A stretch of DNA of 64,000 nt from Moniliella sp. 'wahieum' (lineage: Eukaryota). The number at the start of each line of letters is the position of its first letter. Position 1 is the stretch's first letter. The translations under genes were made by a program, and so were the position numbers. The DNA is taken from positions 310,001 to 374,000 of the forward strand of contig RSEE01000039.1 in NCBI GenBank assembly GCA_003971905.1, written 5' to 3'. Positions 1 to 64,000 of the stretch are shown here, one piece after another. The notes beneath the pieces were generated by a model. That model saw only the letters and a list, made by a program, of their open reading frames with translations, had not been told where the DNA came from and searched no databases.

Positions 1-2620
1 GACCGACGACTCAGCCGCTAACTCACCGCGGGGCGAGTAGCCATACGTAAGGAAAAAAGGGGACGCACCTGTGCTGGAGTGGGGAGAGAGTTGTAAGCAA
101 AATCGGCCTTGGGGAGAAGATCAATCCAGTTTGACTGCTGCTCATCCAGGTAGCAACGAAGGTACTGCTCGAGAACCTGGTTCACCCTCTTCGTCTGTCC
201 ATCCGATTGGGGTGATACGCCGTGCTGAGGCTAAGTGGATGCCCAAAAGTCACTGCACAGGACCCGCCAAAAGTGGCTCGCAAAAGTAGGACCGCGGTCG
301 CTAACCAAGTGGCGCGGCAACCCATGGTAGCGGAAAACGTGGTGAACAAACTGGCGGGGCAAGCCGCGGCACCGTGTCCGTTGTATGGGCAGGAATGAAA
401 TGCGCCATCTTGGTGAATCTGTCCACCACGACCAAGATGGCATCGAACCCCTTCGAGGGTAGCAGCTGGGTGATGTGGTCCATCGTCAAATGAGTCCATG
501 GGCCTTGGGATGGGGCCATCAGGGGTTGGAGCAAGCCAGCAGGAGGACACCGCGGCACTTTGGTCCGCTTACAACGGTCGCAAGAGTGCACTATATGCCC
601 ACGTCGGCCGACAGGCGAGGCCACCAATACTGCTACCGTACAAGCAACCGAGTCTGGTCCCTCCCTTCGTGTCCTTCCAGCGCGGAGTCGTGGGCCTGGA
701 AAAAGACAGCCGCGCGGAGAGGGGCATCGGGAGGGGCTTAGATCTGCTCACCATGCCACAGGAGGCCATCGCGAACGGTAAGAGCATGAGGGGGAGTCGC
801 GGGAGGTCGCAACGGCCCAACGGGAGTCGCGCGGCACCATATGTCGCGGATGCGCTGCTGGATCTCGTTGGCCGACAAGCATGCCATCACGGCGCGTCGG
901 GCTGACTGGACATGATATCGGGCACAGCAGCTGAACGCTCAGAAACAGGCTCCAACAAGGTCTGAGGGGCAGCCTCGGCAGGCCAGAGGCGATGGAAAGA
1001 TCGGGGCGACGGGACAAGCATTCAGCAGCAGCATTCTTCGACCCGGATCGATACACCATGAGTAACCGGTAGGGCGACAAGGTCTAACGCCACAGGCCCT
1101 GCCGGCGGTTCAGGAGGCGCGGGGCGGAAGGTAGCGAACGCCTGTGGTCCGTAAGCACCTGGACCGTATCGACGCTCTCAGCATAGTAGCACCACACTTC
1201 GACGGCCGCCACAATGGCAAGCACCTCCTTCTCAGACGTGGTATAGTTGAGTTCGGCTGCGACAACCTTGCAAGAATGAAAGGCGACACGCCGCCAACGA
1301 CCATGCTCGTCCTTCTGGGCCAGCACGGCACCTAAGGCGGCGTCCGATGCGTCATCTCAATGCGGAGTGGCCGACTGTTGGGGTCAAAATGGCAAATGAC
1401 ATGGGGAGAAGCGAAGACCCTCTTGAGGTCGTCGAAGGAGCTTTGGCACGTAGGCGTCCAATCAAACCGCTGTGTCTTGCGGGTGAGGTCGGTAAGGGGT
1501 GCCGTAATGCGGGCATAGGAGCGAATGAAGTGGCGGTAGTAATTGGTAGACCCAAGGAACACAACTTGGCGGCTGGCCTTTGGCGTCGGCCATGCTTTGA
1601 TCGCTTCCACCTTAGCTGGATCCATTCCGATCTCCGTAGGCGTAACGACGTAGCCCAAATACTCTGTCCGGGAATGTGTGGAACTGGCACCTGTCAGGAT
1701 TAAGGTAGAGCCTGGAGGGCTGCAGACGCCCAACCCTCCGCAACATGCTCCTCGTGTGCCTTTCGTCTGACGAGAATACCAAGATATCGTCCATATATAC
1801 GCCAGCACCGAGACGTCGAGGAGGTCCTGAAGGAGCATTCGTTACGGATTGATGGACAGTGGCGGGTGCTTACAGAGATCGAACGGCATGATGAGGCACT
1901 CAAATGACCATACCGGGTACGAAAGGGCGTCTTGTACTCATCGCCCTTTTTGACCCTCAAAAGGTTGTACGCCCCACGGAGGTCAAGTTTGGTAAAAACG
2001 CGAGCCCGGACAAGCGATCGAGCGAGTCGCGAATGAAGGGGAGGGCCATATGATTTTTGATGGTAATATGTAGTTGAGGGCACGATAGCCTACACACAGT
2101 CGCAGGAGCCATCCTTCTTCTTAACAAAGAGAACACCCTCCCCAAAAGGGGATTTAGACGAGCGAAACAACCCAGAGGTCAGATTTTCGTCAATCCAGCG
2201 GCCCAGGACATCCATCTCGCCTATAGAGAGGGGGTAGAGACGAGTGAAGGTGGGAGTAGCGCCAGGCACGAGGTCGATCGAATGGTTCGCCACACGAATG
2301 GGTGGGAAGCGTCTTGGCGCCAGACTTGGAGACGGCATCGAGATAGGCATGGTAACGCGAAGGCACCGTCTTCCGGAGGACGTGGTCGGCATACTCCGGG
2401 TTGTCGAACTCGTCAGGGAACACTGGCTCCGGACCCTCTGCAACGGATACAGACGAAATGATCTGGGTCACTGGGACGAGCAACGCATACCTCGGTGTCG
2501 GGATCGCCGGCCACCTCTCCTCCAAACTGTTCCAACGAAAGGAGGTCAATCGGCACGATAGGCGGAAGGGAGGACTGGGGAGGGGCGGCACCGGAGGGTG
2601 AGGAGCGAAGACGCATACCT
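1..2620 (-). mobile_element. Ty3/Gypsy LTR retrotransposon pol fragment (RT, RNase H, integrase), frameshifted; runs off the window at position 1; no gag, protease or LTR recognised upstream
   Basis: Across frames: [76 protein letters not shown] (RT YxDD), VAFHSCK..ELNYTTSEKEVLAIV..VLTDH (RNase H), CDRC..GLLQPL..PWTHLTMDHITQL..AILVVVDRFTKMAHF, LVSDRGPTF (integrase). The order RT-RH-IN is Gypsy-type. Confidence 0.95.
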
Positions 2621-2850
2621 TGGGGAGGGGGGGACTGGTTTGGAGATGGAGGTACAGACTGATATGGAAGCTGAGAGGGGGACTGCGGCGGATGCTGGGG
2701 AGGTGAAAACTGGTTGCGGAAATGCTGGGGCTGGGGCTAGGGCTGGGGATGGGGCGGGGGCTGGGTGAACGACAATGCTCGCAGCACTGCGACCGCGCTG
2801 CGGGCTCGCATTGCACATTTCAACTCCGCGTTCCCCATGGGGATGCGTCC

Positions 2851-2955
2851 CATGTCACATGTCACATCTCATGTCACAGCTCATGTCACAGCCCATGTCA
2901 CAGCTATGGCACAGCCCATGTCACAGCCCATTCACATGTGATCGCCCGTGTCACG
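2851..2955. repeat. Imperfect tandem array of an 11-12 bp unit CATGTCACAGC(C/T), about 6 copies
   Basis: catgtcacatgtcacatctcatgtcacagctcatgtcacagcccatgtcacagctatggcacagcccatgtcacagcc read directly. Confidence 0.85.
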
Positions 2956-3264
2956 TCGCACTCCTAGTAAGTGGGTGCGTCCCCCCTCGCATCAAGAGGT
3001 CCAGTGGAGGATGATATTCAATGCCTCCTCTCTCACCCCACAGCGGGGGCATCCCACGCAGCTTCATCCCCACGGGCATTCCTAGATCCCTTCTCTCCAG
3101 CGTTACTATCCACTTCATCTACCCAGACGCCCGTTTCCACATACCCTTGGCCTCACATTGTGCTATGCAATACTATAGTTAACCACATTGTAGTTTTAAA
3201 CCAATCTCATTTTCAACGATCAACACAACAACGAAACGAAGACGAAAACAAAACGAAAACAAAG

Positions 3265-3680
3265 TCATCGGTCCAGGTCCCATGCGTCCACCATTTCCAC
3301 CTCAGGGCAATACACCTCCTCCACCATGTCCCATGCATCCTGCATCTCCACCTCTGGGCAATGCACCTCCACCACCATCGGCCCATGGCGACGCTTGCGC
3401 ACGGTCACGCGAGGCTCGGCCGTGTTGACATCGAACCTGGCCCGAGGCACCGCTGGCGCCAGCACCCGCTCCTCAGCCGCCTTTGGCTTCTTGCGCAGGA
3501 TCGAAGGGCCTGGCTGGGCGTTGCGATCGTGCCCAACTTGGAAGTTCGGATGCTCGGATGGGAATGATGGGCGCCAGCCAGTAGGGGGGGGGTGTAGTTA
3601 GATGGCAGACCCGGGCTCGTGGTCAGAGGAGAGAGGCGGAAGGTGAACTGGAACTCGGTCAGAGGCGGGAGGGGCAGCAT
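3265..3680 (-). CDS. Putative small orphan protein (frameshifted) ending in a duplicated EVxCPEVEMxDAWD motif
   Basis: On minus: CATAAATAA near 3760, a pyrimidine-rich leader, ATG 3680 (MLPLPPLTEFQF), then in another frame ...LRKKPKAAEERVLAPAVPRARFDVNT...EVHCPEVEMQDAWDMVEEVYCPEVEMVDAWDLDR*. No family recognised. Confidence 0.35.
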
Positions 3681-3819
3681 TTCGGTACTGGGTGAGCGGT
3701 TCGAGAAGGTAGGTGGTGGGAGGGAGACAAGAAGTTTTGCACCCCTCCGGGGTTATTTATGCCCCGCCCCCCCCCGCCGTTGGGGCAATATGCGGCATTT
3801 TTGCCCCAACCGGCGCGGA

Positions 3820-3947
3820 GCACACTGCCCTCAGGCCTCAGGCCGCTGCCTCGGCTTGAGCACACTGTGCTGCCTCGACTGCTGCCGTGCGGCGTGACAT
3901 GTACCTCGGAGCGGGCTGGGCAGCACACTGCCCTCAGGCCTCAGGCC
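3820..3947. repeat. Direct repeat of GCACACTGCCCTCAGGCCTCAGGCC (3820-3844 and 3923-3947)
   Basis: Two identical 25-bp copies about 103 bp apart. Confidence 0.8.
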
Positions 3948-4018
3948 CTACCCCGCCCCCCGTGGTGAAGAATGTCAGACACATACCGAAACAGGATTCT
4001 TGTGGGCGAGTGGCCAGA

Positions 4019-4205
4019 CGCCGGGGAGAATTCAGCCTGGGCCCCATGTGACACCATCCATCATCGATCACATCATCCGTCACAGGCCCCCAGCAGCCCA
4101 GACAGTGGCGAGGCGCCGGGGAGAATTCATATCCTGGGCCCCATGTGACACCATCCATCATCGATCAGCATCATCCGTCACAGGCCACCTCGCATCCCAG
4201 CAGCC
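4019..4205. repeat. Tandem direct duplication of a ~94 bp unit
   Basis: cgccggggagaattca..cctgggccccatgtgacaccatccatcatcgatca..catcatccgtcacaggcc occurs at about 4019-4088 and 4113-4186. Confidence 0.85.
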
Positions 4206-4859
4206 AGGCGTGTGCGATAAAGAGCGCAAAAACACATTTCTTGTCGATCCTCACTTGAAGTAGCTCAGATGCATCCTCTCGTCCTGTGCCAGCTGGGACG
4301 CCCACCGCTGCCCAACACCCGCACCGCTCGTGCGCGCCTGGCCGTTGCCGTTGGCGCCGTCGTCGTTCGTCAGCTGTACGCAGCTGCAACCGACTGGCTC
4401 GACACCACCCTGGCCGACTGCCTCCTCCAGCTCTTTGCCGACTCCGACCCGCACCCTCCTCTTGACCTCCGGCCTTCCGCTCTCACGGCCGACCACCGGG
4501 GTGCCCTCGTCAAACGATGGGACGCCAATCAGCACGGCGACCCCAACCACAGCCAGCTCGTTCGCTGGGACCTGCACGGCTCGTCAACCTGGTGGGGCCC
4601 AACAGGAGGCTCAGCGCCACGCCGCCATCGTCGCTGTGGTACAGGCATTCCAACAGCAGGTGGCCATCTCCAGCGGCCTGCCCCACTTCCGCCCGCAAAT
4701 CATCCGTTTGCCCGCAGGCCCGTCAATGAGCGCCAATGCCTGCATTCCCACGGTGGCCAAACCGGCCCAGATCGACGGATCGTAGGCCGTCGCGGCTCCA
4801 GTTGTGGAGGTACGTTTTCTCATCCGTTCTGCTTCGCCTTTGCTCATGAACGCCAGAGG

Positions 4860-7200
4860 TCCAACCAAAGCGTAGGCCGTGCCGTTAAGGACCAAAGAAT
4901 ACACTCCCCCAATAGCACCGGCCAAGCGACGGTCATACTTGGCAATCAGCAATCAAGAAGAGAAGGCCACTGTTCAATGGAAGGGTTAGATCTGTGGAAC
5001 AATACAGGAGATGAGAGTTGGAACATACCCTGACCGCAACATGAGCAGAAGCGTGTATTGGCCTTTGAAGAGCGCACATGTTCTGCGACGAACGTGTATG
5101 CGCCCCAGTACCTACACTTTTTCCATGCCCCCGCCGGGCAGATGGCCATTGCATCCTGATAGGTCTTTTGCTTGTACCGCGGTCCGCCCGTGAAAGAGGC
5201 GGGCAGGAGGACAGGAACACCGACATCGGCCCCGCGAGCGTTCGGGTCGTTGGCCAGAGCATCGACCACGCCGGCAACCATTTCGGTGCGCAACGTGTCC
5301 TGGGTTATCCTAATGTAAACCAGTCGTTGTCCCTCTGTTTTCGAATAACCGTCAAGGACCCATTCATCTTTGATCCGGTCCCACTCTTTAGCACCCAAGT
5401 ATACCATTTCCCGTTCTCATCTTGCCAATCATCCCACTGCATCATATGGAAGCGCATGTGGTCGTTCGTAGACACAATGTGTTTGTCCGGAGCACGGCGA
5501 GGTTGATGAAGAGGGGGAGGGTTGTCGTCCTGGAAGGGGACACGTTCCCCTTGCGTGTTCATAATCGTTCTTCCCTCAGGACCAATGATGACCAGACGAC
5601 TTTGATGGGCGGGAGGGGTGCGTCCTGGTGCGCCATTGTTGGTATCATGCTGTGTGCCTGGTGTTGCAGGTGTGGCATTTGGCTCTTCCGGCAGGGCTGC
5701 TCGGGCATTGGTGCGGCGAGCATCGATTTCTTCGTCAAGCGCCCTGATTTCCTCTTTGATTCGAAGCTTGGTCTGACGCGGGCCCCACCCTCGATCGCCG
5801 TACGGGAAGAGTAAGACGAAATGCAATAAATCATAGAGAGAGTTTAGTACGTTGACGTAGACTATTCCTGGAGCATTTTTTCTGCAGAACAGCACAACGT
5901 GATGCCAACTCGGCGCCGTCGTCATCATCCTCCATGTCAGGCATAATGATCGCCATTTCGGAGGAAGTGGGCCGGTTGTATTGCCGCTGGCCATAATTCT
6001 CTCCCCTAAATGTCACCGCAACGGGAGGGGTCTCTGGGTTGCGCACAGAATAATATCACTAACGGTAGTGTAGGTGCGCAAAAACGGATTGCAGCATACA
6101 TCCCGGAGAATGTTCATGATGGACTGCAGGATTGATGTATTTAGTGTTTGACCTGGGGTAGAGGCATTTTGGGTCATTTGAGCGGCTTGGGCTTCGGGAT
6201 CCATGAGCCAGAGCTGTGCACAGTGAGGGCCATTCTCCTGCCCCGGCGGGGCGGGTTCCGGGTTGCCTTCGTGGTACGTGGCAGGATAGAGGGGCCCAAC
6301 GGCAGTAGAAGCAGTGCCATGAAGGACCAAGGAATACACTCCCCCAGTACCACTTGCCAAGCGACGGACGTACTTGGCAATCCACAACGTGAAAGGCAAC
6401 GTTCCATTGTACACGCGTTTTTTGGACAACTCTTCCGTGGCTCGCCAGAAGCCGTCACGCATGCGTGCAAAGATGCTGAGGGTTAGAAGAGTAGGACAAA
6501 TAAGAGGAGGATGAACGCACCTTCCTTGCAGCATAGAGAAGCGGGGATCTCTTTGGGACGAATTCCGGGTGTGTTCTTCTGCAAACGTGTAAGCTTTGCA
6601 GTAACGGCATTTCACCTCCCCGAATGGCAACTTGAGCTTGTGGCGGTGCGTCTCGGGATCAACATCAGGACCAAACACATCGGCCTCGACCCAGTCAGGC
6701 TTGACGGCGACGCCCACGAAATCATCCCGGCCCATACAACTACCGAAAGTGTGGCCGTTGTTACCCCAACTGGGGCAACGTTGCTTTAAAGAAAAGGTCA
6801 GAGGACGGGGAGGGGCAAAGCAAGGGGAGGAGACATACGGCTCGGGTGCGGGGCTGAGGTGACTCGCCGGCAACTGGCCTGGGGCTTTCTTCCGCCGTTG
6901 CCCCTGACCCAGGAGAATCAGCTAGGTAGATGGAGGCGGCCATGCAAGGTCCGGCCAAGAAAGCGTCGCGTGGCTTCCCATCCGCACCGGTCGCACATTC
7001 CATCCCCAAGCGTTCCGCGTGGTGGCGATGGTGGTGGGCAATGGCGCGAGTGTCGGGCATGACAGCATAAGCGAGCCAGTCTCTCCAGCCGCGCTCTTTT
7101 GTCGGCGTACCGACGACCAAGCCCATAATTGGATCGCAACTTGCAATATTGCATCTTCAGCCTCCCATTGGCCAGGGCGGTGCCTGGCGGTACCTCCGTG
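4860..7200 (-). mobile_element. Helitron RepHel N-terminal fragment (degenerate, rearranged; HUH Rep and helicase domains not seen)
   Basis: Helitron-typical motifs in order on minus: VKCRYCKAYTFAEE..FSM(CC)xG Zn-finger-like region, CNPFLRTY, RQYNRPTSSEMAIIM, YDLLHFVLLFPYGDRGW, QDTLRTE, VLLPASFTGGPRYKQKTYQDAMAIC. Boundaries approximate. Confidence 0.85.
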
Positions 7201-9485
7201 CGGCTAGTGGTGTTGCCCAAGACTTGTGGGAGGCGAGCAAGGCAAAGGGGAGATGGTGGGGATGCAGTCAGGGGGGAGGCCGCCGGAGGCGCCACAGGGA
7301 CGGGCGGCACAGGGGCGGAACAGAGGCGGAACGGGGCCGCCTCGCACAAGACTGTCGCCCATCCGAGCTTCAACGTCTTCAGCCCGCTCGTCTCTCTAAC
7401 GGGGTGGAGCATGTCGAGGCCGAGGCTTGCCTCACCTCTCAGCGCCTCCGCCTCAGCCCAAGGCCTGATAGAATGATGCTCGTTAGGTATGCGGGTATTA
7501 ATACTCAGTAGTAACTCAGGACTCCAAGCACTCGTGTACTCTCACATGTACTCATGCATCATGCATCAGAACTCGGAACTCAGACTGAGTGCAGTCACTT
7601 ACTTACTATTCACTGGGACTAGAGGCAGTCACTAGTCACTAATCACTCTAGCTAGCCACAGATAGCAGATTTCCCCTACAGATCGTCTGGCTAGATCTGA
7701 GATTCTGACTATATACACTGAGATATAGTGAGTACCTGAGGACTAACATGCAACATTCAATAAAAGCACTTTGTGTTGTGGGCACACTCGATTACCTATA
7801 ACGGGGGCCCTAGTCAATTATCGAGGATGGTGTGTATCAGGGGGAGAGAGCGCAGGCAACCGGCAGCGACCGAACATGGACTTCCCCTTCTGGGCTTATA
7901 TGACAGAGGGGAGGGCCCAGATCGGACATCGTTTTCTACAACCTCTGTTATATGTTAAGAGGAGCCGCAGAGAGGCTGTGGCTGTGTTTGTTATTGGGCG
8001 TTTGGTCAGCGCTCAGCGAGCGCTGAGCTGCCTCTCTCAGCTGCCGACCGGGGATTGTGCCGCCCCTCTTCTCTTGCTTATTGTAGACGCTGCCACAGCG
8101 CCCGCCCATTGATTGGGACCGGTGGCCCGTGCAGTGATAATGATCGTCGACTACGCACCATGCATCATGCATCAGGATCAAAAGTGCTACGGGCTGCTAC
8201 GGGTACAACAAGGTATAGAGGCATTTCAACAGCGTACGTTCTTCAACGCTTGGACAACCAATGGGAATTTTTGATCAGGCAGAATGCAGAAGGAGTGATT
8301 GCCGAGCACGGCCGAAACGTAACACGGCCCATCATACGATGCGCACGATGCACATGACGCTGGTTCCCAATTAGCGTTCACACGTTCACACCCGACAGGT
8401 TCCTTCCCGAGCAGGAATGGCAATGGCTAATGAATTAATGATGCAGATGAATGACGTATAAGCCTAATGCACTCTGCTGCACTGCGTAGACACGGGACTG
8501 AGCCAGTGTTCAACGTTCAAGCAGCGCCGTTAGACACACCGGGATACCGCCTGATGCAGCCGAGCGCCCCAGAATGCGGCCGGCGGACGCGTGGGCGATC
8601 ATCGAGATCATCTCGATCATCGATCACCGATCATCAGTATGCAATCATCGATGCTTCTGCTGCAGCTCTAAAGCAGTTTGATCTTAGCTCGGGCTCGCAC
8701 GGCGCAAGTCACCGGCTCGACACTCGCCGTGGGCGGTGGCAGGATATCTCTGGGGTGCCTAGTCTGGTGCCTGTCCCGCCGTCGAAGCTGTCGCAACATG
8801 CGGCTGCATGTGCCCGCGTCCTTCCCGGCCTTCCCCCCGAATAGAGGGAGCTGTAAGAGGGAGCACCGCCCTTTTGCCACGGGGGGCCAGTTCATCCGCC
8901 ATGCCGTCATCGTGTTTGTGCTACGTCCCAGACTCCGGCACCCATCCCCTCCATCCCCTCTGTCCCACACCATTAACATTCGCATGCATCCATCTCGTCA
9001 GTGATCGCAATGATCGACTTGTTCAGCATCCTCGGAGACACAGCAGGCACAGCACTCTCCCAGCCCCCGCCCGCATATCTCTGCAGACCCTCGCGACCAG
9101 CAGTAGACGGACTGCTCGTGACGCGTGACGCAACAGAGCGGAAAGCTGAGCACAGAACTACTGACCGAGTGCTCACAAGTACTGTGTACGCAGTAGGAAT
9201 GTCCCAGCCAGCAGCAAACCAGCCCCCATCCGCTGCGCAGCCCTCCCGCCTACTGCAGACCCGGCTCACACACTGCCTCTTCATTCTTCTGCAATATAAG
9301 ACTGCCCCCTTCTTCGTCCGCAACTGGAAGTCGTCTGCTCTCCCCCATATCCTACGACACTAGCCCTCAGGCCCCCTTCTGCGCCTTGTCATTGCCACCA
9401 CCCCCGGCTCTCCCCCACTCGTACCTGCCCGTCCTCGTTCTACAGCATCCTTTCACCACTTTGATCCCCGCCCAGCTCCTTTACC

Positions 9486-10094
9486 ATGGTTGACGCAAGT
9501 ACAGTCGTGCGCCGCGGCGCTCCCATCTCCCTCGCCGTTCTCTCGTTGTTTTCGTTCATCGTGGCCATCATTGCTTCCGTCCTGGTCCATGACTACAATG
9601 CCAAAGATGAAGCCAAACACCCCGGACGCAGCATCAAGAGCCGTGTGCGTTTCATGCTCTTTGTCGGCTGGTTCTCTTTCATCTTTTCGACTGCTTATGT
9701 ATGTATCTCTATGCTCCCACAAATCGTGCCTCATCGTCCCGTCTTTTGTTTTGCATCACTGACACATTCCCTCTTACGACCACAGGTTGTCGCCATCCTG
9801 ACCGGGTTGGGTGGCATCGTCACTTCGATTGTCTCGCATTTCATTTTCATCTTCATCGACTGGGTCTTCTGGCTCTCTGCGGCTGCATCATTGACCCAAT
9901 CGCTTCACGGAGGCGTCAACTGCAGCTACAACTCCACCGGAATCAAGTACTGCTCGGCCAACGTGACCCTAATTGCGTTTGGCTGGATCAACTTTATTCT
10001 CACCACGTTGATGCTCGCAGTGGTAAGCGTGATTGCTGCAGGAGCGTTCCGAGGTGGTGGAGGTCTCAAGGAGACGTTCAACTCCCGTGCTTGA
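9486..10094 (+). CDS. MARVEL-domain four-TM membrane protein; one intron 9699-9785
   Basis: Four hydrophobic segments, RFMLFVGWFS and WVFWLSAAASLT..C..C..AFGWINF pattern; intron GTATGT..CTGAC..CAG; upstream TATAAG near 9295. Confidence 0.8.
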   Translation: MVDASTVVRRGAPISLAVLSLFSFIVAIIASVLVHDYNAKDEAKHPGRSIKSRVRFMLFVGWFSFIFSTAYVCISMLPQIVPHRPVFCFASLTHSLLRPQVVAILTGLGGIVTSIVSHFIFIFIDWVFWLSAAASLTQSLHGGVNCSYNSTGIKYCSANVTLIAFGWINFILTTLMLAVVSVIAAGAFRGGGGLKETFNSRA

Positions 10095-11587
10095 AGGGAA
10101 TTGCACGTCCTTTGTGCCTCTGTCTACTCAGTGTCCCTTATTTGCGCTCGGATGTTAAGGCAGCGGCGACTGCACCCATCCTCGCGCTTTGCTCAACCTC
10201 CCCATTTCCCCAGTATACCAGCCGGTTTTCGTTGCGTCGAATAGCAGTGTCGACGCTTCGTATTGGGGCCCGTGGGTTGGGTAACGGCAACCAATTACAC
10301 CTTCCCTCTTCCGCGTCGTTTTCTGTTCTGTAATAATCTTTGTCGGACGAGCCCAACCTGTACCACAGCTTGTTGATCGGCCGTCATTTGTGTCGCACCC
10401 AGTGTGTCCGTCACACCTAGCATTTTTTCATTCTTCCTCACTAACGTCACTTTCGATCTGCTTGGCGTGAATGTACCTTGGTTTACCTTGCACACTACTC
10501 GTCTCAGAGCTTGGGACTATCGCTCCAATTGACAGGAAGGGCATATGAGTAGTAGGAACGTAATGCATAGTGTGCATGCAGACACAACAGAGAGAGCTGT
10601 CTTGGCCTTAAGAGGGCTCTCTCCCCGTTCAACGTTCCTGGCCGGCAGCCTTGGCTGACAGGCCACGTCCAGGCACTGATTCTTGATCAGGAGGTCAATG
10701 GCATTGCCCAGAGAGCAGGAGCCAGCGGTTCCCGCCATGCATTCGTTTACAAACGGAAGGGAGCGCGAGTGGGTATTACGGGGGGGACGTGGCGGACTCG
10801 CAGCAGCGTGTAAAACCGCTGTGTCCTTTCGAACCATATATTTGTTCCAGTGTGTTACGCATCCCGTCCCCCGTCCCCCCCTCGCCTTCGCTGGCTCCAT
10901 CCGCGCATGAGCTGGCGAGACCATCTGCTCGATCGATCAGGCTGGAGATAGAAGAAGGAGCCTGATGCTGGCAGGAATGCAGGTGTGAGACCCACGGGTT
11001 CACGGGGGAGTGGTCGCTAAACGTTCAACCCACCCACAATCCGTTCGAGTCTCGATCATCGATCGTGACACAATGCGTCTCCTACGTCATTCACGTCACG
11101 GTTGAGAGGGGACATCGAGGACCCTAGATCGCACCGGCCATTGTGCACAGAAAAACTTTGCTCCCCAGTTTGCGTGGATGGGTTCGATGCGCGATGGGGC
11201 GGAACACGTTGTGTGATGCATGCGAGGCGGGCGGAACGACAGCCGAAGACTGCCGGTACCCAAGCACAGTGGATGGCCAGAGCGGAATGCATGACAGCGC
11301 CCTCCAAACCCCCCGAGGAGCCGCACTGCGCCTGTCTTCCATCTTTTTTCCCGGGGCTTCGGGCACTTCACGCGGATTCCGCACTACCCCAGTGTGGGCT
11401 GCTCTGGCGGGGATGAAGACTGCCAGGGTGCGGGGGGCATGCTCCAGCTCCTGGACGCAGGCTACACTGCCCTTCTGCTGGCGCTGATAATTTTTCTGCC
11501 GCAGCAACCTTCTGCGCAGGCATAAAACAACGCTGCCTTGGCCCGCCTCGGCTTGGCTTGCCACCACCACCAGGTACTGCATTCACC

Positions 11588-13063
11588 ATGGGTAAGGAAA
11601 AGGTACGTCTTGCGTTTGGCTCCCTTCCCTCTTGGCCCAACTCCACCTCACCGCCAGTGTGGTCGACCAACGGATGCTAACCACCCTTCTTTTTCCAGCT
11701 TCACGTTAACGTCGTTGTCATCGGCCACGTCGACTCGGGCAAGTCGACCACGACCGGCCACCTCATCTACAAGTGCGGTGGTATCGACAAGCGTACCATC
11801 GAGAAGTTCGAGAAGGAGGCTGCTGAGCTCGGCAAGGGTTCCTTCAAGTACGCCTGGGTGCTCGACAAGCTCAAGGCTGAGCGTGAGCGTGGTATCACCA
11901 TCGACATTGCCCTGTGGAAGTTCGAGACCCCCAAGTACCAGGTCACTGTCATTGACCCCCGGCCACCGTGACTTCATCAAGAACATGATCACGGGTACCT
12001 CGCAGGCCGACTGCGCCATTCTCATCATTGCCGCCGGCACTGGTGAGTTCGAGGCTGGTATCTCCAAGGACGGCCAGACCCGTGAGCACGCCCTGCTCGC
12101 CTTCACCCTTGGTGTGCGCCAGCTCATTGTTGCCGTCAACAAGATGGACGCCACCAAGTACTCGGAGGACCGCTTCAACGAGATCATCAAGGAGACCTCG
12201 ACCTTCATCAAGAAGGTCGGCTTCAACCCCAAGTCGGTTCCCTTCGTCCCCATCTCGGGCTGGAACGGTGACAACATGATTGAGGCCACCACCAACATGC
12301 CCTGGTACAAGGGTTGGGAGAAGGAGACCAAGGCTGGCAAGGCTACCGGCAAGACCCTCCTTGACGCCATTGACGCCATTGACCCCCCCTCGCGCCCCAC
12401 CGACAAGCCCCTGCGTCTCCCCCTGCAGGACGTGTACAAGATTGGCGGTATCGGCACTGTCCCCGTCGGCCGTGTCGAGACGGGTGTGATCAAGCCCGGC
12501 ATGGTCGTTACCTTCGCTCCCGCCAACGTGACCACTGAAGTCAAGTCCGTCGAGATGCACCACGAGTCGCTTCCCGAGGGTCTCCCCGGTGACAACGTTG
12601 GTTTCAACGTCAAGAACGTCTCGGTCAAGGACATCCGCCGTGGCAACGTTGCTGGTGACTCGAAGAACGACCCCCCCATGGAGGCTGCCTCGTTCAACGC
12701 CCAGGTCATCATCATGAACCACCCTGGCCAGATCTCGAACGGCTACTCGCCCGTTCTTGACTGCCACACGGCCCACATTGCTTGCAAGTTCGACTCCATC
12801 CTTACCAAGATGGACCGTCGTTCGGGTAAGACCATTGAGGAGACCCCCAAGTTCATCAAGTCGGGTGACGCCGCCATGGTCAAGATGATCCCCACCAAGC
12901 CCATGTGCGTTGAGGCCTTCAACGAGTACCCCCGCTCGGCCGTTTCGCCGTCCGTGACATGCGCCAGACCGTGGCTGTCGGTGTCATCAAGTCGGTTGAG
13001 AAGACCTCCGGCAAGGGTGGCAAGACCACCAAGGCCGCTGAGAAGGCCGGCAAGAAGAAGTAA
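11588..13063 (+). CDS. TEF1: Translation elongation factor 1-alpha; intron 11603-11698; two apparent assembly indels (about 11957 and 12930)
   Basis: [74 protein letters not shown]-terminal [10 protein letters not shown]; strong codon bias. Confidence 0.99.
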
Positions 13064-13739
13064 GCGAGCTCCTTCGCCTGCTTTCCCCGGTCGAGTCGTC
13101 ATTTTGCCGGCTTGGCTTGGGCTTCATCAAATCCCCTTGCCCGAGAGCAAGCCTCGGAGTGTGCTTGTAAACCCCTGTCTTCCCCTGTCTTTGCTTTGGT
13201 ACCTGCCAACGCTAGGCTCGTATTGCATCGATTAGGTGTTACCTCTTTTCTCTCGTAGCCTGTTAGAGATCGGTTAGATGGTTTTAATCGGTGGCGCCCC
13301 AGCGCCGGCAGTATGAGCAAGCTGGATGTTGGGGTCTAGATGCTGGTGGCGCAGACGTGGCAACCTTAGTTGCGTCAATAATGTAGCCGGAATGGCGGTG
13401 GCGGTGCGCATACTCCTTCTAAAGAACAGTGAAAGAGTCCTGCTGCATGCTAAGGAGCGGTAGTCCTCGATATGCCATCCCGCCTTGTCGGTGAAGGGAG
13501 TGCGCCTGCTACTCTGGTTCGCCCACACACAACACCAAAAATGGTCAAGCATCGATCCGTTGCTGACTATGTATCGTGGGAAGTCATACAGCTGGCCCCG
13601 GCATGCCAAGGTTTGTGGTAAGGGAATAGGCGGGTGGGAGGGGGGGGGGCAAAGAGGCAAAGGAAGTGCAAGGGCAAACAAATGACGGGAAGGGAGGGTG
13701 GTGGCAGCGAGCCAGGGGGTTGCACAGGCGACGCATCCC

Positions 13740-15272
13740 CTATGCTCGCTGTTCGTCCTGTGATCCCCGGCGGCTGGGTAAAGCCGACTGGGCCCGGCTG
13801 GCGCTCAAGCTGGCCGCGGCACTGCGGGCATCAGCGACCTTCTTAAGCTTGGCATCGAGTGCATGGGACTTGTACACATCCACAATCCGAGCGAGCAGTT
13901 CGGAGGTGCTGACGCCCGGGGTGCGGCGAGTGGGGAGGAAGCGGCCCTGGTCCTTGACGAAGCGGTACACGTCCGCCGCGCCTGCTGGGCCGGCGTACGG
14001 TTCCTCATCGTGCGCCACATAATCAATCCGTAACGCATCCAACAATTTCTGGTCCACCACCCACGGCGCATCCTCCAGCACCTCGTCCACCCACCGACAA
14101 TTGGCCACCGCCGCATACCGCTCCGCCGAGCTCATCACCGGTTCGTTCTTGTGCGCCTTGCACGCCGCACTGGAGCAAACACCAACAATCAAATGCACGC
14201 AGGGAAATGCCAGCTTGGCCTGGCGCAACTGCAACGCATGGGCATAATGGAACAAGTCGTACACGCCATCCGCATAGATCCGCACCGGCTGCGCCGGGTC
14301 TCGTCCGTCCCCAACCGGTCGGGAAATGGCATAGTCCCGCTGTCCCTCGACGGGCTGATAAATCGCATCGTGGAACCAGGCGCGGATCTCGCCAACCGAG
14401 GCAGGCACCAACGGGTCTTGCGTTTGCTCCGATTCAAGTCGCTCCGGATGCTCGCCCCGAAGAACGGGGGACGGGACCAGGGGCCGTACCGCCCGTCAAC
14501 GGCGGCAGGCTCGAAGCGGGGGCAGCCGGGGGGGGCGCAGGAGCGGCAAACTCGACATCGCCATCGTACGGGGTGGTATTGTCGGGTCCTGCGGGGTCAA
14601 GGTGAGCATGGCCATGTCGTGGTGCGGGCACCATGTCGCGACTGCTGAGCGAGGCAGAGGTGTAGCCGCTTGGTGCTGGTGCTTCGTCCGAGGCCAAGGA
14701 CGCATCCGCGCCGCTCTGCGACGCCACACGTTTCGCTCGAGCCTCCCGACCTTCCTCGCCTGGCGTGCCGGTGCTGTTGGCATTGGCACGCTCCGCACGA
14801 GCATCCAGCTCGCCCGCCGGGTCACTTACCCCAGGAGTTGAATCGGGTACGGCCAGCACACCAGGCGGGGCCTGCTCTGGTGTCGCTCTGGCCGTAGTCG
14901 CATCGGCACCGCTGCCCAGGCTAACCGCTTCGGTGCCTACTACGGCAGCGCTGGCAGCAGTGGGAATAAGCGCTTGATCGCCTTGTGCTTCGTGTTCAGT
15001 GGCGCGGTTTCGCGGATGACACCCAGGGGGGCGCTGCGACGGCGGGAACGGACGTTGCCTGCGGCGCGTGGACTGGAGGGCGTATCGGAGGGCGCATCAG
15101 CGTCGGCGTCGGCATCGTCATTGTCCTCTTCGCTGGCATCGCGGCTGGAGCTGATGAAGGGGGGTTCGCCCAGAGCCTCGTCGTCAGTGGTGCGGCAAGA
15201 GCGCTTCTTGCGGTGGGCAGCATGGGCGTGGGCATGGTGCGCATGGAGAAAGGAGCGGGCGCTCGCAGCCAT
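13740..15272 (-). CDS. PCT1: Choline-phosphate cytidylyltransferase (N-terminal part broken by indels)
   Basis: RIYADGVYDLFHYAHALQLRQAK (HxGH-like), CRWVDEVLEDAPW, IDYVAHDEEPY, RTPGVSTSEL; start MAASARS..SSRDASEEDND inferred at 15272. Confidence 0.9.
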
Positions 15273-17682
15273 GGTAGGGTGGGAGCAGCGGCAGGAGCGC
15301 GCGCGGGAGCAGGTGGTGAGAGATGCGGCGGAGAGGGATGAGATCGATGAGACGGGACAAACGGCGCGCAAACGTGGGGAAGTGGGTGAGAAGTTATTGG
15401 CCCTGTCTGGAGGAGGAACAAGCGAACGTTCGCCTCGCACGCCAAACCAAGTCCCATGTCCCCAGTGGGAGCACTGGGGGAGCGGTGGCGGGCAACGAAT
15501 GCATGAGTGCTAGCAAACGGGTGATGCGCATGAAACTGGGGGCACGGAGGCAGCAGCCAAGCCAACGCCCCTGCTAGGGTTACTCGCGGCAGCCAGCACG
15601 TGCAGAGAAGCCAGAGCCAATAAGCGAAGTGTCTTTTACGGTCTTTCGTCGGCAGCCACGCAGTCGCTATTTTCGCTGTATACCCCACGTCCACAACGAA
15701 GGAGAAAAACTCCCCCTTAGGGGCAGAGAACAGGGTCACGGGAAATAGAGGCAGGACATATAAAAAGGAGTGGCCAAACAAACGAGTGGATGCAAAAGGG
15801 AAAAACGAGATCTGCGATCCACCTCCCCTCTTCAAAAGAAGCCAAGAACTCATCTCAGGCCTCACCGGCACCCCTCACTGTCCATTCAACGTTCGCGTTC
15901 ACATCTCTGTTGTGTCAGGCGTAAGAGTACCCGTTTACGAGCGGTGCTACATGCTATTATTGCCCTCTGCTATATCGAAACTGTGGGTGCGGAAAAGCTA
16001 GTAAGCCAGTAGCACCGCAAAAATTGATTGAAAGGCCTGGATCATCGAAATGTCCTGACAAAGAAAAGGATATTAGTCTGATGATATATCGATGATAGAA
16101 CAACAGTAGCCCACATCGATATCTTCTTTGGATACATATCGCGGCCAGTGTTGTTCGAGAATCGGCGATTACTCAAAAGTGGGGATGAGAGATCGATGTG
16201 TGTTATAGTTGTAAGTCCGCTTGGTACCTGAGCCCTGAGCTGAGAGGCCTGTAACTACATGTAATGAGTTGGGCAACTGGTCATGACCATATATGCGCTT
16301 TTAGGGGGCAAACCTAATAATGGTCAACATAGGACCGGGTTCGGGACTCAATGAACCTCAATTGGCAGTGTCGCCGGCTTTTCAAGCCACTTATGTATCG
16401 CCACTACGTATACTGATAGTTGGTATAGAATCGTCCTTAGAGGCGTCTGTCGCCAATCTAATCCCTACATGTGAAGAGTTACACATGTATAATGCTTTAC
16501 AGGCGAGCCTGTGTGTGGGTTCGACTCCCAATCACCGGATCACCGGGGCCTATATATGTTCTTTTCCACTACAGTGTTGTCCCAGGTAGCACCCAATACA
16601 CCGGATGATCACATGGATCACACGCGTCTTCGTTTCTCTTTCTCCTCGCGGCTTCTGCGCACAGATAATACAGTGCAACAGATCTCTGACTTTTTTGACT
16701 CATAGTACCCATGTGCCCATTGAAGCTAATGCATGCTTTTATGACATGTGATTGCGTGTGAATGGCAGAGATATGAGATTGCGAAGATAAAGACGTGACA
16801 GGTGCGTGACACGGAGAGAAACACCAATAGTAGCCAATGTCATCCTGTTCTTGTTTCCCCGCGGTTCTTGAGAGTTTTGTCCATGTCATCCTGTTCTTTT
16901 CCCGTTCTTCCAACCAAAGACCTGATCGCAGGTCAGGCCTCAGCTGAGGCCTCAGATCTCAGAGGAGAAAGTCCATCACGTAGGTGGATTTCCGCCAATT
17001 ACATCAATGGCACGCAAGTATATATACACACAGCAAAAACACTTTAAGGCCCGTCAGCTAAATGCTTTTGAGAGAGATATACGGGTGAATGGATGATGAA
17101 GCTGATGAAGATCGACGGCGCTGACTCACCTTGATGATCTTGGTGATAGAGTTAGAAAGGCAAGGGTGTTTTGCTGTACACAGAATGAGTTGTGGGGTGC
17201 CCAATGCTGGCTATTTATCTAGACATTCCCGTTGTCGGGACCTCTCAGGCTCATCGATGCTAGCTTCAGTCCGGTCAGGCCTCCGGCCTCAGGCCGCTTC
17301 AGGAATGAAAGGCTTTTTATGGATATACCGAACGGTGAATTAACGACGCAGTCATCGTAGTCTTCTTCTTTCGAGGGGCTCGATATGTGTTAGCGTGTTT
17401 AGCGCCGTTTATTGCCGGTGAGTGAGTTTGACTGGGGCCATGCAAAAAGCCATAAAAAGGACATAAACCCGCTACAGCTGTGTGGCTCTCAGTGTGTACC
17501 AATACACATGCGTGATTGTCATAGTGTGTTGTTTTGGGGGGGCTGGCGTGCCATCATACGGGGGCATAACCACAAAACTTGAAGCTTGTCGCGACCGGTG
17601 TAATAGTATTAGGTGTGGGGGCAAAGAACGGGGGTGACGCCCATATGGCGGCGGATGGGATTTGGAAGCACCAGGTGAGAAG

Positions 17683-20600
17683 ATGTCGGCCGAGGGCGCT
17701 GCGCTCCCCCAGCCGCCCCTCCTATCATACCGGCGGCAACGCTCCTATGATAGCAACACTGCTATGGTACCGGGTCTTGTCCAGAAAAGCCCCTGGGGCT
17801 CAATCAGAATCGATCATCGCTCACCCAGAGAAGCAAAGCCGCAGCCACACAGGGGGGCAGTCATTAGCCATTGGTCACCATCAGGCACACTCCCTGCCGG
17901 CGGGGAGGATGCGTAGGGCAACACTGGCATGGTGCCGGGCGGACATAGCTTGCGGCGCAGGCACGGCGGCGCAGGGCGGAGTGTAGGCGGGGGAAGGGGC
18001 GTGAATTCCAACGCGTGTATATAACGAGCACGGCCCCAGTGCTGCGTCAGTACGTTTCTTCTCCAATTTGGACTGTCCAGCGCCATTCAGAGGATCAGAA
18101 CTCGCACTTTTCCCTCGTGTTCTTCCCTCCTGTGCACCACCACCAACCCACCCCTGCCTGATCCATCGCACCCCGCTTCCTGTCCCCGCCCCATTCTCTC
18201 TGCCCGCCCCCCTCTGCACGCATGTCGTCCCCCCGACTACCGTGCTCCATCCCGCCCCCGGGTCCAGCCATCCACCCCCCCACCCAACACCAACCACCCG
18301 CCCCTCCGTCGCGGAGGTGTGAGCATCAAGGACGATTCTCGCCGCACCTGGATATGGACGAATAAGTGGGCTGTGCTCACGCCAACCACCTTGGAGTTGT
18401 ACAAGAACGAGGTGAGTACCATGACACCATCTGCTGCTGCATCCAGATCATCTATATATAAGGCTTTATACTGACTCGCCTGGTCCTTTTCGTTGCTGAA
18501 GACTTCCGCGGTACCCTCCCACCAGATCCCCCTCAGAACCTTATCCTCTGTAGGCCGTGTCGATCTCAAGCCGTACTGTCTCCAACTCCAAGACGACCAA
18601 GACAAAATTCTCAACCTCCAAGTCCGCACCGACGAAGACGCATACGGCTGGATCGATGCCATTTCATCGGCCGCTCGTGCTGTGGGCGGACTTCGTCCAG
18701 CCTTGGCTGAAGGTGGTGTAAGCGAAGTGAGTTTACCCACGGGCTTTCGTCACAACGTCCACGTCGGATACGATGCCACGGCAGGCACCTTCACCGGACT
18801 CCCGCCTGAGTGGAAGTTGCTCTTGTCTAATTCGAGCATCACGGCCGCCGAGTCGCAAAAACACCCCATGGAGGTCTTGGCTGCAATCGACTTTTATCTG
18901 TGTGATGGGGAAGGTCAATCCCCCGAACTGAACCATACTCAACCGTCTTCAGGTACTCCTGTTTTGTCATCGCAATCCCCGGCTACTGCACCTCCTTTGG
19001 CAGCATCGGAAACCTCCGCCACTGCTCGTGCACAGCATCCACTATCAAACGATGCACTACTGAGCCACCCTCCACTGTCGAGTCGCCCTCTACTGTCGAG
19101 CCACCCTCCACTGCCGAGCCACCCTCCACTGCCGAGCCACCCTCCACGTCCACTTCTTCAACTACTGCGCCCAAAAACTCTCAGCTGCTTGAACCATCTA
19201 CTCCCCCAACCTCCACCGGGCACAATGAAGCTGGCTCTTTAGTTGAGAGCCCTGCGGTTCGTACGAGTAGCAAAAGCAGTTTGCTAACAAGTGTACCTTC
19301 TGTAGAAGGGCCTGCACAAGGAGACCATGAAACGACCAACAGTGTGCTTGAAACTCGCCCCTCGCCATGTACCCCGCCGCACCAGTACCTCACCTCAGCT
19401 GTGGTTGCAACACCACCTTCCATCCACACCCCACATCCCCCCGTCGACCGTCGGCGTCATGGGCGAAAAAATTCTCACAGCTGTCTCGGTCGAGCGTTCA
19501 CCTAATCAGTTCGGGATTCAAGTCACCACCACGCCAGGCGTCCGATTCGACTGGTGGAACTGCTCCTCCTATTAGTCATTCAGCGCTATTCGCGGCCCAA
19601 AACGCAAGTGGCAGTGCCTCCCCTGCTCTGATCGGATCAGAGTCTCCTTTGACTTTCTGTACATCACCTGGAACAACATCCAGCCCCCAATTTCTCTCCT
19701 TCTCCAAGTGGGCCAAGCTCCCCTACTCGGCCCTCTCCTCTAACAAGGAGCTTATCATTCCTCCTCCATCGGTCGATCAAACCTACTCCCAAATCAGCCA
19801 AAGAAGCCAAACGATTGTCGCCTCCTGCGTTCAACGGCCCTTCCTCTGATAAATGGTCTTCCGACCGTAGTTCCATGCCACGTTCGTCGTCCTCCTACCA
19901 CGGTGAAGGCAATATATTATCAGCAAAGGAGGCTACCCCTTTTCCCCAACCCCAATTCCGACGGTCCCATCACGTCCCTTCTATGAGCGCGGGGGCTGTC
20001 TGGCCATCAACCACGACCTCTTCATCAGCAGCCACCACCAAGACTGTCCCTGCCCTGGTCCCGGCTTTGAAGCGGTCCGTATCAGCGCAAGGTCAAAATC
20101 CCATTGCAGCGAAAGATCATACCAAGTTAGCTCTACACTCCGTCACAAGCTCCCCCAGCCGCCCTTACGGGCTCATTTCTCACCGTCCCGCACCTCCTGT
20201 ACCAACTTCTGCGACTCCTAGTGGCAAACCCGCAATCACCGTTCAGAAAGGTGTAGCACTTCCCACTCAAAGGAGCCGAACGAATGCGCTAAAAGGGTCG
20301 AACTCGACCAAGCCCACGGCGGCAACCACTGCGGCAACCACGGCGGCAGCCGTAGTGGCCAAGAATCCTCAGCCCAAATCGAGCACTAATGTACCTGATC
20401 TCGCCCTCGTGCCTTCATTTTCCTCCTCTCTTACGCCCCAGTCTTCCCGCCCGTTTCCCAGTGGATCGGTAGTGCGTTCCAAAGCTACTGCACCCCATCC
20501 TCCCCCTACCCAGGGATGGCAGCGGTACGATTCGCCTCGCCGTCGCCACGAGGTGGTAATAAGCGAGGCCCAAGTGGTCCATTTGCTGCAGCGCATGACC

Positions 20601-21637
20601 TCACCAAACCACCGGAAACAATCTACTCTTCCTTCCGCAAGGTAGGACAAGGCGCTTCGGGAGCTGTGTTCCGCGCGCAGACTAAAACAGGTCAGAAAGT
20701 TGCCATCAAGTCCATGCCTTTGGCCAAGCAGCACCGCCCCACTTGGTTCTGAGTGAACTGATGGTGCTTCGGGCTGCTGCACACCCGAATGTGGTCAAGT
20801 TTGTTGCGGCCCACCTAACCTCGACTCCTAGCGCGGACGATCCGAGCAAAAGAGCAACGAATAACGCAGTTGGTTCCATCTCCAACTCCAATTCGAACAC
20901 GAAGACGAACACCAACACCAACTTGGATGGTAGGGAGGCCTGGTGCCTTTGGGTTGTGATGGAGTTCATGGACGGTGGGGCTTTGACCGAGGTGATTGAT
21001 GCCCACGAGCTCTCCGAGGAGCAGATGGCTTATGTGTGCCGCGAGACGGCGCGCGGCTTGGCCCATCTTCACGCTGGCGGTGTGATTCATCGCGACATCA
21101 AGTCCGACAATGTGCTGCTGTCCCAGCGGGGTGAGGTCAAGATTACCGACTTTGGTTACTGTGCAACTCTCACCCCATCGCGTCAACGGCGGGAGACCAT
21201 GGTTGGAACACCTTATTGGATGGCTCCGGAGGTAGTCAAACAGCGCTTATACGGACCCGAGGTTGATATCTGGGGGTTGGGAATCATGACAATTGAGATG
21301 CTGCAAGGAGAACCGTACGTGACCCCATCTTTCTCTCTCACCTGTCCCCAGTACCTGTGGATGTTTTGAATTGACCATTTGCCCTGATTTTGCAGACCTT
21401 ACTTGGATGAGGACCCTCTTAAGGCCATCTTTCTCATTGCTACCCAAGGCACACCGCTGCTTCGTCATCCAGAGGTGCAGCCCTTTGCTGAAGGATTTTC
21501 TGGCAGCTTGTCTCACGGTGGATGCGAATGCTCGTGCTACAGCCACGGAGTGTACAAACCACCCGTTCGTGCGCCTCGCTTGCAGCGCCGAACATATGCT
21601 CCCCCTCCTCGACTTCAAACAGGTTAATAGAGCCTGA
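17683..21637 (+). CDS. CLA4: Cla4/Skm1-type PAK kinase (PH + CRIB + kinase); start uncertain; introns about 18412-18500 and 21315-21396
   Basis: PH ([35 protein letters not shown]), CRIB ([24 protein letters not shown]), kinase ([58 protein letters not shown]). Confidence 0.9.
19059..19148 (+). repeat. 18-bp coding tandem repeat, about 5 copies, inside the PAK kinase linker
   Basis: gagccaccctccactgYc repeated (EPPST[V/A] or SHPPL[S/P] depending on the true frame). Confidence 0.85.
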
Positions 21638-22347
21638 TGGTTTTCATTTGTTTGCTCCTTGCCTGTGTGGTGAGAAGCTTGAAAAAGCCGTGGATACACC
21701 ATCCTCTCTCTCACTATCAGCCGCCCTGTTGCCTTTGGATTTACCTTGCACCTCAAAATCAAAGTGTTGTATTCAACACCTTGGTGCCCGTGCCCATGCC
21801 CACGGTGCACTACTCCTCACCTTGCTGCTTCCACTAGTATACGTCCCTCTGGTGGCGATATAGGGTGTGGCAAGCACGGTCTTTTTTTCTTACCCTTCCC
21901 TACATCCGATCCTTTCGTCATTTTGATGGTTCCCCTCATCTTGTCCCACCCGCCCCCTGCCCATACGTCATCTATACCCCCCACATACGAAGATCCCTGC
22001 CTTCCATTGAACCGGTACACGAACCCCATTCTCTCTTCGATCACCATCTTGACTACTGTATCAGCTTTCACTTGTGATGGACCTGTCGAGGACCTGACTC
22101 CAGCCGTGCATACTTAAAAGGGAGAGCATCCTTTGGGGTATTCTCTCTTTACTCCTTTCACACTGTTGCCACGAGAAAGACTTTTGTATGCGTCACGTCC
22201 TCCCATACGACCTCAAATCGATGTATCTTCTACGGATTTCGCTGGTTTTGCTTCTCGTCATCTGCTTTGTAGTAGGCAGATCAAACTCGCTGCCCTGTGA
22301 CGCCTCTGAAAAGGGCCATCGCTCTCGTAGATAGTGATTCCAAGGAT

Positions 22348-24409
22348 CTAATTCTTCTGTGCCAGCCGTGCCAGGACAGAGCAGAATTCCTTGGGCGAGA
22401 CAATCTCCGTCGCCCCATAGGTGATCTTCTTGGGCACACCTCCCTGGGCAGAAGACGTCCGCTGCTCGTACTCGCGCAAGTTGGCGTACTCGACATAGCT
22501 CCCCCCACCGACGACAAACACAACTGCGTCATTGTGGCCCGCGGAAGTAGCAGGCATCGAAGTATCAGCCACAACACGCCGTTTGGGGTCGAGGTAGGTA
22601 GAGGTACTTGTCCGACTCGGTACGGGCTTGGGCCGACGCATGCGCAGGTTCCATCAGCGCCTTGACCAATCGCGTCACCGTCTCGTCCTTCTGGGCTGGG
22701 AGGAAATTCTTCACGCCCGCAACTAGGTTTTCGAATCCAGAATCTTTCAGTCGCTCCCCTAGCGTCCTGCCCAGTGCACCGAACCCCTTGAACAGATCTT
22801 TCCCTTGAGTTGAGGGAGGTGCTGGTGCCGAGGCCAACGACATCATGCGAGCTGTTTGGCGAATGCTGAAGAGAGGCAAGTGTCAGAGAGTGATCAGAGA
22901 GCAACAAATGAGGGGTGGGGGTGGGGGAAGAGTACACACCTTTGAACATAACGCAGTGCAGCCAAATCCGCTCCAGCCGCGGTCAAGGCATCTTCGAACG
23001 TCTTGAGCTCGGTGGGCGTCAAGTCGACGGGGCTGGAGAGAGATAGAATATCAAAAAGAGACGGAGCTTGTCTTGGGCCGCTCCGGACCAGGCAGTGTTC
23101 TGGATAGCATCGAGCACAGTCTTTGAGGTACGTTGCGGATGCCTTCCTCGATTTGGAACAACTCGTCCAACCCTCGGTCACGGATGCCTTGCAGTAAGGC
23201 GGTGGCAATATTCATATGAGCGTCCAGCACCGTCTTGCGCGCGGTGAGTGCTGGAAGGGCTGTGTAATCGCTGCTTTCAAGTGGAGAGCATTGTTGCCCT
23301 CAAGCGAACTGACATCGTCCATCGGAGAGATGCCAGTCTTGCGGGTAAGCTCTGCCGCGTCCGCCTTGTACTTACTCAACTCCTGGTCAATGTCGGCAGC
23401 AACCTCAGGGAACGGCTGGACAACATTTTTCGTCCAAAAAAAGTCCTTGCCATCCAGGTCGTATGTCTTCGCCTTGCCCCCTTGCTCCGAGGCAGAGGAA
23501 CTGACTCGGTTCAAGTGGAGCTCCAGGACATCGTCCACCAGCGCTTGATACGTCCAACTATGGGCGAGCATGGGGACCAAGTCCACATCCCTATCCAAAG
23601 CAAGAGTAATGGTCGCTGAGATACCCACCCCTCGGCCCCAGATCCAGAGGAAAAGAGGTCACTAGCTCCCCGAGTGGAGGTGAGATGAGAGCGTAGGAGT
23701 TCATCCAGCTCGCGAGCCACGAGCTCGGCAGCGTTCCCCGCCGGTGCGCGAATGATGGGAACACCCCCCCCTCGAGTAGCTAGCACGCTGAAGAGGCCAC
23801 GAGCGATGCGACTTGCTTCGGCGCGAACCGCCTCCTCGCCAGCGCTCGAAGAATAAAGGACTTCGTACGTGTTCCGTTTTTGTGGGGGAGGGAGCAGCTC
23901 AAAGAGGGAGTTGTCTAGTACCACAAAGTCGAGGTACTGTCGAATACTTGCTCTACTCCTGCCCCATCCGACTTGGCGGCAACTATGCGGTGCAATTCAT
24001 CAGCTGCACGTCGGAGAGGGCGAGATAAAGTTGACAAGAGATCGATTCGTAGGCGGCCCGAGCTAGATCCTCGGCAATACGAGTAAAGTTGGCGGTGGTA
24101 GGCGACGACAAAGTAAACGGCCGGCACGTCGGGAAGCGGCGGGCGGTCAGAATGAAGCTGAAGATGGAGAGTGACGCCAGCCTGACGCAGGTCCTGGACG
24201 GTCATAAGGGGCGCGACACACTTCCTGGGCGGCGCTGTCAAGCACGAGGACCTTCCAGGACGGGGCGGCAGCGGCGGCGTCGAGGCCAGCAGAGGGCGAA
24301 GGCGTTTGCCATCTCGCCGGCAACAGCCTTGATGCGCGCTTCGGGACTGGGCGTGTTTGCCGTTGAGGAGGGCGAGGAGCGCGCCCACCTGGGCTTCGCG
24401 CAGCGACAT
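22348..24409 (-). CDS. SLY1: Sec1/Munc18 family protein Sly1 (several indels; intron near 22880-22940)
   Basis: [129 protein letters not shown]. Confidence 0.95.
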
Positions 24410-24718
24410 GGTGGAGCCCAAGACGGCGGGCGGACGCGCGGGCGTGCCGGCGCCAAGGCCGATGTGGGCGGCCGCGGCGGCTGGAGGCGCGGGGGGGCGA
24501 CGTGGAGACTGGAGGCAGGGCGACTGACGTCAGCCGGCTCAGTGCGGAATTGAACAGTTCAACGCTGTGAGGCTCCGCGTGCAATGTTCAAAATGTCGAT
24601 CATCGTCTACAATGCTCCACGACGCGATGCGTGCTGTGATCGATGATCGCCCGCGGCAGTGCACCATCTCGTCTCGCCACCACCGCCGCCTCCCACCGCC
24701 TGCTCTCCCTGAACCGCC

Positions 24719-27101
24719 ATGGCCACGGAGCACGACGCCGCCGCGCTGCTCGCCCCCTTCGATACCGGCATCCGCCAGGCGCGCTTCTACCATTCCTACC
24801 TCGACGCACGCCTCGCCGCCGAGATGCGGTACGCCGCAGACCTTCAGCAGATCATTGACGCCCATCCCCCCGACCCCCCCGACCCCGAGACGGGCAGCGA
24901 CCGTTCACGCCGTTTTTTTCCAAGAGACTTTCCACGCCTCAGCTCGATGGCCACACCCGCCAAGCGTGGCTGGCCTATCGCGAGGCCGACCAGGCCGAGG
25001 CGGATGCACGCCGCCGCCGCGTCCAACTGGTCCGCCAAGAAGGCTTGCTCCCTTGGATGCTTGGTGCAAGAGCAGGAACGTGCACTGGAAAACCTACGCA
25101 ACAGTCTGCACTCCAGTCGCAAGTCCTACGAAGATGCCCATGATAAACTTCTCCCCTCTGTGCGCAATGCGTACGGGAAGAAATGCTCAGAGTTGGACGA
25201 TTAGCGCGCCAAGAGACCTACATTCTCCAGCAGCGCCAACAGCTCACCGAGGAAAAGCCGCCTCCATCTCCAACACTTCCAACGGAAGATGCCTCCATCA
25301 GTCAACTCTCGTTGGTAATGATGATGAAACCAAACCTCTCCGCCGGAGTGCCCTCGCCTGGCGAACAGCATCGTTCCTCCCAAAGTTGATCGATGCCTTC
25401 CGTAACAAGGAGATCCGGGAGGGTTGGGATGTTGCACGGGAAGCTGCCAAAAAGAAAGCCCTCTTTGCTCTTAGACCAAGAGACACTGCAGAGTACATCT
25501 ATGATCCCGCTAACATGGAGGCGTTGTTGCGCAAAAGTCCAAGGTCAGCGCGAAGTCGAAGAATTGGACGTCAAGTACCGCGACATGGTGACCAATATTG
25601 AGACGCTCCGCCTTTCACTCGTTCACTTTATCAAGCTTGCCCAAGACCAATCCTGCACTCAGCGTTATGAGATGGGGGTTCAGTTGGTGAAGGCATGGGA
25701 CTCGAACCAGAAGCAAGCCAGGTCGTTTCAGACGAGTTGGTCTTGTATCGCACGAAAGCGGACAACATGCTGCCCCTCACTGCTCACATCCAAGAAGATG
25801 TAAACTGGTCCAGGCTCAGTTTTCTACTCAAAAAGAACCTGAACTAGCGCACGTGCCATACATCAACTAGTAAGTTTCCATCCCCTTCTGTCCATGTCTG
25901 CATCGTGCGGATCAAATGCTGACCTATTCATTTTAGCTGGCATGGCGTAGTCAACGACCTCTTATTCGGAGTCAAGTTGATGGACTACGCATCGAGCCAC
26001 AATATGCCCTCGCAGCCACCACTTCTCCTGCAAAAATGTGTTCCTACCTCGATGAGTATGGTCTGGATGTGGAAGGTATTTATCGCACTTCCGCCAAGCG
26101 TTTCGGCTTTGGACGATCTTGCCATGAAGGCAGAGAAAGATGAAAAGGCGTTAACGTTCTCCCCGGCACTGACGACCCGGTGACGGTGGCGGGTCTGTTG
26201 AAGCGATATCTCCGTGAACTCCTGACCCTCTTCTTCCGCTCTCCCTCAAGATGATGTCGACGTATACGGCGTCGCGAATTGAAGACGCGAAGTGGCTGGC
26301 CATTTCTGCGTCAAAAGATTCGCAATCAACCCCCCATCCATCAAGTGACGCTGCAACTCATTCTTGAGCATCTTGCCCGATTGCTGGAAACAGTGATAAG
26401 AACAAGATGACGGCTTCTAATTTGGCCGTCGTGCTAGGCCCCGTCATCCTTGGAGCGCCCGACGTGGATGATGCCGACGTATTCGCAGACTGGAGCATGA
26501 CCGGACGATGGAAGACCTCATCGTCTTTGGAGGAGCCATTTTGAGGATCTGAAGGGGACCTCGACCCCCTTCTCTTCTGTTCCCGAACCACCTTGTCCCC
26601 TGTACCGAGTACCACGCGCTTTCATTTCATCCCTGCTTCTCCCTCCGCTCCCGAGGGGACGGACACAAACATACTCACTCTCTCGACGCTCGGTCACCGT
26701 GGCTTCAAAAGCCTACTCTGGCCAGTGACTTGGTGCGGCGCATGTCCGAAAACCCAAAATCGAGCTCCAGGAGAACCCATGGGACGCATGAACACGCCCC
26801 TTCTGCCCTTGGTGTGAATACGACCATGCGGACCATAAGGTCGATTCAAGCTTAAACCTCGAGCCGACCAACTCCACCGACCCGTCCACTGTTTCGCTTC
26901 CAGTTCACCCACCCCAGGTTCCGATTATATCACCACTGACAAGCTCTCCGTCCTCTTCTTCAAAGGACCCTTCACCTGTTCCAACTCCCTCAATTCTTAC
27001 AACACGCGCCCAGCTTCCCCTCCGCTCACCCTCGGCCCAAGAATGTCCCCGCCCTCCTCCATCAGGGTCCTCCTCCCCATCTTCTCTCGCAACAACACTG
27101 A
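24719..27101 (+). CDS. Rho GTPase-activating protein with a helical (F-BAR-like) N-terminus; heavily frameshifted, 3' end approximate
   Basis: N-terminus FYHSYLDARLAAEMRYAADLQQI; RhoGAP motifs LFGVKLMDY, PLLLQKC, YGLDVEGIYRTS (Arg finger), VAGLLKRYLREL, NKMTASNLAVVLGP; intron about 25870-25937. Confidence 0.8.
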
Positions 27102-28551
27102 GAGCAGAAGATCCTCCCCCTCCCCCCTTGTTCCCCGCCCGAGCTCAGCCAGGGATAACGGCCGAGGCTAACCCACGTGCCTCGTGGGAAGGGACGTACC
27201 TTGCCGCAAGTGGTGCTCTCCTCCCAGTAGAGCGGAATGAGGACAACAAGACGGGTCACTTCAATCTGCTGCCCCATCCGAGTGAATGTCGGACTTCGCA
27301 AGCGGAAGGCTGTACTTATTGCGTCTGTCCAGTCCCTTGTCGAAATGGACAACATATGATGCCTCCCCTGTTTCTTTTTTAACGCCAGTTTCTCGACCAA
27401 TTAATTGATCTACTCTTACCTCTGTTTCCTCCTCGAGTTGTACATGTCATGTGTCCCGTCGGTTTATCCAATCTCTCTGAGAGCTCGCTGACAATTCATC
27501 ATCTGCTCGATGGGGCGTTCATACACCATTTATTACCGTCCCCTACCTTGCGCTGTAGTAGGCTGTGTATCTTTGGGCGTTTTGCTCGTGAATGTCTCTT
27601 TGCAGGTCTTTTGCATTGGAATCTCAATTACACCTCAGAATCACAATTACATGTGGGCTGTCGGGCCTACTTTTTCTCCTGCCACTGCTAAGGGCAGCAC
27701 TACACTCAGGTCATCGTGGCGGAGGTAGATATTGAGCAGAGCCTCCACCTCAGATGCCCCTTGGGGAACAGAGGTAGGGCTGGCTCCATGATTGGCGGAT
27801 AGGAACAGTAAATGTTTTGTAATACGATCGCGATGATGGGGCTCGCGTTGGGAAGGTTGTGCAACCAGCTATGCGGACGATGTCCCTGACAAGCAAACTC
27901 CGTTGGTAGCTGATAGGACCGCCAAGGCGGTTGTTGTGATGGCTGGACGCACGTCGCGAAAACGAATGAAGGCGCTAACCCTCGCGTCCTGGGACGGAAC
28001 AACTGGTGCGTAGTAGGGACACTGGCTGGAAAAGGGCCAGAAAGCCATCTTCTAATGGTAGACGTTGATTGAAGGAAGTAGCCGCCACCAGCACTATATG
28101 CGGTAGGATGGTGTCTTATGGCGCGGTCCCGGCCATGCGCGTTCAAGGATGTTGGTGGTGCAGACTCTGCGCCACATCAACGGCGTCAAATAGCCGTCGA
28201 TATGTGCTCCGAATGCGATGGCCGTCTCGTTTGTGTCGTCAAGAACACATCAAATGTCGCCAAAACTTCAACTTGTATAGTACCCACCGCAGGTGCCCTA
28301 CATGACAGACTCATTCTGGCAGAGATGTGATTGCACACAAACAGCAATGGCTGGCGCCTGCCATTCGGTTCATGTTGATATTACATTGGGTTGAACAACA
28401 AGGAGTGGGGATATGTCAGGAAACGGTGGTGGGCGTTGAGTCCATATGTGATGCGCGAGCAGCAGGCGCTAGAAGAAAGGGAGCGAAGTGCCAGGCATGG
28501 GAAGACCCCAATGTGGCAAACGAATTTGGATGTGGGATTATCAACTAGACG

Positions 28552-29739
28552 TTAAGCATGACGTCCCATCCCAATGAGGGAGAGAAACTCTTCCCGAGTC
28601 TTGGCCCGGTCATGGAACACCCCCCGCATGCAAGACGTGATTGTCCGTGAACCTGGCTTTTGCACGCCACGCATAGACATGCACATGTGTTCGGCTTCCA
28701 TCACGACTGCAACACCTTGGGGTGCCAAAGCTTCATCGAGAGCCAGGGCCACCTGTTTCGTCAGCCGCTCCTGCACCTGCAGGCGTCGCGAAAAGACTTC
28801 TGCGATCCGCGCCAATTTCGAGAGACCAATAACAAGGCGGTTGGGAATGTAGCCAATGTGGATCTTTCCGGTAAACGGTACAAGGTGGTGCTCGCACAGA
28901 CTCGAGATCGTAATGTCCTTGACGATCACCATCTCGTCGTGCTCCTCATTGAATATGGCATTCTTGATCACATCTGCACGAACGAAGGTCAAATTCACTC
29001 AAAGCAAAAGCATAGGCATCCAACTACCATCCAACTTGGTCTCTAGCCCCTCGTCATCCATAGCAGGGCTTTGGCGTAACGGGCGGGTGTTTCTTTGAGC
29101 CCAGGACGGCTAGGGTCTTCGCCCAAGCACTGCAAATGGTAGCCACCGCACCAGCCAGACGCGCCTGGTTGCCGCTGCCGCTGCAGGGGAGAAGTTAAGG
29201 CGATCCAGGGTCCGCGCCGCAGGCCACCCGAGGCCATTTTGGTCGATACTGGGCGTGCCTGCGTCGTCATCGCCCCCGAGTCTGGCACACCCCCCTCGGC
29301 CACCGGTGCGGTAGGGAGTCCATGAAGATGGGGCGCAGCAGCGTTCCGAAGGACGCGGGAAAGGGAAGAGGCGCGAGGGTCCTCCTGCCGACGTGGCTGA
29401 AGAGCGCGCTCGTGCTCATCGTCGTCCAACTGGGAAGCAGTGTACACGCTCGGGCGGGGGACGTACTCGGCCTCCCGTTGAGCCTGTGCGCGTTCCTGCG
29501 AGGCAAGGACATTCAATGTGCGTTCTAGAAGCGATGCAAGCGATGCCACATCGGCACTGGACGCGGACGGGGACGATATGCCATTCCCAAGGTTGGCCTG
29601 GGATGCAACGTCGCGTGGTTCCTTCCCCTTCCTGTTTTCCTTCATCCGATGGCATATTCAGACTTGACTGAAGAGTCTCGGCCTCATTGGATGGAGACTG
29701 TGCAAGAGAGGCTGCGTCCTTCACCTCCGACGGCGACAT
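28552..29739 (-). CDS. FOL2: GTP cyclohydrolase I; intron about 28973-29026
   Basis: [102 protein letters not shown]. Confidence 0.96.
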
Positions 29740-30413
29740 GGGTGCTGGGATGACGATGGTAGTCGCACGTGTTGGCGTAGGGAGGGGCCAGGGTGGGCTG
29801 GCTGCCGGTTGAAGGAAAAAATGTGGGATTCACAGCGACGTGAATCGGTGCAAGCCACCAGAGTACTAGGGTTCCGTCTGACGGCATTTGCCGCGGGAGT
29901 GCCTCTCTCTTTTATACGCCCCAGTCCCCAAGGAACGCCATCGCCATCACTGGATTAATGGCTCGAGTGGGACTCGAGTCCATGACTGATTGACCTACTG
30001 GGCCGCGTAACCATCACGCCACCAAATGGGGAGCAGCTGCAGGCCACAGTCTAGCATGTGATGGAGGTCAGTGTATTGTTGCCCCTAGTTGCTCTTTGCC
30101 GCCTGCTTGTTGCTGGAGATCCCACGGTGGATGGAAGGAATGGGCCGAGGGTGGCAAACGGCTCAGGCGCGGACATGGGGCGTGCGCCTCGTCTGGGCCC
30201 CCAAGCCCGGCTGGGAATAATAGCCGTCGAGCCAGTGCGGGGTGCGCTGGTGCGGTGCTCGGCGTAGGCAGCCAGCGGCAGGAGGCGACCGTTCGTTCCT
30301 TGCCTGCCGGCTGGGCGCTGCCGATTAATTAAATCCGCCGCAGGCATCAGCCGGCTGTAGCCGCCTCCCCCGCAGCCCGGCCAAGGGCGGGCTATTCGGG
30401 AGCAGCCCCGACA

Positions 30414-30493
30414 ATGGCTGGTTGGCAGCGGCACATGCGGCCCCCCCCCCACCACCATCCATTGGCGTCGCACCCATCCTGTGCTTGTGTTCC

Positions 30494-30524
<31 letters not shown>

Positions 30525-33500
30525 AGCACCATCTCCATCCTCATCCTCGCCACAACGCCCGCCACTGTCAGCGCATCCTGCCCCTGCACGATGCGCCGGT
30601 AAAGAATGGCAACAGACGAATATGCAGCACCCCTCTACGACCCCTCGGCTTGAGCTTCAGTCTCTCGTCCGACGCTAATCTCGCCGGCTCTTTTGATGCC
30701 AGCTCTTTCGCCGCACGCCGTCTCGGCATCGCCGTTTCCCTCGACCCTTCCCCCCCGGCGCCCGTCCTCGCGGACAGCGCCGACCCGCCACCCCCGCCCT
30801 CCGATGCCGGCACTGCCACCACTTCCTCCTCTCGCCGTGGCCGCCGCCGGCGCAGCTCTCTCTTCCCCGCCTCAGACGCGTTGGGTGCATCGGAACTCGT
30901 TCCCGAAAGCACATCGGTTGCATGGTGGCAGCGCCCTTCCCCCTCTGTTTCGGCCGCCCCCACGGTTCCGCCCTCGGCGCGTGCATCGCCCCCACGAATC
31001 CCCTCGCCTTCCACCTCGGACGCTGTGTCGGCCTCCCCGAACGTGCTCCAGCGCGGCGTTTCTCCTGCAGCCCAGTTTTTACTCAACTTCAACTCGCCCC
31101 CCACTTCGGCGGCGCCGATGTCTCCGAAGCATTCGCTCGCCTCGCCTCTCGATACGTCCCAACGTATGTCTTGTCCCCCCTGTTTGTTTTGTTTGTGTTA
31201 TAGCGAACTGACACCTTCTGCATGCAGCCATTTTGCCCTCTCATCCCTCTTTCACCTCGGATGCTTGGGGCCACGACCCACGTCGCCGATTCAGTGACGC
31301 AGTCACCTACGCACCCTTCTCGTCGGGTTAGTGGGATGGGCGCCCGCGTCGGTCCCAAAGGGAGGTACCTTCTCGGGCAGGTCATCGGGTATGGCGGTTT
31401 CTCCACCATTCGTGAAGTTTTTGATGTGGGCGACGCACCTGGCAGCCCGACGCACCAATCCCATTCGCCCTTCGGCTCTGCCACCTTAGCAGGCAAGTTG
31501 ATTTATTCGGACGAACGGGGAGCTGGAGTTGGGGGAACGCTGGCCCAAGCCAAGGCACCCAACACTGGTGATGATTGGATGAGTGAGGAGATGGCGCTGT
31601 GGCGTGCGTTACCGGCCAACGCACACCTACTGGAGCTCATCTGGTATGAGCGAATCACTCTTGACCCATCCAACCCCAACCCCCTCTAAGGAGAACATGA
31701 CTGACCCATGTGGACGTGCTTATTATGCCTCTGTGCGACGCCGGCTCCCTACTGGACTATGTGCGGAACGAAGGAGTCCCCAAGCCGTTGGTTGGGTCCC
31801 ATGCTGTTTCGGGCCGGGGCTCATCAATGTCGCGCCGCTCCACGTCTGTTACGCACGCTCCCAGCCCGATGCTTAGTACCGTTCCTCAGTCGAGGGGAAC
31901 CTCGGTTTCTCGCCCCCACCCAGTATCCGACACAAGGCGACGGGCATCAGTGGTTTCATTCCCCAGAGTCCAACTGCTGAGCCCGAACGCCGTGCCGCGG
32001 CGGACGCCTGTACAGCGCCGCCACCGGTGCATATCGGTCCAGTATCAATTGTGACTTACCCAGTGCTCATTCATCTTTTAGTGGTCCCTCGGCTCGCACA
32101 GCATCCCTGCGTAGGGTCGGATCTGTGGCCTCGGCCCCCCGCAGCCGAGGACTGCCCCTTTCGGTCGCTAGGGATGTTTTTCTGCAAGTGACGGAGGGTG
32201 TGCGTACTCTGCATGGAGCCCATGTGGTGCACAACGACATCAAGCTCGACAATATCCTGGGCATGATGTCCGATACGGGGGACGATGAACCCGGTGAGAA
32301 TGTGGCGGTGGTGTGGAAGATTAGTGATTTTGGTTTAGCCAGCCGTGCGGAGAAGGAAACGAACCGGCTCCATCTTCCCGGTTGGTTACGGCGAACCCAC
32401 ACTTGGTCGGGCGGCGTGTACTGGCACGTGGTGGATCGATGCCGTATTGTGCGCCAGAACTACTGCGTGACCAAGATGGAAGAGAGTCGTCGAGCGGAAC
32501 GACGCCTTCCCATGGTTACGCTGTGACATGTGGGCACTTGGGTGTGTCCTCTACGCCCTCTTGTCTGGACGCCTTCCGTTCCGTGACCAGTTCGAGCCAC
32601 GCCTTCAGGCCAAGATCCAAAAGGGGAATGGGAAATGCCCGTACGACTGCGCGTCGAACCCCCCCTTTGGGGTCGGGTCCAGGCTTGGACATGGGGCGGT
32701 GGCCCGCAAGTACTGCCCCTTTCGTCTGCTGGCCTTTCATTGGCTAGGGCGCGAAGCCAGCTGGAGCGCTCGGGAGTTGGGGTTCGCGGTTCGCTAACGT
32801 GTCTGGTCATGGCCGCAACTTGTCGGGGAGTGCCATCACGATGCCTTCCCCCCTTGCGCAACTTCCAACGGAAGACTTGTCGGTATCCACGCCTGCGCTT
32901 CCACATTCAATGGTTCGTCGTGCAACCGAGTCCCTTGGCTCCTCTGCACCTCCATGGGCAGGCAAGGTCACTTCGCCAAACGAACAAGAGGAAGAGAGTG
33001 ATCCGGACCCAATGTCCGATGATGAACAGGGAGAAGATGACATATTTTGGGACGGATCGTCAGCGGAGCGTGTGTGGGTCCGGCAAGTTCTTCGTGGCCT
33101 ATTGTGTCGTGACCCGGCGCAGCGGTGGGATGTGGAGCAGCTGGCCCGGTCCCGTTGGCTTAACCTTCCCGATGAACAGGCATTGGATTTCCCGCCCTCC
33201 AGCCCACGAGAGGTGCGCAATCCACCGCAGGGGAACCTATCACTCTTGCGCCCCCTCTCGCCGGCTGCCACCCCTTCCTCCCACAGGAAGAAGAGATCCA
33301 CCTCTTCTGCCAGGTGCCAAGAGCACGGTGGCCGAAGAATTGACAGGCATTCTCGCACCAGCATCCATCCCGCGACTCTCTTCCCTTTCTCGGATTCGTC
33401 GCTCATAAGGGACCGCATGAGCTCCCCATGGCTGTCCCTTGGACCCAGGAATCGCATGCCCAAGCGGAGGGGACCACCCTGGCACCCACACGCCCCTTGA

Positions 33501-33916
33501 CATTCCTCGCAAGGCCAAGCCTGGGGTTGCAGCGCGCGCGCCTTCGCAATCTCAGTCGCTTGTCGTGCAAACTGGGTGGCCAGAGGCTTTGGCCGGACTG
33601 GGCATGCCTGCCTTCCTGGATGAGCCACGGGGCCGAGCGGCGGTGCGAGGACGAGGGCAATCGGTTGACTCGGGTTCCGTCTCTCGATCCCGCTCCCGCT
33701 TCCGCACGGCCACCGCCGGCTTGGACCGGTACCCGCGCCCATCGCCGATCTCTGTCCCGTTCCCGGACACGCGCGGACGAGGCACTGGCGTCCTTGTTGG
33801 ATGGCAATCAGCCCCGCTGGGCCTCATCCGACCCTCCCCACCCGGACGAACTGGCACGTAGCCACCCGCCGCTGAAGGAAGACGAAACCCTCGTTTTGCC
33901 TCGTCCACATGGTTGA
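30414..33916 (+). CDS. Ser/Thr protein kinase with long low-complexity insertions (possibly Nnk1-like); ends approximate
   Basis: YLLGQVIGYGGFSTIRE, MPLCDAGSLLDYV, VHNDIKLDN, WKISDFGLA, GGSMPYCAPELL, DMWALGCVLYALLSGRLPFRDQFEPRLQAKI, GLLCRDPAQRW; intron about 31164-31228. Confidence 0.85.
30494..30523 (+). repeat. (GTCCTC)n microsatellite, 5 copies
   Basis: Read directly. Confidence 0.9.
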
Positions 33917-34093
33917 CCTCCCCTCTCACCCTCTCCTCCCCATTAGTTTGTATAGAACGCTGAAATGTTCTCCACTTGGGCCCCCCCCCCCCCCCCCCAA
34001 CCCGCCTCTGCACCATGGAGGAGAATTAAATGACTTAATACCATTCGTCCTCACGGTTAGCGGCTATACTCAGTGCACTCCCGTAGCCGCTCT

Positions 34094-36593
34094 TGTCACG
34101 GGGCGACGATAAGTTGCTTTGCACAGTCATCTCCACTTCCTTATCGTCGCTCTCGCTTCTCGGCTTCTCTTCCTATCACTACTCAAGCTTCAAGTTGCCT
34201 ATATCTTTCGTCATCGTGACTCGGATTCTCGGCGTATCTATAAAACCCACAACAATTATCTCTTTTCTCCGCTCACGCTCGTCTACTAAATCCAAAACAC
34301 CCTACATGTCATCGGGCGAGCCCCGAGACGGAGAGCCCGACCCCGGAATTTAGGGGTGAAAGCCCTTGGACATGGCATTAGAGTACGTACGTTCGGTCCT
34401 GCTTCAGATCCTGGTGAACCGAGCGGGTGTAGAGGCAAGGGAGAGACCCTCTAGTTTGGGTGGCTGCGTGCAAAGACCGCAGCTCAAACCCTCCGAGCTA
34501 GGAGCCCCGTACGTAGGTCGTAAGACCAATTGAAAGGGTCCAGGATCTCTGAAGTTACTCTGTTCCTCTCGGCGTTACCACACTCAGTACGTTCTAGTAT
34601 GCGGGAACAGACAGAGTCCTAAAGAAGAGCAAGCGCTACTGATAGTAACCGCAGCTTGCAGAGTGGTCGAAGTAAGCCGTAAATTCGTAAGCATAAGGGT
34701 GAAGTGTGGAGAGGGAAGTCGGGGGGAAGACGTGGGTTGTACGGTGAGGATCACCGTCAGCAAGTCTCAGAGCGTGCTTCTTTATACCGTAACATCAGAA
34801 CAGGCATCAACAGAAGAATGGCGGGAATCTACAATAGTAAGAGGTAAGGAACGGCCTGTTCTGCCCATCATACTGCGATCTGTTGGGCGCAGTAGATGCG
34901 GGGTTCTACCAAGAGTGGGCGCCGCGGATACGAAGCTTCGTACCGTTAGTAAGTCCGGTCCTTTCCTGGCTCACCACGGAAAATATCAGCCGGGGCAAAA
35001 ATTGTCCAAGTCTGACTCTTACTCACCATTGTCGCGGGGCTGGCGTGTGCTTCATGAGATCATGAGAGTTCTACGAAATGCGAGGCTCGGTGTCCGGAGT
35101 CAATGACCGGAGCGCCCCGTAAACTACACATCGTTTCGACTCGGTTTATCGCCTCGTTCTGCGTACGTGATGCTTTTTTTAACGACGTGTGCGTCTGAGT
35201 ATTGAAGGGCTGGGGCTTCGCTCCGGCCTTCCCCCGTGTTGGTGGCGACCGCTCACGGCCATCTTTCCCCTCTGATCCACCGTTCCATATGCCCCTTAAC
35301 CTCATTATCCACCCCGTTCCATAGGCCACTTTCCCCACTCGTCCCCGCTGTTCATCGTTCCATCGTCAACAGAGAGACATCCGCTCCCACATGCAACATA
35401 AGTTAACATTCCATCATATTCACTGTTGTGCAGTGTGGCGCGGCACGCCGTTCCGTCGTCCGCAGCAGGAACGTGCGGGAGTCAGAAGCAGGAAAGCGCG
35501 GCTGGTGTGGCACCCAGAAAATTAGGCGAAAGCCTGTCCAGCCCCAGAGCTCAATCCGTCCGTCACATATCTCAGTAGATGGAGAGCCAGGCTGGGTTGC
35601 TGATGGATATGAGGCGCTTGCTCTTGGCTACTCTCGGCTTTCAAGGAGCCCCCCTTAGCGCGCTTTCCTTGGGCAGGATGGAGTAACCCGGCTTCCGTCG
35701 TCGCCACCTTCGCCACCGGTGCGCGGCCAACATTGTTGATCGGGGACCGTACCCACCCACGCAGCAACCATTTGGTTGTCTTCACCTTGGCCACAGTTCC
35801 ATCGGCCATTGGCCCTTCTGGGCCACCGTACCCACCGGAGGACCGATGGTTGCAGGTTGTCGATGGATGGCACTCCTCTGAGTCCTGGCTGCTGCTGCAT
35901 ATGGGAGCCCCGCCTCGTGCACCTTGTTGGGCAGGATGGACCAACGTAGTCACCGGCGCGCCACCTTAACCACCCTTCCATGACCCACAGCATTGATCGG
36001 TAACCGTAGCCACCATAGCACTGTTCTGTTGACGACCGTTCCATTGTCCTACAGTGATCGTTCACCAGAGCCACGGCAGCCACTGTTTCCTCCTGTCCAT
36101 CCACCCTGCTGGGCCACCGGAGCCACAGATTGACCGTTTCATCACCGTCCGGATTGTGCCTCGCGTGCTTGGTGCTCACTTCTTCTCCCTTTGACTCGTT
36201 TCCCCTTTTTTGTAGACCTGCTGGTCTTTCCTTTGTTCCCCTTCTCTTCTATAAAACCAGCATCAGTTGTGATGGCCTAGTCAAGCGGCCCACCATTCAC
36301 TTTTCCCCTCATCCTTCTTCTGACGAACAACTCCACTCTAGAAGAACCACCTTTTCGATCGGCTCGTTTGCCCTCCCTCGCCCATCGGGACTCCCCGCCT
36401 CTCGTTCGGCCCCTAACGTGCAACCTCCTCATGTCGGGCTCTGCCCGACGAACACCAAAGCACTACTCGCGACCATCCTACCTTCACACCAGTGTTTCTT
36501 GGACTTTGGATCTGAAACGCGTTCATCCTCCGTGAGTCTTGTCTCCGATGGGCAGGGAACGTTTCCCCCTGGGAAGCCAGCGACCCCGTTACA
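34094..36593. mobile_element. Solo-LTR-like element split into two parts (34094-~34175 and ~36295-36593) by about 2.1 kb of other degenerate, probably TE-derived DNA
   Basis: The left part matches the start and the right part matches the remainder of the contiguous copy at 46055-46455; termini TGTCACGGGG and CCCCGTTACA form an imperfect inverted repeat. Confidence 0.7.
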
Positions 36594-37588
36594 CTTCTTT
36601 TGTAAACCGAGGAATAGGATCAGCATACTATACAGCCCATGTTTGTTCTTTTAGCAGGCACTAGTAGGATTAGTAGGAGTTTCCGGGGACGGTGTGCCCT
36701 TAATCGACGGCCCGTCCTGCCCGCGGTAGTAGATATGGGGACGTTCCAAACTCAGTCTGAAGGCGGCACATTCTGATGGTCAGGGAGATGGGATGAAACT
36801 GTATAGTTTGGGGAACCCTCGTGAGCTCGATGGGCACAGTTGAAAGAATTGTGGCTACTATCATATAAAGACTGCAGGCAAGCGAAGTACAATCCTTGAT
36901 GGTTTTCTACCTTCTATGCCTCGCTCAAAAGCCATATCGAATCGCTAAGTGATGGACAGGTACAGTCGCGCAATACCAGACTGTGATTACGCCGATTGTA
37001 TGCCCGAGTACACGAATCTATTGCTACGAGTTCCTAGTGCAGACGAGCAATTTGTGATCAACATGCACTAATATACAATCTGAAATCCCCTCCCTACTCT
37101 TGTTGGCACACAAATGACAAGAGTATTCACCCGCAATACCAGCTCATAGGAATGGTATGTGGTTATAATGGGGGACGGCGATGAGGAAGGTCGGTAAAGT
37201 TGGCATTGGGAAGAAATAGACGGCGGTAGAAACGGGTATACGTCTACGAGATCATAGCACACGATCCGTCATGCATGATGGAGCTCCTGATAAGGGCGTG
37301 CGGACCAACAAAATAAGGAAAAGAAAGGAGGGCAGAGGGAAAAGGAAAGAAACGCCCTACGGGTAAATGGGGGGGGGGATATGAACCAACAGGTATACGT
37401 CAAGGCACCAAAGAACCACTGCATAGGATCCAATGACACCATCAGAGAAGTTGGTCATCAAAGTGAACAGACCTTCAGTAACTCCAACGGATAGGAAAAC
37501 CGAAGTTCCCCACGCCTGAGGGAGGTGAGGGAGAGCAAGGGTGGAAAAGGGGGCATAATATAATGTGAACCATGTACACCTCTCGTCT

Positions 37589-38587
37589 TTAGGCCTCCTC
37601 GGCTTCCTTGGTGGTAGCCGGCGCCGCCGCCTCGGCAGGGGCAGCCGAGGCAACGCCCGGGACGGTCTCGGGGGAAGCAAAGATGGAAGCCTTGCTCGAG
37701 AAGAGACCAAAGCGTTCGTAGTCGACACCCGAGACGCAGAAGACAAGTAACACAGGGAGAGGGACTTGGCAACCATGTCAAGCACACCGTAGTAGATGAA
37801 CTCGCCGTCGGGGGAAATGACGTTGCCGCCTTCGGCCATCGCCCAGGCAATAATATACACCACCGTCCACACGGCAAAGCCAGTAACAACGGGAAGGTAC
37901 GCCCAGAACACATCCTTGCCCGCCTTCCTGCAAGCCAGCAGCGCCGGGCCAAACAGCACCCATAGCACGCCCGACATGGCCGCCACGCCAATCGTGAAAT
38001 AGCCCCACTTGTAACTGCTGGCAGTCAGGGTGCCACCCAGGGCACAAAGTACAGCGACCGTCTCAACGAAGACCGTCATGAAGATGGTCGAAAGGGGAAC
38101 GGGCGAGACAAGAAGAATGGCAATGATAACAAAGGGGGTCGAAATAAGCCAGTCAAGGTAGCGCGAGAGCCTAAGAACACCCAACTGTTAGGATAACCGT
38201 GACATGGAAACAGGAGCGAACATATATGACGAGAACGCCGGATAAAAACGTACCAAACGGCCCGCGTCGCGGCATGGTTCGTGCCGCTGCCTTTGCCCGT
38301 CCAGGAGCCCGAGCGGAACTCGACCGTGACAGGGAGCCCGCCGATGTCGGAAGCAAGCGTATACCAGTTGAGCATGCTGCAGGCCAGGGTAGCAGCCACG
38401 AGGTAGTTAAAGGTACGGTGACCACGGTTCACGGAGAAAATGTGTACAACGACAAGCCCAAAAAGACAACGGCTTGAACCGCAAAGACGGCCCAGGCAAA
38501 GTCCGAGCCGTGCGAGTTGACAGTGACATCGGCGGCGACGGGGTTCGTCTTCACCGAGTCGCGTGGAGAGAGCCAGGCGTCAGACAT
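37589..38587 (-). CDS. Microbial (type 1) rhodopsin-family 7-TM protein, paralogue A; intron 38171-38253
   Basis: GSDFAWAVFAV, W|LSRYLDWLISTPFVIIA (helix C), SSYKWGYF, YIIAWAMAEGGNVISPDGEFIYYGVLDMVAK (helix G DxxxK). Confidence 0.9.
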
Positions 38588-41500
38588 TGTAGTGTAGGCA
38601 GCTGAAGGAAAGAAAAAAAAGGCGCGCAAGGGGGTGTGGTGAAGAACGGGTGGGGAAGCAGCGAGAGGAGTTGGCTGGGTTACTGAGGTGGTAGGGGTAG
38701 AGGGAAACGCGACGAAAGCCGGTGTATGGGGGGATGGGCTGGATGGGACGGAGGGGGGGCAAGTATATATATCCCATGGACCCAATTAATGTGGGCCTGT
38801 GTTGGCTACTCTACCATCAGTCGTGCGCAGGCCGAGGCAGAGAGTGCGGTAGATCCTGGCGGGCAGGGGGCAGCTGGGCTATGGCTACCGTAGTAACTCG
38901 ATGCCGTCGGGTGGCTCCGCGCTGCTCAACAGCCAGGATCCTGGCAGGACGTGCGTGATGGGAGAGCCGGGCACGGAGCTTCAGTATGTTCTTCCTCACA
39001 GGCGCCTCGGCGATGGATACAGTAGTGCCAAGCGCAAACCGACCATAAAGCGCTCGGGCCTCGGGCCCAGTGCGGATGGGTGCTCTCCGCGCGCTCATTA
39101 CTCAGTAGCTGCTTCTGCCCCGACTTTCTTGCCGCGCCTTCACACAGACTTCACTTTCCAACCCTCGGTCCCGGGAGCAGGCCGGCAGGGCGTAGCAGAC
39201 CTAGTATTGCCCAATGGGTCAACAATGTTCTCTAGTCATTAATAGTCACTCTTCAAGCTTCACTACGTTCTGAGCGCCGATCCTCTCACAGGGCTGCGCC
39301 GGCCGAGCGCAACAGCATTCGGGCCACTCTTGCCTCCATTGCGGGTTGGGTCGGGATGGGCTGTAGGCCTTTGTGAGCTCAGGCCCTCAGGCCCATTCTC
39401 ATGTAGCGCGCTGCGCTTGAGCAAGGTAGCAGCACATGCCCTGGGGAAACACTGACATCTGAGAGGTGATGTACTGGTGCGCCGCGAGGCCGAGGGGCAT
39501 ATGGATGGACATGAACAATGTGATGAAGATTCACATATTCACAGGACTCTTCATGCACCTTATACGCACTTCCTGATGGACAACCAGTCAACGTCAACAC
39601 GTTCCGCGCCGCGGCTCCAGGCTGATCCGCATCGTATCCACACGGACCAGGAGTGGGCACATGCGCCCCCCGGGTCGCGGGTGGAAAAGGTCGTCAGATC
39701 CAGACCTCAGACATGAGCATCACAGAATGAACATCAGTGCATCAGCAGGGGCATCAGCATCATGAACATCCACATGAGCATCAGCGGCTGCCCTAGGATC
39801 CCTGGGCCCTCTCCCCGTACCCACATTAGATCACGCCAGTTTGTGTTATACCCTGTGAGATTGGAGGATCTGAGGTCTGCCGCATGCAGCTAGTAACTAG
39901 TAACTAGTAGTACAGCGTGAAGGCCAGCGCAATATGAGTGCTGCGCTCAGGCTGAGCGCTGCCTCACGGGCGTGTGACATGGGACGTGTGATATGTGGCA
40001 AGACAGTGTCACATGCCTGGCGTGTCACATGTCAGGGGACAAGCATGCGGGGTGTGTGCGGAGACTTTTTTTTCAACAGGACAGCCACCTGGGGGGACTT
40101 TTTGCGCAGACTCAGCATGAAGAGTGACTAGTGACTGAGACTCAGGACTCCGTGTTAGTTGAACGTTGAACGCTGAGTTGAGTACTCACACTGTACGCTC
40201 AGCCTGAGCGCTCAGTCTGAGCGGCTGAAGCTGCACTCAGCGCGCAGTGCGCACCCAGCACTGACTATGCTCTGGTACACTCCCAGCCCCCAGCCTCGAC
40301 GCCAATGGCCGGATTTTTTAGATGCAATGAGGCCAGAGGAGGTGTGGGGCGCGCGCTTAAAAAGCTTCTTCACGAAAGCTGTCGCGTACCGTGCTTTCGA
40401 CGGAGACAAAAAGAGGTCAATTCGTCAAGCATTCGATTTCTTCCATGCATTCGGTCTCCTTCGCCATATGTGTACAGCACGTGCACTGGTGGGTGTGTTC
40501 GCGGCTTTCTTCAGTCTACAGCCAAAAATGATGAATTAGTTACTAGAAAAAAGTGCTGACATAGTGTGCGACCTGAAGAGTCGATAACAATGGTACTGAA
40601 TTGAAGCTCGGTCCAACGGTCTGAAGAGACGATAGGAAACATATGGACTGTAAATTCAATACTACACTTTGGGACGTTCAAAAGGAGGACAGGAGACGGG
40701 TCTGGACGGGAACAAGACGTGAACAGACGGCTGCATTTTTCAATCCAAGGAGAGCGGCGAGAAACGATGTATGTCACTCATGTCATTAAATCATGAATGA
40801 TGAATCATTGGCGGCCTCCACAAAAGGGGGCAGGGGTGTGGCAGGATGTGGCCGGGGGGGAGGGATCTGTAGATGGATCGGTCACCTAAACGTAGCGCCC
40901 ACTTGCGAGAAGCGGAGGCAAAAGGGGACGTGTGATGTTTGGGCTATGATATAGGAACGTTGGCGTGCAGACTACTAGTCACTAATAGTCAAGCTACTCA
41001 CCAACCACACTATATAGTTAGTCCCACGCGCAGCCTCGTTCGGCTCCGGTTCGCTGCCAAGCCGCAAGAGCAGGCAATAGCGCCGACCAGCGCCTAGCGC
41101 CTAATAACCGGCAACCCACGTCACTGTGTGACGTGAAGGGTGGTGGGACAGTGAGCGCTGAGGCGCTGAGGCCTGAGGGCCAGTGTTGTGCAATTAGGTT
41201 CTCCACAAAGTACGACAAAAATGTTTTCGGCCCGACCTCATCCGGCGCCATCCCCTGCTGCCTCCTGCCGCACTCGGTTCTGGTGGACAGCCAAAGTGGC
41301 GTGACATGTGACATGTGGCATCTACCCGGCCTGCGATAGATGACAGTGATATTGACCGCGCCACACAGCGTTTTCAACCGTCTTCTCGGAACAGCCAGTC
41401 GCACACCTCATATATGGCCTCGGCCTCATATCCCAACCCGTGTGACAGCGTCATGATGCATGATGTGAATGATGCATGAGTGCATGAGATGAGAGCCAAC

Positions 41501-42963
41501 GAGCACATCCATCACTTGTGTTATCAATTTCCTCGGTTCTGCCCAAGAGGTGAAGAGCACACCTTTGTTTGCCTAAAGATTGAATCGAATTCAGCATCGT
41601 TGAACTCCTCTGCGTTCGTAAAACGCACTGGAAGGCCTGCGCACTTAGGATTAATCGATAAAGGAACCCTGCGCTCATATATCACGTCCAGGCTCTCACT
41701 CTCGCAGCCACCGAGTCTTGAGACTCAGGCCCTCAGCTCGCAACAGAAGTAGTGAGAAAACATTCATTTTTGTGTGATGGGATCGATGAAAACCGATCAA
41801 GCTTCAAGACATGCTGTTTTGGGTTTGCGCAGCACTAGATGCTATTATTTTTTGTGGTGCTGCTCTGGAGCCAGCTTCGTTAGGTGCACTTGATGGAAAG
41901 TATGACAAGGCAACCGTCAACGCGTCAACGGGGCGCGCCGTCCCCACTCGCACACACAATGTGTGAGACTCGTCCCCATCAGGCCGACAAATGCGAGGGC
42001 CCCACCCTCTGCTCTTTCCCAGGGTCGGAGGCCTGAGGCTCAGGCCTGCCATGCCTGACAAAATCGAGATGACAGCATGAACGGCACATCCTCACACAGT
42101 GGCATCCGTGCGAATTATACTACGCCAAAATAGGAAGTCCCCCTGTGTGCGTCCAGCTCCCGGTCTTTGTCTGTGAAGCTACAGCGCGGGAGACCCGTGC
42201 GAAAAGGGCTTCAAGCTTCGCATGTCATACGCATGTTATGCATCATGCACCATATGTATGCCAACGCCATCCGCAGAGCACTGCGCGGTGTCATATAATA
42301 ATGCGACAATACTTGTGCGTACGAGACATCCCGTATTCTTGGCCCCCAAAACGTCTCGTATAGTAATCAACGTTCAACGAACGATGTGCATGCTGAGTCC
42401 GGTCAACGAGCGGGTGTGCTGTGCATCTTTCTGAACGGGGGAGTCGCCAAGCCACATCTCCATCATATCATGCGCATCATGTACTTTTTCACCGCACCCA
42501 CAACATCAATGGGAGCCAATCGGTAGGAGTCATCGAAGTCATCACGCCGACATAATTCGACATCCGTCCTGCGCTGTTCGTGGCATGGCTCTGGGACTGC
42601 CAGAGGATGCGCGATGGTATACGGATGTGAGACCCAGAGCAAAGGGGATGTTCGCCACCACCCCCAGCCTCTCGATCATCGATCCTGCGAGGGACCTGAT
42701 CCACAGGGCGCGAAAAAAGATGTACATACACCCACATGTGCGTTGTACAGATCTGAGGCCCGAGGCCTGAGAAGGCGCAAATCGTAACGCGTAAACCGTG
42801 AACTGCATCTACTTCTTCACTGATACCTACTGAGGTATGTTGGGATTTTCCTTTAAGCCGACGCCCCTGATCAACGCCGTCCCGCAAAACGAGTTCCCCT
42901 TCCACCACCATCTGATCATTCCTTCCGTGTCCGCCTTTCGTTCGGTCGCATCTTACCATCAAC

Positions 42964-43923
42964 ATGCCCTCCCACATCCCTGGATCAAGTCCGGTTCTCA
43001 CGAACCCTGCCTCTGCTAACGTGACCAACACGTACAGGGGTCGGACTTTTCATGGGCGATCTTCGCTGTGTCCATGCTTGTCTTTCTGTTCACTCTCGCC
43101 TACACTTCCTTTGCAACAGGCACGGGGAAGCGGACGTTCCACTATCTTATCGTTGCAGCCCTTGCGTGCAACACCCTCAACTGGTTTGCCATTGCGTCCA
43201 ACCTAGGTGCCGTTCCCGTCACTGTCGAGTTCCGATCCGGCTCCTGGACTGGACACGGCAACGGATTGCACAATGATGCCACCCGTTCAATCTGGTACGT
43301 TTCGTAATCATTCACCTTATTGGATTCTGTATGCTCACCCCCCAGCTCGATTCCTCTTCAGGATCTCTCGGTACATTGACTAGCTCGTCTCGACGCCTTT
43401 CATTCTTTTGGCGATCCTGCTCGCGTCGCCTGTCCCCCTCTCTACCCTTTTTATGACCATCTTTATTGAGACAGTGGTGGTGGCGCTGTCACTGTTTGGT
43501 GCTTTGACGCCCAGCTCGTACAAGTGGGGTTGGTTCGTGCTTGGTCTTTGTGGCTTGACATGGGTGTACTGGGTCCTCTTTGGCCCGGCTCTCCTTGCGG
43601 CTAAGAAGGCGGGCAAGGATGTGTACTGGGCATACCTGCCCATGAGCATTGCGTTTGGTGTATTTGGCATCGTGTACATCATTGCTTGGGGCGTCTCTTC
43701 GGGCGGAAACAACATTGCTCCGGACAGTGAGCAAGTGTACTACGGCGTTTTGGACCTGCTCGGGAAGCATGTGCTGCTTCCGTACCACGTCTACAACATC
43801 TCGTCCGTGGACTACGAGCGCTTTGGCTTGTTCTCTGCCAAGGCTTCCTTGTTTGCTGACCGGTCTTTGCCGCCCGGCGAGGCTTCGGGCGAGCCTGGTG
43901 AGGGCAAGGCTAATACGGCTTGA
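42964..43923 (+). CDS. Microbial rhodopsin-family 7-TM protein, paralogue B; intron 43295-43361; in-frame TAG at 43381-43383 (pseudogene, base error or recoded)
   Basis: GSDFSWAIFAV, VPVTVEFRSGSWTG, W|ISRYID*LVSTPFILLA, SSYKWGWF, GGNNIAPDSEQVYYGVLDLLGK, VDYERFGLFSAKAS; colinear with paralogue A. Confidence 0.85.
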
Positions 43924-44826
43924 TGCTCCCATTTTCTTTTTACCTCCGCTTTCTCGCTACCATCCACACGCTTGTCTGTGAAAAGTGGATCAAGAGAGGA
44001 GCCCTCTGCGCGTGTCCACAAAAACGGCAGATGTGCATTGGCCCATTGTTTTCTTTTTTCTTCCTGTGTTTCTGCTGTGCGCCTGCACAGAGAGACGTTT
44101 TATACCAGCTCGGTTGCACGTGCGTCACTGTCTAAAACCAGACAAGCATGCACAATGGTATCATGTCAATCGCTCTCTTGCTCTGGTTTTGCTATTTTTC
44201 TTTTTTCCCCAACCTCCCCTCCCATGCACCATATGGTTTTTGTATGACCCTTCGCTCCTATGTGATCGGCAACACATGGCAAATACAAGCCACTTACCCT
44301 CCTCTCCTTTCACTATGTTCCTTTTCTTATCTGTTTTTCTTTTCTCCCCGTGTCGTTTTCCCTTTCCTACTTTCCGTCGCGCCTGTGAGAAGAGGGTGTA
44401 AAGATACGAACACAGCCCCTATGTGGGTGTCTTCTTATTTTTCCCTCTCTATCTAGGCAATATATACATTCAAATCACTCCCTCTTCTGTCCCCCCACCG
44501 CAACCACAGTATATACTCGTAACTGGATCCATATATAGCGTTCTGCAAAACATTGAGCAAGGAAAGGAGAAACGCTTCAAGCATCCCCAGATTCGCTCTC
44601 ATTTTGGTCCCTTATGCTGACAACCCGCGTCCATTCACTGATGATGCCACCAGTGTTTCCAGGAAAGTCTGAATTTTGCTATTTTCCATGCAAGCAACCA
44701 CACAATGCGGTACGGACGATCGCATTCGTGGGCACATGAAAACGATGAATAGGCTCGTTCAGAGTGTGATCAATCATCTTGTTATCCGAGGTTGGTGGGA
44801 TAGTACTCTCGTTTTTCGTCATAATT

Positions 44827-45386
44827 TGTCACGGGGAAGCACGGATGTTGAGTGCGTTGGGGGAATAGTACTTTCATACAACTGAGCGTTGTTCCCGCAA
44901 CCACAACCTGCTCATCTTTGACGGTGAACAGTAGTCGGTCCATAGATCTAATAACCGCGTGATGTTGGGGCCCGGAGCACTGGGAGGATCAGGAATGGAC
45001 GTACACGCTGCGCGACACAGGATCGCTGGAGGCGCAGAGCGCGTTCCGGAGGGTGGTGCACGAGAGCACCGCAACCCCCTTGGAACGCAGGGAGAAGGAA
45101 CTGCTTCGGCTGCTTGAACAAGCAGAAACCAGGGACGCACTCAAGAGCCGTTTTTTTCCCCCTGGTTTTGACGACGCGAGGATACTACGGCACCAAGACG
45201 GCGGGCAAGTTGTTTGCGCATTGGAAAGAGTTGGCTACTAAGTCTCAGTGGAAATGGTTCCTCGCTCGGATGTCAACCACGTTACTCCGTGTCCACACGC
45301 GCTTCCTAGGTATGGGACCGGGTGGAGAGAGCCGGAGGGTCTTGATGTCCTGGCGATCCCCCTGGTTCCTTGACCTTGGTAGCGCC
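44827..45386 (+). mobile_element. Possible degenerate 5' LTR followed by an initiator-tRNA-Met primer-binding site
   Basis: Begins TGTCACGGGG like the other LTRs; TGGTAGCGCC at 45377-45386 preceded by CCTTGACC. Confidence 0.35.
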
Positions 45387-46054
45387 CCCAAGTAACCCCC
45401 GCAAAAGATGAACGGTTAGGTTTAGACGTAGCGTTCCCCCTGTCTCAGCCTTAAGCTCTGTCAATGAAATGGACGTGATCTAATACTATTGTTGTATCTC
45501 TCTCCCCTCCCCTGCCCGCCGCCGCATGCCTCATCCCCGGCTCTCTTCCTCTTGGATAAAAATATGAAAAAGTGGAGTTGCAAAGGCATTTCAGGGCAAT
45601 CCACAGGAATGGAAAATCGTCCAAACTAGCCTAATACATCCCCCTTCCAGGTTCACTAGTCAATAGGGTAATAGGACATTTTTGGTGCCTCTACTCTTCA
45701 CTGCATCCGTTTCGTTATGTGCTTCCGTGGTAAGCTGTGATTCCACCGAGAGATGCAAAGTGTTTTTCTCAACGTGCTCTCTCGTCTACAATCTAGACAG
45801 AAGTAGTCACCCACGATGTCTGCACAGACACGAAGAAGAGAGAGTGAAGAAGAGCTAGAGTGGGGTGAGGGTTGCATGGTTGTGTGCGATTGAGAAAAGA
45901 GACGAAGTGCCAGAACAAAAATGCATAATATGCCAACACAGCTGGCCTCTTGAAGACCCTGCAGTTTGACAGGACAAAGCCCGGCTATGCTACCAAACTG
46001 GCAATGCTATAGCATCATAACCGAACGTGTGGGCTCTGCAAAGAAGATCATGAG

Positions 46055-46455
46055 TGTCACGGGGCGACGACTGAGCCGCCATGCGCAGCCACCTCCACTT
46101 CCTTATCGTCGCTAACGCTTCTCGGATTCTTTCACTTTCACCCTTCTTCTGGGCACTCCACTTCTAGAAGAAACACCTTCCGATCAGCTCGCTCGCCCTC
46201 CCTCGCCCATCGGATCTCCCCGCTTTCCCGTCCAGGTCCTACACATGCAACCTCTGCTCGCAGACCGCTCTGCTCAGGCTCTGCTCGACGTACAGCAAAA
46301 AACATCTCACTCACGACCCTCCTGCGTTCACGCCAGTGAGCCTTGGACTTTGGATATGAAACGCGTTCAGTCCTCCGCGAGTCTTGTTTCCAATGGGCAG
46401 GGAAGGTCTCCGCCTGGGAAGCCAGCCACCCGTCGCAATGAGGGACGATGTTACA
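46055..46455. mobile_element. Solo LTR (about 400 bp)
   Basis: TGTCACGGGGCGACGA...GATGTTACA termini; extended similarity to 34094-34175 plus 36295-36593; no target-site duplication evident. Confidence 0.7.
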
Positions 46456-46926
46456 TTATATACTGCTTGAAAAGAGGATCTCCTGTTGCGTGCACCCGTA
46501 CGTGCAGATCTCCCAAGTTGGACGGGACAGATATATCGACAGTGTATACCCAACAGCGTCCTCGGTAGACTCGGTCTGAGTACTGAGAATGAGTCAGTAC
46601 TGAATCCTGAGTATTTATGTTGGGTGTTGCATGTTGCCGCGTATTGGACCCAGCCGCCCGCGCCAAGCGTGTGCACAGCACGGCGCTAGTGTTGGGATTT
46701 GCTACTGGGTCGGTGTTGACAGCACTTGCAGGGCGGGGGGCGACTGTCGACTGGTGACCGGTGGCAGAGGCGAAACGCGACGTGTGGTGTGCCATGGTGC
46801 GGTGGGCGTTCGCGTGCGGGCACAGCACCAGTGTGTCGGCACAGACGAGCTCCGGGGGCAGGCAGGCATGGGCGCCGCACGGGGCAGCATGCGGCCATGG
46901 CTCCTGGGCTTTGAGGCAGAGGCGCG

Positions 46927-46966
46927 AGGCGGCAGGCGGCAGGCGGCAGGCGGCAGGCAGCAGGCG
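46927..46966. repeat. (GGCAGGC)n heptamer microsatellite
   Basis: aggcggcaggcggcaggcggcaggcggcaggcagcaggc. Confidence 0.85.
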
Positions 46967-47545
46967 AGCAGGCTCTCTGTCGCGGGTGGATCCTCCCTGG
47001 CTTTCCCCACAAACGTCGGGCCAACACGGCACAGCGCCAGTGGCCTGCCCCCGCCGGCGGACCACCGCAGGCCTCAGCACACTGCCCCACCGCCCACGCT
47101 GCCGCCGGCGGCCGCTGTGTGCCGTCAGCACGGCGCCAGTCTCCAGATGCACATAGTCGCGTGTGGGGCAGTCACGGATCACCGCCCAGTCACCCACTCT
47201 GTCGCTTGGGTCGCTTGGCCAAAGCGCCCAGTCACGAGAGTCAGCGGTCGCAATTAATAGTAACCAGTGACGCACCAACCGCCCTTGCACGCGTTTTTTC
47301 TTCGTCTCAGCCCTCGTCCGTGTCTTGTCTGTCTGCCCCATCACTACCACCACCTTTCACATCACCACCCTTGTGGCCCCTGCCCTCACCACCCGGTCCA
47401 TGTCCATTCCCTCTCCCATGCCCGCCAGTTCTGAGGGCCTGCGCCAGGGCATGCCGTCGCTCTCCACCTGTTCTAGCCTGGGCCACCGGCGTCACTCCGC
47501 CTCCTCCGTCACGAGCGAAGGGACGGGGGGGGAAGTCTTTACACC

Positions 47546-50500
47546 ATGATGCTGCCTTCAGGACCTTCTCTGACCGGCCTAGGTGGATCGACTACACCTG
47601 TGTTCCCTCCTCCACCATCCGAGCCGTCCGCTTATTCCCCCACTCCAACACCTACACCTGGCCTGGCTGGTCCCTTCTTGGACTCTTCCCCGGATGAACC
47701 TGATACTGATGCTGCTCAGTTCGCTCGCACACCTACTTTTACGGCACCTTCATCCGATCAGGTCGATCCGAACCTGTTCCCTGCATCTTCACCCACGGAC
47801 CTCCCAGCCCCTTCGGCCTTTTCCTATCTCGGGCCCTCCGGGCTGGACCAGCCAACGAGCGAACTCCCTTGGGCACAAGATCAAGGACCTGTTACTGCGT
47901 CAACTAGCGCCGAGTCCCTGGGTTTTACTGGGACCACTTATCACTCTGAATCTATGGCTGGGGGGTTGCACGGGTCTGAATTGTCTCCTTCGCCCTCCTC
48001 GCCGATTATCTCACCCCCTTCTCCCAAGAAGCAATTGCTGTCTCCGCCAGTGGTGACCAAGCCGCCGTCCTCGGCTCGTCCGCTCGTCCAAACATATGTG
48101 CGCCCTCCGCCTTCCACTGGGTCTGAGAGTGAGACGGTCCCAAGTACCAGCAAAAAGCCTCCTCTTATTCTCCTCCGCGAAGAGGACGCTTTAGCCCGCC
48201 AATTGACTGTTGGCAGCAATAGCCGGTCTGAAGCACGGCACAACGGTCATGGTCAAAGCATTGATAGTCTCTCCGCCGTCACAGAGAGTACAAATGCCAG
48301 TATGGGCACATATGCGAGCGTCAACACGTCCCAGGCTACGACCATCTCCGCTCGAGGCGAGATGGAGGTGCTAACACCTTACGTGTGCGCGGTGTGTTTG
48401 TGCGAACCTGAGGGCAAACAGGCATTACCAGTCAAACTTGTCTGCACCCATTCTGCGCACGAATTGTGTCTCATTTCTGCCATATCGTCTCCTTCATCCT
48501 CCAATGGGCCGGTGTGCAAGATATGTCACCCCTCTGGGTCTCATTTGGAAGCTGGACGCGGCTCCGAGCCCCGCCGTCCCTCGGCTCCCGAGATGCGGGC
48601 ACCATTTCCGCACAGTCCTTTACTTAACTCTTCTATCTCCAACCGGCGCCCGTCTGAGCCGGCGGGGCACGTGGGCCTATCTTCCCCCTTTGAAGCACTC
48701 GCGCCATCAATCCAGTCAACGATACGGCATTCGCCTGATCCATCGGTGAACATGGAGCTAAGCACGCCCTCACCAGCATCATCACGCCCACATTCGCCAC
48801 TTCAATCCCGAGGCCGCTTTCTGCTGGGCCAACTGGGTTTGGGGCGAGTCAAAAAGCAGCCTGGTTTGGAGCAGTTCCTCGACCTGGACCCAGATCCTGT
48901 GCCAGCCCAGGTCAATGAAGCTCCATCTCACGGGTCTCCTCTACTCCGGGCCAAGAAAGGGAATCCCTCCGTTGACCCCACTATCCCTGGGCCCGCGAGA
49001 GCAACAGCCATGAGCCCAGAAGCGTCAGATGCATTCATGAGGCAGCTTCATCAGCACTTACACCCGGCACCTTCCTCACTATCCTCACCCCGCTCGCCTA
49101 TTGCGGCTCCAGGATCCAAGCCTGGATCGGAGCTTGAGTTTGAGCTTGGGCCTGCGTCTGAGCTAGAGTCTGAATTCGAGTCTGACCATGTACATGAATC
49201 TGCGTCAGATTCCAAGTTCACGCACAAACTCAAGTCCAAATCCAAACGCTCCTTCGAGCTCAAGAGGGCACCCAATTCGATGTCCCAACCAGCTCTGCGG
49301 TCGCTCTTCAAGTCCAAGTCCAAGGCCAGCTCCAAGCCTAAGTTCCCTTCACAGCCTCAGTCGGACGCAACAAGCTCTCGCACATCTTCACGGTCTCTCA
49401 CCCCGGAGCTCGATGCAGTCGCCACTGGTAAGCGAACTGCACGCGACGAGCCCCCAAATCCCATCCGGACTGAACCTGTGTTGCCTCCAAGGCAGAGTAT
49501 GGACGAGGCCACAGTTCGTCGGCCCGCTGGCGGAAGTGTTTCCCCCGCGCCGCGCTTCCCCCGTTCGCGAGCAGTAAGCATGGGCAAGCCACGAGCGCCT
49601 CAACGCGACCTAGCGCGAAATGAAGACCCCAAGGTCATAGCCGGCTCACAGGTACCCGTCTTTGGAGTGTCACAAGCAAAGGCTATACTGAGCAAGCTCG
49701 TGTCCAGTGACGGGCCGGGACACGAGTCAATGGCTACGCTAGAATCCACCTACGGTCTTCCTGAATTGGCTGATCGAGTGAGGGTGACGCAAGCCAACGA
49801 AACGCGGGTGTTTTATGTTGTGATGTTTGCCCAGGCCTTAGGGCTGTATATGGAAAGCCCAAAGAAAGAAGGCCTAAGCGATTCCAGTCTGTCCCTCAAA
49901 GGTCGCATTTTTTTCCATCATTCGCCCCAACTTGCCCTTGTTACCCCGCCACCGGCAATTATGGATCGTGATCCACGAGTGCGCTCAGTTCGGGTCCGCC
50001 TGGACCACTCGCAGTGCACATTAACTTTCCGCTCCCCTTCTCAAGCTGAAACGTGGTTCAGCCGCTCACAGTACTTGTTGGCACGAGCTAGTGTCCAGCA
50101 GCGAGCCCTCCTCCTCCAGTACCACCTATCTATGTCCGCCCCCGCAGCCTGTCGGCTGGAGCCAAACGCGCGCCGCGAATGGTGCCTCCGCCTGTGCCCC
50201 CCTGCCTCGCATCCATGTGCGCGACCCTGCTGGTCGGAAGACCGGCCCATCGTCGCCGGTTTCTTCGTTTAGTACGGGATCTGACTCGCTCCCCACATCC
50301 GTCCCGCGTTCGCCTTTGGCTTCCTCCCCTTCCCCCTCCCTCCCGTGCCCCATCAAGGGACCTATGGATCTGGTGGTACTTGTGTCGACGGCAGAGCGGG
50401 ACCGGGAAGCGGGAAAAGCCATGCTGGCCGAGATCCTAGAGCGTTTGGGAGAAAGGGACCGTGTGGCGGTGGTTACGTTTGGCCAGGGCCTGGAAAAGAG

Positions 50501-50815
50501 TACTGTCAATGCGGTGCGGCGTACCCCTTGCTTTGCCCGGGGAAAGCAGCAAGCCGGAAACGGCTGTGTGGCTTTGTCGATTCGCTCCAACGTCTCGGGG
50601 AAGCAGCGGACCCAAGCAGCGCAGTAGCGGCCGCGCATGAGTTGCTACTCGGTCGCTCTTTTCCTCCCGCCTTCCCTCCTGGCCGCGCTGCGGTCCTGAC
50701 GCTCGTCCCCCCCACCAACCAGCTGGACCGCGCCATTGCGCGCGTCGCCCCCGAGCCGGCGCGGCCGTTCCCGTGGGGAGTGAGTACGACGCCAGTCTGG
50801 ACCGTGCCCAGTTGA
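47546..50815 (+). CDS. RING finger + PH-like + vWA-like protein (Far1/Ste5-type architecture); indels in the 3' part
   Basis: CAVC..LVCTHSAHELC..CKIC (RING-H2-like); YGLPELADRVRV..LSLKGRIF..LTFRSPSQAETW (PH-like); PMDLVVLVS..ILERLGERDRVAVVTF (vWA-like). Confidence 0.65.
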
Positions 50816-51490
50816 CGCCCGCGCCTGCAACGGCAGCTGCCTCCGAGCTGCTAGTTGGGGGGTGCCCGGGTCGGGCCCTATCTATCTATTTGTTCTTCTT
50901 CTGCATCCTTTCTCTTGTACCTGCTTGTACCCTCGTTTGTTGCTCTGTTCGCGTCTGCTTAGACTCGGTTTGATTGCATATACCACGCTGTCGAGTCTTG
51001 CGCCCCCATTTTGTCCACTCGGTCTTGGTACGAACCGTAATGAACGCAAAAAGACCTTATATACACTGTGCTGCACTCTTGGAGTTGGTTGGAGTGGACT
51101 TGGGGTGCCACACATGGCGAGTCACCTAGTCACGTGGGCAGCGATGCACGTGACCGGACATATCCCCTTCGGATCGGCGTTGGCGGGCCGGGAGTTGCGG
51201 ACTTGTGGACTTGGGGCTTGGGGCTTGGGGCCTGTGCGTGCACAGCCGTGTCAGGGGGGCGGGCACCGCGCCCGTGCGGCAGCCTCGGCCCGGTTCCCGG
51301 CCCCTGGGTCCCGGTGGCCGATTAGGGTGATGCCGGTGATGGATCACCGATCATCGCTCACTACACATCATGCATCCTGCATCTTGTCGATGTGAGTGAG
51401 CGCGGCAGCCATCCGCCTTACGGCGCATTGGGCACCTCCCTTCGGCTTCTTCTCTTCCCCTCCTCCTCCTCCGCCCCTAGCTTCCTGCGC

Positions 51491-52871
51491 ATGCTCCCGA
51501 GGACGCTCCCTAGCTTCCTCCTTCGTTCTGCCTCCGCCTCCGCCTCCGCCCCAGTGGTACGTACGCTCCGCCTTCTGCCCCCCTCCCCCTCCGCTCCTCC
51601 CTGTTGGCACCACGCCCCCCTAACATCGCATTCTCCCTCTTCCCCACCAGACTCTCCCCTCCCGTGCCTTGCTGCCTGTCCGCCGCCTGCAGACGTACGC
51701 TCCCGCCATGTCCGCCTTCCACCAAGAAGCCCACAAGCTCCTCGTCATCCCTGGCCCTATCGAGGTCGCAGACGAAGTCCTCTACGCCAATGCGCACCCT
51801 TCCATGAGCCACACCTCGCCCGAATTCGTCCCGATTCTGGGCGACTGTATCCGCATGTTCCGCCAGATCCTCTTTGCACCTTCGGCCCAGCCCATCATTA
51901 CCTCGGGTTCGGGCACACTGGGCTGGGACCATGTTGCGGCGAACGTGGTTGAGCCTGGAGAGAATGCGCTGGTCATCAATTCGGGCTACTTTGGCGACAG
52001 CTTTGCCGAATGCCTTGAAACGTACGGTGCCAAGGTGGACCAGATTGGCGCGCCGGTCGGTTCCAAGCCGACGTTGGCTCAGATCGAGGAAGCTCTGAAG
52101 CAAAAGAAGTACAAGCTTGTCACCGCGACCCATGTCGATACCTCGACTGGTGTGTTGAGCGACGCCAAGGGGATTGCCGAGGTGGTCAAGCGCGTCTCTC
52201 CCGACACCATCTTTGCCCTGGATGGCGTGTGCAGCGTAGGCAGCGAGGAGATCCGCCAAGACGAGTGGGGGGTGGATGTGGTGCTGACGGCATCGCAGAA
52301 GGGCATTGGGTGCCCGCCGGGCCTGATGCTCCTCTCTGCCTCGCCCAAGGCCATCAAGGCGTTTGAAACACGCAAGGTGCCCCCGACGTCCTACTTCGCT
52401 TCGTGGAAAAAGTGGCTGCCAATCATGAAGGCCTACGAAGCTGGCAATGCCGCCTACTTTGCTACGCCTCCGACCAACTTGCTCTACGCGTTGCACCAGA
52501 GCTTCGAGACGATCACCAAAGGCGTCCCCTCGCTCGAGCAGCGGTTCCAACTGCACAAGGACACTTCGGCCAAGGTCAAGAACTTTGTCAAGAACGAGCT
52601 CAAACTCGACCAACTCGTCGCCGACGGGATCAAGGATGGTGCCAACGGCATGACGGCCGTCAAGTACCCCGAGGGCTATGGCGCGGGCGATGTGGTGCCG
52701 CGCATGGCTGCCCGCAATGTGGTCGTGGCTGCTGGGCTTCACAAGGAGTGCAAGGACAAGTACTTCCGCATTGGTCATATGGGTCTCTCGGCCACCACGC
52801 GCAGCAGTGACATTGACCACGTTCTTCAAAGCCTCAAGGAGTCGCTTGCCGAGGCTGGCTACAAGCCGTAA
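51491..52871 (+). CDS. AGX1: Alanine-glyoxylate aminotransferase (class V PLP enzyme) with a putative mitochondrial presequence; intron 51557-51650
   Basis: KLLVIPGPIEV, SGSGTLGWD, THVDTSTGVLSD, DGVCSVGSEEI, TASQKGIGCPPG (PLP Lys), YFATPP, YFRIGHMG. Confidence 0.93.
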
Positions 52872-53481
52872 CCGACCTGCTTCCGGTTCGGTAGTGTTCG
52901 TTTGTTATTCCCAACGAGCGTGTATGAGATTCTTTCATTACCTGCGCTGCGGACGGTCACGGTATATAACTTTGCGAACTTTCGCTGCCCTCGACATATT
53001 TTTGCCTTAGCCTCTCTGTTGATGCAGGAACCAGGAACCATATGCCCATGACGCCGGTTACGACAGGTTACGACACTGGCTGGTTTTTGAGCGTGGGGGC
53101 CCCTGAGACCCAGTGTAGCTCGTGTACAGGAGAAGTAGCTGTCGATGGCAGATCATCTTGGAAGCTTCAATTAAGGGGCAGTTACTAGTTATAGAATGTG
53201 ACATGTGACATGTGACACAGGCCCAACGACAGGGGGCATGGGGGCAGTCCAGGATCTGGATGGTGCGGGGCAAGGGGCAGCGTCTGGCGGCGTGCGCGCT
53301 GTTGGGTGGAACATGCTCTGCCCCGAGCGGAGCGCGGGTTGAACGTACGATGAACGTTGATCGCGCTTATCTGCTACCACCACACTCGTCTCTTCTGCCT
53401 CCTCTGCTTCATCCGCCTCCTCTGTCTCCTCTGCTTTCTCGGGGAAGAGGCCCCTTCGGCCACACGTCGCTTTTCTGTCAT

Positions 53482-56332
53482 ATGGACGCAATGAGCTCGT
53501 CCCCGGCACCCTCTCATTTCTCCGCCTCTATTCCATCTCCCTGCACCGAGCACGCCGAATCGCGGAAGACTCCTTCTAATCCGGTCGCAGCGCCACACTC
53601 CAGCTCACTTACCACCTCGCCGTCGGATGCGTTCGAGGAACTGGCCGACTCGAACAGTCTAAGCACGGGTGCCCGCTCCAGTCGAATAGTGAATGACATT
53701 ATGGGCCAAGCGGTGCCCCATGCCACGCTGCGCAAGACGGCGCTGGATCAGGATCGTTTGATTTTAGCCCCCTCGGTCGGCCTCGGGAAGGCAGAGAACC
53801 CGTTCTCCAGAATCCTGACCCTCATGGAACCCCCCTCCTCTCCGAACACCGTCGTTCAAGGCGCAGACGCACCTTGTCTGGCCCCTTGCGTCTGGTTCTG
53901 GATCGAACCCTGTTACCTCCTACACAGCCCAACGGGGTGCAACCCAGCACGACTGGGGCGGCGGCAACGAGCAAGCGGCCAACAAGAGCCGCAAGCATAT
54001 CAATTGACCGGCCCTGGTCTAATGTTGGTCACAACTACAGCGCCTCGGCCGACTCTCCCTTTGGCAAGTTTCCCCATCTCCATGGCGCATCGGACCGAAC
54101 GCTGCCTAATAAGAGGCCGCCTGCCTTATCGCGCAAGAACCGATTTGCCCATCTTTTGGGTCGAACCAATAGCAACAGTGGAGATGCAGAGCCCATATCC
54201 CGGAGATCAAACTTTTTGTCACGCATTCGACGGCATCGGCCTCGTACCCCCAAGAGTGTGTTGGCTGACCTGAGGGCGGGAGATCGATCCCCCTCCTGGC
54301 TCAGGGGAAGGCAACCTAGTTCATCTCCTCTGCCCAACTATCCCATCTCGTCTTCTGCTGGTGGAGAACCGGATACGGTCTCGGTGAACGTCTCTGGCCA
54401 TTCTCACCCAAGTGGAGCGATTCCTAGCCCTCAACTTCAACCAACCCGATCGTCTTTCTCATCTCCGCTCCAACGGGTGACCCACCCGATAACCCATCCC
54501 CACCAGAGATGGGCGAAAGTGGAGACGATGCATGTTCCGCTTCTCAAACTGCGATCGGAAGATCACGAAAGGTTTCCGTTCCGCCCGTGTCATGGGCACG
54601 ATTTGGAGGACCAGGAGGTGTCCTTCGCAATGGGTTAGATCCCCCCTCTTCCTCTGTCAGACTATTGCACACCACAGAAGCAACAGCCTATCCAAACGTC
54701 ATTCGTCCGAGGGCCTTTACTACAAGTTCATATGACAAGTTTTTGCCCTCGCTTGGATATACGTCCGGCGTTGGTTCTGGCACTAGTTTCTCTCCCGTCC
54801 GACCTCCGAGGGTGAGCAGCAGGTTCGGAAGCGGGATCTACGTTTGCGTACTCTGGATCATTCCTCTGATGACCACATCGCGGCCCCCCAAACACTGCCC
54901 ACCAGTTCAATCCATGTTGAGCACCCACTTTCTTTGCTTCAACCCCCCACATGCAAACGTTGCGGGATCAAGTTCGGAAGCGCCATCCTTCTGTCCCCCT
55001 ATGATGGATGCCTGGGCGGATTGGTCGGAAATACGAGAAAAGCGAATTGCACGATCTGATGTTACGATGCATGCGTCGGAACAAAGTCTGCCTGGGACTA
55101 CACGCGTCGCTTCTCCGAACGACACCCAGTGGATTGACTTACAACCAGCTGTCGCTCGCCCTTCTTCTTCTGCGACGGTAGTTCATCCGCATCATCAATC
55201 TGACGATACTGTTCTTGGTCCCACCCGATTTGACCGTCCGGTACAGCTCAACAATAATACAGCGGTAACACCCTGTATCCCTCTGGTCCGTGATGGGAGT
55301 GCCCAGTCCGGTGACTCAACGCGTACCCCTGGGACGCCGACTGCATTTACCAGGTTGAGCATTTCGACCTCCCAATCGGGTTTTGTTACGCCCAATAGCG
55401 CAGTTCCTACATCGCAAATACAGCTGGAGGATCTGAGCCCTCTCTTTAACCGCGTCCATTCTTCGGAAGCCGAAGCTGAAAGTGAAGCGAGATCACCCGC
55501 GTCGTCTTCGTCCCATGTTTTGGCCCACGACATTCCGTCTCGTCACAGCCTGTTGGCCTGGACAGATGATGGGTTGAACCAGCCCCTGGGCACAGGACCT
55601 TCGCGTGCCAACAGTCTTGTTGAGCCTAATAGGCAACAATCACGGGGGTCTGTGACAATGGGATCAGTTCAAAGGCGCAAGTCAACTGGGTCTGTTTCCA
55701 GCCCCAAACTGTCCCCGCCAGGTATTGACGGTCCTTTGACTTCGTGGGGGTCCATGCGGTTTGATCCGGACCAGCGAATGTGGTATCGTCCTGGGGACAA
55801 TATGAGCCTTCCAAGTTGGTCTTCATCTTGGTCTGCACGGAACGGGCGGGGACTTGATTCGCCCACCTCACTTCATTCCAATGCTCACCCTCTGCCTCCG
55901 GTTATGACAAGCACCGCACTGAGGATGAGCTGGACGATATCTGACTCGCCACTCGGGACTGGCTGTGCCGGGAGCGACCTTTCCGACGACGATGAAGAAC
56001 AGAGGTTGTCAGCCCGACCTGCATTGACTGTGTCCTCGACTACATTTCCCCAATTGTCGCCCATTCCAGTGCCAAGCGAGTCAACTAATTTGGCTGCCAC
56101 TCCTTCACCAATGTCGCTGCCAAAATCTCTTTTCCATCCACGTGGCCAACTTCATTATCTGAGGAGATCGAGCTCACTACCACGTTTTTCGCAGCCCAGG
56201 CGGCCCACATTGTTGTCTTGCGCGCACTTGGTCTTGGTCTTGCCTAGCGTGCAACTCAAGGACAGTGGTGGTTGTTTGTGGTTACACTCTGGTCTTGGAT
56301 GGAATCGCAGGATGCCCTCTCGATCCTATTAA
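53482..56332 (+). CDS. Large Ser/Pro/Arg-rich, probably disordered protein of unknown function (frameshifted; ends approximate)
   Basis: Three overlapping long plus-strand ORFs (53212-54273, 53874-54638, 54509-56332) with protein-like low-complexity composition; no domain recognised. Confidence 0.55.
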
Positions 56333-57076
56333 CAGTTGCCCTCAAGCTCCACCCTTCTCCCTGTTTCGCCTCACTGTCGGTCCTCATTCGTTTGATCTTT
56401 ATATACGTTTTGTGGTTTGGCACAACTGTTTGAGTGGCGTCGTGGCTTTTGGTTTTCTCCAACCAACGTCTTGCGAGGTGGTTTTTGGGCTTGATGGTTG
56501 GGGAGCAGAGGGGGGCTTGATATCCACTCAACTGTGCCATCCACATACGCACACCCTAATTTATATATTCTCCTCCTCGTTTTTTACGTTTTTGTGGTAA
56601 CAACAATCGTTATCCTTCGGTGCAGTAAATCACGGGGGCTGGTTCCCGTCATCGATCCTCTCACAGTGTGAAGCGATATGAACGTAGCGACATTGTTCTT
56701 ACCCTCGCCACTCATGCAAACCATGGGGCAAGACGGGGGTTAGCACCTCGTCAAGGTGGTGGGGAGACGCGCATATCGATGTTTGGACATAGAAATGGCG
56801 GGCTGAACGTTGAACGTTGAATTTCTCGAGAGCAAGCTTGAAATCTTGGTGGGGGGCAAACAAATAAGGTAGTAGGGTTCTGCAACTCAGTAATGGCACT
56901 GACCAGTGACTAGTGACTAGTGACTAGTGACCGGTGACCCCAGTCACAGTGCCCTTGTGTCCCGTCGGGATCAACCGGAAGGCTGCTCTGCTCGGCTGGC
57001 CATCAAGCTCATCAAGCTGCAAGGCGTCCGGTGTTTTTCTCTTGCCATCGCTGCCCAGACCTCTCTGCCAGTGACC

Positions 57077-57688
57077 ATGCAGCCCTCCAAGCCCACCCTC
57101 AGCGGCGGCCCGCCGCGCCCAAGTACGTCAAATGGGTGCGTACCTCTCCCTGTCTTGGCCCTGCGGCAGGCAGCAGTCGTTGACCTTCCGTGGCTCTTTG
57201 TTCCCACTTTCTTTTCGGTGCTCCGTCCGCTGCTCTATCCCTAGCTCGGCTGGTGGGGCAACATCTCTGGCTATGGCCAGGTTGGCCAGGCCCAGCGTGG
57301 TATCATCACGTACAGTACGTTTGTTTACCCTCCCCCATCCACTTGCCAACGGCGCCACGCGCGTGGCGATGGATCGACGCCTTTGTTGAGGCTCCCGTCC
57401 TATACTACCGCGCTCCGCATGTCCCGTTACCCACGCTTAAGATCCTTCTCTTAGCCACATGCTGTCTGCTAACCTGCTTTGCTGTCAGCCTTGTCGCCCA
57501 ACCAGGTCAGCATCACCCGCCACATGTTCCGTGACCACGCCAAGTGGTTCGTCATTCGTGCCAGCCGTCAGGCCTGGGCTGTGGTCCCGGCGGGCCTGCT
57601 TTACTACGGTCTGCTGAACTGGTCCAAGGAGACCAACCACTATTTGTCCTCCAAGGAAGGCATTCTCAAGCACGGCCACCACGAGTAA
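57077..57688 (+). CDS. QCR8: Cytochrome bc1 complex subunit 8; introns about 57136-57244 and 57315-57488
   Basis: Spliced product MQPSKPTLSGG..LGWWGNI..QRGIITYTLSPNQ..RASRQAWAVVPAGLLYYGLLNWSKETNHYLSSKEG. Confidence 0.88.
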
Positions 57689-58309
57689 TGCCTTGTACTC
57701 GCGTCGGTCGTAAACCTTCTGTAAACCTTAGCCTTCAGGGGGTGCATCCGCTCCAGGACCGGTGCTTGTCCAGTTGGGTCCCGAATGCATTTCCTCATGG
57801 CCTGCCATTATGACCGTCATGCACCTCCTTATTGATACCATGGCGGATGTGCGAGAATGCGACCACGCTGGCCATGTTCATGGAACGCTGAGGCTCAGGG
57901 GTGGGATGGCGGGTTCCACACGTGATAGCTAATGGCACCCAACGCAAGAAGAGGTGAGAGAGCACCAGAGGGGAGTGTCCTTGGCCATCAGTAGCACAAC
58001 TGTCCAAGGTAACCATTGGCAACTCAGACTGGCAGCTGACGGTTGCTGCCCCCGTCGAGGGCAAAGTGCAATGGCTTGCCTGGCATACCCGAAGGGCAGT
58101 GGGCACCCACAAATGCACCTCGTTTCTTCTCACGCGTCACGTGCTCGCGCGGGGCGCTACCAAAATGTACGCCTCGATAAAACCAAGCTCAACAATCAAT
58201 ACACACTGCCCCTGTGCGCCGTGCGGACAATTCCGCGCCGCCACCTCGTGCGGCTACGCGGCGGCGCCTCGGATCGCCAGGCACCCAGCTGCCATCGCCC
58301 GCCCCGCCC

Positions 58310-59950
58310 ATGTCCGACGACGCTGAGCCCGATACGCTCGAGAAGCGCGTGCCCTACTGGCGCGACCAGGCGAAGGAAGCGCGTGCCGCTCTCGCAGACG
58401 CCCAGGATGCTCTGGCCGAGTTGGAGGAGATGAGTCGCGGCCTCGAGGCCGAACTCGAGACGGAACTGGCTGCTGCTCAGCGCGCGCGCGACGTGGCTAC
58501 CCGTGCGGCAGAGACAGCCAAGGCAGAGGCCACGTCGTGGAAAGAACGCTACTCTGCCGCTTCGTCCGAGGGGGCTGCCGAGCTCGCGGCGGTTCGGCGG
58601 GAACTGACCCGGACGCGGATGAGATATGCTGCCCATCGCGACGTCTGCGTGACATGGAGGTGAATAACGATGAGCTCGAGCGGCGGAGCGAGCGATCGCT
58701 GCGTCTCTCTCTGACATGGAAGCCAAGTACAATCGTTCGTTGGAACAGACGGTTCTGCTTCAGGAAGAGATTGCAGCCAAGGATGCTGTTGGAGGAAAAA
58801 ACGTCTCAAGGATTACATTTCGGGTGCGTCCTAGCCTTGATGCATCCATTGTGCTAGCCTGTGCTGATCGATTCTCGTTCGCCTTGCCTCTATGCAGAAC
58901 TTACGGAGGAACTCGCCGTCCGAAGGGTACGCGCTGCCACCCCCGACCCGACCCCCGCTGAAACGGCACCGGTCGTGTCACCCCGTGGAGGTGACGGTGC
59001 GAGTCCTTCGCCCGAGTCCACCGCCCCTCCTATTCGAAGGCCATACACTTCAGCTTCTGTCAGGCCTTCTTTCAACACCTCTCCCCCTGAATCCCCCATG
59101 CCACCATCAACAGGCGCACGTAGCTCCACCCCTCTCACGACGCCCACCCGTGCGATACTCACGGGGGAAGGACCACTCCTTTGATCCCTTCTACTTCAGC
59201 GTTACCCCGCCCTCGCAAACTGTGCACAGGTCTGCATTGCCGCGGGGATCGACACCGCGTACCACAGTCCGCACCTCTTCCGCGCGTACGGGTGGGGGGC
59301 CGTCCGAGTTGACGGCGCGGATCAATGCGTTGAAACAGCAGCTCAACCGAGCCCAGCGGCCCATGCTAGACAGGCGGGGCCGTGTGAGCGGGATCCCTCG
59401 TCCTGTCAGCCGCATGAGTGCCTCCGGAACCGTATCGCCCTCTACATCCTTTAGCTCTGTCACCCCAGGTCCTTCCCCCATCCCTCCTCCAACCGGGATC
59501 CCCAAGCCGAGGGGCTCAGTAGATCGAACGGGCTTGCCGCGCCTCTCCTCTAGTACCTTGTACCGATCTCCTTCTACCGTCTTGGCGCCATCCCATGCAG
59601 GACGGGTGCGCACACGGCCGGCTTCCCAACTTTCGTTTCATGCCAGTTCGGACGCTGGGACAGGACGTAGCAGTCCTTCCCGCCCTCCTTCCCGCTCCTT
59701 GTGCTCCACTCGGCCTTGGTCCCCCTCAGCCCAAGCGGCCGGGCCTCGACCCTTCTCACCCGCTGGCCGGCCTTTTTCTCCCCCCAAGTCGGGGTTACCT
59801 CGTCTTTCGTCTACCCACACTCGCCGCCATAGTCAAGCGCTTACCAATCTGGGCTCGATCAACGCGGCCCTCTCCACCCCTTCACCGGCCGACAGGCTTG
59901 CGGGCCGCGTGGCAATCGAGCGGGCACGCAGTCCCAACCAGAAACCTTGA
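58310..59950 (+). CDS. NudE/NDE1-like dynein regulator (coiled coil plus Ser/Pro-rich tail)
   Basis: YWRDQ..LAELEEMSRGLEAELETEL, RLRDMEVNNDELER, DMEAKYNRSLEQTVLLQEEI; intron(s) about 58824-58897. Confidence 0.82.
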
Positions 59951-60357
59951 ATAGGATGGATTTGGTCGGGCACTCGGCAGTCTGGCGCGAGGTTTATCTG
60001 GCTCAAATTTATGAATGCTGTGGCCACTAGGGGGGATAGCACGGGAGCATCTTGACGCTTTGAGGATGGCAAGGGGGATGGCAAAGGGAATTGAAGTGCA
60101 GAAACATTTATGCAGGACGACAATGACCTTGACAAGGGCAACCCGTCGCAATCAACGATACGAGAAAATGTGGAGGGGATCCAATCAGGCGATGGGAGCA
60201 AGAGCCAGCTTGCCGCACCACTTGCGCCAGTAGGATGGTTACAAACACAGGCGTGCATGTTCCTCGCAAACGGACAGTGGACGCAACATAAGAGAGATCG
60301 TGGGAAAAAAAGAAAAGGGGAGAGTCGGGGGAGAAAGGAACGAAGAAGGTGGGCTGC

Positions 60358-61535
60358 TTAGGCGTCGTAGCCCCACTTGACTTGCGAGGAGCCCGAGGTG
60401 ACAATGTTCTGGTAGGCAGTGCCGACAGCAAGGAAGTTTTCGGTAGTGTCGGGAATCCACTCGACGACCTGGGCCTTGTTCGTCTTGCCGTCTGCGACAA
60501 TGGTGATCCACTTGCCACAGGCGTCCTGCAGCTTATCGTTGGGGTACGCAGCTGAGGGGCCGACGGCGGCTGTGATGGTGTTCTTCTCGACCTTGATGCC
60601 AGGGCACCATTCAGGGTCAATGTCGTCCCACCATTGCAGTGCCGTCGTGTACATAGCCTTCGGTGTATCCGATGATGCCTTGCCCGACGCTGCCGGGGCC
60701 ACCGCCGAGGACGACGACGACGCCGATGCCGACGCGGGGGCCTTCACGTGCTCAAACTTGGAAGAGGCGGCTTGGCTGGACGATGCAGACGCGGAACTAG
60801 ACTTTGAAGAGGACGAAATGGTGGGTCCGCAGGGGGAAGGAGTACCATCATCGAACGACCACTCGACATTGAAGAGGCCAAGCACATGGTTGGCCAGCTT
60901 ACCGAACAGACCGTACGTCAGGTCAATGTCGCAAGCATTCAGGCAGGTTTGCGTCGAGGCTGCGTCGATTCAATGCAATACCAGTCAGATCGTCTACAAA
61001 GCAATGTACTTGTGTGTGAGGAAGAAGGGGGAGAGGGTAAACGGAACGTACGCGACTCGGGGCATTCATCCATAATGCGAGCCTGCTGGGAGCCAAGGAT
61101 GCCCTTGATAGTGATCGTCTTGAAGCAGAGCTCCTCGCGGCTAATGCCTTGGTCAGCAAAGTACTTGTATCCCGGTGTGGCCAGAGCGACACCCATCTGT
61201 ACCCGGCCCAAGAGTCAGTACCAACAGCGCATCGGCGAGCAAAGCATACGGACCGTGTTGTCGTTCATGTCGGGACCACCGCAGGAACCCTGGGCCGACT
61301 CGCCCTCGGTCTGAGGGTGGTAAAAGGTGGCCTGGCCCTGGATCCCACGGGCAGCGACGCGGGCAGCCAGCGTGGCATTCTTGGCAATGTACTCGTGCCG
61401 GCCCGGGCGGGGGGCGGGGGCACGGGGATGCTCAAAGTGACGGCCAATGACGTGGTGGTTGGGCGCGTGGTGGGCGGCCAACGCACTGGTGGCGCCAAGC
61501 AGGAGAAGGAGGGAGGTAAGGACCGTGGGTGCCAT
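60358..61535 (-). CDS. Secreted protein with two DPBB (RlpA/expansin-like) domains, paralogue A; introns 61197-61253 and 60960-61051
   Basis: Signal peptide MAPTVLTSLLLLLGATSALA; GQATFY..GSCG, CFKTITI..ARIMDECP..CDIDLT..F; Ser/Ala linker; second domain WC..ACGKWITI..AQVVEW. Confidence 0.8.
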
Positions 61536-62636
61536 GTCGACCGACAGAAAGAGGGTGGAGACGCGGGGGGAGGGGGAGGGGGCGAGGGGTGGTGGGGGCT
61601 GGGAGGAGGGGCCGCAGGCGACGGGGCAGCTCCCGAGCTCGGCTGGCATGGAGGCCGCGGCGGAGGGCAGCACTGCCCCGTAGACACAGTGGCCTGCGCC
61701 CCATCTGGCTGCCATACTGCCCGCCTGCACGCCTTGTCGATCCATGCGTGGTGCAGGCCCAGTAGGCGTGTGCTGAACGTTCAGCTGAACAATGTGCCCT
61801 GTCTGCCTGCGGGCACTGCGTGGTACTACTGCTCGCGTTCGGCGAGCGGGACAGTGACGCGGGTGGCGGTCACCTGACCAGGCGGTCAGCGGTCCCCGCG
61901 TAGCTCATGCATCACTGCATCACCGGGCTTGGGCGCCCCTGCACCTCTGCTGAACCGGTGATCGCACGATGAGATCGATGGTTTCGATGCCCGGAAGCCC
62001 GCAGACATGTGGAATGTTCAAATTTCATGGCATTCGGGCTTTCATCGATTTCATCGGTCGTTCGTCGATCGTTCATCGTCCGACTTGCTCAGACACCCGA
62101 ACCGCCTCAGCCCCGGGACGGCTGCGGGCAGCCGGGCACACTGGGGAGGTGCTGCTGCGCCGAGTGGTTGCGTGGAGGTGGTCGACGCCACACTGGGCGG
62201 CTGCCCCGCCGCGAACAGCGTGCGGCGCCAGTGTTCCTACCGTTGCGCCCCCCCCGAGCGGCCACCGCGATGGCCCCGCCACACTCGCCTCCTGCCCGCC
62301 CCGTCCGCCCCCCGTGCCCCGAGCTCATCGGGGGCGGCCAATGCTGTGCCGCCAGAAAAGGTGGCCATTCAGCACAGCGTCTGTGTCCGCCAGCGGGACC
62401 CTCCTTGGGCAACCCTCGTTGCCAGACGGCACACCTGGTCGCCAGTATATAATGCACCGGTCTGATCTCCGCCCAAGCTGTTTGCCTCCCCATCCGTCCC
62501 CTGCCCTCCTCAACCACCCCCGACTGCACGCTGGCGTGTATCGCGTTCTTCCATCCCTCCCATATCGCATCACTCCGCCCCTCCCGCTTCCCTTTAACTC
62601 TACCCCACCCCCCCCAGCACCTCCTTGATCCACACA

Positions 62637-63641
62637 ATGGTCCGCTCCGTCCTTGCTACTCTTCTCCTTGCCCTGGGGGCAAGCCAAGTCTTTGCTGGAC
62701 ACCACCCACAGCAGCGCCGTGCTCTGGGTTCGCGCCAAAACATCCATGCCGCGCACGCTGCCCGCCGTGCGGACACCAAGCCTGAGCGTCACGAGTACAT
62801 TCGCTCCAACAGCACATTGGCCGCCCGCTCGGCTGAGCGCCGTGACAACCAAGGCCAAGCTACCTTTTACCGTCCTGCCTCGGAGGGTGGCTCCCAAAGC
62901 TCGTGCGGCCCATACATTTCCGACAGCTCCAATGTTTTGCCTTGGCGCAGGCTGGCTGGGATTACTTTGCGAGCCAAGGCATCGACCAACAGTCTCTCTG
63001 CAACAAGGAGATTACCATCCAGGGTCCTTTCGGTTCTCAAACGGCCAAGATCCTTGACACGTGCCCTCCCGATTCGTCGACGAACACGTGTGGCAACATG
63101 TGCGACATTGACCTGACGTACGACCTCTTCGGGTTGCTGGACAACTACGATGCAGGTATCTTCAACGTTCACTGGTCTTTTGCCGATGGCACTCCGTCTC
63201 CTTGCGGCCAGGGATCGTCGTCTTCGTCCTCGTCGTCCTCTTCCAAGGCGTCTACGCCTACCCACAAGTCGGCTGTGGCACAGCCTACCGGCTCGTCAAG
63301 CTCGTCAGGTTCTCCTGCCCCTCGTCTTCGTCATCTGGTTCTTCTTCGACCTTCTCCACCGCCCTGCAATGGTGGGACGACATCGACTCGCAATGGTGCC
63401 CTGGAATCACCATCCCGTCCGGCGCTGTTCAGGCGGCTGTGGGCCCAACGAGCCAATACTCTAACGATGACTTGTCCAAGACCTGCGGCAAATGGGTGAC
63501 GATTGACGCTAACGGCAAGAAACTCAAGCGATTGTCGTTGAATGGGTTCCCAACTCGAGCCAGAACCTCCTTGCTGTCGGCAACCCATACAACGACATTG
63601 TTGGCTCCGGCAGCGGCTCAGTTACCTGGAGCTTCAACTAA
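62637..63641 (+). CDS. Secreted protein with two DPBB (RlpA/expansin-like) domains, paralogue B; intronless, a few indels
   Basis: Signal peptide MVRSVLATLLLALGASQVFA; GQATFY..SSCG, CNKEITI..AKILDTCP..CDIDLTYDLF; Ser linker; TALQWWDDID..WCPG..TCGKWVTI..VTWSFN*. Confidence 0.8.
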
Positions 63642-64000
63642 ACCCGATTCGATTTCTTTCTTTTTACATCCCCGTGTATCCTTTGGGAGACTGGCTTCTT
63701 CCTTGGTGTGCTCGGGGCGCCTTTCTTCGGCGCTTTCACTTGTATCCATTTCATCCTCGTATGGCTGTGATGCCATATGTGTGTACCTCCCACTCTCCCT
63801 TGTTTTTCTCTTTTGTTACGGTGCGGTTCCACCGACTTATATTGATACGTTTGCCGGCCAGGTGACCGGCGACATCGATACAATCCCCCCGAGCAGGAAA
63901 AGACTAGCTGGTTCTTGCAGAGCGTCGGCTTGCGTTGGCACGCCGACTGGTGCAATGTGTTGCCTACCTGTGACTTGCCTGTGTAAAGAGAGCCGCAGGT

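Follow-up and report, generated by a model that had tools for sequence, protein, structure and literature searches.

Microsatellite units are usually defined as 1-6 bases long, and repeat surveys routinely confine their counts to this size range; a class of heptamer repeats would thus be missed. The term "cryptic simplicity", for sequence made by slippage, reportedly goes back to Tautz, Trick and Dover in 1986. Repeats in yeast promoters are mostly AT-rich tracts and, to our knowledge, follow no palindrome rule. Sites of the bZIP type are palindromic, i.e., TGA(C/G)TCA for AP-1/Gcn4 and TGACGTCA for CRE. Tandem repeats in yeast promoters were reported by Vinces et al. (2009), cited here via the relevant part of a review (PMC3899988). 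Heptamer repeats are on record from bacteria, namely, GGGAATC in Xanthomonas and Nostoc (PMC4692102) and TAACTGA in Beggiatoaceae (PMC4679880), as given in excerpts of these two papers. Finally, an excerpt of Murat et al. (2020, PMC7441554) indicates that structured repeats are held back from expanding by stalling of the polymerase.

Here, we analysed repeats in a 64-kb window, i.e., the whole stretch of DNA considered and the scope of all counts below, from a smut-related fungus (Ustilaginomycotina) without a close sequenced relative. The gaps between its genes contain dozens of tiny 7-base tandem repeats, nearly all of which obey one rule: the unit is TCA (TGA on the opposite strand) plus any self-complementary tetramer or, equivalently, an "odd palindrome" nnT(C/G)Ann duplicated head to tail. 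No description of such a rule was found in the literature searched.

Results

The heptamer pattern is far beyond chance. The window contains 20 exact period-7 arrays of at least 15 bp, against a mean of 0.9 and a maximum of 3 in 50 dinucleotide shuffles; the same comparison gives 3 arrays versus 0.26 for period 8 and 3 versus 0.14 for period 9. The 7-bp periodicity noticed earlier is also apparent in the distances between TCA/TGA words, which peak at 7, 14, and 21 (61, 33, and 28 occurrences versus ~17). Among the 28 exact period-7 arrays of at least 14 bp, the unit is a 6-bp palindrome plus one base in 16 and, specifically, a palindromic A-N4-T plus C/G in 15, a form open to only 224 of the 16380 heptamers (1.37%), rather than the arbitrary units whose amplification would be expected of slippage. 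The spacer is preferentially C or G (15 arrays versus 1). Outside ORFs, the period-7 runs of at least 14 bp comprise 15 of the A..T-palindrome class and 6 without a palindrome, the chance expectation for the latter being, by a rough estimate, ~1.6; the whole period-7 excess falls in the palindromic class, and ordinary heptamer duplications barely exceed chance. The unit sometimes gains one extra base, and 8 of the 9 octamer arrays follow the heptamer rule with one base added. Every array that we re-read from the earlier note on this DNA was present as described, including all four perfect TGA-N4-TCA palindromes (Table 1), and the observation turned out to be stronger than claimed; the range of 7500..62090 given there was too narrow, with further arrays located at 2851-4167.

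Table 1. Heptamer and octamer arrays and related palindromes in the 64-kb window
Feature	Position	Length	Remarks
TCA+CATG exact heptamer array	2851..2867	17 bp	TCA on + strand
10-bp palindrome TCACATGTGA	2932-2941		3' of the array at 2851..2867
TCA+GGCC arrays, two	3829-3844 and 3932-3947	16 bp each	~100 bp apart
ATCATCGATCA sites, two (TCA+TCGA)	4060..4167		inside an exact duplication spaced 97 bp
TCA+TGCA array	7552..7568	17 bp	
TCA+CTAG array	7627..7641	15 bp	followed by decayed copy TCACTAA
TCA+GCGC period-7 run	8006..8018	13 bp	
TCA+TGCA array	8159..8174	16 bp	
Octamer array ACGT+TCA+C	8375..8391		heptamer module plus one base
TCA+ACGT run	8508..8520	13 bp	
TCA+TCGA units, degenerate patch	8597..8655		imperfect; exact part 8613-8626
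TGA+CGCG array	9117..9131	15 bp	
TCGATCATCGATC (TCA+TCGA)	11052..11064		upstream of EF-1 alpha ORF
Chain TCA-GGCC-TCA-GC-TGA-GGCC-TCA-GATC-TCA	16933..16963		re-read as an array at 16933-16961
Perfect TGA-N4-TCA palindrome TGAGGCCTCA	16945		within the chain at 16933..16963
TAA+CTAG array	39890..39909	20 bp	sole exact array with A spacer
TCA+CATG run	40023..40034	12 bp	
Dense patch	40123..40214		TGA+CTAG array 40123-40136, TGA+ACGT array 40158-40172, two palindromes
Perfect TGA-N4-TCA palindrome TGAGTACTCA	40179		within the patch at 40123..40214
Perfect TGA-N4-TCA palindrome TGAGCGCTCA	40205		within the patch at 40123..40214
TGA+GCGC and TGA+GGCC units	41152..41178		octamer register in part (GCGCTGAG)
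TGA+CATG array	41301..41317	17 bp	
TGA+TGCA heptamer array, then octamer array	41452..41488		TGCATGAG
Octamer array CGCG+TCA+A	41915..41930		
TCA+ACGT run	42367..42379	13 bp	
TGA+CATG array, (ATGTGAC) x3.1	53196..53217	22 bp	directly upstream of a long + strand ORF
TGA+ACGT array	56804..56821	18 bp	
Longest array, cores CCAG, CTAG, CTAG, CTAG, CCGG	56900..56939		exact part 56905-56931, 27 bp
Perfect TGA-N4-TCA palindrome	61774		
TCA+TGCA 10-mer, then octamer array TGCA+TCA+C	61905..61923		

The 10-mer T[CG]A-N4-T[CG]A with the same word on both sides of a palindromic core occurs 46 times, whereas 200 order-3 Markov simulations gave 1.76 ± 1.31 and never more than 6. Given this excess, together with the absence of the signal from ORFs of the same window and the fact that the arrays differ in core, include decayed copies, and have unique flanks, the pattern can hardly be put down to chance, to base composition, or to an artefact of assembly or base calling. 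The core is palindromic in 20 of the 34 TGA..TGA and 26 of the 47 TCA..TCA pairs, i.e., in 57% of same-word flanked cores compared to a 5.7% baseline for 4-mers overall, in agreement with the enrichment of palindromic over non-palindromic cores that the earlier note implied. Of all the trinucleotide flank pairs that occur 10 times or more, these two hold the top two ranks, whereas opposite-word pairs enclose a palindrome in 7 of 30 cases (TGA..TCA, 4/11; TCA..TGA, 3/19). TCA and TGA, originally taken for two types of junction, are the same word read on opposite strands, and there is one unit.

The constraint is on self-complementarity rather than on sequence. At least nine units had been placed under one rule; we find that 14 of the 16 possible palindromic tetramers serve as cores, without first-base preference, which favours base pairing over protein read-out. 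A TCA/TGA flank is present on at least one side of 85 of the 144 A-N4pal-T hexamers, and the remaining 59 come close to the 68.5 that an order-2 model predicts for A..T hexamers of all kinds, i.e., isolated hexamers without this flank show no excess within the window; outer pairs other than T..A around the spacer occur at 0.87-1.01 of expectation. Around TCA/TGA spacers, 13 repeats are both direct and palindromic, whereas neither inverted repeats with non-palindromic arms (1 case) nor plain direct repeats (3 cases) are enriched in the window, and 85 inverted-only 4-mers flank a spacer of 3 bases, 79.8 being expected. Enrichment beside TCA/TGA is accordingly seen only for units that are repeated and palindromic at once. 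A dimeric factor bound to TGA/TCA half-sites, one of the two explanations offered initially, is unlikely: direct, same-strand 10-mers outnumber inverted ones 46 to 7, and a bZIP-like dimer site fails for lack of a conserved core, the palindromic cores found beginning with all four bases. A protein would have to read sequence in order to demand self-complementarity, so that a core both palindromic and variable speaks against such a factor.

Run lengths tail off from 10 to 27 bp, and at 26 of the 41 same-word loci, the period-7 run is shorter than two full units; therefore, the 10-mer itself might be the selected unit. As read from the list of exact arrays, these start and finish at no fixed point of the unit. 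Longer arrays are pure, and a neighbouring copy decayed by one base is present in 5 of 21 three-word chains, single substitutions being as frequent as intact neighbour copies (5 versus 5). The flanks are unique sequence; within the window, none of the arrays belongs to a dispersed repeat, and no dispersed repeat family adjoins them. The window also contains a Helitron-like ORF, i.e., mobile DNA is present. One way to account both for the many loci of just 10-13 bp and for a sequence-free palindrome between identical TCA/TGA words is to regard the sites as excision footprints of a cut-and-paste transposon that duplicates a 3-bp TCA/TGA target: two terminal bases left by each inverted end would form the 4-bp palindrome between the target copies. 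The presence of mobile DNA fits this reading, but it would call for no fewer than 14 terminal dinucleotides among the elements, could not produce arrays of 3 to 4.6 copies, and leaves the lack of a flanking repeat family unaccounted for; furthermore, elements with 10-bp perfect inverted ends and a TCA/TGA/TAA/TTA duplication number 0 in the 64 kb. We therefore regard it as improbable.

The scarcity in ORFs suspected by eye is borne out, the 10-mers being ten times denser outside than inside ORFs of at least 150 codons (2.05 versus 0.21 per kb). Under rough gene models, 27 of them lie in divergent, 17 in tandem, and 2 in convergent spacers, and counts are much higher in spacers holding 5' gene ends; under the same rough models, 5 of the 6 loci "inside" genes are close to the 5' end of the ORF. 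Word orientation is coherent by region (11 runs versus 19.7 expected, P = 0.002). All these features would be compatible with promoter or chromatin elements, be they protein-read sites, a DNA-shape signal, or nucleosome-excluding elements, as would the GGCC to GATC and CTAG to CCGG differences between neighbouring cores, in each of which two complementary changes preserve the palindrome, and, by analogy, the nucleosome-disfavouring tandem repeats placed in ~25% of yeast promoters by the cited part of the review (PMC3899988). Nevertheless, such a role appears doubtful. No single protein can require self-complementarity yet accept 14 different cores, the half-sites are direct rather than inverted, and decay by single substitution matches the number of intact neighbours. 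Moreover, the clustering upstream of genes proposed earlier could not be established, given that, when independent clusters are counted (9 divergent, 6 tandem, and 2 convergent), the convergent deficit is not significant (2/17, P = 0.26), and the gene models underlying it are rough.

Orientation bears on an RNA-level reading as well, under which UTR repeats of UGA plus a palindrome would act as small hairpins or all-frame stops read by an RNA-binding factor or the ribosome. Apart from the regional coherence, it is favoured by TGA being in sense orientation to the nearest gene at 22 of the 34 loci outside genes and by three TGA words spaced 7 bases apart providing stops in all three frames. However, the 22 versus 12 split is not significant and the loci are clustered, which also weakens the case for promoter elements; many arrays lie 0.6-1.9 kb away from the nearest ORF, the predicted hairpins are weak, and no Rfam family matches. 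Functions at the RNA level are, accordingly, quite improbable.

Discussion

As to the cause of the pattern, we infer, at a probability of roughly 0.4, that the arrays represent a class of microsatellites specific to this lineage, made by slippage and dependent on self-pairing. They would be very short microsatellites with fast turnover, arising in situ from slippage during replication or repair, and the slipped intermediate would, in this lineage, survive almost only if the unit or units looped out are capable of self-pairing. The fold predicted for two units is exactly a stem of 5 bp capped by a TCA/TGA triloop, a lone unit may close into a mini-hairpin through its own T and A, and the odd, single-base spacer would prevent an array from growing into a long perfect palindrome. 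The arrays would be kept out of coding DNA because the 7-bp period shifts the frame and TGA arrays place stops in three frames, whereas promoter effects, if any, would be a by-product. Their shortness is consistent with the expansion limit imposed by polymerase stalling, to the extent described in the excerpt of PMC7441554. The rule itself is lineage-specific: in control heptamer arrays of the bacterial type (samples of 145 and 137), palindromic cores are rare (17/580 and 6/548). Of the mutational explanation put forward in the earlier note, the origin by mutation is retained, whereas simple fold-back or template switching is disfavoured by the single inverted-only repeat.

Several observations do not follow readily from self-pairing slippage. 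The predicted single-strand folds of seven rule-obeying arrays are weak (-2.1 to -4.8 kcal/mol, z -2.3 to +0.9), and the arrays lack the strongly folding inverted arms of hairpin/cruciform elements. Alone, a palindrome of 4 or 6 bp is unable to fold, so that the first duplication, from one to two copies, is left unexplained. Simple pairing predicts neither the strict T..A around the spacer nor the preference for C/G within it, and slippage alone does not predict the regional coherence of orientation.

A constraint on symmetry but not on sequence is unusual for repeats and hard to reconcile with protein binding, and therefore points to a pairing-dependent replication or repair step, which this lineage has in strong form and the control samples lack. 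Speculatively, the non-coding DNA of Ustilaginomycotina may record an undescribed symmetry-dependent mutational process, the alternative being a symmetry-based promoter code. In such a process, a repair or replication pathway, possibly including a structure-specific enzyme, would duplicate 7-bp odd palindromes centred on T-C/G-A, acting strand-coherently over several kilobases and perhaps in connection with unwound promoter DNA; if so, the arrays would be a new mutational signature that could be read genome-wide. Should the arrays extend genome-wide and to relatives, they would allow structure-assisted slippage to be read out cleanly from nature, supply fast length variation to promoter-carrying spacers, and serve as a simple class of strain-typing markers. 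Should they instead prove bound or conserved, they would be a hitherto overlooked component of how promoters are organised in smut-related fungi.

Comparison with known systems places the arrays beside microsatellites and cryptic simplicity, with which they share exact head-to-tail copies in small number, unfixed unit ends, decay by point substitution, and restriction to non-coding DNA. Their units, however, are longer (7-8 bases) and belong almost exclusively to one class, set by symmetry rather than by sequence. Like the structure-forming short tandem repeats covered in the excerpt of PMC7441554, they are short, as foldable repeats should be, and like the yeast promoter repeats, in the part of the review cited (PMC3899988), they are short tandem repeats concentrated between genes and possibly near promoters. 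With the bacterial heptamer repeats, as portrayed in the excerpts of PMC4692102 and PMC4679880, the arrays have in common the period of 7, the location between genes, and the abundance of short arrays per genome, but the bacterial arrays are long, use one or a few fixed units, and often form inverted pairs that yield long hairpins. The bZIP sites, finally, combine TGA and TCA words with a central C/G, but hold these words in facing orientation at a distance of 0-2 bases; in the window, the words are instead repeated directly, with 4 bases in between, and it is the variable core that is symmetric.

Results

The pattern in this window reduces to one module. TCA and TGA are the same word read on opposite strands, and the arrays therefore consist of TCA plus a self-complementary tetramer (the core), set in tandem at a 7-bp period; we refer to this arrangement as the rule. 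The earlier note had named a set of such arrays, and every one that we re-read is in place. We counted 20 exact period-7 arrays that extend at least one base beyond two full units, compared with 0.9 in 50 dinucleotide shuffles; the same test gives 3 versus 0.26 for period 8, 3 versus 0.14 for period 9, and 22 versus 3.6 for period 6. Exact period-7 arrays at least 14 bp long number 28; in 16 the unit consists of a 6-bp palindrome and one further base, and 15 of the 28 have the form A-N4-T plus C or G, which only 1.37% of heptamers can take. The units of the remaining 12 are not palindromic (for example, AGGCGGC, CTTGGGG, and CCCGTCC). Across the exact arrays, the spacer base, that is, the middle base of the word, is C or G in 15 cases and A in 1, and array boundaries, as read from the list of these arrays, fall anywhere in the unit. 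Octamer arrays follow the rule with one extra base in 8 of 9 cases, against a prior of 2.5%, so that the invariants are the word and the adjoining 4-bp palindrome rather than the hexamer itself.

A 7-bp autocorrelation, implied by the earlier note, is borne out: distances between identical words peak at 7, 14, and 21 (61, 33, and 28 versus about 17), and these peaks are confined to non-ORF DNA. For opposite words in non-ORF DNA, distance 6 gives a minor peak (26 versus about 12), which corresponds to short inverted pairs resembling CTCAG-N-CTGAG. At the 41 same-word loci, those with identical flanking words, the period-7 run is 10 bp long in 5 cases, 11 in 8, 12 in 6, 13 in 7, and at least 14 in 15. 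Among runs of at least 14 bp in non-ORF DNA, 15 are palindromic and 6 are not, the chance number for the latter being about 1.6 by a rough estimate, which refutes a general process of heptamer duplication. Three-word chains carry two identical palindromic cores in 5 of 21 cases and a neighbour one substitution off in another 5 of 21, whereas in 2 of 21 a complementary double change has produced a different palindrome (GGCC to GATC and CTAG to CCGG). Apart from one local 97-bp duplication, the arrays do not belong to dispersed repeats.

The claimed preference for palindromic over non-palindromic cores holds strongly. Against a baseline of 5.7%, the palindromic share is 20/34 for TGA-N4-TGA and 26/47 for TCA-N4-TCA, which take the top two ranks among all flank pairs occurring at least 10 times; the opposite-word combinations give 4/11 (TGA-N4-TCA) and 3/19 (TCA-N4-TGA). 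The 53 palindromic-core ten-mers group into 40 loci, and of the 16 palindromic tetramers 14 are represented. When the window was simulated 200 times under an order-3 Markov model with its ORF/non-ORF layout preserved, same-word ten-mers numbered 1.76 ± 1.31 (maximum 6) and opposite-word ten-mers 1.91 ± 1.23, compared with 46 and 7 observed; artefact or chance can almost be dismissed as an explanation. The rate of palindromic tetramers is 16.4% after TCA, 12.1% after TGA, and 10.6% after TAA, the top three among trinucleotides occurring at least 50 times, versus 6.1% overall.

Hexamers give the same picture. Over-representation in non-ORF DNA is highest for ACTAGT and ATCGAT, with ACATGT, AACGTT, ATGCAT, and AGGCCT within the top 21. 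Six-base palindromes with outer A..T number 142 there, versus 68.5 expected, and stand at 1.08 of expectation inside ORFs; a general excess of palindromes is rejected, given that outer T..A, C..G, and G..C pairs in non-ORF DNA reach 0.96, 1.01, and 0.87 of expectation. The non-ORF A..T hexamers are preceded by TC/TG in 65 of 144 cases and followed by CA/GA in 64 of 144 (about 17% expected), and no flank is preferred by hexamer palindromes whose outer pair differs from A..T. Among odd-palindromic heptamers, the excess is limited to the centres TCA (2.26-fold) and TGA (1.76-fold).

The earlier note also described the modules as scarce in ORFs and located upstream of genes. The scarcity is evident, with 2.05 ten-mers per kb outside ORFs of at least 150 codons and 0.21 within. 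Gene positions were taken from 19 approximate models based on long ORFs and Pfam matches (models from codon usage were of poor quality and were dropped). Divergent spacers (8.9 kb in all) carry 23 same-word loci, tandem spacers (8.0 kb) 10, and convergent spacers (6.8 kb) 1. When independent clusters are set against non-ORF length (divergent 9, tandem 6, convergent 2), depletion from 3'-3' spacers is not significant (P = 0.26). Thus, the link to promoters is suggestive only; the loci are clustered, and the "convergent" spacers probably contain unannotated genes. Neighbouring loci tend to share word orientation over several kb: the 40 loci form 11 runs, where permutation gives 19.7 (P = 0.002). 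Local GC skew, agreeing at just 22 of 40 loci, does not account for this coherence, and neither does the direction of the nearest gene, whose sense strand reads TGA at 22 loci and TCA at 12 (not significant). A functional promoter or chromatin element, possible but in our view doubtful, would be in keeping with the non-coding location, the unequal counts among the kinds of spacer, the two cases of compensatory core change, and the coherent orientation; yeast promoters include tandem repeats that affect nucleosomes, as reviewed in PMC3899988.

Inverted repeats with 4-base arms and a 3-base spacer number 85, versus 79.8 expected. Among repeats whose spacer is TCA or TGA, 13 cases are direct and palindromic, 3 direct only, and 1 inverted only, and enrichment is confined to the first of these classes. 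Folding seven rule-obeying arrays as single-stranded DNA yields energies of -2.1 to -4.8 kcal/mol (z-scores from -2.3 to +0.9); the predicted fold, where present, is a 5-bp stem with a TCA/TGA triloop. The lack of inverted-only enrichment and the weak predicted folds rule out selection for hairpins. A role at the RNA level is very improbable; at gathering thresholds, Rfam has no match in the window.

The window has a G+C content of 57%, and its genes appear split into strings of ORF pieces on one strand, suggesting introns. To judge from the protein identities of the EF-1 alpha and alanine-glyoxylate transaminase ORFs (see the table), the host is a member of Ustilaginomycotina without a close sequenced relative in the protein collection compared.

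Features of the window other than the rule-obeying arrays
Feature	Position	Strand	Details
Imperfect 12-base tandem repeat	2858-2936		Consensus CATGTCACAGCC, 6.8 copies; periods 23 and 35 also scored; includes a CATG+TCA module; adjoins a heptamer array
ORF series, probably a degraded Helitron-type element beside array-rich spacers	4221-7541	-	4949-5416 (Pfam Helitron_like_N, E = 2.6e-10), 5308-6012, 6016-6921, 6921-7541
98-nt segment present twice	4855-4952; 6290-6387		79% identical
EF-1 alpha ORF	11526-13232		91% identity to Pseudozyma flocculosa and Ceraceosorus
ORF with p21-Rho-binding domain	18475-19239		In a presumed PAK-type kinase gene
18-base (6-codon) tandem repeat	19055-19165		5 copies; same presumed gene, given as just past the end of ORF 18475-19239
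Duplicated segments flanking the bacteriorhodopsin-like genes	34120-36586; 46082-46431		83-89% identity
Paralogous segments, aligned	36300-36950; 46125-46775		Similarity ends before reaching any array
Bacteriorhodopsin-like gene	37360-38187	-	Diverges from the next across a 4.4-kb spacer, site of the largest array group
Bacteriorhodopsin-like gene	43384-43920	+	
Short inverted pairs (examples)	39940-39957; 40196-40223		Opposite words at distance 6
(AGGCGGC) x4.6	46927-46958		With the CTTGGGG array, longest rule-breaking heptamer arrays; long-ORF region
ORF, 931 residues	47477-50269	+	Matches no Pfam family; nearest ESM Atlas cluster Ste5-like (score 0.92, 166 shared features), a weak lead
(CTTGGGG) x3.1	51210-51231		Long-ORF region
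Alanine-glyoxylate transaminase ORF	51624-52868		67-74% identity to the named Ustilaginomycotina proteins listed

Arrays of five TGA words at 7-base spacing, drawn from two public collections, served as a control, the metagenome matches listed being mainly unrelated, apparently prokaryotic heptamer arrays. Palindromic cores account for 17 of 580 among at least 145 metagenome arrays listed and 6 of 548 among at least 137 listed from prokaryote genomes; thus, the rule is not a universal property of heptamer arrays. A 5-kb metagenome contig (60% G+C) contains GTGAC-type heptads (TGACTGG, TGACCGG, and TGACTAG) at its positions 1520-1690 and 3380-3540 that closely resemble the window array at 56900; they occur in each arm of an inverted duplication, upstream of frameshift-broken reading frames that resemble Hsp70.

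Discussion

The array pattern is real and striking and is, to date, known from a single 64-kb window, to which all our counts of it apply. Its self-complementarity is blind to sequence, which implicates base pairing or templated copying rather than read-out by a protein. Together with the direct arrangement of the words, this argues against the earlier proposal of a single dimeric factor reading TGA/TCA half-sites.

We propose, with a probability of roughly 0.4, that the arrays are lineage-specific heptamer repeats made by slippage, given that they behave like microsatellites: their boundaries are free, their copies are few and pure, decay proceeds by single bases, and they are kept out of coding DNA. 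Under this proposal, a slipped intermediate would persist only if the looped-out unit or units can self-pair. The scheme would further have to include a step from one copy to two, and a reason both for T..A in the pair adjoining the spacer base and for the C/G identity of that base. One idea, prompted by older NMR studies of DNA mini-hairpins, is that a lone unit may fold into a mini-hairpin with a non-standard T·A closing pair. Published work (PMC7441554) shows that stalling of the polymerase at structured repeats limits their expansion, and the shortness of the window arrays is consistent with such a limit.

Alternatively, the modules could have been left behind by excision of an element that duplicates a TCA/TGA target, from which a palindrome between two identical words would follow neatly. 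However, this origin, which we regard as improbable, would require many different element ends and could not generate arrays of 3 to 4.6 copies; moreover, the window contains no matching transposon, as judged from a search for 10-bp perfect inverted ends flanked by duplicated TCA, TGA, TAA, or TTA.

Full-text literature searches yielded no account of these arrays or of the rule in Ustilaginomycotina or other fungi, and no trace of the Ustilago heptamers mentioned in the earlier note. The closest known phenomena are ordinary microsatellites and "cryptic simplicity", the repeats of yeast promoters, and bacterial heptamer repeats; unlike in the window arrays, in none of these is the unit defined by symmetry.

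What the first reader, a model, noticed from the sequence alone, without database searches (positions are those of the whole stretch)
37589..43923. Head-to-head pair of fungal rhodopsins with Schiff-base Lys but a non-canonical D-S-A helix-C motif
Seen, by manual alignment to bacteriorhodopsin RYADWLFTTPLLLLD: both read RY(L/I)D(W/*)L(I/V)STPF(V/I)(I/L)(I/L)A, so positions 85/89/96 are D/S/A. Helix G keeps D212 and K216 equivalents (LDMVAK, LDLLGK). Helix F has YIIAW rather than YPxxW and lacks W182 in register. Established: fungal proton-pumping rhodopsins have a carboxylic donor at 96 (DTD/DTE), and Hsp30/Yro2-type opsin-related proteins lack the Lys; DSA occurs in xenorhodopsins, which have Pro at 212. 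These fit neither fungal class. They share one intron at the same position and phase (inside the Trp codon), so they are an old local inverted duplication. No carotenoid/retinal synthesis genes are in the window. Inference: slow-cycling sensors, altered transporters, or intermediates toward retinal-free opsin-related proteins.
Basis: partly seen in the sequence, partly recalled or inferred. Interest (0 to 1): 0.7.

Follow-up and report, generated by a model that had tools for sequence, protein, structure and literature searches.

The report
Fungal opsins with eroded retinal pocket
Two back-to-back genes of a smut-related fungus encode relatives of light-driven proton pumps that keep the lysine which binds retinal but have lost the proton donor and half of the retinal pocket, in a genome where no retinal-making enzymes were found, so they look like opsins on the way to a light-independent job.

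Summary
Observation confirmed. Both genes are type-1 opsins with D85/S89/A96, D212 and K216. They also lack W182 (Thr/Gly), P186 (Ile) and M118 (Ala/Val); the register is gapless against a smut opsin and CsR. The TAG at W86 of gene B is unresolved. The pair is not unique: the genome holds 11 D-S-A copies (three paralogue types), and four Logan clusters belong to the clade. The clade (100/100) groups with D-T-T, pocket-intact basidiomycete opsins (99/100). 'Fits neither class' overlooks UmOps3 (Lys kept, Ser donor, no current) and 25 of 55 Lys-bearing hits lacking a DTD/DTE motif. No canonical opsin, phytoene synthase, lycopene cyclase or retinal-forming oxygenase was found genome-wide; a divergent CrtI and photolyases were. 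Best reading (0.5): retinal-independent, ORP-like membrane proteins that keep the D85-K216-D212 core. Rival (0.27): non-pumping photoreceptor using scavenged retinal. New variant of a known kind. The scan noted this clade before on another piece of this genome (e1-7650078).

The parts
38254..38587 (-). Opsin A, exon 1 (N-terminus, helices A-B, BC loop); one base missing in a T run at about 38439 relative to the C15 copy
38171..38253 (-). Opsin A intron, 83 nt, GT-AG, phase 2 inside a Trp codon
37589..38170 (-). Opsin A, exon 2 (helices C-G and tail): D85 38154, S89 38142, A96 38121, D212 37779, K216 37767; one base missing at about 37745 relative to the C15 copy
38588..42963 (.). Shared divergent upstream region, 4376 bp. 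It does not align at length to the other sub-genome, but both carry 3 CTCAG-N-CTGAG palindromes (0 of 200 simulations reach 3 in either)
42964..43294 (+). Opsin B, exon 1; -1 frameshift at a G run near 43028-43040, shared with the C15 copy and absent from the C8 and C23 copies
43295..43361 (+). Opsin B intron, 67 nt, GT-AG, same position and phase as in A
43362..43923 (+). Opsin B, exon 2: D85 43378, TAG at W86 43381-83 (TGG in the C15, C8 and C23 copies), S89 43390, A96 43411, D212 43753, K216 43765

Best explanation
A and B are expressed, functional seven-helix membrane proteins of a small D-S-A opsin clade confined to a deep smut-fungus (Ustilaginomycotina) lineage. The clade arose from a donor-less, pocket-intact CarO/Ops3-like rhodopsin (D-T-T type). 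After the lineage lost carotenoid and retinal synthesis and its pumping opsins, the polyene/ring half of the pocket was remodelled (T89S, M118A/V/T, L178F, W182 to small residues, P186I/V). The buried D85-K216-D212/R82 ion network and the extracellular E204 side were kept. Most likely they now work without retinal, like the opsin-related proteins Hsp30/Yro2/Mrh1, in plasma-membrane proton or weak-acid homeostasis. K216 would act as a structural or titratable salt-bridge partner, not as a Schiff base. Shown: fold, residue changes, phylogeny, purifying selection, absence of matches for the pathway enzymes. Inferred: expression, lack of retinal binding, membrane location and the stress role.
For: Pocket residues kept in canonical DTD/DTE hits (W182 28 of 30, P186 30 of 30, M118 27 of 30, T89 30 of 30) are replaced in all 10 clade members tabulated (T89: all 7 that cover it). 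Several replacements vary freely: 182 is T/G/A/V/L, 118 A/V/T, 122 G/A/S, 215 A/G/S/F. P186 is kept even in 32 of 36 Lys-less rows. Positions 6.50, 6.53 and 6.54 are well conserved in characterised rhodopsin clusters (PMC13739731 passage; mapping to W182/P186 is my count from Y185). Own genome: no RPE65/CCO match (2 of 14 control genomes ring). All 7 SQS_PSY matches lie at five loci that read as squalene synthase or NDUFAF6-type, not phytoene synthase (family names from my reading of the translations). No CarR lycopene-cyclase domain (3 of 14 controls ring). All 8 PF01036 matches and all 31 matches to a DTE opsin fall in the 11 D-S-A loci, so no canonical pump was found. dN/dS is 0.04-0.27 in all 12 pairs. 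Other fungal clades keep K216 with eroded pockets, some without D85, so Lys alone does not prove retinal binding. Yro2 is a plasma-membrane acid-stress protein (PMC10139380 passage).
Against: The Schiff-base half of the pocket is invariant: R82, Y83, D85, W86, T90, P91, Y185, W189, E204, Y208, D212 and K216 in every member covering the site, apart from the TAG in window B, across a stem of 0.79 substitutions per site. Elsewhere D85 and K216 go together (D85 in 48 of 55 Lys-bearing rows but 2 of 36 Lys-less rows), which is the pattern expected if a Schiff base is still made. Absence of enzymes in an indel-rich assembly is not proof. A divergent CrtI-like gene is present (pieces of 82 and 118 bits, cut-off 238), and so are photolyase-family genes (9 matches). 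Host plants have been proposed as a retinal source for smut opsins (PMC6467936 discussion). No expression data were found, and the stress role rests on analogy only.
Confidence: 0.5

Rival explanations
1. Non-pumping, probably blue-shifted photoreceptors like UmOps3, using retinal taken from the host or substrate. D85 accepts the Schiff-base proton; with Ala at 96 reprotonation is slow and a long-lived state signals.
For: Twelve Schiff-base-side residues are invariant. D85 and K216 are retained together. The nearest relatives are pocket-intact D-T-T opsins. UmOps3 has Ser96, no current, and is expressed in planta (PMC6467936). Photolyase-family genes show that light biology persists.
Against: W182, P186 and M118 are lost together, and 118, 122, 182 and 215 drift. 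No retinal pathway and no pumping opsin were found, though pumps should persist if retinal were available. No transducer or effector domain is seen: the C-tail is short and low in confidence in the model.
Confidence: 0.27
2. Retinal-bound, light-gated passive proton leak or very slow pump. S89, A96 and the opened W182/P186 side of helix F would loosen the cytoplasmic switch.
For: D85, D212 and E204 are kept, and E/D194 is kept in types A and C. D-S-A occurs in inward-pumping xenorhodopsins (PMC13739731).
Against: It needs retinal (same objections as above). Xenorhodopsins have Pro at 212 and lack the proton-release group, whereas these keep D212 and E204. UmOps3 gave no current.
Confidence: 0.1
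3. K216 still forms a Schiff base, but with a different and probably shorter aldehyde (a plant apocarotenoid or fatty aldehyde). The proteins would be covalent chemosensors whose three paralogues differ at the ring end of the pocket.
For: The Schiff-base half is invariant while the distal half is remodelled. Invariant new residues S89, A96 and F178 suggest selection rather than mere decay. Paralogue-specific residues sit at 115, 118, 122 and 182.
Against: There is no direct evidence and no known precedent among microbial opsins (recalled). Drift explains the distal variation as well.
Confidence: 0.08
4. The genes are decaying pseudogenes, since both window copies are broken as assembled.
For: 10 of 11 copies carry at least one break (27 frameshifts and 1 stop). 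The B frameshift is shared by two copies. The TAG is a substitution, and substitution errors look rare here (1 non-synonymous change against 8 synonymous ones between window B and C15 B).
Against: Both breaks in A are absent from the 98%-identical C15 copy, which has others of its own. Only one break position is shared between copies. EF1-alpha is broken at about 11957 where the C15 copy is not, and AGT, SLY1 and PCT1 show 8, 24 and 3 gaps between the same two copies. dN/dS is 0.04-0.27. One copy (C8 A) is intact at 311 aa. The TAG may still be a real null allele of this one copy of B (roughly even odds).
Confidence: 0.05

Closest known systems
UmOps3 (UMAG_04125) of Ustilago maydis; probable Melanopsichium counterpart P0019 (SNX86346.1, D-T-S, K216; orthology inferred, not tested)
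   Same: Smut-fungus CarO/ORP-like opsin with D85, D212 and K216 and no carboxylic donor; UmOps3 gave no photocurrent (PMC6467936 passages). 37% identical and gapless over 161 residues to P0019.
   Different: P0019 keeps T89, M118, W182 and P186, and U. maydis makes retinal via Cco1. The D-S-A clade is not sister to P0019 but to the unnamed D-T-T proteins P0007 and P0013.
Opsin-related proteins Hsp30 / Yro2 / Mrh1 / ORP-1
   Same: Same fold family, no donor, eroded pocket; the likely functional analogue (retinal-free, acid stress; PMC5796164 and PMC10139380 passages).
   Different: They are defined by lack of the Schiff-base Lys. Here K216 and D85 are invariant, and the clade does not group with the Lys-less rows in either tree.
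CarO-like and LR/Nop-1-like fungal proton-pumping or slow-cycling rhodopsins (CarO, UmOps1, UmOps2, LR, CsR as structural match)
   Same: Fold: best structural match CsR 6gyh, rmsd 0.9 A over 141 columns, then LR 7bmh (model of helices C-G only).
   Different: No carboxylic donor at 96; T89, M118, W182 and P186 are replaced; G116 is Thr or Ile, not the CarO-type Trp/Glu.
Xenorhodopsins with the DSA motif
   Same: The same three letters at 85/89/96 (PMC13739731 section 9).
   Different: Xenorhodopsins have Pro at 212 and no proton-release group; these have D212 and E204 and nest among fungal opsins. The shared motif is convergent.

Membership tests
Microbial (type-1) rhodopsin family | Bac_rhodopsin sequence profile and helical bundle | tested here: met
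   PF01036 above cut-off for both genes; model of exon 2 pLDDT 86.9, rmsd 0.9 A to CsR; helices A-B not modelled
Microbial (type-1) rhodopsin family | Schiff-base Lys216 with counterions D85 and D212 | tested here: met
   K216 and D212 codons in 11 of 11 genome copies, D85 in 10 of 10 scored (one masked next to a frameshift)
Microbial (type-1) rhodopsin family | Conserved polyene/ring pocket (W86, M118, W182, Y185, P186, W189) | tested here: not met
   W86, Y185 and W189 kept; M118, W182 and P186 replaced in 10 of 10 members
Microbial (type-1) rhodopsin family | Covalent retinal binding and a photocycle | not testable with these tools
   needs expression and spectroscopy
Outward proton pumps (DTD/DTE; LR-like, CarO-like) | Carboxylic donor at 96 and Thr at 89 | tested here: not met
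   Ala96 and Ser89 in all members covering the site
CarO-like (auxiliary ORP-like) clade | Phylogenetic placement among CarO/ORP-like fungal opsins with Lys kept | tested here: met
   Groups with D-T-T proteins (99.1/100) among basidiomycete DTE/DTS opsins, away from the DTD LR/CsR-type rows. Deeper nodes are weak; only a few rows carry names
CarO-like (auxiliary ORP-like) clade | Trp or Glu at BR G116 | tested here: not met
   Thr or Ile (alignment, translations); UmOps1 also departs (Leu)
Opsin-related proteins (Hsp30/Yro2/Mrh1/ORP-1) | Absence of the Schiff-base Lys | tested here: not met
   K216 invariant
Opsin-related proteins (Hsp30/Yro2/Mrh1/ORP-1) | Retinal-independent role in acid or membrane stress | not testable with these tools
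   No expression or phenotype data; indirect support from the missing pathway genes
Xenorhodopsin | Pro at 212 and no proton-release group | tested here: not met
   D212 and E204 in 10 of 10

The most novel reading that the evidence does not exclude
A microbial opsin clade whose conserved Lys still forms a Schiff base, but with a non-retinal aldehyde from the environment. That would turn a light-driven pump scaffold into a covalent chemosensor, with three paralogues tuned to different ligands, in a fungus that makes no retinal.
Probability: 0.08. Interest if true: 0.85.

Novelty: new variant of a known kind. Interest (0 to 1): 0.47.

Why it matters
How fungal rhodopsins repeatedly turned into retinal-free opsin-related proteins, and what those proteins do, is an open question. 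This clade offers a graded series that can be expressed and compared: DTE pump, D-T-T pocket-intact sister, D-S-A Lys-keeping form with an eroded pocket, and Lys-less ORP. It sits in a genome where the retinal pathway and the pumping opsins were not found, while three paralogues are under strong purifying selection. One reconstitution experiment would tell whether K216 can outlive retinal binding. That matters for the common practice of calling any Lys-bearing opsin a photoreceptor. Interest is held down because donor-less, Lys-bearing fungal opsins are already known (UmOps3) and are frequent in databases.

Tried and rejected
Sequencing runs for gene A: none was listed, so the breaks could not be checked against reads and no RNA holder was listed. 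A-to-I editing or stop read-through of the TAG was considered and set aside: the three other B copies have genomic TGG. The Blh/BCD search was uninformative because nothing rang in the controls either. Metagenome scan: 174 pattern matches, none confirmed. The Atlas search gave only generic Bac_rhodopsin clusters. A second word search with the clade alignment added no new member beyond the four Logan clusters; 14 hits, no named clade member. The search with P0007 timed out. NCBIfam had no family for the opsins. STRE, Haa1-like and Crz1-like motifs were not enriched upstream. A xenorhodopsin origin was rejected (D212, tree). The genus of the host was not determined. No full-length structure was predicted (only exon 2, helices C-G), and the tools gave no residue-level pocket geometry.
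Full report
**1. What is in the sequence.** Two opsin genes face away from each other across 4376 bp. Gene A is on the minus strand (ATG 38587, stop 37589) and gene B on the plus strand (ATG 42964, stop 43923). They are 62% identical in DNA over 839 columns. Their second exons match PF01036 above the curated cut-off. Each has one GT-AG intron in phase 2 inside the Trp codon three residues before R82 (83 and 67 nt). Helix C gives D/S/A at bacteriorhodopsin (BR) positions 85/89/96, and helix G has D212 and K216. BR numbering is by alignment to canonical hits and solved structures; the standard roles of the BR residues are partly recalled and partly from PMC13739731 section 9.

The register holds. 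The intact copy on contig C8 aligns without a gap over 161 residues to the Melanopsichium opsin P0019 and without a gap to CsR. A model of its exon 2 (helices C-G, pLDDT 86.9) superposes on CsR at 0.9 A over 141 columns. In this register the helix-F Trp of gene A is at 181, BR 182 is Thr (A) or Gly (B), and P186 is Ile. Against this, phmmer aligned that Trp to W182 with a one-residue gap versus LR and archaerhodopsin-3. The Trp is absent from B and from two Logan members, so it is not constrained like W182 in either register.

**2. Breaks.** As assembled, A has two -1 frameshifts and B has one plus a TAG at W86. The genome (69.5 Mb, 223 contigs) holds 11 copies: four head-to-head pairs (C39 = window, C15, C8, C23) and three single genes (C15, C26, C43). 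Together they carry 27 frameshifts (23 of -1, 4 of +1) and one stop; one copy (C8 A, 311 aa) is intact, and only one break position is shared between copies.

Both breaks of A are absent from the 98%-identical C15 copy, which has others of its own. EF1-alpha in the window is broken at about 11957 where C15 is not. AGT, SLY1 and PCT1 show 8, 24 and 3 gaps between the same two copies (the SLY1 stretch may include introns). dN/dS is 0.04-0.27 in all 12 pairs compared. The frameshifts are therefore most likely assembly errors. The TAG is a substitution found only in this copy. Since substitution noise looks low, it may be a real null allele in a four-copy background; I cannot decide, as no runs were listed.

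**3. Host and copy structure.** A one-gene tree of the neighbouring aminotransferase (31 sequences, 389 columns) places the host in Ustilaginomycotina, on a long branch outside Tilletia (1.00) and outside the Ustilaginales/Violaceomyces group (0.95). Identity to named smut proteins is 68-73%. The genus was not determined. The window is 86-96% identical in DNA to C15 and 70-87% to C8 in coding stretches, which suggests two sub-genomes with two haplotypes each. The three paralogue types (A, B, unlinked C) predate the split of the sub-genomes (dS between types 1.5-1.9; between sub-genomes 0.67-1.1). B branches first and A groups with C (78.8/92), so the pair is old but A and B are not each other's closest paralogues.

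**4. Relatives.** Only four further clusters, all from Logan and unnamed, belong to the clade (59-80% identical). The HMMER scan of 1.84 billion representatives found 932 hits at E<=0.001, of which the best 150 were examined. I aligned 171 sequences (160 from databases, 11 from the genome) and kept 117 for the tree: those with at least 150 of 248 core columns, plus four short clade members. A 45-sequence subset was re-run in IQ-TREE. The D-S-A clade is monophyletic (100/100, stem 0.79) and groups with two unnamed D-T-T proteins, P0007 and P0013 (99.1/100), which keep M118, W182, P186 and K216. Around them lie basidiomycete DTE opsins (Acaromyces), the D-T-S Melanopsichium protein, and several Lys-less groups; deeper nodes are weak.

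Of 91 database rows with residues at 85, 182 and 216 and Asp at 212, 55 have K216. Of these, 30 are DTD/DTE and 25 are not (DTA 5, DTT 4, DTN 2, ETA 2 and single others, including one clade member and one poorly aligned row). Donor-less, Lys-bearing fungal opsins are thus common, and one is characterised: UmOps3 is CarO-like, has Ser at 96, gave no current, and is expressed in planta (PMC6467936 passages). Its supplementary alignment was not read, so its residues at 89, 182 and 186 are inferred from P0019.

**5. The pocket.** Across 10 clade members (7 cover helix C), R82, Y83, D85, W86, T90, P91, Y185, W189, E204, Y208, D212 and K216 are invariant apart from the TAG. Background invariance is 56 of 134 columns. 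T89 is always Ser, D96 always Ala, L178 always Phe. Position 118 is A/V/T, 122 G/A/S, 182 T/G/A/V/L, 186 I/V, 115 E/S and 215 A/G/S/F. In 30 canonical DTD/DTE rows, W182 is kept in 28, P186 in 30, M118 in 27 and T89 in 30. So the Schiff-base half is intact, while the polyene/ring half is changed and partly drifting. D85 accompanies K216 elsewhere (48 of 55 Lys-bearing rows against 2 of 36 Lys-less rows; some of the latter may be truncated rows). This is the strongest argument that a Schiff base is still formed.

**6. Retinal supply.** In the whole assembly there was no RPE65/CCO match. The seven SQS_PSY matches lie at five loci that read as squalene synthase (three) or NDUFAF6-type (two), not phytoene synthase. 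There was no CarR cyclase domain, and the Blh search was uninformative. A divergent CrtI-like gene is present on C19 and C14, below the family cut-off and not clustered with other carotenoid genes in the 10 kb read. Photolyase-family genes are present. No canonical opsin was found: every match to PF01036 and to a DTE opsin lies in the 11 D-S-A loci. These are searches of an error-rich assembly with a loose first look, so absence is likely but not proven. U. maydis makes retinal via Cco1, and host retinal has been proposed as a source.

**7. Mechanism.** Most likely (0.5), loss of the retinal pathway removed the pumps and released the pocket of a donor-less Ops3-like opsin. That opsin was kept, triplicated and held under purifying selection for a light-independent membrane role of the Hsp30/Yro2/Mrh1 kind, such as acid or proton homeostasis (Yro2 role from PMC10139380 passage; clade definitions from PMC5796164 passage). 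K216 would persist as a salt-bridge partner of D85 and D212. The fold, residues, tree, selection and missing enzyme matches are shown; lack of retinal binding and the stress role are inferred. Rivals: non-pumping photoreceptor with scavenged retinal (0.27), light-gated leak or slow pump (0.10), Schiff-base receptor for another aldehyde (0.08), pseudogenes (0.05). The shared upstream region carries three CTCAG-N-CTGAG palindromes in both sub-genomes despite no long alignable sequence (0 of 200 simulations reach this; the motif was picked after inspection). This suggests regulated co-expression, by an unknown factor.

**8. Comparison and novelty.** It works most likely like an opsin-related protein but is not a member, since the Lys is present. 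It is a member of the type-1 opsin family and the CarO/ORP-like branch by sequence and tree. It is not a DTD/DTE pump and not a xenorhodopsin (D212 and E204 kept). Searches for a description in print found none: 'DSA motif' + rhodopsin gave 0 papers; xenorhodopsin + DSA gave 1 paper, about xenorhodopsins only; some searches were seen as listings and showed no such clade. The library lacks most subscription journals. Papers seen: PMC6467936, PMC5796164 and PMC10139380 as passages; PMC13739731 as passages and section 9, part 1 of 2; no supplements.

**Verdict:** new variant of a known kind; interest 0.47.

Noticed in passing
whole window versus G000 contigs C15, C8, C23: The region exists in four copies: one about 86-96% identical (C15) and two more distant (C8, C23; 70-87% in coding stretches; dS about 0.7-1.1). 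This suggests a hybrid with two sub-genomes, or two related diploid/dikaryotic genomes assembled together. Squalene synthase was found at three loci.
   Followed up: partly
window 11700-13070 (EF1-alpha), 21900-24500 (SLY1/Sec1), 20500-21900 (PAK kinase): Housekeeping genes carry frameshifts; the assembly has a high single-base deletion rate, so broken genes in this genome should not be read as pseudogenes without reads.
   Followed up: yes
G000:C19:90100-92400 (L050, L055) and C14:278800-279900 (L056): Divergent CrtI (phytoene desaturase)-like gene with a C-terminal hydrophobic segment, below the family cut-off, in a genome where phytoene synthase was not found; a possible relic or repurposed desaturase.
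   Followed up: partly
window about 39946, 40198 and 40211: Three CTCAG-N-CTGAG palindromes and an excess of CTGAG/CTCAG words between the opsin genes, also in the C8 sub-genome, but not upstream of the single type-C genes.
   Followed up: partly
L032:914-2379 and L033:3-2264: The unlinked type-C opsins lie next to a P-type ATPase gene (SERCA-like by my reading of the translation).
   Followed up: no
window 60361-60969 (-) and 62598-63496 (+): Two similar Cys-containing, Ser-rich, apparently secreted proteins in opposite orientation; they recall RlpA/expansin-like proteins (recalled; no Pfam match).
   Followed up: no
window 5308-7541 (-): Broken frames that recall a Helitron-type replicase/helicase (recalled; no Pfam match).
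   Followed up: no
proteins P0035, P0058, P0059, P0102, P0118 (also P0114, P0141): Other fungal clades that keep K216 but have lost W182 and M118, some also D85: independent Lys-keeping degenerate opsins.
   Followed up: no
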